64,000 nt of DNA, taken from positions 56,358,001 to 56,422,000 of the forward strand of contig NC_073386.1 in assembly GCF_028641065.1 (NCBI RefSeq), in the 5' to 3' direction. The stretch is from Leucoraja erinacea (Eukaryota). The translations under genes and the position numbers were made by a program. Shown one piece after another: positions 1 through 64,000 of the stretch. How positions within the stretch are numbered: position 1 is the first letter of the stretch; every line of letters begins with the position of its first letter. The notes beneath the pieces are model-generated. The model worked only from the letters and a program-made list of their open reading frames with translations, made no database searches and was not told the DNA's origin.

Positions 1-292
1 CATAATGTGTTGAAGTGGTTTAAGGAAATATCTCACACTGACACAGTACATGTCCTCAATTTTCTGGTCTGCCTACTTGATTGAATCTACTTTTGAGAAA
101 TGTTGCCCCGTTGTTCAAGTGAATCAGTAAATTAACCACGGTGCTAAACAATCAGAGCAGGTCTGATGGAGGTGAATATCACAACATCTCTACAAAAGCA
201 CAACAAAACCCAGAGCGCAATTACGCACGCATGGTAACTGACTTGCAACTTATGCTCGGTAGTAATTACTACAACAGCAGGAAGTCTGTTAT

Positions 293-589
293 TTAGTTCA
301 GAGATACAGCGGGGACACTGGCCCTTCGACCCACTGAGTCCTATCGACCAGCGATCCCCACACATTAACACTATCCTGCACACTGAGTACAATTTACATT
401 TATACCAAGCCAATTAACCTGCAAACCTGTACGTCTTTGGAGTGTGGATGGAAACCGAAGATCTTGGAGAAAACCCACGCGGTCATGGGGAGAACGTGCA
501 AACTCCGTACAGACAGCACCCGTATACAGGATCGAACCCGGTTCTCTGGCGCTCTAAGTGCTGTACGGCGGCAACTCTACTGCTGCGCC
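293..589 (-). mobile_element. V-SINE (HE1-like tRNA-derived SINE)
   Basis: Reverse strand shows B-box GGTTCGATCC, the V-domain GGAGTTTGCACGTTCTCCCC...GCGTGGGTTTTCTCC and a CR1-like tail. Confidence 0.8.
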
Positions 590-1046
590 TGTTATAGGAA
601 CTTACATTTTGTAATACATTCGTTAAAAAAAGGGTGCTTTAGAGATACAGCATTTAAACAGGCCTTTCAGCGCAACAAGCCCACACCTACCATTGATCAC
701 CCGTTCAAACTAGTTTTATGTTATCCCACATTCTCATCTGTTCCCTAAACACTAGGGGCGATTTTACAAAGGCCAATGAATCCAGCTGTTCCCAGATTCG
801 ACCACTCACTTCACACTGGTGCAATTTACACTGAACAATTACTTGCCTGGGATATGGGAGGAAAATGGAACAGCCAGAGCAAGCCTGCAGAAACAAGCCC
901 GTGGGCTCGCTGAGTCCACACTGACTATCAATCACCTGTTAACACTAGTTCCGTTATCCCACTTTTGCATCCACTCCCTACACAATGGGGGCAATTTACA
1001 AATGCCAATGAACCTACCAACCCACACATGTATGGGATGTGGGAGG

Positions 1047-1340
1047 AGGCAGCACAGTGGTGCAGCAGTGAAGTTGCTGCCTTACAGCACCAGATACCCG
1101 GGTTCGATCTTGACTACGGGTGCTGTCTGTACGGAGTTTGTACGCTCTCCAGGTGACCACTTGGGTTCTCTCTGGGCGCTCCAGTTTCCTCCCACATTCC
1201 AAAGCCCGTGCAGGTTTGTAGGTTAGTTGCCTTCTGGATATTGCCCCTTGTGTGTAGGATAGAACTAGTGTACGGGGTGAGCGATGGTTGGCACTGGCTC
1301 GGTGGGCTCGATCCATGTTGTATCTCGAAATTAAACTAAA
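1047..1340 (+). mobile_element. V-SINE (HE1-like), near full length
   Basis: A-box-like TGGTGCAGCAGTG, B-box GGTTCGATC (1101-1109), V-domain, TAAAC-type tail. Confidence 0.82.
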
Positions 1341-1699
1341 CCCATGTGGTCACATGGAGAACATCCGAACTCCACCCATGGTTAGGATTGAACCGGGGTC
1401 TCCGACACTGCAAGGCAGCAGATCACCCAACTGCACTGCTGACCCACCCTAATGAGCAGAGCAGAGCAGTGCAGGCACAGAGGCAATGCTGAGGCACTCT
1501 CCGCAGAAGATCTCTCCCGACCCATAACATCATCCATCCGTTTTCTCCAGAGATGATGCCTGACCCGTTGAGTTACTCCAGCACTTGATGTCTCTCTCTG
1601 GTATAAACCAGCATCTGCAGTTCTTTGTTTCTACTTGATTGAAAACGCCAGCCATTGCCACTCAGGTCCAAATAAAAGTGTTGATCCAGAAAGCTTCTG

Positions 1700-2291
1700 G
1701 CCTTTGTATCTCCTGACCAGAGCCCTCTCTCCCACCTGTGACTTTGTCTGTGGTGGAATCATTTGTTCTAGTCTGGAGAGTGAGCAGGCCTGTAACTAAA
1801 ACAACTGATCTACAAACAACCATTCTGGCCTTTCTGCCCGCCCCATCCCCCGCCCCCCCCCCCCCCCCCCCCCCCCTTCCCCCCCTTCCCCAACCCTATG
1901 CTCCACCTAGTCTTACACTCATTTCCCATTTTCCACCTAGATTCCTTCTTCTGGCTTCACATTTCACACACCTTTTCTTTGTCTTATCATCTATTGCCTT
2001 TGCCTATCAACCCCCCCCCCCCCCCCCACCTCCACCTCTCACTTGTATCAACCTATCAATTGGCACGGAGGAGCAGATGATGCATGAAAATCACCAGCCA
2101 GGTTTTGTCCTGCCCCTCCTCTCATCCAGCTTTCTAACCCCCCCCCCCCCTCACCACAATAAGTCTGAAGAAGGGTCCCAAACTGAAACGTCACCTATCC
2201 ATGTCCTCCAGAGATGCTGCCTGACCCGCTGAGTTACTCCAGCAAATTGCGTCTTTTTTTTGTAGACCAGCATCTGCAGTTCCTTGCCTCT
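1700..2291 (+). mobile_element. Penelope-like element terminal fragment (pyrimidine-rich region, hammerhead-like core, conserved tail)
   Basis: CTGAAGA...GAAACGTC at 2165-2192, followed by the window-wide tail CCAGAGATGCTGCCTGACCCGCTGAGTTACTCCAGCA...CAGCATCTGCAGTTCCT. PLE origin is inferred. Confidence 0.55.
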
Positions 2292-3419
2292 GCTAAAGCA
2301 CCTCATGCTTTGTTTGCATTGGATGACTTCACTTCTGCACGTTTGTGAGGATGCCAGGGTTCATGCTGCTACAAATTGTGAGTGATTACTGAGTGACAGT
2401 AATTGAGGACGACTTTAAATAAGAGGAACCCATTCCTTCTCCCTGCCGCCCTGGACTAATTTCCTCCGTATGGTCCGCACTTCCTGTAATCGCACACAGG
2501 TGCTTAGTTCAGTTTAGTTTATTGTCACGCGTACCGAGGGACAGTGAAAAGCTTTTATGGCATGCTATCCAGTCAGCGGAAAGACAATACATGATTACAA
2601 TTGAGCCACTTACAGCATATAGATACATGATAAGGGAATAACGTTACATGCAAGGTGATCTAATTTCACAGCGGAGGTGTCACTTGATGAAGAGGATACT
2701 TGTCGCTCCAGTACACTCTGTTACCTTTTCCTATCTGCAGGTTCATGATTCCTTTGACATTCAATTTTAATGGTTTCATTCAATTATGATCGCAATAAAT
2801 TATGCACAATGCAATCGAGTCTGTGGCCAATTACTCTTCATTTGGAGGCATGTCCGATAAACTCCCGTAATGTAATCCTCCAATTGACGCTAATCTTTCA
2901 ATTCACGGAACTGAGATGAAGAACTATTTTTTTGAACATTATTAAAACATTTTTGAAACGCCTCTACTTTTCATCAAGTCGAGTTTATTGCCAAACGCAC
3001 AAGTACGAAGTGCAGGTGCAATGAAAACCTTGTTTGCAGCATCAAAGGGCACATAGACGCTGACAAAGACACAAAAGCACAAATTATACATCAATTACAC
3101 ATCAATTCTGCAAGACTACAAAGGATAAGACGTGTTCAAAGGAAGACAGCTGGAATAGCTCAATCTGAACAAGGGTCCCGACCCGAAACGTCGCCTGTCC
3201 ATGTTCTCCAGAGATGCTGCCTGACCCGCTGAGTTACTCCAGCACAATGTTACTGACCGCTGAGTTACTCCAGCACATAAAATTATTTTATAAACCAGCA
3301 TTTCCAGTTAGTTGTATTAACAAGACATGTTCAAGGACATTTGCAAAAAAAAACCCTCAAGATATTATATAAAACCCAATGAGCAAACAAGTCAAATGCA
3401 AGAGGTTGTGTGTAAACAA

Positions 3420-3850
3420 ATAGTGCAAGTGGGTGTGTGTCATTGCTGAGGTAGGATTAGGGTTGTGCAGGTTGGTTCAAGAACCTAAGGTAGACAAAAG
3501 TGCTGGAGAAACTCAGCAGGTACAGCAGCATCTATGGAGCGAAGGAAATAGGCAACGTTTCGGGCCAAAACCCTTCTTCAGACTGGTTCAAGAACCTGAT
3601 GGTTGTCGGAAGGTAGCAGTTCCAGAACCTAAAACAGGTGAGGGACTTCAGGCTTCTGTACCTCCTGCCTGCGAGCAGGGACCGTTGACGATAGATGCCA
3701 CCTGCTTGGCACAGCGCCTAATGTAGATGCTTTCGATGGTGGGGAGAGCTGTGCCCATGATGGACCGGGCTGGGTCCATCACTCTCTGCAGCCTCTTGTG
3801 TTCCTGTGTGTTGGAATTGCCATACCAGGCCACAATACAACTAGTCAGGA
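3420..3850 (-). mobile_element. Rex1/Babar-like LINE 3' fragment, interrupted by a short insertion
   Basis: Peptide AWYGNSNTQEHKRLQRVMDPARSIMGTALPTIESIYIRRC is typical of the Rex1-type ORF C-terminus. Confidence 0.7.
3487..3583 (-). mobile_element. Young 97-bp hammerhead-bearing short element with 14-bp flanking duplication
   Basis: TGGTTCAAGAACCT at 3473-3486 and 3584-3597; core CTGAAGAAGGGTTTTGGCCCGAAACGTT at 3581-3554. Confidence 0.8.
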
Positions 3851-4701
3851 TTCCTTAAACCACATCCAATAATCAATGGAATCATTATTTCTACCCTCCC
3901 AATATCAGAACTTTTTTTCCTGGTCTTGGATGGAACCCTTCGTACAGATATGTACCTTTTCAGAAGGTAACTCACCCACATGTTTCTAGATTACATGACA
4001 ATTTACAGGTTTATGAAATACTGAATCAGGCTTTCCTATTTATGCTTAAAATAATCTTTTGTTAATTATATCTGGTAAATGATAATGAAGTAAATAAATT
4101 AAAAATAAGAAGGCATTTTTCATAGTAGTAAATAAAGTTCATGTATAGTTTTTATGAACCATCAGCCATGATTTACTTTCATAGATTAATGTTGTGGTTA
4201 AAATTTGATCAGAACATTAAGTGACTTTCATGTTAATTAAAGTGAAATTTGCATTCCAGCGCAAATAGGTTGTAAAGTATTGGACCCTTTCCTTATAATA
4301 TTTCTAATGCAGCTTGAAATGTTAATTGTACCATAACAGAAGTCATGTTGTTGTAATTAAGACATCATTAAATTTTCAGAACTAAATTAATAAGCCACGT
4401 GTCATTTCAAATAGGTGGCATTAAACCAATGAATAACTTTTATCTTTTAATATTCTAGTTGATCTTTACAGCAATGTAGTTCTTATATTTATACTTACAA
4501 TGCACAGAGGCCATTCAACCCATCAAGTCCGTGCCACTCCCATCCGTCCCTTTACCCCATTATTTATTTCAACGGTCTGAAGCACGGTTCCTTCTCTCCA
4601 GAAATGCTGCCTGACTGACTAAGTTACTCTAGCATTTTGTGTCTATCTTCAGTATAAACCAAAACCAACACCTCCAATTCCTTCCCACACATTTTGCAAT
4701 A

Positions 4702-5330
4702 TCTATATTACTAAAAGTCTGATCTTGACCGCTTTTGGCTCGCTGTGCTGCGATTTCTGAGAGAACGCCGCTACCTACGGCCGTCATTTTTGGCCACCTC
4801 GCTCAGAGCCCCCCTCCGCCTTCCGGAACCAGAAGATTTTTCCCATCGATAAAAAAATCTGAGATATATTAATGTTTTAAAATAATTTGCCATTCTCTCT
4901 GCTGCCCCTGCTTGAGGGAGGGGGAGCGACTATAAAACAAGGAAGTGGTGTGCCTAACTCAGTCTCTGCAAGATGGAGGAAGCCAGAGGGTCAAGTCTTT
5001 CTGAGCTCTGAATAACACTGAACACATGTCTACTCACCTGTGAGTGCTCTTAATGTGGTTTGAAAATGAAAATATGGTTGGTTTGTAGTAAACATGCACT
5101 GCAAATGGTTGTTTGGGTTGAAGTAAAAATGCACTGAAAAATTGTTGTTTGGGTTGAAGTAAAAATGCACTGCTAATGGTTGTTTGGATTGAAGTAAAAA
5201 TACACTGCAAATGGTTGTTTGGGTTGAAGTAATTGGTGGAAAGGTGGAATTGGTGGAGAGGTGGAATATTGCGTTGGGGGACCAGCCCTCCCGTGTGAAC
5301 ATGGGACCCAACGGGTCCCACTTAGTCTGG
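4702..5330 (+). mobile_element. Non-autonomous Helitron
   Basis: A|TC 5' end; subterminal hairpin TGGGACCC-AAC-GGGTCCCA (5302-5320); CTGG|T 3' end; no TSD; internal ~35-bp tandem repeats at ~5085-5231. Confidence 0.8.
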
Positions 5331-5496
5331 TTTATGATACATTTCATTCGGTTAAAATCGATTGTGCCAAAATATAATATTTCTATGATTTATCAGATTA
5401 TTTATGTGAGTGACGGAGTGTGGAAGATTTGGTGTTCGTGTCTCTATGCTGCAGTTTTGAGAGTACGCCCAAAATTGATATCAAAGCTACTATTAT

Positions 5497-5960
5497 TAAG
5501 GATATTGCCAGGACTCCAGTACCTGAGCGACAGGGAGAGGTTGAGCAGGCTATGACTTTATTCCTTGGAACGCAGGAGGCTGAGGTGTGATCTTATAGAG
5601 TGTACAAAAGTACAAGAGCAATAGTTCAGGTAAATACAAATACATATCTTTTGCTTATAGTTGGGAAACGAGAATCATAGAATGTAGGTTTAAGGAGAGG
5701 GGGGGAAGATTTAATGGGAACCTGAGGGGCAACTTTTTTACACAAAGGGTGGTGGGTGAATGGAATGAATTGCCAGAGGAGGCAGTTGAGGCTGGAACTA
5801 TCGCAACATTTAAGAAACATTTAAACAGGTACATGGATATGGTAGATTTAGAGGGATATGAGCTACCCGCAGGCAGGTGGGACTAGTATAAATGGGGCAT
5901 GTTGGTTGGCGTGGGCAAGTTGGGTCAAAGGGCCTGTTTCCACGCTGTATGACTCTATGA
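5497..5960 (+). mobile_element. Degenerate CR1-clade LINE 3' fragment
   Basis: Decayed CR1 ORF2 C-terminus and tail GGGCCTGTTTCCACGCTGTATGACTCTATGA. Confidence 0.75.
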
Positions 5961-6311
5961 TTCTATAAATGTTATGGGGAGAAGGCAGGGGAATGGGGTT
6001 GGGAGGGAAAGATAGATCAGCCGTGATTGAATAGTTGAGTAGACTCAATGAGCCAAATGGCCTAATTCTGCTCCCATGGCTTATTGCCTAATGGTCTTGT
6101 AGTCACAAAAGACACAAAGTGCTCGAGTAAATCAACGGGTCAGGTGACATTTCTGGAGAACATGGATAGATGACGTTTCGAGTCGGGTCCCTCGTCATAC
6201 TCTTATCATGTACAGAAAACCAATAGAGAGAAAAGCAATATTAGAATTAGAATATGCATAATATATATGAATATTAGAATATGTGAATATGAGAATATAC
6301 ATTAGAATATA

Positions 6312-6601
6312 CAGTGGCGTAGCAGGTAGAGCTGCTTTCTGACAGCTCCAGAGATCCAGATTCGATCCTGACGTCGGGTACTGTCGGTGTGGAATTTGCA
6401 CGTTCTCCCTGTGACCGCATGGGTTTCGTTCGGGTGCGCTGGTTTCCTCACACATCCCAAAGATATGCAGGTTTGTGCATGAATTGGTCTCTGTAAGATT
6501 GCAGAGAGTGAGTGAGAAAGTGTAATAACATAGATCTGGTGTAATCAGGTGATCAATGGACTCGGTGGGTCAAATGGCCTGTTATCACGCTATATCTGCT
6601 A
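6312..6601 (+). mobile_element. V-SINE (HE1-like)
   Basis: tRNA-like head, V-domain and CR1-like tail. Confidence 0.78.
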
Positions 6602-6699
6602 AGCATGTTTGTGAAAAGGATCATGAGTAAAATTTCCTTAGGGTGAATGCCATGTTACCCGAATGTTTGAGCGTGTTGCCCTGAGGAATGGATTTTGAA

Positions 6700-7377
6700 A
6701 GATAAGGTGACTGGATGGTGCCACCAGCACTGTGCCTCGCCAACAGTCTGTCTGTACCCTCTACTGTTTTTATTATTTTAAATATGTTTTAAAAGTATCT
6801 TTTAATGTTTCTTGGTTTGTTTTATGTGGAGGGTGGAGGGAAATTGGGGGAAACTATTTTTCAATCACTTACTTCGACGGAGATGCGTATTTTCTCCTCA
6901 TTGTATCTATGCCCCCCCTCCCCCCACCCCCCTGCGGCGTAACAACGTGGAGTGATGCGGCCTTTCCTGCCCGGCATTTCAAGCCGCGGGCACACGGACT
7001 CTAAAGCCCGTGAAAGACCGTGAAGCCCGTGATCTCCGGTAAGAAGAGGCCGATTCGGAAGCTCCATGCTCCAATCCATCCCGATGCCGGAGTTTCGATC
7101 TTCCCGGTGCGCGGGCTTCAGACATCGAGCCGTCGGCAGCGGCGACTACGGAGGGTTCAACAGCCCTAACCACGGGTGAACAAACGAGGAAGATGATTGA
7201 ACTTTATTACCTTCCATCACAGTGAGGAGTGTGGATTCCGCTGTGTTGGATTTTCATGTGAAATTTTATTTTATGTGGCTGTGTGTCTTGTTGCTTTTTA
7301 CTTAGTATGGCTGTATGGTAACTCAAATTTCACTGTACCTTAATTGGTACATGTGACGATAAATGTGAACTTGAACT
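6700..7377 (+). mobile_element. Unclassified non-autonomous retroelement with a CpG-rich core and Rex1-like tail
   Basis: Ends TTTCACTGTACCTTAATTGGTACATGTGACGATAAA...GAACTTGAACT, a tail type also seen near 2505-2550 (minus) and 29860-29905. Confidence 0.5.
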
Positions 7378-8314
7378 ATTTCTGTGGCTGGTCACACCAA
7401 TTCAGTCTTTGAACACGGTAATATAGACCAGTTACAAGCGTGTGGAAGGACTTTACCACATCTCTCAATGTCACAGTCATTGAATACGAGTAGTTGGCTG
7501 TGTAGGAATAACTTTTACTTGCACTTTTTCCAACCTACCTACTTTATGAAGTTGCTCCACCTGCCTTTATTACTTCCAGCAACACTTACTAATGTATCGA
7601 ACTGTTCCCCGCCTGCATCTCCCACAATGGGAGCATCACCTTCATGGTGAGGTTCCACCTGCTGGAGACACATGCAATTACACGTGAAAGCTGCAACCAT
7701 CACAGCCTTGTGAGAGGAAGCAAAGAGAGATGATAAATATATATCTCCGTGGGATTTTGCATCGCGCTGTAGAAACGCTTTCATCCTGGTAATGTTGAAA
7801 GATAGAGTGGACTAATTTTCCTAGCTGTGCTCCAAGAGGCAGGTTGCAAGGGGAGCGGTGGTAATTTGATGTGTGTTTGACATTGAAATCACATCTGGCA
7901 CCTAACTCAAGTCAGGCAAAGACCAATTAAATTTCCAGAGCAACATAAAACGACCCAAAAATGGTTGTTGGTGAATCTTATACTATGGATTAATTTATTT
8001 CTGAATATATAGCACTATCGTTGTTTATTTATTTTCTGTTTCTTGAAATATATAAAATAAATATATATATATATATAAATGTGTGTGTGTGTTAATTTTT
8101 TAAATAAAAAACAAATACAAATATGTACATATATATTCATATCATGTATGTATACATACGAATACATTAAAAAAAATACAAATATTTATATTTGTGTGTA
8201 TTTGTATGTATATACACACAATGGATCACTAATATTCTGATCTTTCTTTGTTTATTATGGGTTTTACAGAGGACTATGTTCTCATACCTGTTGTGCTGCT
8301 GCTAATAAGAATTT

Positions 8315-8604
8315 GCTTGTCAGGTCGGGGGGAATGCCCCCCTGCCACGGGTACCATGTAATCCCGCGCTACCTTCTCCTTGGTCGGATAGTCGGCGACT
8401 AAACCGTCTCTCCCACCTGGCTTGCCAGGTGAGGAGGAGGCTGTGGACCCCTAGCAGGACCAAAAACAAGACCTGTCAAAGGGTGGATGAGCTCCTAGTG
8501 AGCCAATGGCCGTCCACACTTCAGTAGATGTTGCGATCAATGTCGTACGTAGCATTTGTAAGGCACTGGGCCAATTGATGTTTTCAACAATGATGATGAT
8601 GATA
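8315..8604 (+). mobile_element. Structured ~290-bp retroposed element with (GAT)n tail, possibly RTE-related
   Basis: Flanked by TAAGAATTT (8306-8314 and 8606-8614); ends TGATGATGATGAT; interrupts an older LINE-tail repeat. Confidence 0.6.
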
Positions 8605-8618
8605 GTAAGAATTTCAAT

Positions 8619-8714
8619 TGTCTGAAGAAGGGTTTCGGCCCGAAACGTTGCCTATTTCCTTCGCTCCATAGATGCTGCTGCACCCGCTGAGTTTCTCCAG
8701 CTTTTTTGTGTACC
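8619..8714 (+). mobile_element. Young 96-bp hammerhead-bearing short element with 14-bp flanking duplication
   Basis: GTAAGAATTTCAAT at 8605-8618 and 8715-8728; core CTGAAGAAGGGTTTCGGCCCGAAACGTT at 8622-8649. Confidence 0.8.
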
Positions 8715-9622
8715 GTAAGAATTTCAATGTTCTGTTCTGGGACACATGACAATAAAACACTCTTGACTCTTGACTCCTGAAATGAACAGCCTTGAGTGAT
8801 CCATTTTCAAGCTATCTGTGAATGAAGGTACAGAGAGAGGGACTTGCCCATGCACTCTGATCCTCAGCATGTCTCGTTTGTCATTACATCGAGTCAGTCA
8901 CAAACTGGAAAAGGCATCAGAGCTACAAATGTGTGGTCTTTATTATTTTCCACTTCACTGTGCATCACACAAATACTCCCAACTTGTAAAGAAAGGGAAC
9001 ATACTGCGCTTGCCCGTGGAGAATACAACTAAATCAGCATCAAGATACTTCCTCAAAAGAACACTTCAACATCAATGATAAAGACTCTCAAAGGGGACTT
9101 CAATTTCAGTCAAAACAGTTCAAACAAAGTCCAAATAGTCAAATAATAACAAGGGGATCCCTGCAATACACTTGGTCCCTTCACCTAATATTACTGATAA
9201 CATATTATATTACTGATTATTATATATTTATCTGTGTGTTGTTGCATTAACATGCTTTTAAAGCTGGAGTAAGTAAGAATGTCATTGTTCTATCCCTGGT
9301 GGATCTGACAATTAAACACCCTTGACTATTGACACTTTCTTGTTGTTGAAGTTCGACACAAAGTGCTGGAGTTACTCAACGGGTCAGGCAGCATCTGTGG
9401 ACGACATGGATAGGTTTTGAGTCAGACTGGAGTAATTGTCGGAGTAACTGGATTGTATCGAGTTTTCAAAACCATTCTGGTGTCTGAACGAGCAATTCTT
9501 CCTCATTTTGCAATGCTTCTCATGTTTTATCTAAAGTTCCACAAAGCTTAACAATATTTTTTAAAACATAAGCACCAATCTCTACCTACCAAAGGGAGTT
9601 GATAATGTAACGTCTGCAAATT

Positions 9623-9932
9623 AGGGCAGCATGGAGATGCAGGGGTAGAGTCGCTGCCTCATAGCGCCAGAGACCAGGGATCGATTCTGACTATTGGTGC
9701 TGTCTGTATGGATTTTGTATGTTCTAATTGTGACCACGTAGGTTTTCTCCGGGTGTTACGGTTCCCTACCAAACTCCAAAGAGGCACAGGTTTGTAGGTT
9801 AATTGGCTTCGGTAAAGATTGCAAATTTACCTCGGTGTGTAGATTAGTGTGAGTGTGTGTGGATCGCCAGTTGGCGTAAGGCTCGGTGGGCTAAAGGGCC
9901 TGTTTCTGAGCTGTATCTCTAAACTAAACTAA
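9623..9932 (+). mobile_element. V-SINE (HE1-like)
   Basis: Head, V-domain and tail GGGCCTGTTTCTGAGCTGTATCTCTAAACTAAACTAA. Confidence 0.78.
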
Positions 9933-10418
9933 ATTCAATTCAGTTCTTCACCTCACATAAAAAGCCAACACTGTCCCTTGCATCAATATTACATAAAACC
10001 TCCAGAATGCCACCTAGTATAACACATGCAGTGCTCATCTCTCTGTCCTTTGTTTAAGTGGCTTTACATTGATCCAGAGATGAACTATTATCTCATTTCA
10101 TTGCGCCTGCCAGTGAGGAGAACCATTCAAATGAGATATTGAACGGTACGGGAATCCTCCCACCTTCATTGTGCTTTTTGATCAATGATTTTCCAAATGG
10201 AGAGGCACCCCAGGCTTCCAACTGTGAAGGTCAGACAGTGAGATCAATCTAAAGGTGCAGTGTGCTTTCCAGCCTTTCCTCTCCTGATACGTGGCAGCAG
10301 GCTCCTGCTTTGTGAGCTTGGTGGAAGCTTTCATTCTCCCGGTATAATTCACTGTAGTTGCTGAATGACTAAAACTTACAACATCCATCCTTGGAACAGT
10401 AGTGCCACTGTCTCTCAG

Positions 10419-10698
10419 CTTTAGACTTTAGAGATCCAGCGCATGAACAGGCCCTACAGCCCACCGAGTCCGGCCGACCAGCGACCGCCCTGTCCACTAT
10501 CCTGTGCACTAGGGACGATTTACAATTTTACCAAAGCCAGTTTACCTACAAATCTGTATGTCTTTGGAGTGTGGGACGAAACTGGAGCACCCGGGGAAAA
10601 CCCACGCGGTCACAGGGAGAACGTGCAAACTCCATACAGACAGCACCCGTAGTCAGGATTGAACCTGGGTCTCTACCGCTGCGCCACTGTGCTGCCCT
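10419..10698 (-). mobile_element. V-SINE (HE1-like)
   Basis: Reverse-strand V-domain and tail. Confidence 0.78.
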
Positions 10699-11442
10699 TG
10701 CAGTTCGGACCTCCGATGCTGTCTGTGTGGAGTTTGCAAATCAAAAACAAAAACAAGCCCGAAGTCCCTAGTGGCTTAATGATGATAGTTTGGACTTTAG
10801 TTGGAGTTCATCGCATTCAATAACCTGATGGCTGTTGGGAAGAAGCTGTTCCTGAATCTGGACATTACAGATTTCAGGCTCCTGTACCTTGTTCCTGATG
10901 GCAGGAGTGAAAATTAATATGAATACAACTTCACAGTTTATATCCAGCCTGGTTGGGTTAGGAACTGCATAGGAAACAACTACAGATCTGGTTTAAACCA
11001 AAGATAGACACAAAGTACGAGAGTAACACAGCGGATCAGGCAGCATCTCTAGAGAAAAGGAATAGGTGACATTTCAGGTCTGAACCTTTCTTCACACTGA
11101 AGTCTTCTGAAGAGTTCTGACCCGAAACGTCACCTATTTCTCTTGGGTCAGGGACTATAAGATTAACAAAGGTTTGCTGTACTGTGGTACAAAATAACCT
11201 CAGTTTAAGTAGGTACTGCACGATATTAATTGTCTGGTCTTTCTTCGACATGAAGCACCTTCCACCCACCACAAACCCGTGACAACGCGCCTGAGCCACT
11301 GCCCAATGATAAAATGACTTGCATGATTTGACTATCCTCCATGCTCCCACTGAGGAATGTAACCAGGAATGGGGGCTGAGAATGACTGCGACAGCGTAAA
11401 TCTGAAAATAAATTGTCTTCTCAATTTGGCATCTCTTCCAAA

Positions 11443-11640
11443 TGTGACCGCGTGGGTTTTCTCCGGGTGCTGCAGTTTCCTCCCACACTCCAAAGACGTA
11501 CGTGTTTGCAGGCTAATTGGTCTTCGGTAAAATTGTAAATTGCCTCTAGTGTGTAGGATAGTGTTAGTATGCAGGAATAGCTGGATGGCACAGACTCTTT
11601 GGGCCGAAGGGTCTGTTTCCGCGCTGTGTCTCTAAAATAA
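11443..11640 (+). mobile_element. V-SINE, 5'-truncated
   Basis: Second half of the V-domain plus tail. Confidence 0.75.
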
Positions 11641-12668
11641 AGTAATCTTTAAAAAAGTTGGATTTTTCTCAGCACCAGTCCACGGATGCCTGGATTAGGC
11701 AAGAATCCCTTCTCATGGTGCATCTGGCACCAGCTACCCCAGACGACACGTTCCATTGTATTGAGGCAGAGAAACTGCATGTTGCCAATGAGGATTGTGG
11801 ACGTGATGAGGGCTGGTTTTGCTGCCGAGATTCTCATTCCAGATACACGGAGAAGGGAGCAGCTTCAGCGGAGTGAACATCCAGCCCCGACTTCTCTTTG
11901 TCTGACTAATTGCTTTGCCATCAAGCACTCTGAAGTGCACTCAGTTAATGAGTGTACCATCTTCTCGTGCTCAATATCTCTAATATATGAGCATGCACAA
12001 TTTTCACGGGTGCAAAATAACGGTGCATGAAAGTGATTGTTAAACTCTGTGCTCCTGCCTCAGAAGTTAAAGTGGAAATTGAAAATGCAGCAGCTTCATA
12101 ACTAACTTAAGGTTCATTAGCATATGATAGGGGGTGGAATTCAGTTGCCCTTTTGAAAATTATTTTGTATGCAAAGAAATTAAATTACAGGCAATGCAAA
12201 TTACCCATTGTACACATATTAAAATGATAATTATGGTCAACTATGCATTGGGAAAAATACCACATCACTTACCGCCTGAAATAATTAATCCTTATCCTGG
12301 CGTAGAAATAATTAGCGCGCACATCTCATTGGTTTTCCAAATGCAAATGTCATTACCTTTCAAATGCCATGAGGCAGCAGCAATTTCATTACTATTGAGT
12401 GCTGTCTTTCATTTAATAAATACACTCAAAAGTTGTTACAACAGCGCAGAACAAATCGGAATTTAAATCAACTAATTATTACTTAATCAACTTTTTGAAT
12501 TCGGCGTGACGAGTATGAACAAACAGTGGCTGATTTTCTAGGCAAAAAATATTCTAGAAGTGCCCTGAAACGTCGTCTGTCCATTTCCTCCACAGATGCT
12601 GCCTGGCCCACTGAGTTTTTCAGCTGTTTTGGTTTTACTATTAATCTTTCTACACTGTATTTTATGAA

Positions 12669-13787
12669 ATGAATGGGGGTCGAGTACTGACATGGATAGA
12701 GAAGTGGTTGGCAGACAGGAAACAAAGAGAAGGGATTAACAGGTCCCTTTCAGAATGGCAGGCAGTGACTAGTGGGGTGCCGCAAGGCTCGGTGCTGGGA
12801 CCGCAGCTATTTACAATATACATCAATGATTTGGATGAAGGGATTAAAAGTTACATTAGCAAAATTGCAGATGACACAAAGCTGGGTGGCAGTGTGAACA
12901 GTGAGAAGGATGCTATGAGAATGCAGGGTGACTTGGACAGGTTGGGGGAGTGGGCAGATGCATGGCAGATGAAGTTTAATGCGGATAAATGTGAGGTTAT
13001 CCTTGGTAGCAAAAACAGGAAGACAGATTACTATCTAAATGGCGTCAAGTTGGGAAAAGGGGAAGTACAACGGGATTTGGGGGTCCTTGTACATCAGTCA
13101 ATGAAAGTAAGCATGCAGGTGCAGCAGGTAGTGAAGAAAGCAAATGGGACGTTGGCCTTTATAACAAGAGGTCGTATATAGGAGCAAAGAGGTCCTTCTG
13201 CAGTTGTACAGAGCCCTAGTGAGACTACACCTGGAGTATTGTGTGCAGTTTTGGTCCCCTAATTTTAGGAAGGACATTCTTGCTATTGAGGGAGTGCAGC
13301 ATAGGTTTACAAGGTTAATTCCCGTGATGGCGGGACTGTCATATGCTGAGAGAATGGAGCAGCTGGGCTTGTACACTCTGGAGTTTAGAATGATGAGAGG
13401 GAATCTCATTGAAACATATAAGATTGTTAAGGGTTTGGACACGCTAGAGGCAGGAAACATGTTCCCGATGTTGGGGAGTCCAGAACCAGGGGCCACAGTT
13501 TAAGAATAAGGAGTAAGCCATTTAGAACGGAGATGAGGAAACACTTTTTCTCACAGAGAGTGGTGAGTCTGTGGAATTCTCTGCCTCAGAGGGCGGTGGA
13601 GGCAGATTCTCTGGATCTTTTCAAGAGAGAGCTAGATAGGGCTCATAAAAATAGAGGAGTCAGGGGATATGTGGAAAAGGCAGGAACGGGGTACTAATTG
13701 AGGATGATCAGCCATGATCATATTGAATAGCGGTGCTGGCTCGAAGGGCCGAATGGCCTACTCCTGCACCTATTGTCTATTGTCTAT
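12669..13787 (+). mobile_element. CR1-clade LINE (HER1-like), 5'-truncated RT fragment with 3' UTR; frameshifted
   Basis: RT motifs SGVPQGSVLGPQLFTIYINDL and IADDTKL, then LVRLHLEYCVQFWSP after a frameshift near 13175; tail CTATTGTCTATTGTCTAT. Confidence 0.93.
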
Positions 13788-13909
13788 GGAATACTTACAT
13801 TTTAAAATGCAGTTACTACCGCATTCTGATGAAAGGTGATTGGTCCGTAAGAAGATGTTGTTCTCTCTACAGATGCTGCCTTACTTAGTGGGCATTTCCA
13901 GCATTTTCC

Positions 13910-14213
13910 GTTTAGTTTAGTTTAGTTTAGAGATACAGCACGGAAACAGGTCCTTCGGCCCACCGAGTCCCCACCGACCAGCGAACCCCCCACATTAACA
14001 CTACCCTACACACGCTATAGACAATTTGGATTTATAACAAGACAATGAACCTACTTTGTCTTTGGAGTGTGGGAGGAAACCGAAGATCTCAGAGAAAGCC
14101 TACGCGGTACGGAGAAGGTACAAACTCCGTACAGACAGCACCCGTAGTCGGGATCGAACCAGTGTCTCTGGCGCTGTAATCGCTGTAAGGCAGCAACTCT
14201 ACGACTGCGCCAT
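13910..14213 (-). mobile_element. V-SINE (HE1-like)
   Basis: (GTTTA)n tail at left; reverse V-domain and B-box. Confidence 0.8.
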
Positions 14214-14274
14214 TGTCTTTAGTTTAGATTTCCAACTCCGCGAGCATCTTGCATTAGTTTACCTGATTCTCCTC

Positions 14275-14690
14275 ACCTCCCTCTCAGTCTTCTCTGGATT
14301 CTCTGGCAGCTCATTCCAGATACAGAAAAAACATTGCCCCTGAAGTACCTCTTAGATCTCTCCCCTCTTACCATAAACGTTTGCCCTCTGGTTTGAGAAT
14401 CCTCTACTTTGGGGAAAAGACTGTGAGCATTCAATTTACCCATGCCCCATATAATTTTGTTCACTTCACTAAGGTCATCGTTCAGCCTCCTGCACTCCAA
14501 AGAAAAATGTCTCAGCCTATCCACCCTCTCCCTATAACTCAAGCCCTCAAGCCCAGGTAACTTCCTGCTTCTGCACCCTTTCCAATTTAATGACATCCCT
14601 CCTTTTTTACTGTGACATTATTTCGTACTCAAAGCCCTTCCCAATGAAGGGAGGACATGCCACCACATACTTCACCACCCTAAGGAACCA
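14275..14690 (-). mobile_element. Degenerate CR1 fragment
   Basis: LPGLEGLSYRERVDRLRHFSLECRRL peptide. Confidence 0.75.
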
Positions 14691-15177
14691 TGCACCTGTA
14701 TTCCAAGAGTCTGAAGAAGGGTCCCGACCCTAAACATCACCTATCCATGTTCTCCAGAGATGCTGCCTGACTCGCTGAGTTACTCTAGCACTTTGTGTCT
14801 TTTTTTGGGGGATACGAGCATCTGTGGTTCTTTGTTTTTACACCTGTATTCCCAGATCCCTCTGTTCCACAACACTCTCCAGGGCTCTACATTTACTGTT
14901 GTGCCGTGGGATGACACACCAAAGTACAACACCTCACACTTGCCAGAGTTAAATGAGGTTGTAATCCTCATGGCTTTACTCGATCTCGGAGAAGTCCGAG
15001 AGGATAGCTGAGGAATGCACATGGAACAAACATCAATATGTAATAAATAAGCTTAAACATTCTCAGCAGAACAGACTGACGTGCTGCCCGATTGATCACA
15101 AACTCTTGGACGATTCATTGCTGGCTTTCCACTGCCTCTTTGCCAGCCTCGTGAAGAGAGGGTGTATGTTTGAATGG

Positions 15178-15465
15178 GGTGGCACAATGGTGCAGTGGTA
15201 GAGTTACTGCCTTACAGCACCAGAGACCTGGGTTCAATCCTGACTATGGGTGCTGTATGTACATTTGCACAAGTTTGCACATTCTCCCAGTGGCCGCATG
15301 TGTTTTCTCCTAGTGCTCCAGTTTCTTCCCACACTCTAAAGACGTACAGGTTTGTTGGTTGTTTGGCTTTGGTAAAATTGTAACTCCTCCTTCGTGTGTA
15401 GGCTAGTGTTAGAGTAAGGGGTGATCGCTGGTCGATGAGCCTGTTTCCGTGCTGTATCTCGAAAA
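15178..15465 (+). mobile_element. V-SINE (HE1-like)
   Basis: Head with GGTTCAATCC, V-domain and tail. Confidence 0.75.
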
Positions 15466-15619
15466 TTTAAAGAATGACTTTGAAAGTAAGTCATTGAGTG
15501 AGACACAGCCCCAGACGACACGACAAGATTGCTTACAACAGTTGGGAAGGATGGTGGCGCTGGTGAGGAATGCAACAAATTCCTTTGTTTAAGTGATTGG
15601 GAAAGAATTCCTTGAAAAG

Positions 15620-15840
15620 ATACAAGCTAAATGCTGGAGTAAATCAGCGGGACAAGCAGCATCTCTGGATAGAAGGAGACGTTTTGGGGCGAGACCCTTC
15701 TTCAGATTGAGAGTCAAGGGAGAGGGAGACACAAAAATACGGAAGAGTAAGGTGTGAAAACGAGATATCAAAGGGGACGAAGTTCAAGGAAAATGTAGAA
15801 TAGAACATTGTTAGTTGGGGAAGGGTGACAACAAAGCTTA
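15620..15840 (-). mobile_element. Penelope-like terminal fragment with decayed hammerhead core
   Basis: Same tail and core (reverse) as 2165-2291, plus a purine-rich extension. Confidence 0.55.
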
Positions 15841-15943
15841 CATAGACTCTGGCTTCAGGCTAGATGTTGTGGTGAAAGAGAATGGACAGGAAAGGGTGCT
15901 GGACTCTGCAGAGAGGTGCACACTGTAACAACATATAACCCCT

Positions 15944-16462
15944 AATTATCTGAATGGTGGCCGATTAGGAAAAGGGGAGATGCAATGAGACCTGGGTGTC
16001 ATGGTACACCAGTCATTGAAAGTAGGCATGAAGGTGCAGCAGGCAGTGAAGAAAGCGAATGGTATGTTAGCATTCATAGCAAAAGGATTTGAGTATAAGA
16101 GCAGGGAGGCTCTACTGCAGTTGTACAGGGTCTCGGTGAGACCACACCTGGAGTATTGCATACAGTTTTGGTCTCCTAATCTGAGGAAAGACATTCTTGC
16201 CGTGGAGGGAGTACAGAGAAGGTTCACCAGACTGATTGCTGAGATGGCAGGACTGTCATATGAAGAAAGACTGGATAGACTCACCTTGTACTCGCTTGAA
16301 TTTAGAAGATTGAGGGGGGATCTTATAGAAACTTACAAAATTCTTAAGGGGTTGGACAGGCAAGATGCAGGAAGATTGTTCCCGATGTTGGGGAAGTCCA
16401 GAACAAGGGTCACAGTTTAAGGATAAGGGGGAAGTCTTTTAGGACCGAGATGAGAAAATCAT
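15944..16462 (+). mobile_element. CR1 LINE ORF2 fragment
   Basis: QQAVKKANGMLAFI...RPHLEYCIQFWSP...RRLRGDLIETYKIL. Confidence 0.9.
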
Positions 16463-17416
16463 TTAATATAACTAAGCATTGTAACTAAAACCAGTTATTT
16501 AAAAAAAATAATGAAATGTCTAAAGTTTTCCCTGTGATATATAATTCCCAAAGTGAATTAGACTACTTCCAGATCAGAAAATCATCAATAAAAATATCTG
16601 TATAAAAGATATACTGCAGACATTTCATTGATTAGTCTACTCTGACCTGGTGCAGTCTGTTTTAAAACTATTAACCAGGCTTCCAGGTTTGCCTTGTCTT
16701 TTCCAGTTGCTTCTACTTCATGTATGCTTGAGGTAATTGGATTTTGATTTGGAATTTCTGAATGTTGTCGATGCGCCAGTTACCAGCGAGTAACCTGATA
16801 ATGTTATTTCACCGTAGCAATCAATTTTCAATCCAAACACCAGATATTTCAAGCTGTAATGTTCCACAATACTACTCTGTCTCTATTTCAACATATTTCT
16901 GATTTACAGTCCACTTATGCAGCGGATGGTTTCGGTTAGACAACTAAATGAGCACGTTGGCAGTCATTAATATTGTCATGTTCAAACCGAAAGAAATATG
17001 AGGCTTATATGTTGTCATCTAACACTTATAAACAATGGATATAGCGATTGTGGCCTGCGATTTAGCCACACTAATACACAATCAACAAAAGTTTCTGAGT
17101 CAGTGCACAGACACCAAGAAAATTGTGTCTACATAGACAGTGCATTTCATGTCAGACAGAAATCTCTCAGGACCTGTGGCCATTTTTATTTTCTGATCAC
17201 TAATTATTGATCTCCAGTGGTGAAAATGTTTGAAAAGGGATGGCACGTCTGCATGGCTAGAAGCACTGTGATCCAGCTACAAACCTGACCTTGGGTCTGT
17301 TTGTATGGAGTTTGTACGTTCTCCCTGTATTTCCCTGTATTCTCCCTGCATTTTTCCCGGATACTCCAGTTCCCTCCCACACATCAAACATATTGTTCCT
17401 AATAAATAATAGAGCC

Positions 17417-17711
17417 GGCACAGAGGTAGAGGTGCTACCTTACCACTAGAGACCTGATTTTGATCCTGACCTCGGGTGCTGTCTGGGTGGAGTTTGCACG
17501 TTCCTTCTGTGACTCCATTGGTTTCCTCTGGGTTCTTCAGTTTCTTCCCACATCCCAAAGACATGCAGGTTTGTAGGATTTTTGGCCTCTCTAAGTTGCA
17601 CCTAGTGTATAGGATGCGAAACTGGGTTTAACATAGAACGAATGTCAATGGGCGGTCAGCGTAGACTTGATGGGCCAAAGGGCCTGTTTCCCTGCTGTAT
17701 TGCTAAAATAA
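17417..17711 (+). mobile_element. V-SINE whose tail is interrupted by the Harbinger MITE
   Basis: V-domain and tail; the tail resumes (TAAACTAAAA) after 18526. Confidence 0.75.
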
Positions 17712-17838
17712 AGGGGCTGTCCCACTTGGGCGACCTAATCCGCGAGTTAAGAAGAGTGTCTTCAACCTTCGAGGGCACTCGCATAGAATGCCTCGAGCTG
17801 GATAGACCGTCCCCATTGAAACCGCGAGCTGGATCGAC

Positions 17839-17905
<67 letters not shown>

Positions 17906-18526
17906 CGCAAACTTGGGGGCCAGGAATAGTGGGGGAGCGCTGTCTGAAATTCACACTTGTGATAAAGAGGAAGGTAAAAATGTAATGGTAAGTACTTTAG
18001 AGGAGCACTCGCATAGAGGGGCCTCGGGGGGATAAGGGGAGAGAAGGGGAGAGCACAATGGGGAACACACACACAGAAGGGGGGGGGGAGAAGGGGGGGG
18101 GGAGAAGGAGTGGAGATACTTTTAAGAAGTATAATAAAGTTTAGCGGGCATTTTACCTACCGGTCGGTTTTCTTTAGTCCTGAAAATTAGCCAATGAGCC
18201 AATCAAAATGCCCGTTCAGCGAAAGAGATTGCCTACGGCTGCCCTCGACTGCCTGTAACTAAATAGCGACCCCACTCCGCTTCACTATGAGTTCAAAAGA
18301 ACCATGCCGATCAAATTTTACTCGCAGAATATTTTTCAACATGCTGAAAATATTTCCACGACCTAGCTGAGGCCACGAGAATTCAGGAACTTTCCTCGAG
18401 CATGAAGGAGTGTTCCAGCGACCTCATAGGACCTCCTAGGACCACGTGTCGACCATGCTGCGAGTTTGAAGGTCGAAGACACTCTTCTAAACTCGCAGAT
18501 TAGGTCGCCCAAGTGGGACAGCCCCT
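17712..18526. mobile_element. PIF/Harbinger-type non-autonomous DNA transposon (MITE), 815 bp
   Basis: 59-bp TIRs AGGGGCTGTCCCACTTGGGCGACC... (17712-17770 and 18468-18526, 3 mismatches); TAA TSD at 17709-17711 and 18527-18529; internal (CA)n. Confidence 0.9.
17839..17903 (+). repeat. (CA)n microsatellite
   Basis: Directly visible. Confidence 0.95.
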
Positions 18527-18636
18527 TAAACTAAAAGTTGATGGATGGAGGGAAATATGGGGAGAAGGGCTTGTTCCTTGGCTGTACTGTTCTACTGTTC
18601 AATAAAATGTAATTAGTACATATTTGGCTATACAGT

Positions 18637-18811
18637 GTATTTAAGAGGGAGTTAGATGTGGCCCTTGTGACTAAAGGGATCAGGGGGTATGGAGAGAAGG
18701 CAGGTACAGGTTACTGAGTTGGATGATCAGCCGTGATCATATTGAATGGCGGTGCAGGCTTGAAGGGCCAAATGGCCTACTCCTGCACCTATTTTCTATG
18801 TTTCTATGTTT
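18637..18811 (+). mobile_element. CR1 3' end
   Basis: GGATGATCAGCC...GAAGGGCCAAATGGCCTACTCCTGCACC and (TTTCTATG)n tail. Confidence 0.85.
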
Positions 18812-20025
18812 ACAGGATTAGCGCAAGTGGGTACTTGATGGCCTTTGCAGACTTGCTGAACTGAGAGCGTCAAGCTTGCTGAGTGTTCTAGAAATCGAAG
18901 CAAGGAACTGGTAGTGTTTTGCACAGATTTCTGTTTCTGATATACAACAGAGGAAATTCAAGATCGTATTCACTGTCCTTCATTAATTTTGCAGTGTTGT
19001 ACTGGAGTTTTGACCTGTTACTTGTACGCACTGTGTTTATATTTATTTTCACTCCTGCAGAGCTAAATGGTGCAGCGTGCAGAGAATAGCAATCAGTCTG
19101 TTGAAGCTCGTAACGTTACAACGTGGATGCTTCCATCTGGTTAATGTTGTGTGATGCAACGTAAACTATTGACTGGAGGCGTCCGACCTGAAACTTTCAA
19201 TAGAAGGATCAAATTCACATTGGTGGGACATAAACTCACCTTCCAATTGATTCATAGCAGGAGTAAAAATTTGTATTGTATAAAACACAAAGTGCTGGAG
19301 GAACTCAGCGGCTCAGACAGTATCTGTGAATGGACAGGTGACGTTTCGGTTCGGGACTCTTATTCAGTCTAAAGGAGTGGAGGGGAGATAGTGAGTAGAG
19401 TGAAGGAAGGAGATGGCATGGGGCAAGAGTTGATGGATGCATTCAGGTGAGGAGAGGTTGTCTGGCAGGTAAGTCCCAGACTTGGTTACGACCTCCACCT
19501 ATCTCTCCCCCTCTCATCTCTCAACCAGCCCCTCCCCATCTGAATGCATCTCTCCCTTACAAGTTCGTGCCACACCTCTTCCCTTCCTTTCGCTTTGCCA
19601 ACCATCTCCCCGCACTTCCGCCCTCCTGCCTGACCCACTGAATTCTCTCCGCTCTTTGTTTTAGTTGATTCAGGATTCCGGGATCTGCAGCTCCGGAGTC
19701 TCTAAGGAATTGTTGGACTGTGCCAACAAATTAATGTTTGAATCGACTGGCACAAAGTGGCTCTGCGAACACCTTCTTCCATTAATCGTATCATTTAACA
19801 TTTTAAAGATGCTACTTATTCCAGATTTCAATTTGGCATTAGCAATTCGTGCTCTCTGTTCAAAAACATTCTTGAGGATCTCCCATTGACAAACACTGCT
19901 GCAGGATAATTTCTTATCGATGATAAAACAACATTTGGTGCAACAGGAAATAATTTAGTTGCAGGCCAAGACTAGTCGTTTTTTTTTAATAGGTCTAATT
20001 TTGATTTATCTCAATAGACATGGAG

Positions 20026-20445
20026 ACTTTAGAGATACAGCACGGAAACAGGCTTTTTGGACCACAGAGTCCGTGTCGACCAGCGATCACCCTGTACACT
20101 AGCACCCTCCTACACACTAGGGGCAATTTACAAATTTACCAAAGCCAATTCACCTACAAACCTGTGTGTGGGAGTGTAGGAGGAAATCGTAGCACCCAGA
20201 GAAAACCGACCATTCAGCTCACTGATCACTTGCACACTAGTTCAATCAAACACACTAGGAACAATATACAGAAGCAAATAATACAACATACAAACCTGCA
20301 CATCTTTGGAATGTGGGAGGAAACCGGAGCACTCGAGGAAAACCCACACGGTCACAGGGAGAATGTACAAACTCCGTACAGACAGCACCATAGTCAGGAT
20401 CGAACCCGGGTCTCTGGCGTTGTAAGTTAGCAGCTCTACCGCTGC
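20026..20445 (-). mobile_element. Composite V-SINE copies
   Basis: Two overlapping reverse-strand V-SINE segments. Confidence 0.7.
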
Positions 20446-20560
20446 ACGAAATGTGTGCCACCCTCGAATAGTATGCCCTGGTCTCAATTCAGTCATTTAA
20501 AATAAACATTCGAAGTGGCACTCTTTAGAAATCTTTTTCCAATGTGTGCTTTTGTCCAAA

Positions 20561-20868
20561 CTAACTTGGCTTGTATTCACTGGAATTTAGAAGGATGAGA
20601 GGGCATCTTATAGAAACATATAAAATTATAAAAGGACTGGACAAGCTAGATGCAGGAAAAATGTTCCCAATGTTGGGGGAGTTCAGAACCAGGGGCCTCA
20701 GTCTAAGAATAAAGGGGATGCCATTTAAAACTGAGATGAAAAAATACTTTTTCACCCAGAGAATTGTGAATTTGTGAAATTCTCTGCAACATAAGGCAGT
20801 GGAGGCCAATTCACTGGATGAATTTAAAAGAGAATTAGATAGAGCTCTTGGGGCTAGCAGAATCAAGG
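20561..20868 (+). mobile_element. CR1 ORF2 C-terminal fragment
   Basis: YSLEFRRMRGHLIETYKIIKGLDKLDAGKMFPM. Confidence 0.88.
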
Positions 20869-22014
20869 TTTGGGACCTTTCTTCCTACATAGAAATACTG
20901 GATGAGATTAAAGAGAGGAGGAGAGGTGAAATTAGACATGGCCAGGGTGGTTGCACCAGTAATAATATTGGCTGCCTGTTTGAGATAATGCCTCCAATTG
21001 ATCCCTTCAATGGTGGGGAGGTCAGTACTTGTGATGGACCAGGCAGTCCTTACCACTCTCTGAAACCTCTTTCATTCCTGCACGTTCAAGTCACCTCACC
21101 AGGCCGTGATACAAGTCATTATGCTCTATATGTACACCAGTAGACGTTTGCTGGAGTTAACTACATTTCGCCACAGATGCTGCCTGACCTGCTGAGTGTT
21201 TCCTGCATTTTCTGGGGTTAATTGTACATTTCACGCATCTGCAGGAAGCTTTTCGAAAAGTTTGCTTTTTTTTCTTCATTTTTAATTGCAGTATTACCCA
21301 CATCTGTGTTCAAGAGGCTCACAAACATCAGCGTCAGAGATTCTGAGTCAATGTTTAGTTGACCTTGATATCGCTCAAAGGTTTATTTTTATATTCCCTT
21401 TAGTTGTTCTTGCTGTCTCTCGGTTCTTCCATTTGTATTTATAAAATATCTCCCAACTCCATGAACCTACAGCATACTTTGCCCTCTTATATACTCTCTC
21501 CTCAAGTTGTTCATTGGTCATGGGTCTTAACTATACCTTAGGGTTGCACATCAGACCAATATCTAAATATATTCTCTTTGGAACCTGTCTACTGTGTTAT
21601 TTTGCCCAGTTACTGTCTTGGACCAGTTTCCTGTAATTGTTTTCTATCCTACTCTGCTAAAATTAACCTTTGTAAAATTTAGAAATCTTGTAACATCAAA
21701 AGTGTTTTATTGACATATGGCCTGAAACATGACATTGGAATTCTTACTTGCAGCAGAACAACAGAATATGTAAACATAGTAATCTGTAATCTGTAAAACC
21801 TATAATAAACAAACTGTAAGTTTATGTAGTTCAGAGCTGATGTGGAAGTTGTAGTGTTTAATAGTCTGAAGATAGACACAAAAAAGCTGGACTACCTCAG
21901 CGGGAACGGCAGCATTGCTGGAGAAAAGGAATAGGTGAGGTTTCGGGTCCAGACCCTTGTTCAGACAGCAGAAGGGTCTCCACCCCAAACATAATATTTT
22001 CCTATTCTCCAGAC

Positions 22015-22600
22015 ATCAAGAGGTCAAGAAAAGTCAAGAGAGTTTAATTGTCATGTAATATGTAAACATAGTACAGAACGGGAGATACATTTCAGTGTGT
22101 CTGTAGACCATAGACCATAGACCATAGACCATTATATACACAATAAGAAACAGATAAAGTGAAATAGTAATAATAGATTGTTATTGTTGAGAGCTTATTT
22201 GAAGTTGTGTTTAATAGCCCGATGGCTGTGGGGAAGAAGCTGTTCCTGAACCTGAATGTTACAGATTTCAGGCTCCTGTACCTTCTTCCCGATGGCAATA
22301 GAGAGATGAGTGTGTAGTCAGGATGGTGTGGGTCTTTGATGATGTTGGCAACCTTTTTGAGGCAGCGACTGCGATAGATCCCTTCGGGAGGTCAGAGCCG
22401 ATGATGGACTGGGCAGTGGTCACAACTTTCTGCATTCTTATCCGCTCCTGGACGCTCAAGTTGCCGAACCAAGCCACAATGCAACCGGTCAGCATGTGCA
22501 CCTGTAGAAGTTCAAGAGAGTCCTCCTTGACATACCGACTCTCCGTAATCTTCTCAGGAAGTAGAGGCGCTGATGCGCCTTCTTTATAATTGCATCAGTG
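22015..22600 (-). mobile_element. Rex1/Babar-like LINE 3' fragment
   Basis: IIKKAHQRLYFLRRLRRVGMSRRTLLNFYRC, GCIVAWFGN and PSGRRYRS peptides; (CTTGA)-type tail. Confidence 0.82.
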
Positions 22601-22784
22601 TGCTGCCTGACCGCTGAGTAACTCCAGCATTTTGTGTCTATCTTAGGTGCAAACCAGTATCTGCAGTTCCTTCCGACACGTGTTTTAAAAGCCTGATAGT
22701 TGGAGGGAAGAAGCTGCTCCTGATTCTGGACGTTACAGTTTTCAGTCAATAACTATGTTGGGTTTGTTGAGGTTTGATGCCTCA

Positions 22785-23066
22785 AAAAGGGACAGAAGTT
22801 TAGGGGTAATATGAGGGGGAACTTCTTTACGCAGAGAGTGGTGGCGGTGTGGAATGAGCTCCCAGTGGAAGTGGTGGAGGCAGGTTCATTGGTATAATTT
22901 AAAAATAAATTGGATAGGCATATGGATGAGATGGGAATGGCGGGTTATGGTATGAGTGCAGGCAGGTGGGACTAAGGGGAACAAAATTTGTTCGGCATGG
23001 ACTTGTAGGGCCGAGATGGCCTGTTTCCGTGCTGTAATTGTTATATGGTTATATGGTTATATGGTT
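22785..23066 (+). mobile_element. CR1 3' fragment with (TTATATGG)n tail
   Basis: FFTQRVVAVWNELP-type coding remnant and tandem tail. Confidence 0.75.
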
Positions 23067-23460
23067 AAAATGATTTCTATCATATTTTGGGCTTCAGAGC
23101 AGCAGCATCTCAGGTTGCTGAATCGGAACAATCTCATGAGTCTGCCAATGCGAAGAGGTGTCCCAAAGCGCTAAGGTCCCACGTGGGGTTTTCATGGTCT
23201 GGTTGAGTAGGACTAATCTCCCCGGCAGCTCTGAGCTGTGTTCCAGGGCTCCTCGGTGTGGGGGAGGGGGATGGGCAAGCATGAATGTGTGTGCTAGCTC
23301 GGGGGGGGGAGCCAACACTCAGCGAGCTGCAGCTTCCCTGGTGCTCACACAGCTCCAGGCACAGTCTGCACATTACCCAATCCGACTGGCATATGGATCG
23401 TAAGTGTCTCACTCACACGCTCACTCTCTCACTGTGTGAAAGGTTGACCTGGACCAGGAA

Positions 23461-23642
23461 NNNNNNNNNNNNNNNNNNNNNNNNNNNNNNNNNNNNNNNN
23501 NNNNNNNNNNNNNNNNNNNNNNNNNNNNNNNNNNNNNNNNNNNNNNNNNNNNNNNNNNNNNNNNNNNNNNNNNNNNNNNNNNNNNNNNNNNNNNNNNNNN
23601 NNNNNNNNNNNNNNNNNNNNNNNNNNNNNNNNNNNNNNNNNN
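23461..23642. other. N-run (gap or masked simple repeat); others at 38812-38998, 40914-41132 and 59421-59636
   Basis: Runs of n, 182-219 nt long, mostly flanked by low-complexity sequence. Confidence 0.95.
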
Positions 23643-23834
23643 GAGGGGGGGGGGGGGGAAAGAAAGAGGGTGAGGAAGGGCAGGAGAGGAGGGGATGGGG
23701 GAAAGAGGGAGGAGATGGGGGAAGGAGGGAGGGGGGGAGGAGAGGGGGGGAGAGAGAGGGGGGGAAGGGGAGGGAGAGAGGAGGGGAGGAGAGGAGAGGG
23801 AAGTGGGGGAATGAGGGGTGAGAGAAGAGGTTAC

Positions 23835-24007
23835 ATAGAAACATAGAAACATAGAAATTAGGTGCAGGAGTAGGCCATTCAGCCCTTCCAGCCTGCACCG
23901 CCATTCAATATGATCATGGCTGATCATCCAACTCAGTATCCCGTACCTGCCTTCTCTCCATACCCTCTGATCCCCTTAGCCACAAGGGCCACATCTAACT
24001 CCCTCTT
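23835..24007 (-). mobile_element. CR1 3' end
   Basis: (CATAGAAA)3 tail; reverse of the 18637-type 3' UTR. Confidence 0.85.
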
Positions 24008-24395
24008 AGGTGTTACATGTTACATCAGACTACATGTTGCCAAGTAGGGGCCGGGAAAACTCTGCATTTGAAATTTTGCAGCACATGTTCATTTTTCTTT
24101 CAATTACTTAACATCCAGAACAGTAGAATCCCTTCATCACTTCCCTACTCTGGGGGGTATTTATTTTTAAAGTATAAAGTAAGGAATGAAGTGATTCAGG
24201 TGGCACCAAGAATAAGATCAGAGAAGGGGTTGAATAATAGAAAAGCATTCCAAAATGGCATGATTGCCACAAAGCAAGGAGGTTGATTTAAAAAGATGTG
24301 TATTTATATACAGTTCATAATTATAAATTAATATATATCATTAATTAACCCTATTTCAGAGGTTATTAGTGACTTTCATTGAATAAACTGAAATG

Positions 24396-24648
24396 ACAGC
24401 ACAGTGGTGCAGCGGCATAGCTGCTGCCTCACAGCATCAGAGACCTTGGCTGATCCAGACCACGGATGCTGTCCGTGTGGAGTTTGGAAAGACGTGCGGG
24501 TTTGTAGGTTATTTGGCCTCTGTAACTCGCCTCTCGTGTGTAGGGAGTGGATGTGAAAGCGGAATAACATAGAACTAGTGTGAAGGGGTGATTGATGGTT
24601 GGCGTGGACTAGGTGGGCCGAAGGGCCTGGTTCATGCTGTATCTTTCA
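24396..24648 (+). mobile_element. V-SINE with internal deletion
   Basis: Head and tail present; middle of the V-domain missing. Confidence 0.7.
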
Positions 24649-25791
24649 ATATTTCAATCAATCAATTCAACTCAATTCAATCTCTTCAGCATAACCATAC
24701 ATATTTGATGGTCATGGCAGAAGCCCAGATTCTTGCCCTTGGCTGGTTTGTCAGGCGATTCATCAGGTTATCCCATGTTCATCTTTATTATGGAGTAGGG
24801 GCAGCCAACCTATTGTAACAGTCTCTGGATAAGATAGGTTTATGGAGATATGTGCCAAATGCCATTGTAACTGAGTATGGATAAGATAGATTTAGAGGGA
24901 TATGGGCCAAATGTTATTGTAACAAACTGTGGATAGGATAGGAACAAACAGCTAACAATGGCCTGTTTCCTTTATCATTGTTACTTTTTTTGCATATCTT
25001 TCATTCATTGTTCTTTATCTCTCTACATCATCGCCTATATCTCTCGTTTCCCTTTTCCCTGATTAGTCTGAAGAAGGGTGTCGACCCGAGACGTTACCCA
25101 ATCCTCCTCTCCAGAGATGCTGCCTGTCCCACTGATTTACTCCAGCTTTTTGTATCTATTTTAGGTTTGGAGGGAGGCAGGTGGGACCAGTATAGAGGCA
25201 TCAAAACTCTGCTTCTCGTTATGCATACGTAGTATGGATGGAGGTGATTTAGGAAAGCAGAACTCAAAACCAGGACTAAAGTTAATCCAGCAATTCCTCC
25301 CACAGTTAGTTTTTGCACCTGATCCCAACCTCTGCCGTCACTGTGTCCCCTTCAATACACCTGTTCCAAATATTTCTCGGGGCTTACTGTTCCCAAAGAT
25401 TCTTCCAGACACACTCCATGCATTCCAACTAACTGATCTTATTTACTTCCAAATAGTGAGCAGTGTATGGGAAGATTAAAGTGTCACTTAATTATGGTAT
25501 TATCATCTACAACAGGTTTGTTCTTGATTGGAACATAGAAAAGTACAGAATGTAGGTCCTGGTCTTCTCTCCCCTCCAGCCCTTTAGCTTCCTTCCTCCG
25601 CATAACCCCGACTTTCCGTCTGAAGAAGGGTTTCGCCCATCCTTTCTCTCCAGAGATGCTGCCTGACCTGCTGAGTTACTCCAGCACTTTGTGCTTATCT
25701 TTTTTCTGGAAAAGTACAGCTGAGGAACTGGCTCTTCGGACCACAGTGCCCTTGCCGAACACGATGACAATTTAAATTAATGCGTTGGCGA

Positions 25792-26131
25792 GTGGTGGGA
25801 CTGATGTGTACGTGTGTGGTGGGACTGATGTGTGTGTGGTGGGACTGATGTGTACGTGTGTGGTGGGACTGATGTGTACGTGTGTGGTGGGACTGATGTG
25901 TACGTGTGTGGTGGGACTGATGTGTACGTGTGTGGTGGGACTGATGTGGTGGGACTGATGTGTACGTGTGTGGTGGGACTGATGTGTACGTGTGTGGTGG
26001 GACTGATGTGTACGTGTGTGGTGGGACTGATGTGTACGTGTGGTGGGACTGATGTGTACGAGTGTGGTGGGACTGATGTGTACGTGTGTGGTGGGACTGA
26101 TGTGTACGTGTGTGGTGGGACTGATGTGTAC
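25792..26131 (+). repeat. Minisatellite, 24-bp unit GTGGTGGGACTGATGTGTACGTGT, ~14-15 copies
   Basis: Near-perfect tandem array with a few shortened units. Confidence 0.95.
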
Positions 26132-26185
26132 CCGAATGGTGGGAATTCATTAAAAAATATGGAGAGAATAAAGTTACATTAGATT

Positions 26186-26311
26186 AGAAGGACGGTTTCG
26201 GCCCGAAACGTTACCTATTTCCTTCGCTCCATAGATGCTGCTGCACCCGCTGAGTGTCTCCAGCATTTTTGTGTACCTCTGATTTTCCAGCATCTGCAGT
26301 TCCTTCTTGAA
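26186..26311 (+). mobile_element. Young hammerhead-family short element (5' core altered) with 11-bp flanking duplication
   Basis: TACATTAGATT at 26175-26185 and 26312-26322. Confidence 0.75.
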
Positions 26312-26594
26312 TACATTAGATTCATGCATGATTAGTGTAAATGGGTGGTTGTGGATTTGATGGGCCAAAGGGCCAGCTTCCATGCTATATCTGTCTATGT
26401 ATCGCTCATAGCACAATCCCATACTGAAGCACACACTGGCCCACTTCTGGTCACTGTAGTGGTTTTGGGTACCATGGTACTGTATTCGGAATGCCCACCA
26501 GGGACTGTTATACCATCACCCTAGTTTACACAAAGGCGGGGATGGCTTCAGTGCAACATAACGTAGATGTATACTGTCCATATTACAGCATGGA

Positions 26595-27975
26595 ACAAGA
26601 GCCCAGAGTTAAACATGGCTTAAGTTAAACACTGCTTCAGTTAAACATCACACTAAAGTTAAACAGCGTGCCAGAGTAAACATGAAAGCAGAACTAGGAG
26701 ATGGGAACCCAGCCAGAGATAAATATCCTGCCAATGTTAAATAGGGAGCTAAAACAGTGTCAAAGTTATGCACCTTGACATAGAAACTAAACAGGGAGCT
26801 GACACAACAACAGTGTAACAAGTCAGAATAAACACCTTGACAGTTAAACAGCGTGAAACCACGCCAATGCCAGAGATAAAACTTCATAGGGACTAAGACA
26901 GTGTCAAAGTTATGCACCTTGACATAGAAACTCCACGCCAATGTTAGGTAACTTCATGACAGACATGCACGCACCCTGGTAAACAGTGTGACACAACATG
27001 CCAGTGATAAATACCCTGTCAGAATTAACATTCCGTGACAATGCTAAGCATGGTGATAGATAAACTCCATTCCGTAGTTAAACATGTAAGATAAGCACCA
27101 TGGAATTAAATATAGATACAAAGAAGGGTTCCAACCAGAAACATCACCGGCCCATGTTTTCCAGAGATGCTACTTGACCTGCTGAGTTACCCCAGCACTT
27201 TGTGTCCTGTTTATGGAGTTAAGAATGCCAAGCCTCAGTACCACGAGTTAATCATGACAATCACCATGGTAGAGGGAGCACTGCACCAAGATTTAGCTGG
27301 AAAATTGTTGAACCTGATGCCTGTGGTAATCACTAGGCAGAGCTGATCATAGAGTCATCATCATTTGGACACAGCAAGGCCTGGTGAGAATGCACCTGGA
27401 GTACAGTGTATAGTTCTGGTCTGTTTACCCAAATAAGGTTGCACATCCCACAGATTGGCCAAGATTCACCAGACTGGTTACAACGATGACCCTGCCAGAA
27501 GTTGGCACTGTATCTTTGTTCAAGAACAAGGCACAGTTAAATTCAGGGGGGTGGTAAACGCAGTGCCAGGTTTATACACCAATCTAGAGATAAACAGAAT
27601 GTTGGAGTGAAAGCTCTCCAGACTTTCGATGCGATGCCAGAATGGAACATCGTGCCCAAGATAAACACAGTGCGGAGTCAAGCACCATGCTGGAGGATGC
27701 TTCCACACTTGAGCGTTCAACACTTGAGCTGTACAACACTCCCGAGCTGAATCCGGTGCCAGACCCTTGCCGTCTGCCAGAGTTAAACAGTGTGCCTGGT
27801 TTAAACGTGCCAGCGTCAAGCCTGATGCCAGGGTTAAGCAACTCTGCCAGTGTCGTTCACCTCCCGGCACCAAGCTTTGGTACGGCGTGCCAAGGTTAAA
27901 TATCATTGCAGAGTCCAACATTATGCTGGAGTTAAAACCATGTCAGAGTTGTGCAGAATGCAAATGCTAAACGCT
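26595..27975 (+). repeat. Decayed ~18-bp tandem array (consensus about GTGCCAGAGTTAAACACA); remnants continue at ~31430-31700 and ~32570-33070
   Basis: Recurrent CCAGAGTTAAAC / GTTAAACA motifs at ~18-nt spacing; exact 35-bp duplication at 26754-26788 and 26898-26932. Confidence 0.7.
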
Positions 27976-28034
27976 TCAAGCAGGCCATGCATGAAGGAGG
28001 CCCTACAGGGCACAGGGTCTAAAAGTGATATATA

Positions 28035-29718
28035 TCTATCTATCTAAAACTGTGTGCCTGCCGGCATCCGGCAACCGTCCGTCTGGCAGCCGTCCGTCCG
28101 GCTGCCGGCCGCCTTTCTTCCTTTGATTCCTTGCTACGCCGAAACCAGACACAGAATCGCCGATATTTTTTCCATTTCAGTAGAGATTTCACTTTTCTTT
28201 CTAAGTATCCACTCCTGATTACATTTAGTCGTGTTTATGTACACATTTTTAATCAAATCCTTCTCCTCCCCCCCCCCCCCCAATATTTAAAAAAAAAAAA
28301 CTGGCTTCACCCATAGAAGCAGCCCCAGCCCCTGGTGAACGTTCCATCCTGTGATGTCACAATGCCTGATGCTCACAGATGTCCAATCGGAATGGACCCA
28401 TTTACATATGCCTTTGCAGGAGCCCCAGCCCATGGTGAACGTTCCATTGTGTGATGTCACAATGCCCAATTCTCAAAGACATTCTTGCCATAGAAGGAGT
28501 ACAGAGAAGGTTCACCAGACTGATTCCTGGGATGTCAGGACTTTCATATGAAGAAAGACTTGATAGACTCGGCTTGTACTCGCTAGATTTTAGAAGATTG
28601 AGGGGGGATCTTATAGAAACTTACAAAATTCTTAAGAGGTTGGACAGGCTAGATGCAGGAAGATTGTTCCAGATGTTGGGGAAGTCCAGAACAAGGGGTC
28701 ACAGTTTAAGGATAAGGGGTAAATCTTTTAGGACCGAGATGAGAAAAAAGATTTTCACACAGAGAGTGGTGAATCTCTGGAATTCTCTGCCACAGAAGGT
28801 AGTTGAGGCCAGTTCATTGGCTATATTTAATAGGGAGTTAGATGTGGACCTTGTGGCTAAAGGGATTAGGGGGTATGGAGAGAAGGCAGGTACATGATAC
28901 TAAGTTGGATGATCAGCCATGATCATATTGAAAGGTGGTGCAGGCTCGAATGGCCGAATGGCCTACTCCTGCACTTAATTTCTATGTTTCTATGTTTCCC
29001 TCTCCTCACCCCTCTCCCTCTCTCACCCATCCCTCTCTCCCCCACTCCGCTTCCCTCTCTACCGCCACCCCCTTCCATCTCTCCCTCTCTCCCCCACCAC
29101 CTTCTCCCTACCCCTCTGTCCCTCTTCCACCACTCCCCCTACCCCTCCCTCCCCACTCTTCCACCCCTCGCCCTCTCCCATCCCTCTCTCCCCCTCCCCC
29201 CCTTGCCTCTCTACTACTCCGCCCCCATCCCTCTCTTCCCTCCCCCCGCCCCCTTCCCCTACCCCTCTGTTCCTCTTCCATCACTCCCCCTACCCCCCTC
29301 TCCTCCTCCCTCCCCACTCCTCCCCACTTTTCTCCCCCCTTCCCCCTCCACCCCCTACCCTCCCTCCCCCCTCTCTGTTTCCCCTCTTCCCCCCACCCCC
29401 CCCCCCCACCTGTGTCTTTCCCCCTGCCCCTCCCCCCCCCCCCCCCCCCCCCCTCCCCATCCCCCCTCCCCCACATCTCTCTCTCCCATCCCCCTCTCTC
29501 AACCCCCTACCCCGCTCTCCTTTCCCTCCCAAATCTGTCCCGTTTCCTCCTCCTTCTCTCCCCTCCCTCCCCCTCCCCTCTTCTCACCCCCCCTCCCCCC
29601 ACCTGTGTGTTAGGGGGGGGTTAATGTGAATGTGATGCCCCACAGCCCCCCCCCCCCCCCCCCCCCCCCCGCAAACGCCATTGGGGAAACAGACCCAACG
29701 GGTCTGCACTTGGTCTAG
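28035..29718 (+). mobile_element. Non-autonomous Helitron containing a nested CR1 3' fragment and a polypyrimidine tract
   Basis: A|TCTATCTATCTAAAA 5' end; hairpin CAGACCC-AAC-GGGTCTG (29690-29706); CTAG|T at 29715-29718; termini related to 4702-5330. Confidence 0.78.
28472..28997 (+). mobile_element. CR1 LINE 3' fragment nested in the Helitron
   Basis: Open ORF2 C-terminus KDILAIEGVQRRFTRLIPG...FTQRVVNLWNSLP plus 3' UTR and (TTTCTATG)n tail. Confidence 0.9.
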
Positions 29719-30329
29719 TATATGATATTGCTCACCTCCTTAGGCCAAGATCACACATTGTAAGTTGCAAGATGGCACCGGAACATGGCGACTCTCTGTG
29801 TGCTGTCCCAGAAGGGTCATGTGTGGTAAGATTTGACCGGATAGTATGCAGAACAAGCTTTTTACTGTATCTCTGTACACGTGACAATAAACAAGCAAAC
29901 TAACTAATTATGTGTAGGAAGGAACTGCAGATGCAAGTTTACACCGAAAACAGACACACATTTCTGGAGTAAATCAGCGGGTCAGGCAGCATTTCTGGAG
30001 AGAAGGAATAAATGCCGTTTTGGGTCGAGACCCTTCTTCGGATTCACAAATTAGATATATATCATCCCACAACCATACAGCAAGCTAGAGATGGACTCTG
30101 TGTCAGTATTAAACATTAAGCTACCTGGATACGAGAGGTTTATACCAAATGGGATGAGCTTATATGGAGCATCTTTGTCAGCATGGACGAGGTGGGCTGA
30201 AGGGCCTGTTTCCATGCTGTATGACTCCATGAAATACACACTATCCTCAAACTAAACAACAAGCACGAGTCAAAGATAATGTCATGGTTAACGCCATTCC
30301 CTGAAAATGGTGTGACAGGAGGGAAGGAT

Positions 30330-31143
30330 GGTCAAGAAGGCTTTTGCACATTGGCATCAATCAGGATATTGAGTATAGAAGATAGATTAAAAAAGCTGGA
30401 GTAACTCAGCGGGACAGGCAGCATCTCTGGAGAGAAGGAATGGGTGATGTTTCTGGTCGAGACACTGCTTCAGGGTCTCGACCCAAAACATCACCCATTC
30501 AGAGATGCTGCCTGAGTTACCGAGCTAGCTGAGTTACTCCAGCTTTTTGTGTCTATCTTCGGTTTAAACCAGCATCTGCCGTTCCTTCCTACATTTTGAG
30601 TACAGAAATTGAGAGGTTATGTTACAGTTGTACAAGAGGCCACATTTGGAATATTCTGTTCAAAATCCTGTTAAGAGGAAAGATGTTGTTAAGCTGGAGA
30701 GAGTGCAGAGATAATTTATGAGGATATTGACAGCAATTGAGGACTTGAGCAATGGGGAGAGGTTGGGCAGCTTGGACTTTATTCCTTATAGTGCAGGAGG
30801 CTGATCTTGTAGAGATGTATAAGATAATGAGGGAAATAGATAGTGTTGATGCACAGTATCTTTTACTCAGAGGAATCAAGAACTTGAGGTCATGTTTAAG
30901 GTGAGAGAGGTAAGAGGTAAGAACTTGAGGGGCAGCTTTTTCACACAGAACGTGGTGGATATATGGAACGGAGGAGGTAATTGAAGCAGGTACGATAATA
31001 ACATTTTAAAGTAATTGGATGGGTACACGGTTAGGAAAGGTTGAGAGGGATATGGGCTAAACGCAAGCAGGTGGGACTAGTATAGATTGGGCATCTTGGT
31101 TGGAATGAGCGAAGGGCCTGTTCCCACGCTGTATGACTCTATG
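30330..31143 (+). mobile_element. Old CR1 fragment interrupted by an inverted-pair hammerhead-family element (~30380-30595)
   Basis: CR1 remnants on both sides; TTGAGTA(T/C)AGAA recurs on both flanks of the insert. Confidence 0.7.
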
Positions 31144-31400
31144 ACCAATCCTATGTTTCACATCCTGATTGAATTGATCTCCACGTCAGTGCTTCGAAGG
31201 CAAGAGTTCAACATTGTGCTGAGCTTACACATCCTGACCATTTACAGCCTGCCAGGGTCAAACCCCCATACTTCAGAGTTCAGCACCTGGCCAGTTAAAC
31301 AGCTGCAAAGAGACACAGAGATGTATTTCTACAACGAAAGACACAGTGTACTGGAGTAACTCAGCGGCTCAGGCAGCATCTCTGGAGAACATGGATAGGT

Positions 31401-31428
31401 GACGTTTCGGGTCGGGACCCTTCTTCAG
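31401..31428 (-). ncRNA. Minimal type I hammerhead ribozyme-like core (best-preserved copy)
   Basis: CUGAAGA-A-GGGU(CCCG)ACCC-GAAAC-GUC. Catalytic boxes are intact, helix III is reduced to palindromic ACGU and helix I is weak. Activity is untested. Confidence 0.55.
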
Positions 31429-31724
31429 ACAGCATATCAGAGGCCAGCAGCAAGTCAGAGTCAAAGATAGTGCAAAGATATCTTTGCACTTTGTACACCA
31501 TACCAGAGCTAAATAACAGGCCGGGGTTTAGCAACAAGCCAGAGTTAAACACCTTTCCCGATTTAAAGATGCCATCGCTGTTAAAAAGCCAGTCAGAGGT
31601 AAAATCAGTGCCAGGGCCAGACACTCTGCCCATGCATGCACATTGCCATAGGTCAGCATCAGACCGGAGGTACCCAGTCATCCTGAATTAGTCACCATGC
31701 TGGTGCTAATTCAAGCTAATGTAA

Positions 31725-32336
31725 TGTTGGCCTTCATAACAAGAGGATTTCAATAAAGAGGTTATTCTGCAGTTGTATAGGGCTCTGGTGAGACCACATC
31801 TAGAGTATTGTGTACTGTTTTGGTCTAATTTGAGGAAGGACATCCTTGTGATTGAGGCAGTGCAGCATAGGTTCACGAGATTGATCCCTGGGATGGCGGG
31901 AGTGTCATATGAGGAAATATTGAAAAGACTAGGCGTTTAAAAGGATGAGGGGGATCTTATAGAAACATAAAATTATAAAAGGATTGGACAAGGTAGATGC
32001 AGGAAAAATGTTCCCAATGTTGGGCGAGTCCAGAACTAGGGGCCGCAGTCTAAGAATAAAGGGGAGGTCATTTAAGACTGAGGTGAGAAAAAACTTTTTC
32101 ACCCAGAGTTGTGAATTTATGGAATTCCCTGCCACAGAGGGCAGTGGAGGCCAAGTCACTGGATGGATTTAAAAGAGAGTTAATAGAGCTCGAGGGGCTA
32201 GTGGAGTCAAGGGATATGGTGAGAAGGCAGGCACGGGTTATTGATAGGGGACGATCAGCCATGATCACAATGAATGGCGATGCTGGCTCGAAGGGCCGAA
32301 TGACCTCCTCCTGCACCTATTTTCTATGTTTCTATG
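31725..32336 (+). mobile_element. CR1 LINE 3' fragment
   Basis: Frameshifted ORF2 C-terminus, 3' UTR and TTTCTATG tail. Confidence 0.88.
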
Positions 32337-32562
32337 CTGCTGCTTCACAGCGCCACACACTGGGCTTCCAACCTGACCTCAGCTGCTGCCTGTGTGATGT
32401 TTGCACGTTCTCCTCGTGACCGCGTGGGTTTCTCTCGGGTGCTCCGGTTTCCTCCCACATCCCAAAGGCGTGCAGGTTTGCAGGGTAATAGTGTGTAGGG
32501 AGTGGATGAGAAAGTGAGATAACATAGAACGCCTGATGGGCTTGTTTTCACGCTGTATCTCT
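32337..32562 (+). mobile_element. V-SINE (partial)
   Basis: V-domain GCGTGGGTTTCTCTCGGGTGCTCCGGTTTCCTCCCACATCCCAAAG. Confidence 0.72.
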
Positions 32563-33826
32563 TGATAGTAGTCACAATGCCAGTGTTAAACAGTCTGCCA
32601 CAGTTGGTCACAATGTCAGTGTTTAGTTTTGCTTAATCTGGTTTAGTTTAGTTTAGTGCCGCATTGCAGACCATACCAGTGTCTGTTTAGTTTAGTGCCA
32701 CCACCCTGTTAGAGACCATGCATTAAGGACCATGTCTGTGTTTAGTTTACTTTATTGCCACCACTCTTAGAGATCATGCGTTAAAGACCATGCCCGCCAA
32801 AAGCACCTTGCCAAAAGTTCAGCACTTGAACAGAGTTACACACGGCGGCTGTGTTAAATAAACAAGGTGGGGGGCAGGATTCCACAATGCACATCGTTTA
32901 ATGATGTGCCTAAATTAAGAAGATAGTATATTTAAACCCTGGGTGGTTTATGCGCTGTGGCAGAGTTAAACGCCTGGAGATGTACACAGTGCCAGAGTCA
33001 GATATATACGCCAGTCCCATCCCCGTTAGCGGGAGGCCAGTGTTTGTTAACCAGCGCCAGGCTCCGGCAAAATGACAGAAGGATACATACAGCGACTGGT
33101 TACAAACAGCAACGCACGCGAGTTCTGCAGGAACCCCTTCTTCACACCTCTGACTTCTCACTCCCCTGACTCTCAGCCTGAAGAAATGTCTCGACCCGAA
33201 GCGTCACCCATCCCTTCCCTCCAGAGATGCTGCCTGTCCCGCTGAGTTACTCCTGCATCTTGTGTCTATCTGCAGGAACTGAGGTTGTCCACCGCGGTGT
33301 TAAATACAACAGCAACACTCTGGAAATGGATACCACAATGCAATACGGTTTTTTGTCACATTGCACATAAAGTGCAAGTGACATGAATAAACTCGAGAGA
33401 CATGGGAGATATAGATCGCAACGGATTTATAAATGCGCCGCGTCCGAATTACGCGCCTAAAATGGAACCAAAAATAGTTACGTCGAGTTATTCAATGCCA
33501 CACAAGGGCTGTGCGTCAAATAAAATGGTTTTGTTTAATGATACAGCGTGGAAACAGGTCCTTCAGCCCACCGAGTCTGCGTTCACCCCTAGTTCACCTA
33601 ACCAGCTTCTGGGAGCTTGAAGCAGAGTTGGCACATGTACCAATGCCAATGCTCTCTTCACACACTCACAGTCTGAGGAAAGATCAATTCCCATATTTCC
33701 ACTTAGCTATAAAAGATGGGAAATATTTGGATGGATTAAAGATGGATATTTCCTAATTGGAATAAACTGGAATAATTCCTCATTGGAATAAAAGTGATCA
33801 AATCTCTGAGAGACTTTAAAGTTTCT

Positions 33827-34826
33827 TTTTTTTTGTTTTTTTTTTTTTGTTTATTTTATTAGAAGTTAATACAGCACAAAACAGTACAGTGGCGCCTAAT
33901 TTTAGGTGCCAACTATGTAATACCGTAATCCATTCTATGTACAACCTCTAGTTTTATGTTATAAGAAAAAAGTAAGCAGATCAAGAAAAAGAAAGCAATA
34001 GAAAGGGGAAAAAGTGGAAAAATAGATGGTAGAGAGTAGAAAAACGTGAAGTGTGTATATAAAAAAATAAAAAAAGGAAGAGAGAAAGAGGAGAGTAGAA
34101 ATAGAAGGGAAGGCCCCTTAAAAGAGAATTTTTCAAATCTGTATTCGGAGATGTAGATCTATCCGCGTCATGAACTGAAATCAGCAATCTTTACGGTACC
34201 GCTGCATCACATGATTCCAAAAAGTCAATGAAAGGAGACCAACTCTTTAAGAATTGGTCATATTTATCTATTAGTCGGAGTCTCATTTCTTCAAGGCGTG
34301 CTATGTCCATCATATTCCTAATCCACATTTTAACAGTTGGTGTGGTTGTACTTTTCCAAAATTTAAGTATCAATTTCTTTCCAATTATTAACCCATAATT
34401 AAACAAAACATTTTGATCTTTATTTAAATTGGTATCTTCTCCTATTATTCCAAATATAATCCATTCCGTTTTGGGTTCTATTCTTGACTTGAAAATCTTT
34501 GTAAATATATCAAATATATCACTCCAAAATTTATTCAACTTTGTACATCCAACAAATGAGTGTGTTATATTAGCGTTTTGAAACAAACATTTATCGCATC
34601 TGGGAGAGACGTTTGGATAAAATTTGTTCAACCTCGTTTTTGAATAATATAGTCTATGTAATAATTTGAATTGAATTAAATTGTGTCTTGCATTAATAGA
34701 ACAGTTATGTGTGTTCATCAAGTATTTTTCCCATCTATCCTTCGAGATCTTTGTCATTAGCTCTTGTTCCCAATCTTCCCTTAATGCTTCTGTTGAGGGT
34801 GATTCTCTATTTAATATATTATTGTA
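33827..34826 (-). mobile_element. Young 5'-truncated L1-clade LINE, 1.0 kb, with poly(A) tail and 9-bp TSD
   Basis: Uninterrupted frame 34826-34191 (IQFKLLHRLY...CDKC...H...C zinc knuckle); AATAAA and poly(A) at the left end; AAAGTTTCT at 33818-33826 and 34827-34835. Confidence 0.92.
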
Positions 34827-34869
34827 AAAGTTTCTGAAGCAACGTTTTCAAATTTGAACTTTTTTAATG

Positions 34870-35160
34870 TTTAGAGTTTGGAGATATAGCATGGAAACAG
34901 GCCATTCGGCCCACCGAGATCATACTGACCCTCTATCACTCGTTCAAACCAGTTATCCCAATTTCTCATCCACTCCCCACACACTGGGGCAATTCATAGA
35001 GGATAAATTAACCAACAAACCCGCACGTCTTTATGATGTGGGAGAAAAACGGAGTACCCGGGAGAAACCCACGCGGTCACAGGGAGAAGGTGCAAACTCC
35101 ACAAGGACAGCACCCGAGGTCAGGGTGGAACCCGGGTCTCTGGTGCTGTGAGGCAGCTTC
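34870..35160 (-). mobile_element. V-SINE (HE1-like)
   Basis: Reverse V-domain and tail. Confidence 0.78.
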
Positions 35161-35707
35161 CAACCAGCGCCAGGATTGTTCACCACGTTGGGTAATGTGC
35201 TAACGGAGTCGCCCATCTGGCGGGCTGGAGCAGGTAACGCTGTGGGTCAGATCTGCACTCAATATTTCAGCACCACTGCGGCCTGGGCGATGCACAAAGT
35301 ACAGGAGCCGCTGGTGCCCGGCGCCACCCCACCGCCTCGCCCCACAGCCCAATATTTCCACGTGAGCCGCTCGGCCTCGAAGTAGAAGCAGGATGTCCTC
35401 AGTGTATAAGGAACTGCAAGCGCTGCGTTATGCCGATCGATACATAGTACTGGAGTAACTCAGCGAGTCAGGCAGCATTGGGTGACGTTTCGGGTCGAGA
35501 TCCTTCTTCAGACACCTCCGAACACAGATATCCTACAGATGTGCTCTGTGCCTGGAGCCAACTCCCAGACTAGTCCTCCCGCCAACTTCACACCCCGGCC
35601 TCCTTCCTGGTCCCCAAAGGCCAATTGATAAGAGCAGAGACACTCGTCTTCCTGGTCTTTACTGAACCCGATCCCTGTCCCCACACCAACCGCAAACATT
35701 GATCAGC

Positions 35708-36062
35708 ATAGAAACATAGCTAGATAAAAAAATAGGTGCAGTAGGCCATTCAGCCAGCACTGCCATTCAATGTGATCATGGCTGATCATCCACAATATGT
35801 ACCACGCTGCTGCTTTCTCCCCATATCCATTGATTCCGTTAGCCCGAAGAGCTAAATCTAACTCTCTTAAAAACATCCAGTGAATCGGCCACTGCCTTCA
35901 GTGGCAGAGAATTCCACAGATTCACAACTCTCTGGGTAAAAACGTTTTTCCTCATCTCAGCCCTAAATGGCCTGCCACTTATTCTTGAGCTGTAACTTCT
36001 GGTTCTAGACTCCCCCAACATCGGGAAATTTTTTCCTGCATCTAGCCTGTCCAATCCCTTAA
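35708..36062 (-). mobile_element. CR1 3' fragment
   Basis: KGLDRLDAGKNFPMLGESRTR...FTQRVVNLWNSLP plus 3' UTR. Confidence 0.87.
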
Positions 36063-39000
36063 GTTTGGACATAAGCATGGATGAAGTAGTATCCTAGAGT
36101 CTTATCCAGTCTGAGGAAGGGTCCCGGCCCTACTCGTTGTTTGTCTATTCCCTCCGCAGATGCTGCCTGACCCGCTGAGTTCCCCCAGCACTTTGTGCTT
36201 TGCTCAAGATGCAAACATCTGCAGTTCCCCGTGGCTCCATTTTACTGCTCCATTTGTATACCAGCTTTGAAGAAGTTCTCCTCTTCTCTTCAGTGGCCAG
36301 ACCCTTTCTTACTGCACCCACTCCGTGATTCCTGCTGCTGCTACTGGTCTGGAGAAGGGAGGGTAGAGCCAAGGAACTGCAGATGCTGGTTTATACCAAA
36401 GAGAGACACAAAGTATTGGAATAACTCAGCGGGTCAGCGAGTCTCATCAGAAACGTGACCCATCCTTTTTCTCCGAGGATGCTGACTAATCCGCGGAGTT
36501 CCTCCAGCATTATGTGTCTATCTGAAGAAGGAAAGGTCCTGTCCCGACGCTTCATCCGTCCATTTCCCTCCACAGATGCTGCCTGACCCGATGGGTTTTT
36601 TTTCCCTTGCACTTGATATTTTGCTCAAGATCCCAGCGTCTGCAATTCGTTGTGGCTCGTGTCCCGGATAGGTTCGATACAGTCCTTGGTTGGTCGACCA
36701 ACGGCGGTGGGAGGGGTGGGAGACTAGTGAAAGGCTCATTGCTTAACTGGAGACTTCTCCCTCTCTGGTGACGGCCCGGATTCCGGTTGCAAGGAGGGGG
36801 GGGGGGGGGGGGGGGGGGAGACGAGGAACTAGACAACATGACTTCACAGTTTGGTGCGCTCTGTATAAAACACGTTGCACAAGAAAGAGGCGATGCGTGG
36901 AAGTACGGATTCTGTGATCACAAAGCGCTGGCCGAACGCAGCGGGTCAGGCAGCATCTGTGTGGGGCGATGGACATACATGTTTTTGTCCGAGTGACTCC
37001 GCCTGTGCATAGTCTACCTCCTGTGATGGGAGCAGAGAGATCGGGAAAGGGGAGGGGATGGCAGAGATATTGAGAGACTGGATGTTAGCTGTAAATTTGA
37101 CTAAATGAAGGGGTTCTGCGAGGGCGGTGTGGCAGAGAAATATCCCGGGAATGGTGCCAGGGTCTGTTTGGAAAAAGCTGCACAATAACACCAAGGAACT
37201 TGAAGGAGTCAAAGTCACTCGACTAACAAATTAAATGTCATTTAATCCCTTTATTTACTTTTCGGGTGAAATTGGATTGGCTCGTGATTGCAACCTTTGA
37301 AATATTCCAACTGGGTGTATAACGCCAAGAGTAAGAGGAACTCAGCGGGTCGGGCAGCATTTGGGTTCCTGTAGCATTTTGCGTTTTCGTCAAGAATCCC
37401 GCATCTGCAGTTTCTTGTGTCTGGCCTTATGCAGAGATGCTTACAATTCTTAGTGGTATAATTTACACTGTCCACCCAACACTACGGGACCAATAACGTT
37501 GGGGAGGCCTAGGCGGGGGTGGTAGCGTTGCCCACACTTCCCCCCCCCCCCCCCCCCCCCCCCCACCCTGCCCGGTGGTGACATGGCAGAATGACTGTCC
37601 GTACAACTTGCTCCTGTGCTACTGCCCCCAAGCACACGGGCAATACTCTCTTGGTTATCCCTGCATGGCCTGTCACTTCGACACGGTTGAGTTTCTCCTA
37701 CATCTTCCCGGTCCAGCCGTGAATAACGGGAGAACGTTCAGACTGCAGACACCGGGAACTGCAGATGCCGGTTTACCAAAAAAAAAAAGATACACGTGCT
37801 GGAGTGACTCAGTGGGTCAGATAGCATCTCTGGAGAACATGGGTAGGGGATATTTCACAAAGTACTGGAGTAACTCAGCGGGTCAGGCAGCATCTCTGGA
37901 GAACATGGACAGGATCAATTCCCATCGCAGATCCACTGCGTGTACAAGGCGTCGAGGTGGAGTCTACCTGGCCCAAGAGCCGAGAGGAATTGCTCTGATA
38001 GGGTCACACAGGAGCTCTCACGCCCGTACATGGGAGACACAGGCCTCGGATCTGCAGTGTTACACATCCCCTCCGCTCTGGGAGATGCTGGTGGGAGAGG
38101 ACTCGCAAATAAATATCCGTGATGGGGTCGGGCGCAGCGCTCTCACTGTGTACGGGTGGGAATAACGCGCAACTTCCCGCTAAAGCGATGCTGAACTCCG
38201 GAGACCAGATTTTGTTGGCAGTTTGTAGCCGGCGCCATGACAACCCGTCTCTGCTCGTTTACCGCTGATCCGTTCTCAGTTGATTTATTTATTTTTCTTG
38301 TAAGGGGGAACTCCATTAATCTACTCTGGGAAGGCGAAGGGAAGCTTTGAGTGGCGCGGAGCTACGGTGTGTAAGCGGTATAACAACTCTTGCAGTGAAG
38401 CTGAAACACACACTTGTGGTGCTATATGGATGAACACCAAAAACAAAACAGCATTTAATCGTGCCTGGTGATAGGTGGAGTAGCATAAGTGTGTATACTT
38501 TAGATACTACTTTAACATTGGGAGTGGCTTTCTTGGTTGAGCGCTTATCCTTGTTTATAGCACAAGTAATTTGTGCTTTAATAGTCATTCAAACTCTCAT
38601 TTCTCCAGTATTTCCCGATTTATATGGAGGAATATTATCCATAAAGTAAGATTAATTCCAGGACTAACCCTTCTCATGTAACCAATGGCGGGGGAGATGT
38701 GCAATGTCAATGGGCGAGGGTGGTCGGGGTGTTACAATAGACAGCTGTAGTTTCCGTGTGTGGGTATGTAACTGTAAGAGAGAGAGAGAGTGCGTGTGTA
38801 TGTATGTGTCTNNNNNNNNNNNNNNNNNNNNNNNNNNNNNNNNNNNNNNNNNNNNNNNNNNNNNNNNNNNNNNNNNNNNNNNNNNNNNNNNNNNNNNNNN
38901 NNNNNNNNNNNNNNNNNNNNNNNNNNNNNNNNNNNNNNNNNNNNNNNNNNNNNNNNNNNNNNNNNNNNNNNNNNNNNNNNNNNNNNNNNNNNNNNNNNTA

Positions 39001-41470
39001 TGTGCGTCTGTGCGGGCGTGTGTGAGAGAGAGGGCGAGAAAGAGCAAACCCATCTTTGCGGGAGAGTAACCCATCTTGCTCCGCTATAAGATATTTGAGA
39101 GAGAGTGTGTGTGTGTATATGTGTGTGCGTGCGGGTGTTGTTTCGTTGTGACTTTGAGTTGATCAGGGAGATTATCAGGATCCAGGGTCCGACTGATTTG
39201 CAAAGCCTTCAACACGTCCGGCCCTTGTCATAGCTGCCTCCCATTATCCGGCAACAGTATAAAAGATAACGTTTTCTGTTTAATAGACTACCGTCTCCTC
39301 TGTGATGAGCAACAGTCACTGTAAACACTGTGCGATTTCACATTTAAGAGTTCAGAACACAAAAAGTAGAGAAACTATTAGCTCTGTAAAGCGTCTAAAG
39401 GGAGGGAGGTGGTGATAGTTGTCTGTGACTGCGACAATTATACCGGACACGTCTTTGATTTCATTTTACCATTTACTTCTATTTCGGGATGACGATGTTA
39501 TAGAAGATAATGTGTATTGTGGTCTGCCGTATTCCCCAAAGTTATTATTCTTGCATTCCACTGCTATAACATAAAACAGTGGAATCAGCCGTTTGATCTC
39601 CTGCCTGACACCATGAGAATCAAATGTTCACACGCCGGAGACTCGGAAATGTTCTAAATGTGCACGTTAATAAAATGCGAGCATTAAATAATGTCCTTTC
39701 AGTTTTTACTGTTCAAAAGTGGCAACACAGCGAAGCAGTGCTGTTTTAGACGAGATCCACGTATGGGCTGCATCTCCTGAAGACATCTTTTTGCAAAGAA
39801 GAATTCTCCATTATATCTGCACTATTTTTCAGTCTGAGGACCGATTTTCCTTTTTTAAACACCCTGTTTTGAAATGATGGCGAACTCAATGCTCGCTCTC
39901 AAGATTTTCCTGTTTTTAAACCTGGTCCTTTTTTAGGTCTTAGAACCACAGGCCGATTCAACTTTACTTTATATCAAAATGTACCAAATAGTTTAGTTTC
40001 CAACGAAGAGTGCCCCCGAATATCCAACTGTCACCGGTGTGAAGAACTATCCCAACAGGGACTGAATGTTTTTAATAAGAACAACTTTAAAAATGTCGTG
40101 CAGAACGCATAAAACAATAACAATTCGTCCCCAGTTTCATACCACTAACTATTTGTTGTTTGTGTTGCGCGAGGTTTGCAATGGTTATAACTTGAACAAT
40201 CTCCAATGTGTTTACATGTCGCATCAACTACGGGATACGTTGACATATTCTGTTGTGCTGCTGCAAGTAAGAATGACATTGTTCTCTCTGGGATATGTCA
40301 CAATAAACACACTCTTGAGTCTTGACGCTCCATAATGACGTTTGATATGGACACATTGTATCCCACAATATAGTTTCGTTTGGGATTTTTTCATCAACTA
40401 ATTTGGCCATTTGGTTGCAACATGGTCGTGGTGAATGTTTAGTGAGCTGTCATCGCTATACTGTACTAATGAACGTGGAATGCGCCGTTTGATGTGCGTG
40501 GCTTTGCAATAAAGAAATACTGGCAAATGTTCCCCAACATTTAAAGGAACACAACCCCTCGTGTTCCCTTTGCTTTTTTTTAAATTTCCGATCGTCTCTA
40601 CCGTAGGAATTTAAAAAAAAACAGCTTAAGATAACTGTCTTATTAAAAGCAGAAACAGGCGTGAGTCATAATATACCGCATGGTGACACTGTCAACTGAG
40701 ACCGTTGGTAATGGTTGCGTGGTGGGAAAACTCCCAGAAACATCTGCATTAGGACATCACCCCAACAACACAACCATTAGCGTCGGTGTTCTCATGTCTA
40801 GTTTTAATATTGGAATGAATATAGAAAAAAAACCCATATGTACATATATATATATGTATCTTACAATGTATAGAGTTTTGATACTACTTTGGCATTGGGC
40901 TTGGGTTTCTTGGNNNNNNNNNNNNNNNNNNNNNNNNNNNNNNNNNNNNNNNNNNNNNNNNNNNNNNNNNNNNNNNNNNNNNNNNNNNNNNNNNNNNNNN
41001 NNNNNNNNNNNNNNNNNNNNNNNNNNNNNNNNNNNNNNNNNNNNNNNNNNNNNNNNNNNNNNNNNNNNNNNNNNNNNNNNNNNNNNNNNNNNNNNNNNNN
41101 NNNNNNNNNNNNNNNNNNNNNNNNNNNNNNNNTGTGTATGTGTGTGCATAATTCAGTTATATATTGGAATCTTGATACATATATGGACCTATGTATTCAT
41201 GGGTTCATATATGGTTCATACATATATATGTGTATATATATATTTATATATATACACATATATATGAATCCATGGTATATATACGGTCTTGAAGAGGGTG
41301 GGGGAGTGTGCGTTGTTCCAACAAATTAATCAGTTGAATATAGATGAAGCTAACAATGTATTAGCGCGTAAGTGCTTTGAGTCAGGGTGTTGCATAACAA
41401 GGACACGTTGCCTCAGAGAGGGAGTCATGTGTTGCATTAAGCAGTCGAGTGTGTTCGATACTGAAATCTG

Positions 41471-41476
41471 TTTATT
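41471..41476 (-). terminator. Candidate polyadenylation signal for the Lhx9-alpha isoform
   Basis: AATAAA on the minus strand about 650 nt after the alpha stop codon. Confidence 0.35.
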
Positions 41477-42119
41477 ACAATTAACATCAACCAATGAAAA
41501 TGTATACATCACCCAAGAACAGTACTGACAATATTACATCCGACCCTTTGATAATTAAAAGAATTTAGAGAAAGTATTATAATGGCATGCACAATGTGTC
41601 TCAGTTTTGATTTTCAACCAGCAATACCAAAGTGTCGCCTGTGGGCTGGAAGGGCTTGCGAATTTAGACTCAAAATACCTTAACATTGATAATCCCTGTT
41701 ATAAGAATGTCGCTCATAGTCATCATAACCAAATCTCCACATTACAAATGGATATCAAATTGATTACACATTTAGAATCGTATAATACAGAAAAAGCGCT
41801 GCGTTTGATCTCCGAAAAATGGTTAATTTATCGTTCAGCTTGTCTGTGCAATGACCTGTCCTAACCGCATCCTAATTCTTTCCAATTCCAGCGCACACTT
41901 TATCTTCTCTCTACATGTATGTCCACTGATAGCTTAAAAGTAAAAAATATACAACACGTTGCGTCCTACATTAGCTTAAACATTCAAGCAAATGACATTT
42001 TGGAGTCTTATTATAGTTATGTATCTGAGTAAATTTTTAGGATATTTAATTGTGTGTTAATATAGTCTTTGTCTTCACTGATGTTGAATTCCGATCAACC
42101 TTCCCCCTTCTTAAAATAC

Positions 42120-42176
42120 CTAGGGAATTTTCAAACGTCGGGAGGTGTGGCTGTAATGCCCCAAGATTTGTTCTCC
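42120..42176 (-). CDS. lhx9: lhx9 alternative last coding exon (Lhx9-alpha/noHD C-terminus GEQILGHYSHTSRRLKIP*)
   Basis: Acceptor GATTTCTTTCAG|GGA is phase 0 and matches the exon 4 donor. The 18-aa peptide is nearly identical to the mouse Lhx9-alpha tail as I recall it (GEQILGHYSQTSRRLKIP). TAG stop at 42122-42120. Confidence 0.88.
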   Translation of the reverse strand, partial: GEQILGHYSHTSRRLKIP

Positions 42177-43341
42177 CTGAAAGAAATCATAGTAACAGTT
42201 TATTAAACTACAGAGCAACCTGTCCTTACGGGGTCTTTTTGTTATGTTTTTTAACAAGGATAATATTTCCACCATTTCGTGAAAAACTATTTTGAAAAGG
42301 TAAATCTGCATTATTTGGACTTTTGGCATTATTTTTCCCTGAATCTGTAAAGTTCCAACTGATTTAGTCCCCCCTCCCCTTTAAAACAAAACTTGTGGGC
42401 CCCTAACCCACCGGAGCAGGTTTTTTAAATTCGAAGTCATTTTGGGTCTCTCTCAATCTACGCTAACAACCTGAACTTATGTGCACGCTTGCTTCCTGAT
42501 TATCTACAGCCGTGTTTCATTTACTGCGTCAAAGCACAGTTGCTTGTTTCACCTGTGTATGTCCCTGAAACATCTGTCATTTATTTCTAAATTAAGTGGC
42601 CATTCTAGAGTCGAAAATAGACAATTGAAAAAATAGAGATCGTGGAAAAGTAATGTTGGTACAAACATACAATCTATAACCTTTGAAATAAACTCGATGT
42701 GTGGTGTATTCATTTCAGGCACTTTTTATAACATTAGTGCTTTTCTGCTTGAACTGATAAAATGTTTAGTTCCTGATTTATTCATTTTAAATGGTGTTAT
42801 GTCTCTACATTCGCCTGTTTGTATTATTACCGACATTTTCTGGTTTTCAAACGAGTTTCACGCGTAAGGTCACTCGCCCGTACACAATTCACATAGACGC
42901 AGTTCGAGGAACTTATTTGACATTATAATATAAACGCCGCATGAAATAAGGCTGAACTGAAAACGATCAAACAAACTGGTTTAATCACACACTTTTAATA
43001 AGATATCACAAACGTTTGGTCCATAAATATTTAAGGGGACAACGCGCCTGTACAGTGTATTCATGTTAAAAACAAAGTAACATCAACAATCTCATCAAAA
43101 CCACTTACTGTACTAATCATAAACACGAAAATCAACAGAAGGACCTCGAACGTACTTTGCAGTACTTAACATCGGGAATACCAACTATCCTAGTGAGACA
43201 GTGTTCATATTTGCCTTGAAGGACAAATGCAAATGCCGTTTCTTTTCTTTTCAAAAACAGTTCCCCCCCCCCCCCCCCCCAAAAAAAAAAGTTTTCAGAA
43301 AAAGAGGTAACAATACAAAACTTGTGAGGTGTCAGAAGGGA

Positions 43342-44001
43342 TTTATTGTCTCTCTCTCTCTCCAAACAAGGGAAACACGTCACAAATTTTCTTCAGTAAT
43401 ATCGTAAGGCACGTGATAAAGCTGCGATGGACCTCACTCGCTAAAAAAGATCCTGTATCATGTTCCGTTCTTCCAAAGAACGCGTGGTTTTGTTTGAATA
43501 ATCTTGGCCAGATTTATTGTATTAATGTCGGTACCGAACACATGACAATAAACGCGGATAGAGGCTGGATAGGCGGTAACTGGTGAGAGCGCATGAAATT
43601 GTCTCTGTTTAAAAAAACCCTCTCCCTAAAACACAAGCCTGCAATGCAGAGGCCTCGTTAACAAAAGGTGGGCACTTTGAGCAGAGGTGAAGAAAACAGG
43701 AGTATGTTTGTATGACCAGTGTAGAGGAAAGTGAAAGTCTGAAGGAAGATATAGTTGGAAATGGGATTATATTCCAAGCGCAGTCACCACTGCACAATCC
43801 ATTGACATTGATTTCTATTTGTGTAAACTGTTTTGTTCTCTACTGTTGTAAACTAGAATTCGTCAATAAACAAAAAATATATATATTCATATCAGTTATT
43901 TAACAAAATCATCCTACACAACAAACAGGATTTGTTTTTTTTAACTTCCCAGGGATTTTTTTTCCTCTCTCTCTCTGTTGTAAAGGAATCTGCTAAAAAT
44001 G
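43342..44001 (-). other. lhx9 full-length isoform 3' UTR (minimum likely extent) with candidate AATAAA signals
   Basis: Unique AT-rich sequence after the stop; AATAAA (minus) at 43518-43513 and 43347-43342, with further ones at 42782-42777 and 42585-42580. Confidence 0.55.
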
Positions 44002-44265
44002 TTAGAAAAGGTTCGTTAAGGTAGTTTGTGAAGGACTCCCGGATTCGTGCGCGTCCAGGTTAGTGGTCACTGACGATACTACTGACAGAGTGGGATTGGT
44101 CAAGTCTGTTAAAGTGGTCGAGGTGCTGCCCGGACTGAGTGCGGCGCCGGACCTCTCTGCTGGGGGCGGGGCGGGCAGTGCTGTCCCGTCAGCTTTATCA
44201 CCACCCCCATTCTCTTGTCGCAAAAGGTTCCTTCTGAATTTGGCTCTTGCGTTTTGAAACCAAAC
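44002..44265 (-). CDS. lhx9: lhx9 exon 5 coding part, recognition helix (VWFQNARAKFRR) and C-terminus
   Basis: Acceptor TTTGCAG|GTT; ends SPSQTTLTNLF then TAA at 44004-44002. Confidence 0.97.
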   Translation of the reverse strand, partial: VWFQNARAKFRRNLLRQENGGGDKADGTALPAPPPAERSGAALSPGSTSTTLTDLTNPTLSVVSSVTTNLDAHESGSPSQTTLTNLF

Positions 44266-47200
44266 CTGCAAACCAATCCCATGTAATCTTTTTACCGATC
44301 TTTTGATGCTTTCATCTAATCACAAACCACAAATCATTGCTATAGATAGATATAGATAGATATATAGATAGATAAATTATTTAAACAGCTAAAACTATTA
44401 ATTAAATAGATCAGCATTAAATGGTCTGGGGTGCCATTGTGATATTAAAAAAACACTTAATACCATTGACTGGCCCACACAATGCTAGTTCATAACAATG
44501 GCACACATATAAAACTATTTTACCTAACGAGTTAGGAACTATAATTCTTAAAACTTAAAATGAGTTTATTCAAGCCCTATGTTGCATCCACCAGTATTCT
44601 AGCGTGGGAGGAAGTGGTGAAGGCTCTCGGTGAGTTATTTACCCCGATACCCCCCCCCCCCCCCCCCCCCTCCCTCCCCCCCCCTCCCTCCCTCCCTCCA
44701 CCCCTCCCTACCGCCTCTCTCAACTCCATGGCCCAAGAAAGTACTCCACGGCGCGGCTGCCACACGGGAGTTTATTTACCAACCATCCCAATCTCAACGA
44801 CTACCCCCCGTTTAGCCAAATGCAGCAAGTTGTAGAGATCCTACCGACTATCTACGATCAGTTAACTTTGGGAAATTAATTAAGAATGAGAGGCGTGAGC
44901 CGGTTGGAAATGCAATTTGTTCTAATGGTTAGCAAGATGGGCGAATTGTCATTTTGGGTAAGGTCTAAAATCCTTGGATTAACTCTCAGTTCTGGGTTGT
45001 GTATTCAGCGCCTAAGTCTGCAAGTGTTCATCCTATCTTGGTGTTTAAGAAGGAACTGCAGATGCTGGAAAATCGAAGGTACACAAAAATGCTGGAGAAA
45101 CTCAGCGGGTGCAGCAGCATCTATGGAGCGATGTGCTGCTGCACCCGCTGAGTTTCTCCAGCATTTTTGTGTACATCCTATCTTGGTGTTCAGTCCACCA
45201 TCCCTCAGTGCAACAAGACCGATCAAACCGGGACTTACGCCACGACAATGTTATTAATGGGACATATATTTGAAAGCGGATGAAACATAGATGCTCTCTA
45301 TACCACCCCCCTCCTTAAGCATTTGGGTTCTTGTTTTAATGTATCTGGCGCTCCCGGACGTTACTCTGTTAATGTGTCAGTACTTTGCAATTTAAAAAAG
45401 TTATCTTCTTGGTGATTACAGAACATTAAGGAAGGGAGCGGGGAAACTAGGGTTAAAATCTCCTTTGTAAATAGGAACGCGTCTTACCTGCAAAACTCTT
45501 TTGGTGAGCCCAGTTTTCTGAGCGAGTTGCTTTAAGTCTTTCGCGTCTGGGTTGTGGTTTATGGCGAAGTAGGACTTCATGGTGCGGAGCTGGTGGTGCT
45601 TGAAGGAGGTGCGCATTCGCTTGGTTTTCTGGGTCGGCGGGTAGGACTGTTGTTCCCTGTCCAAGTGGTCAGCGTCGTTCTCATTGCAGCCTAGGACGCA
45701 GAAACAGAAGCGCGCTGTGTGTTAATTGCCGCTCCCACTGAGCTCCCGCTCGCCGCTCTATCAGTTGCTGCCTGCACTAGGTGGCGCTAACTCCCCATCC
45801 TTCACCACTGGGTTCCATATCATGAGATAGTTGTAATCCATATAAATTATGGTAGAGTTTGTGTTTGCCACATAATGCCTGGGATATTGGTTAAACCCCT
45901 CTTTCTACTCTTCCTAAGGCTCCCAGATCAACCAAGCTCTCAGGAATTTTGATATTTTGGCAATCTCTCCTCAAAATATTACATTACAAATAACATGCAA
46001 AGATGGCCTTGTGCTTTGTGCGGAGTGACATGTTTTCGTACTAAACCCATGGGAGGAATCAATTTCGTTAAGTACGTTTGCTGCATTTCATTTAACTGTG
46101 TGCGATCACCGCCGGTTAAGGTTCTAATGGCGGAAACGCAATCTGATCACTACATTAAATAATTGTTGATCGCTATTTGGTATTACGTGCAGCTATACTT
46201 TTTAATTCAGTGGCCTTACTAGCAAATGCAAGATGATGCCATATTTGGAAAACTCGTTTGCTTCCCATAATGTTAATGCATTCAATGAAAGAACTTTCTT
46301 AAAATTACACATCAAACTACACATTAAATTTTTTTTTAAAGTGGATACCACACTTCCAAAAAATAGCGTATCACGTTTAAATAAATGGTTTGAGTTATTG
46401 CAAGCTTAGTGAGATTTTATTTTCGGTCACATATAATTTTACAGTGACATTAACTGTTCGTCTCACTCTGCATCAGAGTAATTTCAAAGCAAGTCTAATC
46501 TTCCGATTCTAGCTCGATCTCTTGTAAAAGGCACAGATAACTGGCGCAGCTAAGGGATCTTTCTAGCTACAGAGGCACCGGGCGCAGTTTCATTAAAAAA
46601 AACTTAAGCAACCAACTTCCCCGTTTTGAGTTTTTAAAAAGTGTGGCCTTATATCTAAACCAAGTCAGATAGTACGGGCAACGAGTGGACCGAGTGCTCC
46701 CTGACTTCTACGATTAATTTATGTTTCATTAAACGGCTTTCCTGAGTTTCATTTTAGCCCATTTTAATTTTAATTGGACATGCATGGTAAATGGTTGGAA
46801 TTTGCAATTACATACGCAAAGGTTAGCATTAACAATCTAATGCTATATTTGCAAATCCATTATGAAAGTATTAAGAATCTCCAACAAAGTCACTATTAAA
46901 AAAATACTGCCTATTTATAAAATGTCTAACTGCCCACAAAGAAATTGTGTTTTTACATTGTTTATTTGTCCATTCTGTGCAAAACCAACCGTCTATCTAC
47001 ACAAAGTACTGAAATACCAGCTATGCAAAGTGGTTTTACACGGTATGAACAAAAACGCTTTTCTTGCTGTCAAATACACTCTAATACGAAATGAATGAAC
47101 ATTTAAAGACGTATTAATTGGCATTAGGCGAAAATGAATGATAACTCCAAAGGGGTAGACCAATGAGTATCTACAATTGTGGTCCTTTAAGTTACGGTAC

Positions 47201-50200
47201 ATTTTGAGCTGGCAGGGTGATTTATGCGTGACTGGGAAACCAGGGATTCCGATGTCACGTCTAATTAACACGAAACAATTAACCTCCACATTACGTGATT
47301 CTCCTTCCATTCATTTGAACATCAAATTCTAGTGTGCGCGCCAAACGGCTTTGAAGAAGAATCGCAATTAAGAAATACCTAGAAAGGAACACAATGGGCG
47401 AGTGTATAATTGGGTCCAGTGTGTGGAAAGACTATAAAGCCCTTATTTCATTTTTTGGGCGGAATATATAAAATCATGTTCACTCGTGCTAACGAAAAAT
47501 AGAATCGTGCAGAGAGTTTCCGAGACAACAGAGTGTAGAGAATTAACGTGTAAGATTCTATCACATAAAGAAAGCAAATACCTTGGGAGGTTTGCCAACG
47601 AGAAACTGATACGGTTAACAAGGGCTCCACTTGTAGGAATATTTGTGTTTCACGAGGCATTTCTATGATGCCAGGTATTTTAAAAACAAAACAGGCGTTT
47701 CTAAATCTTTGCACTTTTTTCAGTAACACATTCGAACTTAGTATCTTTGAAATGTTATATGGTGATTTGCGAACTCATTTGGAAATAAGCACTAGTATTG
47801 TTATTTTTTTGTTTATTACATGTTATCTACGAGTACTGTGTTTACAAGCTGGTTAAGATGCTGCAAGTTTAAAAAAAATCATTGTTCCGTTGTCAATACA
47901 CACGACTTTCCCCCTCTCTCTTGACCTTGGTCGTTATAAACCAGGGCGATTTTAAAAGTCGAATGAAATGTTTGATTTGTAGATGTACTGTATTACCTGG
48001 CGCCCGGGATATCATACCATCTTTAACACTTCCTTCGTTACTCTAATATTTCTAACGCATGGTTTTCTTTAAGAACGTTGCCTTAGCCCACCTTGGTTGT
48101 AAGTTGGGATGTCAACTCCTAGGGCAGGGCTTTTTCTTTTCCGGGGCCGGCCTTTCTGCACGGTGCCTGTCCCGTTGAAATAAGGTAATCCGAGGCCCCC
48201 GCTCTTTGCAGCGAGCTCCGTGTAGTTCAGTTGCGTGTGATAATCACTCTGCACCAGCGACTCGAAGTGAACTCTGCAGTAGACCAGGTTATCTTTCATG
48301 CCAAAGTGATCGCCCGTGGTTAATGTTTTGTTGCAAGTCATACACGTGAAACAACTCAAATGATAGACCGAGTCCCTGGCACGCATAACCATTTCAGAAG
48401 CAGAGATCCCGAGGTGGCAGCGGGAGCAGCGTTGCACAGAAAATCTCCTGTGAAAAAAAAACAAAAGGCACAAACTTTAGAAATAGGTGCATTGGATTAA
48501 AACGCATCACCAACCTCACAACTCAGAAGAACCACAATAAAGTGTGTGCTGTTACATTTTTGATCTCACAATATTTTAACTACTGATTTCAACTATTCCT
48601 GTTCATTTAAGGAACGTCACCACATGGTCTATAGACTCGAGTCGGTTTTATACACGCTAATAATTTTGTTCCATGTTATTTTCTGCATAAATAGTCCCTT
48701 GTTCGTGCGCGTGTTAAGGACGGGTTGAATAGCGAATTCACCAGTTAGTGTGTAAGTTTAGCTATGGGGACAAGGTAGGATCTTTCCTCTCTCTAATTGT
48801 ATTGCCCACATTTTTCACAGTCGCTCTTAAAAATCCGACAGGTCCAATCAGGAAAACCACGTCAGATTATGAGGCTAGATTCAGTTCAATCTTATTGACA
48901 ATCATATCATATGAACTTTAGGCCAACATGAGCCCAAATGCGTTCCCTTGTAAATGCGATGGTGTCTCAATCCCACAATTAAAGGAGTGTAGTAAACTCA
49001 TTCGTGTTCCAAGATGCTCGATCGCACCCTGGAATTCCACTGAGTTCGTTTCATTACAGCAAAGGCCAACTCTGAACAGCACAACTGACGCACAATTTTG
49101 GTGTACAATTAGCAAACAAAGAGCAGGGTTGGGGGTTATACATAGCTGCCCCCTCCATCAGGGCCAATAAGAGGCCTACAACAAAGAGAGTGAAAAGCAC
49201 AGCTCTCCCCGTCAAACGGCCCGCGAGCATTTCACCTCTGCTTTCAACGGCAAAGCCTCATTGACGCGGTTGTTCTGTCGGTGACCGCGCTAACTCGCCC
49301 AATCTGGTTAAATGTAAAGAAATAACAACCAGTTGGCGGGATGCAGATCTGAACTGATGGGCAATTGGCTTCAATGGAAAATGTAGAATGCAGCAGAGAA
49401 AGGCCGCACACTCCTGAGGCCGGGCTAAGCGGGGAGATGGTCATCTTGACGTGCAGGATAATTTCACCCCGTTTACTTTCAGCAGCCGTACCTGTAGTAA
49501 TCTTCCTTGCAGTAAATGCTGCCGTCCTTGGCGAAGCAAGTGAGTTCGGACTCCAGGGCCAGCTTGCATTCGCAGCACTTGAGACATCTGAGGTGCCACT
49601 GTTTGTCCACTGCCAGTAAGTAATAGCGGTCGGCGATTTTACCGCCGCAGCCGGCGCACAGGGCGGGTTTATCAGAATTAATAGAAGGCATCGCCTGCAA
49701 GCAGAAATTTCAAAAGGCGGTTAATGTCAAGTCGAAACGTCACCCTGAACAAATGTGAACACAGGGCTAATAAACACGAAGCGAACAGAGCCAAAGTCCG
49801 GCCATTACAAGACTTTTGTATGCAGCGGCATTTATGCTTCATTCGCTGTAGCCGTTAGGTGTATTTTACATAATGCAACACAGGATTATACAAACTAAAT
49901 ATTATTCGCAATTATTCAAACAAATCTTACTGGCAGACATTTGAATAAAGTGTCATTTCCTCTGGCGAATTGCAGTCCGATTGTAAATACAATTTCCCAT
50001 TCGGGATTACTAAAAACGGTAAATTGGCAAATTTATTGATACTTAATTCATTGGTTGCAAAGTACTTGTTATTGGATCTGTGCGGGGCAATTATCCCACA
50101 GGGTAATGGGCTGTGTAAATTCACAAGGCGCTCTGTGTATTTTTCCTGCTATAATTTGAGTTTATATTTATAACTTTATTCACCAAAGCCAACCGGCCAA

Positions 50201-50579
50201 AGGGACGCGCAGATTGGTTTTGTCGCTGCCATTTGTTACCATTTTTTAAAACTGTTCTTACATTGAATGTCACAGATTTTTTTTTAAGAGAAAAATTCCG
50301 CTTAGCGGGGTCCCTCACCAAGCCGCCGTTTGGAAAGGTAAAGGTAGTCAAGGAATTGTCCGCGTTTCAAAAATGAACATGTCTCTCCGTTGTTTTCGTT
50401 CTTACCGTTTCCCTTCCGTTCATCTGAACCCCTTTCGCGATGCGCCCATCCGTCTTGGACCTCCGTTCCATCTCCTCCATAATCCCCTGGATCTCGCCCC
50501 CAGAGATGCCGTGGAAAAGCATTGCTGATTGACGGAAAGTGCACGTGTCTTCCGCGGACCTTGCTCTGAGTACTTCCAT
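44002..50579 (-). CDS. lhx9: LIM/homeobox protein Lhx9, full-length isoform; join(50406..50579,49492..49694,48092..48447,45488..45690,44002..44265), 399 aa
   Basis: Exons of 174+203+356+203+264 = 1200 nt splice in frame at canonical GT-AG sites. The protein has the MLFHGISGG N-terminus, two LIM domains, a homeodomain and the SPSQTTLTNLF C-terminus. The linker (YTELAAKSGGLGLPYFNGTGTVQKGRPRKRKSPALG) is Lhx9-type rather than Lhx2-type. Confidence 0.97.
45046..45173. mobile_element. Young palindromic hammerhead-family element in lhx9 intron 4 with 17-bp flanking duplication
   Basis: CATCCTATCTTGGTGTT at 45029-45045 and 45174-45190; perfect 41-bp inverted repeat at 45079-45119 and 45134-45174. 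Confidence 0.88.
45488..45690 (-). CDS. lhx9: lhx9 exon 4, homeodomain N-terminal arm and helices 1-2
   Basis: Acceptor GTCCTAG|GC, phase-0 donor CAG|GTAAGA; encodes TKRMRTSFKHHQLRTMKSYFAINHNPDAKDLKQLAQKTGLTKRVLQ. Confidence 0.97.
45771..45789 (+). promoter_or_regulatory. Candidate CTCF site in lhx9 intron 3
   Basis: CCTGCACTAGGTGGCGCTA closely matches the CTCF core CCAC(C/T)AG(G/A)(G/T)GGCGC. Confidence 0.5.
48092..48447 (-). CDS. lhx9: lhx9 exon 3, LIM domain 2 and basic linker
   Basis: Acceptor TTTTTTCACAG|G, donor AAG|GTGGGC; encodes CSRCHLGISASEMVMRARDSVYHLSCFTC...YCRVHF and KGRPRKRK. Confidence 0.97.
49492..49694 (-). CDS. lhx9: lhx9 exon 2, LIM domain 1
   Basis: Acceptor TTGCAG|GCG, donor CAG|GTACGG; encodes CAGCGGKIADRYYLLAVDKQWHLRCLKCCECKLALESELTCFAKDGSIYCKEDYY. 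Confidence 0.97.
50406..50579 (-). CDS. lhx9: lhx9 coding exon 1 (MEVLRARSAEDTCTFRQSAMLFHGISGG...MNGRET), 58 aa
   Basis: ATG at 50579; donor ACG|GTAAG at 50406/50405; peptide resembles the vertebrate Lhx9 N-terminus. Confidence 0.93.
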
Positions 50580-51120
50580 ACAGACCCGGCTCAAACCATG
50601 GAGCAAGCTCGCCGCTAGACAATTAAAACAACAACAATAACGTCAGCCGCAGTTCTCGAACGCGAGTGGGGGGGGGAGAGGGAATTCAACAGGTCAAACT
50701 CCCGGGCGGACAGGCGAGCGGGCGGGCGGGGGAAATGGTTATTACTGGCTGGTGCGGAGCCAACGTTTCCGAGAGAGGCCGCTCTCTGCAGACCGGGTTG
50801 AAGCGACGGTTAAACAAGGAAGTTAGGGCGGTTTGAGCGGCATCCCACTGACCCTGTTCAAGTCCTCGCTGATGCTGCCGCACCTCACTGGCTGCGATCC
50901 CCCAGTTTTGCCTATTTGTCGCTGCCTCTTGCCAGGGCACAGTTGGATAATTTGGTAGGAGGAGTTCTATAGACTGCTACCTAATCCGTTTCATTACAGA
51001 GCCCTGTCATAGTCTTTTCATTGGCTATTGACGGACGGTCCGTGACAACTCGGAGCGCGTTTGATTTTCCAATGTGATCACTTTTTTTTACCGCCACTTC
51101 CCGAATGGGTAACGCGAGTA
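50580..51120 (-). promoter_or_regulatory. lhx9 5' UTR and proximal promoter, CpG-rich, with CCAAT box
   Basis: GC/CpG-rich sequence directly upstream of the ATG; AGCCAATGA on the minus strand (ATTGG at 51020-51024). The TSS cannot be placed from sequence alone. Confidence 0.6.
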
Positions 51121-51344
51121 ATCGGAGGTCCCTTTTCCATTATTAGTTTCAGAGCAAAAGGATTTATTTTACAATAAATAGTTCCTTTGCTTTGTGTAAA
51201 CAGCAACAAAAAAAGTCGGTCTAGGAGAATTGTCTTTGTTTTTCGACGAGAAACGAGAATGGTTCATTTTAAGAAGAATGTGACATCACTCAAGAGCCAT
51301 GCAATGTCAGTGAAAACAAAGCATCACCTTCAACAATAATTTAG

Positions 51345-51733
51345 TTAGGAGGAAGCCGAGAGGGGAGAGATTTAATGAGGGGCAGCTTTTTTTTCATTCA
51401 GAGGGTGGTGGACATTTGGAACGAGCTGCCAGACGAGGTAGTTGAGGCAGGTATTATCACAACATTTTAACGACATTTGAACAGGTACATGGATAAGCAA
51501 GGTTTAGAGGAATATGGGACAAACGCGAGTAATCGAGGGTAGTGTAGATGGGGCAAGATGTGTATGAAGGAACTGCAGATGCTGTGTTAAACCGAAGATA
51601 GACACAAGATGCTGGAGTAACTCGGGAGAGAAGCAATGTGTGACATTTCGGGTCGAAACCCTTCTTCAGTCTGATGGGGCATCTTGGCCGAGTTGGACCA
51701 AAGGCCTGTTTCCTTGCTGTATGAATCTGTGAC
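51345..51733 (+). mobile_element. Old CR1 3' fragment with nested hammerhead-family insert (~51560-51672)
   Basis: CR1 tail is split by the insert; GATGGGGCA occurs on both sides. Confidence 0.7.
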
Positions 51734-53194
51734 CCTAGTTAGATTACTTCATACACTTTCGACAAAGCTTGAGATATATTAACGTTGCTTGCTGATAGCA
51801 TATGTTAAATATTCAATTCAATTTTGATTGTGTGGCACAAACGAAACAGACCGCGGCAACTTGTCTCATCCCCCCTCCCCAAGTAAAGGACGGGAATTTG
51901 TGTCTGTAAAACAAGTGTGAACAACCGTGTGGCGCTTTTCCGGTCAGTGTGCCGAAGTTCAACGCAACTGCGAAAACCCGTGGCCGCTGCCTGCACCCGA
52001 CTGGCAGAGCTTGCAAAATGTCCGGGTCCGGGTCCGGGTTTAGCCCCTCTGCCTTTGGGCAGGAACATCCAATCTGGACCGGCCTCATATCGTAGCATCT
52101 CACACGAGGGAGTCGCTCGCTCGTTTAAAGCTGTCCTATCTGTTTAATGCTGGGCTGCGCGCTGCCGGTTGTGAATGTGTGACATTCAGATCCAGGCATT
52201 CAAAGCATTGGGACTTGTGATGGCACGTGAAAAGTCTCTCTTCCACCACAATCACTGAAATGGCTGGAAATTTAAAACGAGTCAACGGTGGTCTCAAGTT
52301 CCCATCCAAGCTTGCTTGACATCCATCCCATGCTGAAATCAAACTCTTCGCATGGTTGGGAAAGGACTAGGATGCTATAGGCAAATAGGACTATCCCAAT
52401 ACGTCAATTTGGTTGGCATGGACAAGGCGGGCCAGAGGCCCATAGCCCTGCTCTACAGCTCCGATTGTGAGAGGATGGGGTTTCTGTTACTAGGGATCTC
52501 CTGATAAAAGTATGTGTGTTGTTTGTTACAGATTACTCAGCTGAATTCTCGGGGACGTTGCGCGCCTGCGTGAGGTTACACGTGTGTTCAAAGTCGACAT
52601 AAAGTTAGGGATTTCATACCCAGCGATGGTTTTAGTCACCTCAACATTAGTATGTTGGTAATTATCCAATCCGTTTAAATAATTGCTCCCGCACGCTCTG
52701 ATGGGTGGAGAGTGAAGGACTTTTGTGGCTTAGAATCATGGAAACATAGAAAAATGGGTACAGGAGTAGGCCATTCGACCCTTCAAGCCATTCCACCGCC
52801 ATTCAATATGATCGTGGCTGATCATCTAAAATCAGTACCCCGTTCCCGCTTTCCCCCCATATCCCTCGATTCCTTTAGCCCAAAGAGATTCTGCCCATGG
52901 CACGCCTATGTAGACTGGGAGACATTATTTTTGCACTAATACTGCATATTTATTAGTCTGTTTAATATATATATATCTATATATACTAAACGTGTTCGTT
53001 GTTTATTAAGGGTTTTACAGAGTACTGTGTTTACACATATGTTGTGCTGCTGCGAGTAAGAATGTCGTTGTTCTGTTTTGGGACACATGACAATAAAATA
53101 CTCTTGACTCTTGACTTGGTCGAGATGAATCCGACCATCACGCGACATTTCGAAGAGATAGGTTGAATTCACAAAATAATTTCTCCAGGGAAGG

Positions 53195-53452
53195 GGAATC
53201 AAGATGCAAGGACATAGATTTGAGGTGAGAAGAGAAAGATTTGGTGGGTGTACGGAACGAGCTGCCAGAGGAGGTAGTTGAGGCAGGTATTTTAACAGCT
53301 AATAAAATACACGTAGATAGTTACATGGATGGGGAAGGTTTAGAGGAATATGGACCAAACGCGGGCAATTGGGACAAGTGTAGATGGGGCATCTTGGTCG
53401 ACATGGGGACCGGGCCGAAGGGCTTGTTTCCGTGCAGAATCTATGACTCTGT
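53195..53452 (+). mobile_element. Old CR1 3' fragment
   Basis: NELPEEVVEAG peptide and tail. Confidence 0.75.
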
Positions 53453-53761
53453 GGTGAGCCTCTCTCTCGTGGCCTTGACCAAGGGTCTCCATCCATTCAA
53501 CATGAGCCCGATCTATGAATTTCGATGACACCAGCCCCCAAGCTGTGGATACAACGCAGCCCAGAAGTGCGGCAAGGGGGGCTCCCCGCCGAGCTACAGG
53601 CCGGCGCATGGTGCACGCATCTGCATCGTAGCCTCCAGCTCAAAGCCCGAGATCGGCACCCGTTCCTTCTTACTATCTCTCAAGTTCCAAAAATCATTGG
53701 CAAAATAATTCAATCTCCAACCCTGCTGGGTGTTCAGGTCGCGACTGTAACTGAGAAGTTT

Positions 53762-54090
53762 AGTGTAGGGAGGAACCGCAGATGCAGGGTTATACCGAAG
53801 AAAGACACAGAGTGTTGGAGTAACTCAGCTGGTCAGGCAGCATCTCTGGGGAAAGGAATAGGGTCGAAACCCTTCTTCAGACTGAGAGTCGGTGGGAGAG
53901 GGAAACTAGATGTAATACAAGATTTAGAACAAATCAGATGGGGCACCGATGACCAAGGAATGTTGGAGCCCACAATGGTCCACTGTTGGCTGTGGGAGAG
54001 GTGACAACGAACGGATATATGGATGCGAACAATGGAACTGGCAGGCCGGCTAGGATGGCATCTCTGGAGAAAAGGAATAGGTGATGGATG
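53762..54090 (-). mobile_element. Penelope-like terminal fragment(s)
   Basis: Reverse tail, partial hammerhead core (53861-53881) and purine-rich extension. Confidence 0.55.
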
Positions 54091-57000
54091 TTTGTGGTGG
54101 GAATTCTTCTTCAGGAGAAATGTCCAGTCGCCCATGAGAAGCGCGGCTCCGACACTCAAAGATACCGACCCCTTCCCCTGTGTACTGACCCTTTCCTCTG
54201 TGTACTGACCCCGCGGACCAGAAGTACGTGCACTCCCCGGAAGATGTAAAGATACTATAGGGGTTACTCTGTAAATGCGACTTAAACCCGCCGCAGCCAA
54301 ATGTTCAAGTCAAGTCAAGAGAGTTTATTATCATGTGTCCCAGATAGGACAATGAAACTTGCAAATTCACAGTGGCCTTTTCAGACTTTCAGTTTGTAAT
54401 TCTAAACTTTACACAACAGGAAGACCAATCTAAATATTAACCACGGCTGAGATTTTTACTTTACACCATTTAAACCATTATCGTTCTTTGATTTTAAACG
54501 GGTTAACCTGGCCAGGTAACCCTGTTTTAAAATGCACCTTAACACACACAACTCCGCAATTGGATTGGAGGGATTCACGGGTGTGCTTCCCATTTCCCGA
54601 AATCGAAACTATTTTATCCGTGGTAAATGACGCCCATTTTTTTTACAAAAACACCGTGAACTTTAAGAGTTTCGAGATGCAATTGACAGAGGGATATGCA
54701 GCGCTGCGAAATGGGGCAAATATCCTAGTTACACTGGGACCTCTTCTGCCCACTGACAACACTTAATCCCGCTCCGTGTAATTACTAACTGTGCCTCAAA
54801 ATGACTGAGCATGTAACTAAAAATTACCCCGCGCCCCATCCGCAAATGTTTACTCGTTGTCAAAAGCCGGCGCTCGGTTACCGCTAGGCACTTTGTTAAT
54901 ATGATGAACACACTTTTGTCTCCAACACTTTTGTCATTTCTGCCTCTCGCGGCGTTCCGTCATCGTCTTTGTTTCTTTTTCTGTCTTTGCCTCCCTCTGT
55001 CTCTCCCTCACACCCCATATGCCTGTCCTGATATACAGTTTAAACTAATTGGTTTAGAATAAATCCTCTGACTGGCTGTTTTAGCCCCAGTCTCTGCTGT
55101 GCCAGCTGCTGCCTGTTTGATCACACCTTCATCCCAGACTGTACGGGGGTTCCTGTCTACGGAGCCTCTCTTTCCCGCTCCTCTGGGACCCCATATACGG
55201 CCGTTAGAGCGTGTGCAGAACATATAGAATAAATGTCCCAGCGAGATGCAATCTTCTAGCCAGCATCCTACCTGCAAATTAACTGATAGCTCGCCCTTTT
55301 GTCCCTCAGTACAACTATAATGCTGAACATTTATTAACTGGAGGAGCGTTTAATTTTTGTGTTGAGCAGATTCAATTAGCAGTGCGCACTGCTTAGCGGG
55401 TAGACGCATCGGCCAGATTGCCAGGGTTTAGCTCATAAGGCACAATTTCATGTGAAAATGAAGTCAATCAAGTGAAATAAGCAGTGATTTGTTTGTTGCT
55501 GGCACGTCCTAGGATGTGCAGCAGGGCTGTTATTTGCTGTAAGTAATGCAATTAGCCGTTTGTACAGAAATCAGTGGTTTATATAAATAGACCAGCGATA
55601 GTTGTACATGTGTGCAGACATACTCGAGAGGAAATACCCATTATCGAGGATGTTTCTCATGGTGCTGTCACGTGTTAATATCCACAATTATTTTCATCGC
55701 TATAATTTTTTTAATCTTACATCAGCCACTAGTGAATAGGGAAAGGGAAAGTCACAAGTATATCGGAGGCTAGATTAATGTAAAACACGGCGATTGAACC
55801 CAAGTAGAAAATGAGGACATTACATCTTGAGCTATATTTAAGAAGAATATCTGTAAATCTGTTAATGGTCATAACAAATTGTCTGGGTGTTCAGAATACA
55901 TTACATGATCTCGCCCCTAGCATGTTGTTATGTGATCTAATCGAATGCAATGTTATCCGATCGCATCACACCTAATATACTGTGGAGGAGTTTTATTCCA
56001 GAATTGAACGATTGTATCGGGCGACAGGCAACCTTCTTCATTCTGCTAAAGTCCATGGCTCTTTGACACACGGAACAGTTCTGAGTTCGAAGTCAATCTA
56101 TCCAAATACATTATGATATACCCAATCTGAATCTCACCTTTTGCAACATTAGATCTGTACGCAACCGTTTAATGGTGCCGGCTGTGGGGGGGAAGGGGAG
56201 GATTTTAATGTTTTACATCCATTCTCGGCGATTTCACGTGGACATTAATGCACAAATAAAGAAGGTACATGCAAATATTATTCTAAGATAATAACCCCAA
56301 CCAATGGGAGGCCGTTAAATTCCACTAATGAATACGTATTTAACTCTAATTAACGACTATCTAATGAGGACTTTATGTAAATTCAAACAAACATTAAATA
56401 TGAGGATCCCCCGCGCGCCTGAAGGCGAGTTATCCGTATGTCTGTGAAACACACAATAACACATTTTAGATTTCTTAATGTACTATTCTCGGATCTAAGG
56501 TTCCCACAAACAGAAGCGACGAGCGCTTTCAAACCGCTGCTGAAAGAACCAAGCCAAAGAATTCTCTCCCTCCATCCCAATATGACAGATAAAAGCTCAA
56601 TCATAACCCGGGCTTGATTGAATGAATTCAATTAACATGCTGTGAAGTCCGAGTACTTTCTTTCCCATTTGTTGTACAATACACTTCCTCTACTTCTATG
56701 CAAAACTGCAGGTGCATTAGAGACGAGGAGCTATTTTTCCATTTCGGGCAAGAGAAAAACGTTTTTAAATTTACATATCTGTCTCTGCTCAATAGCACTA
56801 TTACCAGTAATTGGCCGGGTACAATAACATAACTCAAATATGGCGAAACCCATACATCTGTATTCATTTAATTAATTCTCTGATCTCCTGGTTCGCTCCA
56901 TCAAGCGCAGTCAGGTACACGGGGCGATGGGCTGTTGACAAGCCGAGGCGATTGTCGGTTTTGTAACCCAGCTATCCGGACATTTCAAAATTATAACTTG

Positions 57001-60000
57001 AAAAAAAAACCGCGATTCATCCCAGCTCCATTTATCCAAATCCTCTATTTAATTTGCCGTTTACCCTCGCAGGTTCATAGTGTACGACACAGAAATACAA
57101 ATTAACTTCCCTGCCTCAATGCAGGACGTGGCCACAACACGTGGGCTGATTATGTTTGCTGTTCAGATTGTTAGTGTATAGCTCTGGGTATTGTTTTGTA
57201 CTATATAACGGGGGCGGAAGGATAACTGCGCAAGACTGGATTATACTTTTTATACCGGCATAGCAACAATTTAGCAATACTTAGGAGAAGAAACCCATTG
57301 CATTTAAAATAATAGAATTCACATGTTTTACTTAAAATATATAGTTACTATTGCACGGCTGTTGCAAATGTCCCTCAACACACGGAGGTTGTAATGTTTC
57401 CTATTTGACGTTTTCTTACTTCAATTTAGATCGCAGCAATACAACGCCGGCCTTTGTCCAGATGAAATACTTCCTTTGGCTGCTCGTTAATTAATGATCC
57501 CCCAAGGATGATTGGGAAAGGTGAATTGGACGAGGTATATCCGCGCTTTATTCCAATTAACACAGCGTTGCAAAGCGGGGAAAGGCTGAAAGCTGAACGG
57601 TGTCTGGACTCATCAGATGTCTTGCTTAGAATGCAAACACCGTTAAAGTTGCATCTCGATCATTAACACCGCGAATGCGCGCTTTAGCAGGATCTGAATG
57701 CTAGCTTGCATGCACAGTTTGAACAAAACGTTTCTCCAAAAGTATAAAAGTTAAAAATACAACTGAAATACTGATTGCTTAACTTTGGAATTTCCTATCG
57801 CGAAATTATTTTGGGGCATGCATTATTCAGGGTAGGTGGACTGCCGAAGATCCCAATTACAACCTGAACGATTTTTAGTACGTTTAGTGTTTTCAGAAGA
57901 AGTATTGTTTTTTTTAATTCAGTGCCGTGGTCCTATACTAACATTTCAATGTGATATTCACCAGTATGGCAACTTTGACATTGAAGAATAACAATCAGAC
58001 GTGAACGCATGTCAAGTACAGAGAATAGAACAGCTCATATATTTACATATAACATTTAATTGTACACGTTTGGCAGCGTAAATATATCATAAATGGGTTA
58101 AGATATGTTTCGAATGTAATATTCCCCTAAAGAAATGTGCTAGTTTATCTCAGAGATAGGAATAGCAATTCGGAAAGCGTTTTACTGGAAATTAATCAAA
58201 ATCTTAGTTCCGGAAGCAATCTCCGTTGTCCAAAGTGTGAGAGGAAACTCATTAAGTAACAGGTGAACGGGGCAAATACTAGATGCGATATTTTTTTTTA
58301 GCAAATGGACCAGAAGCTCAGACGAAACGGCGACAAATAAAAGTTTGAATTGATCTTTACGCCTTAGCTATGAAAAATCGGCTCAGGTTTGTAAATAGGA
58401 CAAAATGACATGCATATTAGCCACAGAGATCAGCCGCGGACAGTATACTTTGAAATGGTGCTTAATCTTCATGGAATTGATTTCTTTGCAAGAGCAGAGT
58501 GTTTCTGTGTGTGTTAAACACTCGAGCCAAAAAAGCAAGGCCGACATGGAAGAACTATGTCCAAACACAAAGGCTAAATGCGGTGCCATGTTTAGCCAGA
58601 GGCCTGGCGTGGACATCATATATTTTAAAGAACCCGATTCTCGCAGATCTTTGAGAAGCCACAATGTTCCACACTTCCTGGCCGTGTGCTTTGTGGTTTA
58701 ATTGTGCAATATGGACGGGGAGAGAGAGGATGGGCACAGAAGATTCAAGGAGTGGTTGGTGGTGATGTTTCCATCACCCCACAAAATCAGCCCCCATCCC
58801 AGCCCCGCTCCTTCACCCGCTGCAGCCCATTGGAAAAACCCTCCTATCTGGGCGATGAACCGATCACGCTGAATATTTGTTCCCAGTGCCAGTTTCATTC
58901 ATCTAAACCCTCTTTAACTCACGCTGCCTCGCTAGTCCCCAACTATAAAACCTCTGCTATTCATTAATCAAACGACCAACACTGGGACACGACGGGGCCA
59001 AATAATTGCCGAAATGGGTAACTCGAAGAACATTTTGAGACGCAAATATCCGTAGCGTTTGTTTTTCACGACAGCATTTACCACAAAAAAAAACCCCCTT
59101 CAAATACCGGGAAACGGTTTTTGTTTGCCCATTGGCCAGAATTCAGGTGGCATGGGATTCCGGCTTTTCGCGGCGTCAATGGGTCGTTATATTAACAATA
59201 TTCAACCATATTCAACCGCTCACCGTTTCCCTTCAATGGCCAAATTATTGATCGTAATTCAACTCCATACACGAATGATAGGTGCTTGGAAATCGCAACC
59301 GACTCGGGTTGCTGGAGATTACACTGTTTGTGCTGATTCTTATTTACTCGTTTTGGGTGTTATTTGTTGAGATTAATATTGTACTCCAGCGCTCTTGGTG
59401 AAATTAACGATTTTTAAAAANNNNNNNNNNNNNNNNNNNNNNNNNNNNNNNNNNNNNNNNNNNNNNNNNNNNNNNNNNNNNNNNNNNNNNNNNNNNNNNN
59501 NNNNNNNNNNNNNNNNNNNNNNNNNNNNNNNNNNNNNNNNNNNNNNNNNNNNNNNNNNNNNNNNNNNNNNNNNNNNNNNNNNNNNNNNNNNNNNNNNNNN
59601 NNNNNNNNNNNNNNNNNNNNNNNNNNNNNNNNNNNNACAGAGTTGCAGGTTTGTAGAAACCGAGCAGTTACACAATGTGTGATATGCAGGTGACCCGGCT
59701 GGGTGCATGCAATACTACCTGGCTGTTTGTTCATCGTGGTCCCCATAGATTTCAGCGTCTGCAACCAGGAGGGTCGGAATGGCGTTGCCAGCCAAGTCCG
59801 AAGGGGTAAATATTCATGCCTTTTGTCAAGAAAGCAGCAAGTATTGCTTGCGCGCGTTGCTCCTGACCTTACAATCCCGTCCCGGCAATAAATAGGACGT
59901 TTGACAAAAGTGCAACTCACCCGTTGCATAGATGGGTTCGGTTCCAGCAGGGAAGCGGGTGTTGAGGGTGGAGAGTGGTGGCAATGATCCTCCGGCGGCT

Positions 60001-61146
60001 CGGGTTTGGGCAAGTGGCTGGCGAGCTGCCTTGCCCCTGCTAATTACAATGAAAGAGCGGCGTGTGTAGAGTGTTCCCGCATTGTGCCCGCAGTCGGAAC
60101 GCCGGCCTCACTATATAACTGACGTGAAGGTGCCTTGACCCGCCTCCGGCAAACCACCGGGTCTTTATTCTTGTTATTTATTGATCTGTACCCGGCCCGC
60201 AACACAAAGCAAACAGAGTTTTCAGCAAAGAACGGCCTTATCTTCTTTCTAAATATCACCGTTTCCATATGAAGTGTATATTTGCAATCTGAGTTACTCC
60301 AGCACTTTGTTTTTTCTCTCTCTTGCAAACCAGCATCTGCAGTTGCTTGTGTCTCAAAGTTTATCTTTCTACCTTGCCTTTATTTTGTAGGAGGAACACT
60401 GAAGAAGGGTTCCGATCCGAAATGCCACCTATTCCACACATGCTGCCTGACCCGCTGAGTTACTCCAGCACTTGGTGTCTATCTTCAGTAACATCCATCT
60501 AATTCGGTTCTTGTCAAAGTTGTTCTATTGGCCACCGTGCTTGCACTCTGGCCAGTAACAACATCCCACCCAATAATTTGGTGCTTGTAAGGTCTTTTTT
60601 GCATCTATTGAAGTTGTTTAGACTTGTACACTCGTTGGCTAATCACATAGACCAGTGGAGACTCAAATATCGTGTCTCACCCCCAATATCCATCCCCGAA
60701 GTCCTTTTAAAAATATACTTTGAAAGCGTGTGCTCGTTCGCTCTCAATGAGCCAGATTTAATATTTATCTGTAAACAAGTGAAAGCAGTTTAGGGTTGTC
60801 GCTGGCGCTAATAACGACTGTTCCTGCTCCCTCGCCAACACCATGATGATATATTGCTGAACTTACCGCGACGTGAACAGGTCACCCCACCGGGATGGTC
60901 TGGATAGGCGACGTATTCGGAAGTCGTGCTGGCCAACGTCGTGTTCATTGTTCTTATTGCATTAGCCACGAGCAACATAAAACGTTTCAGACAACGGAAA
61001 GGATCCATTTTACGTGCGAATTCTTGATTCGCTATAGACAGTGTTGGATCAATACTCGCTTTGGTATTGGCACGTTGGGCTGGTGACTGACCCAGATGTC
61101 TTAGATTGAACTATTGAACGGATACAAAGAGTGACTTGAACAATAT

Positions 61147-61366
61147 TCACCCAGAGAGTGGTGGGTATAAGGAACCAGTTGCCAGAGGAGATAGTCGAGG
61201 CGAATGCTATAACAATATATAAAATATACTTGAACAGGTACATGCATAGGAAAGGTTTCGAGGCATATGAGCCAAAGACGGGCAGCTGGAACTAGTGTAG
61301 ATGAGGCAACTTGATCTGCATGGGCAAGTTGGGCCGAAGGGCTCGTTTCCGTACTGTATGACTCTA
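61147..61366 (+). mobile_element. Old CR1 3' fragment
   Basis: TTCACCCAGAGAGTGGTGGG...GGGCCGAAGGG...CTGTATGACTCTA. Confidence 0.75.
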
Positions 61367-61704
61367 AGGCTCTAGAATATATATTTTTCAAGATTAATTG
61401 GTATAGTGTGTGGTATTAAAGTGTTGTCTATTAAAGTGACATTTTAAGAAGTTTAAGTAATTATTTATAAGACATGTATACACGCCACCCAGGCTACGGT
61501 ACATGGAAAACCTGTGCATCTTATATATAGGACTACGAACTTGAACGACTAATTGTAGGTGGAATCACACGACTGCAATCACACGATTGTATGTATAACA
61601 GTGTCTCTCGCCGTTGGGATGGCAATGTCCATCAAAGCAACGTCCTCACAAAACTGTCCGAACGCTGTAGACCAAATTATCACCATTTGGTCCAATGGTG
61701 TTTG

Positions 61705-62101
61705 ACGGCACTGGGCCTGTACTCGCGGGAGTTTAGAACGACGAGGGGGAACCTCATTGAGACTTACCGAACAGTGAAAGGCCTGGATAGAGTGGACGTG
61801 GAGAGGATGTTTCCACTAGAAGGAGAGTCTAGGACCAGAGGTCATAGCCTCAGAATAAAAGGACGTACATTTAGAAAGGAGAGGAATTTCTTCAGTCAGA
61901 GGGTGGAGAATCTGTGGAATTCATTGCCACAGACGGCTGTGGAGCCGTCGATAGATATTTTTAATTGACAGATTCTTGATTAGCACGGGTGTCCCGGGCT
62001 ATGGGGCGAAGGCAGGAGAATGGGTTGAGAGGGAAAGATAGAACAGCCATGATTGAATGCCGGAGTAGACCTGATGGGCCGAACGGCCCAATTCTGTTCC
62101 T
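61705..62101 (+). mobile_element. CR1 3' fragment
   Basis: LGLYSREFRTTRGNLIETY...FFSQRVENLWNSLP. Confidence 0.85.
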
Positions 62102-62663
62102 AGAACTAGAAGCTGTCACACTGCATCTGCATATTATCATATGATAAAAAAACAGAAAATGTTGGAGTAACTCCGCGGGTTGGGCAGCGTCTCTGGAGAA
62201 TAGGTAACGTTTCGGGTCGGGACCCCTGTTCAGATATGAAACGTCACTTATCCACGTTATCCAGAGATGTTGCCTGACCCGCTGAGTTACTCCAACACTT
62301 TGTATCTTTTTGTTTGTAGACCAGCATCTATCTGCAATTACCGGTGTCTATATTCTCATACGAAGCCCTCTGCAACCGTTTTGGCCAGAAGTATCGACCT
62401 GTCTATTGTGATCCAATCGCCAAACAATTCGCCGTGTAAACAATGCCATGTGAACTGAACATAGAGTATGATCTAGAAGTCTGAGTTTGGGCACCCGTCG
62501 TATAAAGGTACAAACAGTGACTTGAACGAGATTTTTAAAAGATTGATTAATAGACAGAGGCGATGCAAGGCCGTCTATTACAACGAATAACAAAATATTT
62601 TCTAAAGGCATATATACCTACCTTCCAGGAATAAACGAAACCTAATGTATACACATAACATAG

Positions 62664-62886
62664 AGCATAGAACAGTACAGGACAGGGAAAGGCCATTCGG
62701 CCCATGGTCTGTACTGAACATGATGTCAAATTAATCTAATCTCCTCTGCCTGCATGTGATCCATTTCTCTCCATTCCCTGCATATCCATGTGCTCGTCCA
62801 AAGCCTCTTAAACGCCACTTTTGTTTCTGCCTCCACCACCACCCTTTGTATATAAAACCTGCCCCGGATATCTCCATTAAACTTTA
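62664..62886 (-). mobile_element. CR1-type 3' end
   Basis: ATAGAACAGTACAG...GGCCATTCGGCCCA, the reverse of a CR1-type tail. Confidence 0.7.
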
Positions 62887-63390
62887 ACAGGAAATTGTCC
62901 GCTAATACGAATATTTATTTGTCCGTCCTGACGTTGTTTGCAACACAGAATATAATACAGGAGATACAAGAAACTGCAGATGCTGGATTGCAAAAAAAAA
63001 AAAAACACAAAGTGCTGGAGTAACTCAGCGGGACAGGCGGCATCTCTGGAGAACATGGATAGGTGGCGTTTCATGTCGGGACTTTTTCCAGACTGATATG
63101 TTCCTTGGTCTGTTATACAATATGTTAGTTGATTTCTGGCAATAATGTCAGAAGATTTCCTTGAATTTTATGAAATGTTTTTTGAAACAGAGTCATTTGC
63201 GTAACGCGGTAACAACGAGTTCTTCATACATTTATTTCGACAATTATGGAGTCATTGCAAAATACTCTCGACTGAGCATCATGTAATGATCAACCCGCCG
63301 ATGTTGTCTTCGAATAAGATCACGGATCGATGCCACCAGAGGTTTTCATTTCTTTACATCGTGACCCGGACAACTGATAAGTTCTCCGAA

Positions 63391-63831
63391 GGCAGACACA
63401 AAATGCTGGAGTAACTCAACAGGACAGGCAGCATCTCTGGAGAGAGGAAATAGGTAGCGTTTCGTGTCGAGACCCTTCTTCGGAGTGAGTCAGGAAAGAG
63501 AGAAAAGACTAGAGATATGGAAGGGTAAGATGTGAAATAGACAGATCAAATGAGATGTTCAAGAAGGAACTGCAGATGCTGGAAAATCGAAGGTCGACAA
63601 AAATGCTGGAGAAACTCAGCGGGTGCGGCAGCATCTATGGAGCGAAGGAAATAGGCAACGTTTCGGGCCGAAACCCTTCTTCAGCGGAGATGCTGTAAAG
63701 GAAATGTTGAAAGGTCATTGTTAGGACGGAACTGGGTCTGATGGAATGGTCTCGACCCGAAATGTCACCTATTTCTTCTCTCCGGAGATGCTGTCTGATC
63801 CACTGAGTTACTCCAGCTTTTTGTGTCTATC
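63391..63831. mobile_element. Inverted-pair hammerhead-family element with a younger copy nested at ~63558-63686
   Basis: Outer arms are reverse complements; the inner copy has an intact core at 63684-63657 and is flanked by GAGATG. Confidence 0.72.
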
Positions 63832-64000
63832 CATGGTTCAGTTGGCTGAGGGGAAGTTCTCCGCTCGCTGGTTAAACTCATGAACTAACCAGCATCCAAG
63901 GGCCGTGTGGCACGTGGTTCCAGCCTTTAGCCTTCACTGTCGTGCAGAGTGAAGAAAACTTCCAGCAAGTGATCAATTCCAATGCCTGTCCCGCTGACTT

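What the first reader, a model, noticed from the sequence alone, without database searches (positions are those of the whole stretch)
2161..63684. Abundant short repeat carrying a minimal hammerhead ribozyme core (Penelope/retrozyme-like system)
Seen: roughly 20 intact or decayed copies of CTGAAGA-A-GGGT(N4)(A/G)CCC-GAAAC-GT(C/T). Examples are at 2165, 3165, 8622, 14711, 25068, 33178 and 60398 (+) and at 3581, 31428, 35511 and 63684 (-), nearly always followed by the same ~70-100 nt tail. Loop II varies (CCCG, TTCG, CTCG, TTTG) while the stem II pairing is largely kept. Known: CUGANGA, GAAA and UH form the hammerhead catalytic core, and minimal type I hammerheads with a palindromic helix III (here ACGU) occur in Penelope-like element terminal repeats, where they are thought to act as dimers. 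Inference: this is a non-autonomous PLE-derived, ribozyme-bearing family present at about one copy per 3 kb. Caveats: helix I is only 2-3 bp, so monomers may be inactive, and the family may already be in repeat libraries.
Basis: partly seen in the sequence, partly recalled or inferred. Interest (0 to 1): 0.7.

Follow-up and report, generated by a model that had tools for sequence, protein, structure and literature searches.

The report
Penelope retrotransposon ends with minimal hammerhead
The repeat is the end piece of a known kind of jumping gene (a Penelope-like retrotransposon), left as roughly a million fragments in this cartilaginous-fish genome; it carries a known miniature self-cutting RNA motif that decays unselected in the scattered copies, so most copies likely cut nothing.

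Summary
Observation confirmed. The window holds 51 fragments (5,008 nt); 27 span the motif and 5 of those 27 are intact. The repeat is the terminal repeat (pLTR) of an RT + GIY-YIG Penelope-like element of Neptune/Nematis type; one near-complete parent has it at both ends. Distant relatives keep the same minimal type I hammerhead with compensatory changes, so it is a real structure under selection in the element lineage. Here helix I is only 2 bp, and in inserted copies the core mutates like the invariant tail. It is not a retrozyme: copies are dispersed, do not start at the cleavage site, and short copies share their variants with long, ORF-linked copies. 3' ends fall at two sites (+91-100, +126-137), fitting internal priming. 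About half of young copies start within 9 nt of the motif's 5' edge; a transcription-start origin is possible, not shown. Known kind (Cervera 2014). The scan found this family before on other DNA of this genome.

The parts
1506..1630 (+). decayed pLTR fragment (+6 to +130; +1 = the A three bases before the core's C3)
2159..2287 (+). subfamily C copy, core intact, stem II 3 of 4; C-rich upstream shared with other C copies
3160..3250 (+). subfamily C copy, G8 changed
3462..3587 (-). subfamily A copy, intact motif at 3581, target-site duplication 11-16 bp
4585..4690 (+). tail-only fragment
6099..6201 (-). subfamily C copy, core broken
8619..8714 (+). subfamily A copy, intact motif at 8622, starts at +2, ends near +94, 14-bp target-site duplication (8605-8618 / 8715-8728)
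9345..9417 (-). tail fragment
10966..11141 (.). head-to-head pair, long arm core broken
12561..12636 (+). fragment from +18
13861..13921 (+). weak tail fragment
14706..14836 (+). subfamily C copy, G12 changed, 16-bp target-site duplication (1 mismatch)
15612..15846 (-). subfamily B copy, G12 changed, continuing upstream into the parent's 3' UTR (79% over 224 nt)
19282..19372 (-). subfamily C copy, core broken
19626..19694 (+). weak tail fragment
21166..21246 (+). tail fragment
21857..22014 (.). head-to-head pair, core broken
22601..22680 (+). tail fragment
25062..25169 (+). subfamily B copy, A14 changed, pyrimidine-rich upstream
25615..25714 (+). copy with deletion of the GAAA half of the motif
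26186..26313 (+). subfamily A copy starting at +5/+6, 11-bp target-site duplication
27121..27222 (+). copy starting at +7
29910..30046 (-). subfamily B copy, core broken
30370..30593 (.). head-to-head pair, core broken
31310..31433 (-). subfamily C copy, intact motif at 31428
33173..33280 (+). subfamily B copy, A15.1 and stem II changed
35406..35514 (-). core intact, stem II 3 of 4, internal deletion in tail
36106..36228 (+). old copy, core broken
36370..36653 (.). head-to-head pair plus a further + copy, cores broken
36918..36964 (-). tail fragment
37321..37362 (-). tail fragment
37754..37913 (-). two tail fragments in direct tandem (spacing 66 nt)
45042..45177 (.). subfamily A tail-only head-to-head palindrome, 22-bp flanking duplication (1 mismatch)
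51559..51675 (-). motif intact by descriptor at 51669 (helix III pair G-U), tail deletion
53762..53885 (-). subfamily B copy, GAAA half deleted
54058..54114 (-). short decayed motif fragment
60289..60510 (+). tail fragment plus copy at 60399, U16.1 changed
62123..62339 (.). head-to-head pair, core broken
62965..63097 (-). subfamily C copy, core broken
63380..63488 (-). subfamily B copy, core broken
63556..63839 (.). subfamily A copy with intact core and stem II at 63684 (-), starting at +4 so without its helix I 5' strand; a + copy at 63735-63839 (core intact, stem II 3 of 4)

Best explanation
The repeats are the terminal repeat (pLTR) of an endonuclease-containing Penelope-like retrotransposon, and most are very short insertions likely made directly from that element's own RNA, with the minimal hammerhead motif copied along uncut. 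Shown: the repeat flanks an RT + GIY-YIG ORF; short and long copies share the same variants; 3' ends sit at two sites (+91-100 and +126-137) downstream of the motif and upstream of the ORF start (+168); insertions carry 9-18-bp target duplications and often a head-to-head partner; 5' ends pile up at the motif's 5' edge, not at its cleavage site; the core decays neutrally once inserted. Inferred, by analogy with the anole Poseidon element tested in vitro: the element's protein nicks DNA and starts reverse transcription inside the RNA at one of the two sites, reading through uncleaved RNA; about half of young events end at the motif's 5' edge. Inferred: the hammerhead matters only in the element's own RNA cycle (likely as a dimer or with protein help) and is inert in most dispersed copies.
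For: Near-complete parent L138 (G000:C5): repeat at 3279-3414 and 7126-7233 around an ORF with DKG, YIDD, CX4CxxC linker and CCHH-type GIY-YIG; Pfam RVT_1 E 7.6e-6 and GIY-YIG E 0.0074. The motif follows the ORF end in 15 of 20 long-ORF loci and in 18 of 30 loci picked by the ORF's C-terminal codons, 16 of them at 191-232 nt. 3' ends of 73 of 83 subfamily A copies lie at +91-100 (41) or +126-137 (32). No diagnostic site between 23 long and 74 short A copies, all p > 0.14. Head-to-head 101 against tail-to-tail 6 among 567 fragments. Exact target duplications in 37 of 110 young copies; 5 of 41 window units against 7 of 200 random places. Only 10 of 511 fragments begin at +30..+34 around the cleavage site, no more per base than +37..+70. 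Core against invariant tail sites: A 57/1182 vs 78/1202, C 26/243 vs 237/2883, G 43/481 vs 105/1442, T 35/479 vs 90/1683, all p > 0.09; G12 reads A in 51 of 245, like a tail CpG (51 of 248). PMC11167929 (parts 1-2 of 4 read): internal initiation at two sites, uncleaved RNA as main template, ribozyme needs protein. PMC8557442 (passages): inverted 5'-truncated copy and 30-40-bp tail are typical.
Against: Both Pfam hits on L138 are below the curated cut-offs (L136's RVT_1 passes); L138's ORF is broken in its 5' part, so no intact active copy was shown. A naive comparison gave the core a lower substitution rate than the whole tail (6.7% vs 11.5%); it vanished only after restricting the tail to sites invariant between subfamilies. 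The short-versus-long test covers subfamily A only and 62 positions; no ORF-linked parent of subfamily C was found, so C could have had a non-autonomous master. The mechanism is borrowed from a Poseidon-clade element whose initiation sites lie inside the ORF, whereas here they lie before it. No cleavage or reverse-transcription data exist for this family.
Confidence: 0.85

Rival explanations
1. The short copies come from a separate non-autonomous master (SINE- or retrozyme-like) that borrows the Penelope protein.
For: 145 of 245 spanning copies are solo and only 33 show parent upstream sequence; sharp 5' pile-up; no ORF-linked parent found for subfamily C; bioRxiv 10.64898/2026.07.22.740005 (part 1 of 5 and passages) reports retrozymes in one chondrichthyan and derives retrozymes from PLEs.
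Against: No diagnostic variant between short and long A copies; only 29 of 307 motif-covering copies have a same-strand neighbour within 400 nt; copies do not run from cleavage site to cleavage site; 5' lengths form a continuum up to the full ORF; several C copies share a pyrimidine-rich upstream like a parent 3' UTR.
Confidence: 0.08
2. The dispersed motifs are working ribozymes that cut host transcripts, in trans-dimers through the ACGU palindrome, and have been kept for that.
For: About 145,000 intact motifs extrapolated (66 in 999,900 nt); the repeat is abundant in polyA RNA of related species on both strands.
Against: Neutral decay of the core; helix I only 2 bp against 3-6 bp in 14 of 18 relatives' motifs; the youngest subfamily has a GUU triplet, which I recall as a poor hammerhead site; head-to-head partners put the second motif on the other strand, so they cannot dimerise in cis; no pile-up of read ends in 3 runs (a weak test); min-HHRs are inactive as monomers and weak as dimers (PMC4209133, parts 1-2 read).
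Confidence: 0.05
3. The hammerhead likeness in this lineage is vestigial: the sequence is now kept only as promoter or protein-binding site.
For: Helix I reduced to 2 bp, GUU in subfamily A; minimum-energy folds give only stem II or other pairings for monomer and dimer; tail is about as conserved between subfamilies as the core.
Against: All three subfamilies keep all 11 core positions and stem II (U-G/U-A change) and the two helix I pairs; relatives at 45-55% protein identity keep the identical core with compensatory helix changes. This rival is compatible with the best explanation on origin and differs only on catalysis.
Confidence: 0.25

Closest known systems
Minimal type I hammerheads (min-HHR) in pLTRs of metazoan PLEs: Xena, Poseidon, Neptune, Cercyon (Cervera and de la Pena 2014, PMC4209133; main text parts 1-2 of 4 read, supplement file 2 searched by term)
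   Same: Core CUGANGA / GAAA / UH, extra base between 9 and 10.1, G10.1-C11.1, palindromic 15.2-16.2, no helix III; located in both pLTRs; most copies single and widespread, read there as truncated PLEs.
   Different: Helix I 2 bp (4-5 bp in Schistosoma; 2 bp in D. virilis); about 145,000 intact motifs extrapolated here against about 4,000 (coelacanth) and 9,000 (X. tropicalis) reported; no shark or skate term in the searched supplement file (file 1 not searched).
EN+ PLEs of the Neptune/Nematis clades (Craig et al. 2021, PMC8557442; passages)
   Same: C-terminal GIY-YIG with CCHH, CX2-5CxxC linker, DKG motif, partial tandems, inverted 5'-truncated copy, 30-40-bp tail.
   Different: Neptune versus Nematis not resolved: no named reference sequences were available for a tree.
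PAc, Poseidon of Anolis carolinensis (Frangieh et al. 2024, PMC11167929; parts 1-2 of 4 read)
   Same: Two 3' end sites about 35-40 nt apart downstream of the hammerhead; copies include the uncleaved motif; no RNA-seq ends at the cleavage site.
   Different: Different clade; in PAc the ORF starts inside the hammerhead, here 136 nt after the cleavage site; nothing was assayed here.
Non-LTR retrozymes of animals (Cervera and de la Pena 2020, PMC7229834; passages; bioRxiv 10.64898/2026.07.22.740005; part 1 and passages)
   Same: Short, non-coding, type I hammerhead, related to PLE pLTRs; copy number like the axolotl's 126,247 motifs.
   Different: Retrozymes are tandem units of 150-450 bp with canonical hammerheads, expressed as circles; these copies are dispersed or head-to-head, about 95-135 nt, minimal type.

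Membership tests
EN+ Penelope-like element (Neptune/Nematis) | Single ORF with RT and C-terminal GIY-YIG endonuclease | tested here: met
   L138 844-aa frame with RT motifs and GIY-YIG; Pfam hits weak but in order; 1,635 homologues, many with RVT_1 and GIY-YIG
EN+ Penelope-like element (Neptune/Nematis) | CCHH motif in the endonuclease and CX2-5CxxC linker | tested here: met
   Read directly in the L138 translation; feature list from PMC8557442
EN+ Penelope-like element (Neptune/Nematis) | pLTRs / partial tandems, inverted 5'-truncated copies, 30-40-bp tail, target duplications | tested here: met
EN+ Penelope-like element (Neptune/Nematis) | Placement in Neptune or Nematis by RT phylogeny; identity with a Repbase/Dfam entry | not testable with these tools
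   No named PLE references or repeat library available
Minimal type I hammerhead (min-HHR) | Conserved core, extra base after A9, G10.1-C11.1, palindromic 15.2-16.2 | tested here: met
   All subfamily majorities; 16 invariant columns across 9 sequences
Minimal type I hammerhead (min-HHR) | Covarying helices I and II | tested here: met
   9 sequences (3 from this genome, 6 of 17 relatives, chosen for equal length): first two helix I pairs 9/9 and 8/9 paired with 5 and 4 double changes; 0/500 shuffles reach the score. Stem II was required by the search, helix I was not
Minimal type I hammerhead (min-HHR) | Self-cleavage as a dimer or with protein | not testable with these tools
   Needs bench assay; standard RNA-seq showed no end pile-up
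Rfam hammerhead families | Score against Rfam covariance models | tested here: not met
   No hammerhead family at E <= 5
Non-LTR retrozyme | Tandem repeats of 150-450 bp, each unit with a hammerhead | tested here: not met
   29 of 307 motif-covering copies have a same-strand neighbour within 400 nt; 98 an opposite-strand one
Non-LTR retrozyme | Canonical type I hammerhead (helix I about 6 bp, loop-loop contact) | tested here: not met
   Helix I 2 bp, no helix III
Non-LTR retrozyme | Expression as unit-length circular RNA | not testable with these tools
   Only polyA/cDNA runs of related species were laid
Non-autonomous SINE-like family | Own master sequence with diagnostic variants | tested here: not met
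   Subfamily A: none between 23 long and 74 short copies; B and C not tested

The most novel reading that the evidence does not exclude
The short copies are complete cDNAs of the first ~95 or ~135 nt of the element's mRNA: transcription starts at the 5' edge of the hammerhead, internal priming at the two tail sites runs off the capped end ('strong-stop'-like products), and hundreds of thousands were inserted. The hammerhead would then overlap the core promoter, its 2-bp helix I being all the 5' copy can form, and the genome would be a base-resolution record of how Penelope elements prime and rebuild their end repeats. For: about half of young subfamily A copies with the whole core start at -7..+2; 4 of 39 ORF-start copies begin at -4..+2 and none at -125..-5. 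Against or open: 21 of those 39 extend further upstream; a cap-derived extra G is inconclusive; a reverse-transcriptase stop at the RNA structure would give the same pile-up; no RNA 5' ends were mapped.
Probability: 0.4. Interest if true: 0.55.

Novelty: new member of a known kind. Interest (0 to 1): 0.3.

Why it matters
As a class it is known since 2014. What this genome adds is scale (about 4.7% of sampled DNA, an extrapolated 145,000 intact motifs, 15-35 times the coelacanth and Xenopus counts and close to the axolotl's) and a large natural record of insertion ends that agrees with the one in vitro study of Penelope priming. If the 5' pile-up marks the transcription start, the open question of how pLTRs are rebuilt becomes testable by 5'-end mapping in a fish whose relatives have RNA data.

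Tried and rejected
Rfam scan: no hammerhead hit; its top hits (Plastid-psbJ-4 at 45095-45158, miRNA models) are a head-to-head palindrome of this repeat and simple repeats. No PLE ORF remnant in the window by tblastn. PDB sequence search with one ORF piece: none; Pfam on three short ORF pieces of L052: none. L052's upstream repeat looked like a 5' pLTR but is of another subfamily than its ORF and was dropped. No RNA holder was listed on record for the query; three raw RNA runs of related species were laid instead: high two-strand depth on the repeat, little on the ORF, no end pile-up; too blunt to show a start site or cleavage. Cap-derived G: G 954, T 658, C 452 before +2, but 13 of 30 G-class copies sit at inverted junctions and C forms a CpG; among duplication-bounded copies an extra G or GG in 4 of 10 against an extra lone T in 0 of 10: inconclusive. 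Naive excess conservation of the core rejected after matching sites. Minimum-energy folding does not recover the hammerhead fold and cannot be expected to. Likeness of +25..+32 to the D. virilis Penelope downstream promoter element (PMC2377424, passages) is 5 of 8 letters: a lead only; the initiator likeness at +1 is recalled, not tested. Lunse et al. 2017 is not held; seen only as a reference in PMC6765202 (passages). Searches for a paper describing this family in skates or sharks or a strong-stop reading of PLEs listed none by title or abstract start; subscription papers, Repbase/Dfam and bioRxiv supplements were not visible and may hold it. The host-gene context of the window was not determined.


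Full report
Observation. All 11 cited places carry the motif (60398 is 60399). A profile built from 15 window copies and iterated once finds 51 fragments, 5,008 nt, in 41 units. 27 span motif and tail; 8 of 27 keep the catalytic core and 5 of 27 are fully intact. A structural descriptor hits the same 5 places, against 1 hit in total in 30 dinucleotide-type shuffles. Rfam has no hammerhead hit. Numbering below: +1 is the A three bases before C3; the predicted cleavage falls after +31.

Scale. In 100 arbitrarily placed 10-kb stretches (999,900 nt) there are 489 fragments covering 4.7% and 66 descriptor-intact motifs, which extrapolates to about 1.1 million fragments and 145,000 intact motifs. 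256 spanning copies fall into subfamilies A (35 copies, 5.7% from majority, UUCG loop, GUU triplet), B (109, 10%, CUCG, GUC; plus 13 with a tail deletion) and C (99, 17%, CCCG, GUC); 59 of 256 are fully intact. The best named protein relatives are from Chiloscyllium and Rhincodon, so the host is a cartilaginous fish; earlier notes call it a skate.

Parent. Upstream of some copies lies the C-terminus of a GIY-YIG domain. In 18 of 30 loci picked by those C-terminal codons the motif follows within 700 nt, 16 at 191-232 nt. Among 20 loci picked for long RT frames, 15 have a subfamily A repeat just after the ORF. L138 has the repeat at both ends, 3,847 bp apart, with a start codon at +168 after the 5' copy, a break in the 5' part of the frame, and an 844-aa frame with DKG, YIDD, a CX4CxxC linker and a CCHH-type GIY-YIG. 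Pfam gives RVT_1 (E 7.6e-6) and GIY-YIG (E 0.0074), both under cut-off; L136's RVT_1 passes. By the features in PMC8557442 (passages) this is an EN+ Penelope-like element of Neptune or Nematis type; which one is untested. The window itself has no ORF remnant; one copy (15612-15846) runs into the parent's 3' UTR.

Is the hammerhead real? 80 metagenome loci encoding relatives (31-63% protein identity) were fetched. 17 of 80 have a sense-strand motif, 18 in all; there were 5 antisense hits, 2 of them inverted pLTR copies and 3 weak. They keep the same core and extra base with different stems. On 9 equal-length sequences (3 from this genome, 6 of the 17) stem II is 97% paired, and the first two helix I pairs, which the search did not require, are 9/9 and 8/9 paired with 5 and 4 double changes; 0 of 500 shuffles reach the score. 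So the structure is selected in the element lineage. In this genome helix I is 2 bp, against 3-6 bp in 14 of the 18 relatives' motifs.

Is it selected after insertion? A first comparison gave 6.7% for the core and 11.5% for the tail, but the tail contains subfamily-variable sites. Against invariant non-CpG tail sites, base by base, there is no difference (all p > 0.09), and the catalytic G12, a CpG, reads A in 51 of 245 copies, like a tail CpG (51 of 248). The dispersed motifs decay neutrally.

How the copies are made. 3' ends of 73 of 83 subfamily A copies lie at +91-100 or +126-137, the optional 30-40-bp tail of PLEs, which PMC11167929 (parts 1-2 read) ties to two internal initiation sites on uncleaved RNA. 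Exact target duplications of 9-18 bp were found in 37 of 110 young copies and in 5 of 41 window units against 7 of 200 random places. Adjacent opposite copies are head-to-head 101 times and tail-to-tail 6 times; 7 head-to-head pairs were called in the window. Of 245 spanning copies 33 continue into parent upstream sequence, 67 have an inverted partner and 145 are solo; subfamily C had no upstream reference, so solo is overcounted. For subfamily A genome-wide, 3,786 exact copies lose the parent sequence at +1/+2 (954, 658, 452, 1,722) and 6,777 keep at least three more bases; of 30 of the latter, 23 run on for tens to hundreds of bases, 1 for 13 and 6 for only 3-7 (two of the 23 judged by eye). 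Roughly half of these young copies therefore start within -7..+2; classes with C at -1 but no further match were not counted. There is no pile-up at the cleavage site: 10 of 511 fragments start at +30..+34. Among 39 copies holding the ORF start (41 listed, less the query and one partial), 21 extend at least 126 nt upstream, 4 start at -4..+2, 14 at +15..+153.

Separate family or by-product? 23 long and 74 short A copies show no diagnostic site over +33..+94. Only 29 of 307 motif-covering copies have a same-strand neighbour within 400 nt. Retrozymes are tandem units with canonical hammerheads expressed as circles (PMC7229834, passages; bioRxiv 2026.07.22.740005, part 1 and passages). Two of those features fail here and the third is untestable. 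Cervera and de la Pena (PMC4209133, parts 1-2) already report that min-HHRs occur mostly as single motifs from truncated PLEs, inactive as monomers and weak as dimers.

RNA. No holder on record as RNA was listed. In three raw RNA runs labelled as related species, depth over the repeat was in the thousands, equal on both strands in two runs, against tens or less on the ORF; 89-97% of laid reads ran on into unlike sequence, and no place had many starts or ends. The repeat is carried in host transcripts; the test is too blunt for cleavage or a start site.

Verdict. A real, very abundant feature of a known kind: pLTR stubs of a Neptune/Nematis-type PLE bearing a min-HHR. The scan has noted this family many times on other DNA of this genome (nothing near this window). 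The open point of interest is the 5' pile-up at the motif's edge, which may mark the transcription start (lead from note e1-9854223, partly tested here, unresolved).

Noticed in passing
window 12645-13700, 20611-20900, 28439-28903, 31958-32149 and others: Many fragments of one LINE-like RT family (repeat families D10, D16, D19, D20; RT-like frames); I recall them as CR1/L2 type, not tested.
   Followed up: no
window 1048-1230, 6306-6488, 9625-9807, 11426-11521, 15272-15367, 17404-17586, 32311-32493: A second short dispersed family (D12/D14), SINE-like; ARAGORN finds no tRNA gene in the window.
   Followed up: no
window 34847 (-), 218-aa frame: Frame resembling the C-terminal part of an L1/Tx1-type ORF2 (recalled likeness).
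   Followed up: no
window 25792-26131: 24-bp minisatellite, about 14 copies.
   Followed up: no
window 37754-37913; L147 8679-8855 (oriented): Direct tandems of the ~66-nt tail piece; in L147 units start at the GAAA half of the motif.
   Followed up: no
L136 (G000:C23:17836000-17845999): Two RT-bearing copies head-to-head about 4 kb apart, one with a 1,052-aa open frame.
   Followed up: partly
L340, L360, L370 (metagenome contigs): Distant PLE relatives with hammerheads at both ends (L340, 3,066 nt apart) or as inverted terminal copies (L360, L370).
   Followed up: partly
L138 3214-3277, run X22: Single-cell run shows strong one-strand depth over the pyrimidine tract before the motif, likely oligo-dT priming on the antisense A-rich strand.
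   Followed up: no

What the first reader, a model, noticed from the sequence alone, without database searches (positions are those of the whole stretch)
42120..42176. Intact Lhx9-alpha (homeodomain-truncated) alternative last exon in a cartilaginous fish
Seen: about 1.8 kb past the normal stop there is a strong phase-0 acceptor (GATTTCTTTCAG|) followed by GEQILGHYSHTSRRLKIP-stop. Joining exon 4 to it gives a 330-aa protein with both LIM domains but no WFQN recognition helix. Known: mouse Lhx9-alpha ends in nearly the same peptide (recalled as GEQILGHYSQTSRRLKIP), does not bind DNA normally and can still engage LDB/CLIM cofactors. Inference: this isoform switch predates the split of cartilaginous and bony fishes, and the near-invariant 18-aa tail probably has a function of its own rather than being a passive truncation.
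Basis: partly seen in the sequence, partly recalled or inferred. Interest (0 to 1): 0.72.

Follow-up and report, generated by a model that had tools for sequence, protein, structure and literature searches.

The report
Skate Lhx9-alpha short ending
This skate's Lhx9 developmental gene carries the same alternative short ending already known from mice, chickens and bony fish and already annotated in sharks; it likely makes a form that cannot bind DNA, so the finding is real but mostly known, although a decayed look-alike beside the sister gene Lhx2 suggests the switch is older still.

Summary
Confirmed. The gene is skate lhx9 (398/399 residues as Amblyraja Lhx9). A phase-0 exon at 42176-42120, 1,826 bases past the normal stop, gives a 330-aa form without the recognition helix; its tail matches mouse at 17/18, score 88 against 20 for the next of 1,794 acceptors. 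Contig breaks in one run of a related species fit only a three-way splice at the exon-4 donor; the junction itself was not seen. It is known: PMC9310833 reports the tail in mammals, birds, reptiles and fish and already suggests a function for it, and public models of seven cartilaginous fishes, chimaera included, hold it. The tail is as conserved as LIM2, but its function stays untested and DNA-level constraint is not excluded. This scan earlier noted an alpha-like exon at lhx2 in a shark; I found a decayed one 4.6 kb past skate lhx2, with a different 15-aa tail. So the truncation switch likely predates the Lhx2/Lhx9 duplication, and the fixed tail is Lhx9-specific.

The parts
50406..50579 (-). 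lhx9 coding exon 1 (ATG at 50579)
   Evidence: 58 of 58 residues as Amblyraja Lhx9 P0124
49492..49694 (-). exon 2, LIM1
48092..48447 (-). exon 3, LIM2 and linker with a basic RPRKRK stretch
45488..45690 (-). exon 4, homeodomain helices 1-2 and first turn of helix 3; phase-0 donor shared by both last exons
   Evidence: contig depth 285.6 against 10.8 and 5.85 in flanking introns in run X8
44002..44265 (-). normal last exon (coding part): WFQN recognition helix and C-terminus; weak acceptor (5 of 11 pyrimidines)
42585..43518 (-). span holding four AATAAA (43518, 43347, 42782, 42585): candidate poly(A) signals of the normal form, which must be passed over to reach the alpha exon (inferred)
   Evidence: use not tested
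42177..42206 (-). alpha acceptor: branch-point-like TTAAT at 42206-42202, overlapping an AATAAA at 42204-42199, 29 AG-free bases, pyrimidine run, CAG
   Evidence: the acceptor aligns with the lhx2 look-alike
42120..42176 (-). Lhx9-alpha alternative last exon, coding part: 18 residues and TAG
   Evidence: same tail in public models of sharks, a ray, a chimaera, sturgeon and teleosts
41471..42050 (-). likely alpha 3' UTR, with ATTAAA at 42050 and AATAAA at 41476 as candidate poly(A) signals
   Evidence: 3' end not determined

Best explanation
The segment 42176-42120 is the skate copy of the Lhx9-alpha alternative last exon; the exon-4 donor is likely spliced either to the near, pyrimidine-poor exon 5 (399-aa DNA-binding form) or to this far acceptor (330-aa form), whose product keeps both LIM domains, loses the recognition helix and likely works as a non-DNA-binding adaptor in LDB/LIM complexes. 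Shown: exon anatomy, frame, orthology, a third splice exit from exon 4 in one run of a related species. Inferred: that this exit is the alpha exon; that the choice rests on a weak near acceptor plus read-through of the normal poly(A) signals; that the cut homeodomain is unfolded. From papers: mouse Lhx9-alpha is translated, fails to bind a LIM-HD site, binds ISL1, and did not act as a plain dominant negative. The truncation is likely the ancestral purpose (a decayed look-alike sits at lhx2); the 18-residue tail became fixed only in Lhx9 and probably adds a short linear motif at its basic end.
For: Intact frame and 17/18 match, score 88 against 20. Same tail in 44 database proteins from cartilaginous fishes to mammals; mean identity of the tail 92.7%, LIM2 94.1%, linker 80.5%, N-terminus 69.7%. 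Run X8 (related species, 5 differences in 206 nt): pieces 45487-45692, 45486-45516 (31 nt), an intron piece ending at 45515 and one starting at 45663; a k=31 graph gives exactly these four ends only with three exits (intron, exon 5, alpha), not with either pair; lhx2 reads cannot cause it (10 mismatches in the last 40 nt). Depths 285.6, 50 and 10.8 suggest, roughly, that most exits take the non-GT path. Acceptor pyrimidines 8/11 (alpha) against 5/11 (exon 5), the same pattern at lhx2. AlphaFold2 with 42-row alignments: homeodomain three-helical at block pLDDT 57-78 in the normal form, one helix and 30-42 in the alpha form. PMC9310833 and PMC2447832. lhx2 look-alike: DNA score 60, 0 of 200 shuffles reach it (max 36); best of 6,036 acceptors for the first six residues.
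Against: No read or contig across 45488-42176 was seen; the third exit is defined only as 'G then not T' and another exon could supply it (a Carcharodon model has another ending, P0149). It rests on one run, of another species, that the tool marks 'probably DNA', and contig depth is a poor measure of level. Both AlphaFold models are of low overall confidence (mean pLDDT 40.8 and 44.4). The database tails are gene-model predictions, and the set of 44 was picked by its last five residues. No binding or DNA assay exists for the skate protein. The lhx2 homology is gapped: the exon part alone is not significant (14 of 200 shuffles), blastn at E 0.001 missed it, and an unrelated acceptor near the third paralogue scores 19 against its 20.
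Confidence: 0.82

Rival explanations
1. The tail peptide is the main thing under selection: an 18-residue docking motif (for LIM domains, like the ISL1 LIM-binding domain, or for another partner) gives Lhx9-alpha a function of its own.
For: Length and frame are fixed in 44 records and 12 of 18 positions never vary; three frog clusters change five residues in the first half but keep length and the basic end. PMC9310833 raises the ISL1 analogy and cites an assay in which Lhx9-alpha promoted neural differentiation rather than blocking it.
Against: The lhx2 look-alike keeps the acceptor but reads a different 15-aa peptide. The tail has no predicted structure (pLDDT about 30) and no Atlas look-alike above 0.78. 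The invariance of the last five residues is partly built into my selection.
Confidence: 0.35
2. The 57 nt are conserved as DNA or RNA (splicing or poly(A) control, or an enhancer); the peptide is a passenger and only the truncation matters.
For: Compared by eye, the mouse primer in PMC9310833 Table 2 matches the skate exon at 24 of 24 nt and the chicken primer at 23 of 24, the one change being non-synonymous; the mouse reverse primer in PMC2447832 matches at 21 of 22: 15 of 16 third positions are the same. Skate lhx9 and lhx2 share only 19 of 48 synonymous codons in the homeobox exon. An AATAAA overlaps the branch point.
Against: The control, the mouse exon-5 primer, also matches the skate at 21 of 22 nt, so this gene is slow at synonymous sites elsewhere too; frogs changed five residues yet kept frame, length and the basic end. 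No stable fold at the acceptor (z -0.5 to 0.7).
Confidence: 0.3
3. The exon is silent in skates: a conserved non-coding element or part of a long 3' UTR of the normal form, never joined to exon 4.
For: The junction was not seen directly; no skate alpha model was among the cluster members listed (15 of 27 and 15 of 24 shown).
Against: Three-way split at the exon-4 donor in run X8; intact acceptor and frame; alpha models in seven other cartilaginous fishes.
Confidence: 0.05

Closest known systems
Lhx9-alpha / Lhx9a and Lhx9b (Lhx9ab) of mouse and chicken (PMC9310833; PMC2447832; Failli 2000 and Molle 2004 known only through these papers)
   Same: 330 aa, both LIM domains, homeodomain cut after KRVLQ, 18-aa tail 17/18 identical to rodent
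   Different: Cartilaginous fish host; His for Gln at tail position 10; no protein, expression or binding data for the skate
Public gene models of Lhx9 short isoforms in Hemiscyllium, Scyliorhinus canicula, S. torazame, Heptranchias, Carcharodon, Narcine and Callorhinchus (P0135, P0136, P0140, P0141, P0148, P0151, P0145, P0170)
   Same: Same junction and tail: 5 of 8 records 18/18, 3 of 8 17/18; 315-321 of 330 residues for the full-length ones
   Different: Predictions, not discussed in any paper that my six searches found; none listed was from a skate
LIM-only proteins (LMO2, LMO4) and Drosophila dLMO/Beadex as titrators of LDB/Chip (the latter recalled)
   Same: Two LIM domains, no working DNA-binding domain; LIM match to LMO4-LDB1 and LMO2 structures
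   Different: Made by splicing from a LIM-HD gene, keeps linker, helices 1-2 and a conserved tail; dominant-negative action not shown for mouse Lhx9-alpha
ISL1/ISL2 LIM-binding domain C-terminal to the homeodomain (PDB 2rgt, 3mmk fusions)
   Same: A short conserved stretch after the homeodomain in a LIM-HD protein
   Different: No sequence or structural likeness was shown here for the Lhx9-alpha tail

Membership tests
Lhx9-alpha (Lhx9ab) isoform | Host gene is Lhx9, not Lhx2 | tested here: met
   398/399 to Amblyraja Lhx9; separate lhx2 at G000:C31 (86-92% to Mobula Lhx2). The tree did not resolve Lhx2 from Lhx9 clades, so this rests on identity.
Lhx9-alpha (Lhx9ab) isoform | Alternative last exon downstream of the normal one, joined in phase 0 after KRVLQ | tested here: met
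Lhx9-alpha (Lhx9ab) isoform | 18-aa alpha tail and stop; 330 aa in all | tested here: met
   17/18 to rodent, 18/18 to sturgeon and five cartilaginous-fish records
Lhx9-alpha (Lhx9ab) isoform | Exon 4 is spliced to this exon in RNA | tested here: inconclusive
   three-way contig split in one run of a relative fits; junction letters not seen
Lhx9-alpha (Lhx9ab) isoform | Translated; does not bind the LIM-HD site; binds LDB1/ISL1 | not testable with these tools
   shown or cited for mouse and chicken only; helix 3 is absent in sequence
LIM-only (LMO) proteins | Gene that encodes LIM domains only, no homeobox | tested here: not met
   splice form of a LIM-homeobox gene, keeps helices 1-2; it may still work like an LMO
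LIM-interaction-domain peptides (LDB1-LID, ISL1-LBD) | Extended peptide that zips onto tandem LIM domains | tested here: inconclusive
   tail unstructured in a low-confidence monomer model; no likeness shown in the PDB search

The most novel reading that the evidence does not exclude
The recognition-helix-removing last exon arose once in the single Lhx2/9 gene before the vertebrate genome duplications. Cartilaginous fishes keep it at both lhx9 and lhx2; only the Lhx9 copy froze its 18-residue tail into a docking motif, and in some skate tissues this non-DNA-binding form is the main product of the gene.
Probability: 0.35. Interest if true: 0.55.

Novelty: already known. Interest (0 to 1): 0.27.

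Why it matters
The function of Lhx9-alpha is an open question (PMC9310833 says so). Its presence in skates, sharks and chimaera dates the tail to the ancestor of jawed vertebrates, which public annotation already implied. The more useful point is the natural experiment in the same genome: lhx9 with a frozen tail, lhx2 with a likely homologous exon whose peptide has drifted, and a third paralogue with none. That separates 'truncation matters' from 'tail matters' and contradicts the published statement that the ending is confined to Lhx9, if the lhx2 exon proves to be spliced.

Tried and rejected
RNA: no RNA holder listed on record; raw-read runs X22 and X24 gave 0 reads on exon 4 (about 1% and 5% of each run read; no test), and X1 gave one intronic contig. 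The alpha exon itself was not covered by any lay, so the junction letters and the 3' end stay open. Complex prediction of LIM1-LIM2 (64-194) with the tail (298-330) of P0141: no verdict, score 0.01, alignments not used. Atlas search of the tail: best 0.78, homeodomain cluster, a lead only. Peptide searches for an alpha exon at lhx2 with the whole tail found nothing; that negative was wrong-footed by the early stop and indels and was overturned by DNA alignment. No alpha-like exon in 33 kb below the third paralogue (best DNA score 29). Hairpin masking of the lhx9 alpha acceptor: no support (z -0.5 to 0.7). Tree: long branches, Lhx2 and Lhx9 not resolved. No lamprey or hagfish name among 48 hits or the 120 of 313 listed: weak, annotation-limited. 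dN/dS could not be run: no orthologous DNA is served. The GT right after the alpha stop as a further donor, and the tail as a replacement nuclear signal (the linker already has RPRKRK), were considered and left untested. Failli 2000, Tandon 2016 not held.

Full report
Observation. The minus strand holds a complete LIM-homeobox gene: exons 50579-50406, 49694-49492, 48447-48092, 45690-45488 and a last exon 44265-44002, 399 aa without internal stop. The product matches Amblyraja radiata Lhx9 at 398 of 399 and Rhinoraja Lhx9 at 394, so the host is a skate and the gene is lhx9; lhx2 and a third relative lie on other contigs. At 1,826 bases past the stop a CAG acceptor opens 18 codons and TAG (42176-42120); joined to exon 4 it gives 330 aa that end after the first turn of helix 3, without WFQN. 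Of 1,794 AG-acceptor peptides in the 45.5 kb below the donor this scores 88 (17/18) against a rodent alpha tail, the next 20.

What is known. PMC9310833 (parts 1, 2, 4 and 5 of 6 read, plus term look-ups) prints the mouse tail, reports it by BLAST in mammals, birds, fish and reptiles, shows the protein in mouse and chick embryos, says that no other LIM-HD gene has this ending, and suggests that the tail may have a function of its own. 'Shark' and 'cartilaginous' occur 0 times in its main text, but the species list is in Figure 3A, which I could not see. PMC2447832 (passages and Discussion) shows the 330-aa mouse form as the cardiac form and its co-precipitation with ISL1. Failure to bind DNA and the lack of a dominant-negative effect are cited in PMC9310833 from Molle 2004, which I did not see. 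PMC13715784 (three passages) adds nothing on isoforms. Six searches listed no paper on this isoform in cartilaginous fishes or on an Lhx2 alpha form; subscription journals are not covered and no supplements were read.

Range. Public protein records already hold the short form in seven cartilaginous species (eight records: Hemiscyllium, two Scyliorhinus, Heptranchias, Carcharodon, Narcine, Callorhinchus twice); five are 18/18 and three 17/18 to the window tail. In all 44 records ended in RLKIP: 9 ray-finned fishes (17-18/18), 3 frog clusters (13/18), 10 turtles, crocodile and birds (16-17), 14 mammals (16-17), 8 cartilaginous. Dropped before the count: P0172, which stops four residues early, and unrelated read-through endings. 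Only 120 of 313 hits and 15 members a cluster were listed. In the 42-row alignment the tail is 92.7% identical to the shark row, against 96.6 (LIM1), 94.1 (LIM2), 97.7 (helices 1-2), 80.5 (linker) and 69.7 (N-terminus); the normal C-terminus keeps 45-59 of 72 residues in seven bony vertebrates.

Splicing. Of four runs laid on exon 4, only X8 (a related species, 5 differences in 206 nt) covered it. The tool marks it 'probably DNA', yet the exon contig has depth 285.6 against 10.8 and 5.85 in the introns and breaks at both splice sites, as RNA would. Its pieces are 45487-45692, a single 31-mer 45486-45516 (depth 50), an intron piece ending at 45515 and one starting at 45663. Intron and exon 5 both begin GT, the alpha exon G and another base. 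A k=31 graph reproduces all four ends only with three exits; intron plus exon 5 gives a 207-nt piece and no 31-mer. lhx2 cannot be the source (10 mismatches in the last 40 nt). Taken at face value about four fifths of the depth leaves by the non-GT path, but contig depth is crude, this is one run, and the letters of the third path were not seen.

Mechanism. The normal exon-5 acceptor is the poorest of the gene (5 of 11 pyrimidines; 8-10 for exons 2-4; 8 for alpha), and lhx2 shows the same 5 against 8. Four AATAAA lie between the two last exons and a fifth overlaps the branch-point-like TTAAT 27 bases before the alpha exon. I infer an alternative-last-exon switch set by a weak near acceptor and by competition with cleavage. 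No stable RNA fold covers the acceptor. In matched AlphaFold2 runs the homeodomain forms three helices at block pLDDT 57-78 in the normal form and one helix at 30-42 in the alpha form (both models poor overall, means 44.4 and 40.8), which fits loss of the Trp-Phe core of helix 3 (established homeodomain knowledge). The LIM pair matches LHX3, ISL1 and LMO structures solved with LDB1 or ISL peptides. The product therefore likely acts as a LIM adaptor that changes the make-up of LDB complexes without binding DNA.

Does the tail work by itself? For: fixed length and frame, 12 invariant positions, frogs that changed five residues but kept the basic end. Against: compared by eye, mouse and chicken primers from the two papers match the skate exon at 24/24, 23/24 and 21/22 nt, 15 of 16 third positions the same, whereas skate lhx9 and lhx2 share 19 of 48 synonymous codons; but the exon-5 control primer also matches at 21/22, so the test does not decide. 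I give peptide function 0.35 as the main constraint, nucleotide constraint 0.3.

The paralogues. My whole-tail scans found nothing at lhx2. It has a CAG acceptor and reads VEQVLGSIETAISSI-stop, the best of 6,036 acceptors for the first six residues; another frame holds HLKCP. The segment is not a repeat, though repeats flank it. Against: the exon part alone is reached by 14 of 200 shuffles, blastn missed it, and a chance acceptor near the third paralogue scores 19 against 20; I have no RNA for it. I put the homology at about 0.75. No such exon was found in 33 kb below the third paralogue.

Verdict. Real, orthologous and very probably spliced, but already known as an isoform and already annotated in sharks and chimaera. 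The added value is modest: indirect RNA support in a relative, the weak-near-acceptor anatomy, and a second species for an lhx2 look-alike that this scan had noted on other DNA.

Noticed in passing
G000:C31 8589121-8589021 (L007:9022-9122), minus strand: Decayed alpha-like exon 4.6 kb past the skate lhx2 stop: CAG acceptor, 15-aa frame VEQVLGSIETAISSI, DNA score 60 against at most 36 in shuffles. Splicing not tested.
   Followed up: partly
G000:C446 about 59600-71650, plus strand (L012, L010, L011): A third, fast-evolving Lhx2/9 paralogue. Its relatives are annotated 'Lhx2-like' or 'Lhx9-like' in sharks, rays, lungfish, coelacanth, bichir, sturgeons and a newt (18 hits) and form one clade at 100/100; likely a further ohnologue lost in amniotes and teleosts (none among the 18 hits; weak).
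   Followed up: partly
G000:C31 8593976-8593926 (lhx2 last exon): An in-frame CAG 51 nt into lhx2 exon 5 would delete the 17 residues of helix 3; such models exist for Heterodontus, Pristiophorus, Alosa and Scleropages (P0082, P0088, P0111, P0185). lhx9 has only a GAG there. A second route to a helix-less form.
   Followed up: partly
window 42204-42199, minus strand: An AATAAA overlaps the branch-point-like TTAAT of the alpha acceptor; cleavage there would cut at the acceptor. The lhx2 look-alike keeps TTAAT but not AATAAA.
   Followed up: no
window 42119-42114, minus strand: The alpha stop codon is followed at once by GTATTT, a possible donor; the exon might not always be terminal.
   Followed up: no
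P0061, P0062, P0064: Frog clusters (51, 25 and 28 members) carry an alpha tail changed at five positions but of the same length and basic end: a natural mutant for testing the tail.
   Followed up: no
window 45041-45177: A short repeat in inverted orientation inside intron 4, with many copies near lhx2 as well; ordinary mobile-element remains.
   Followed up: no
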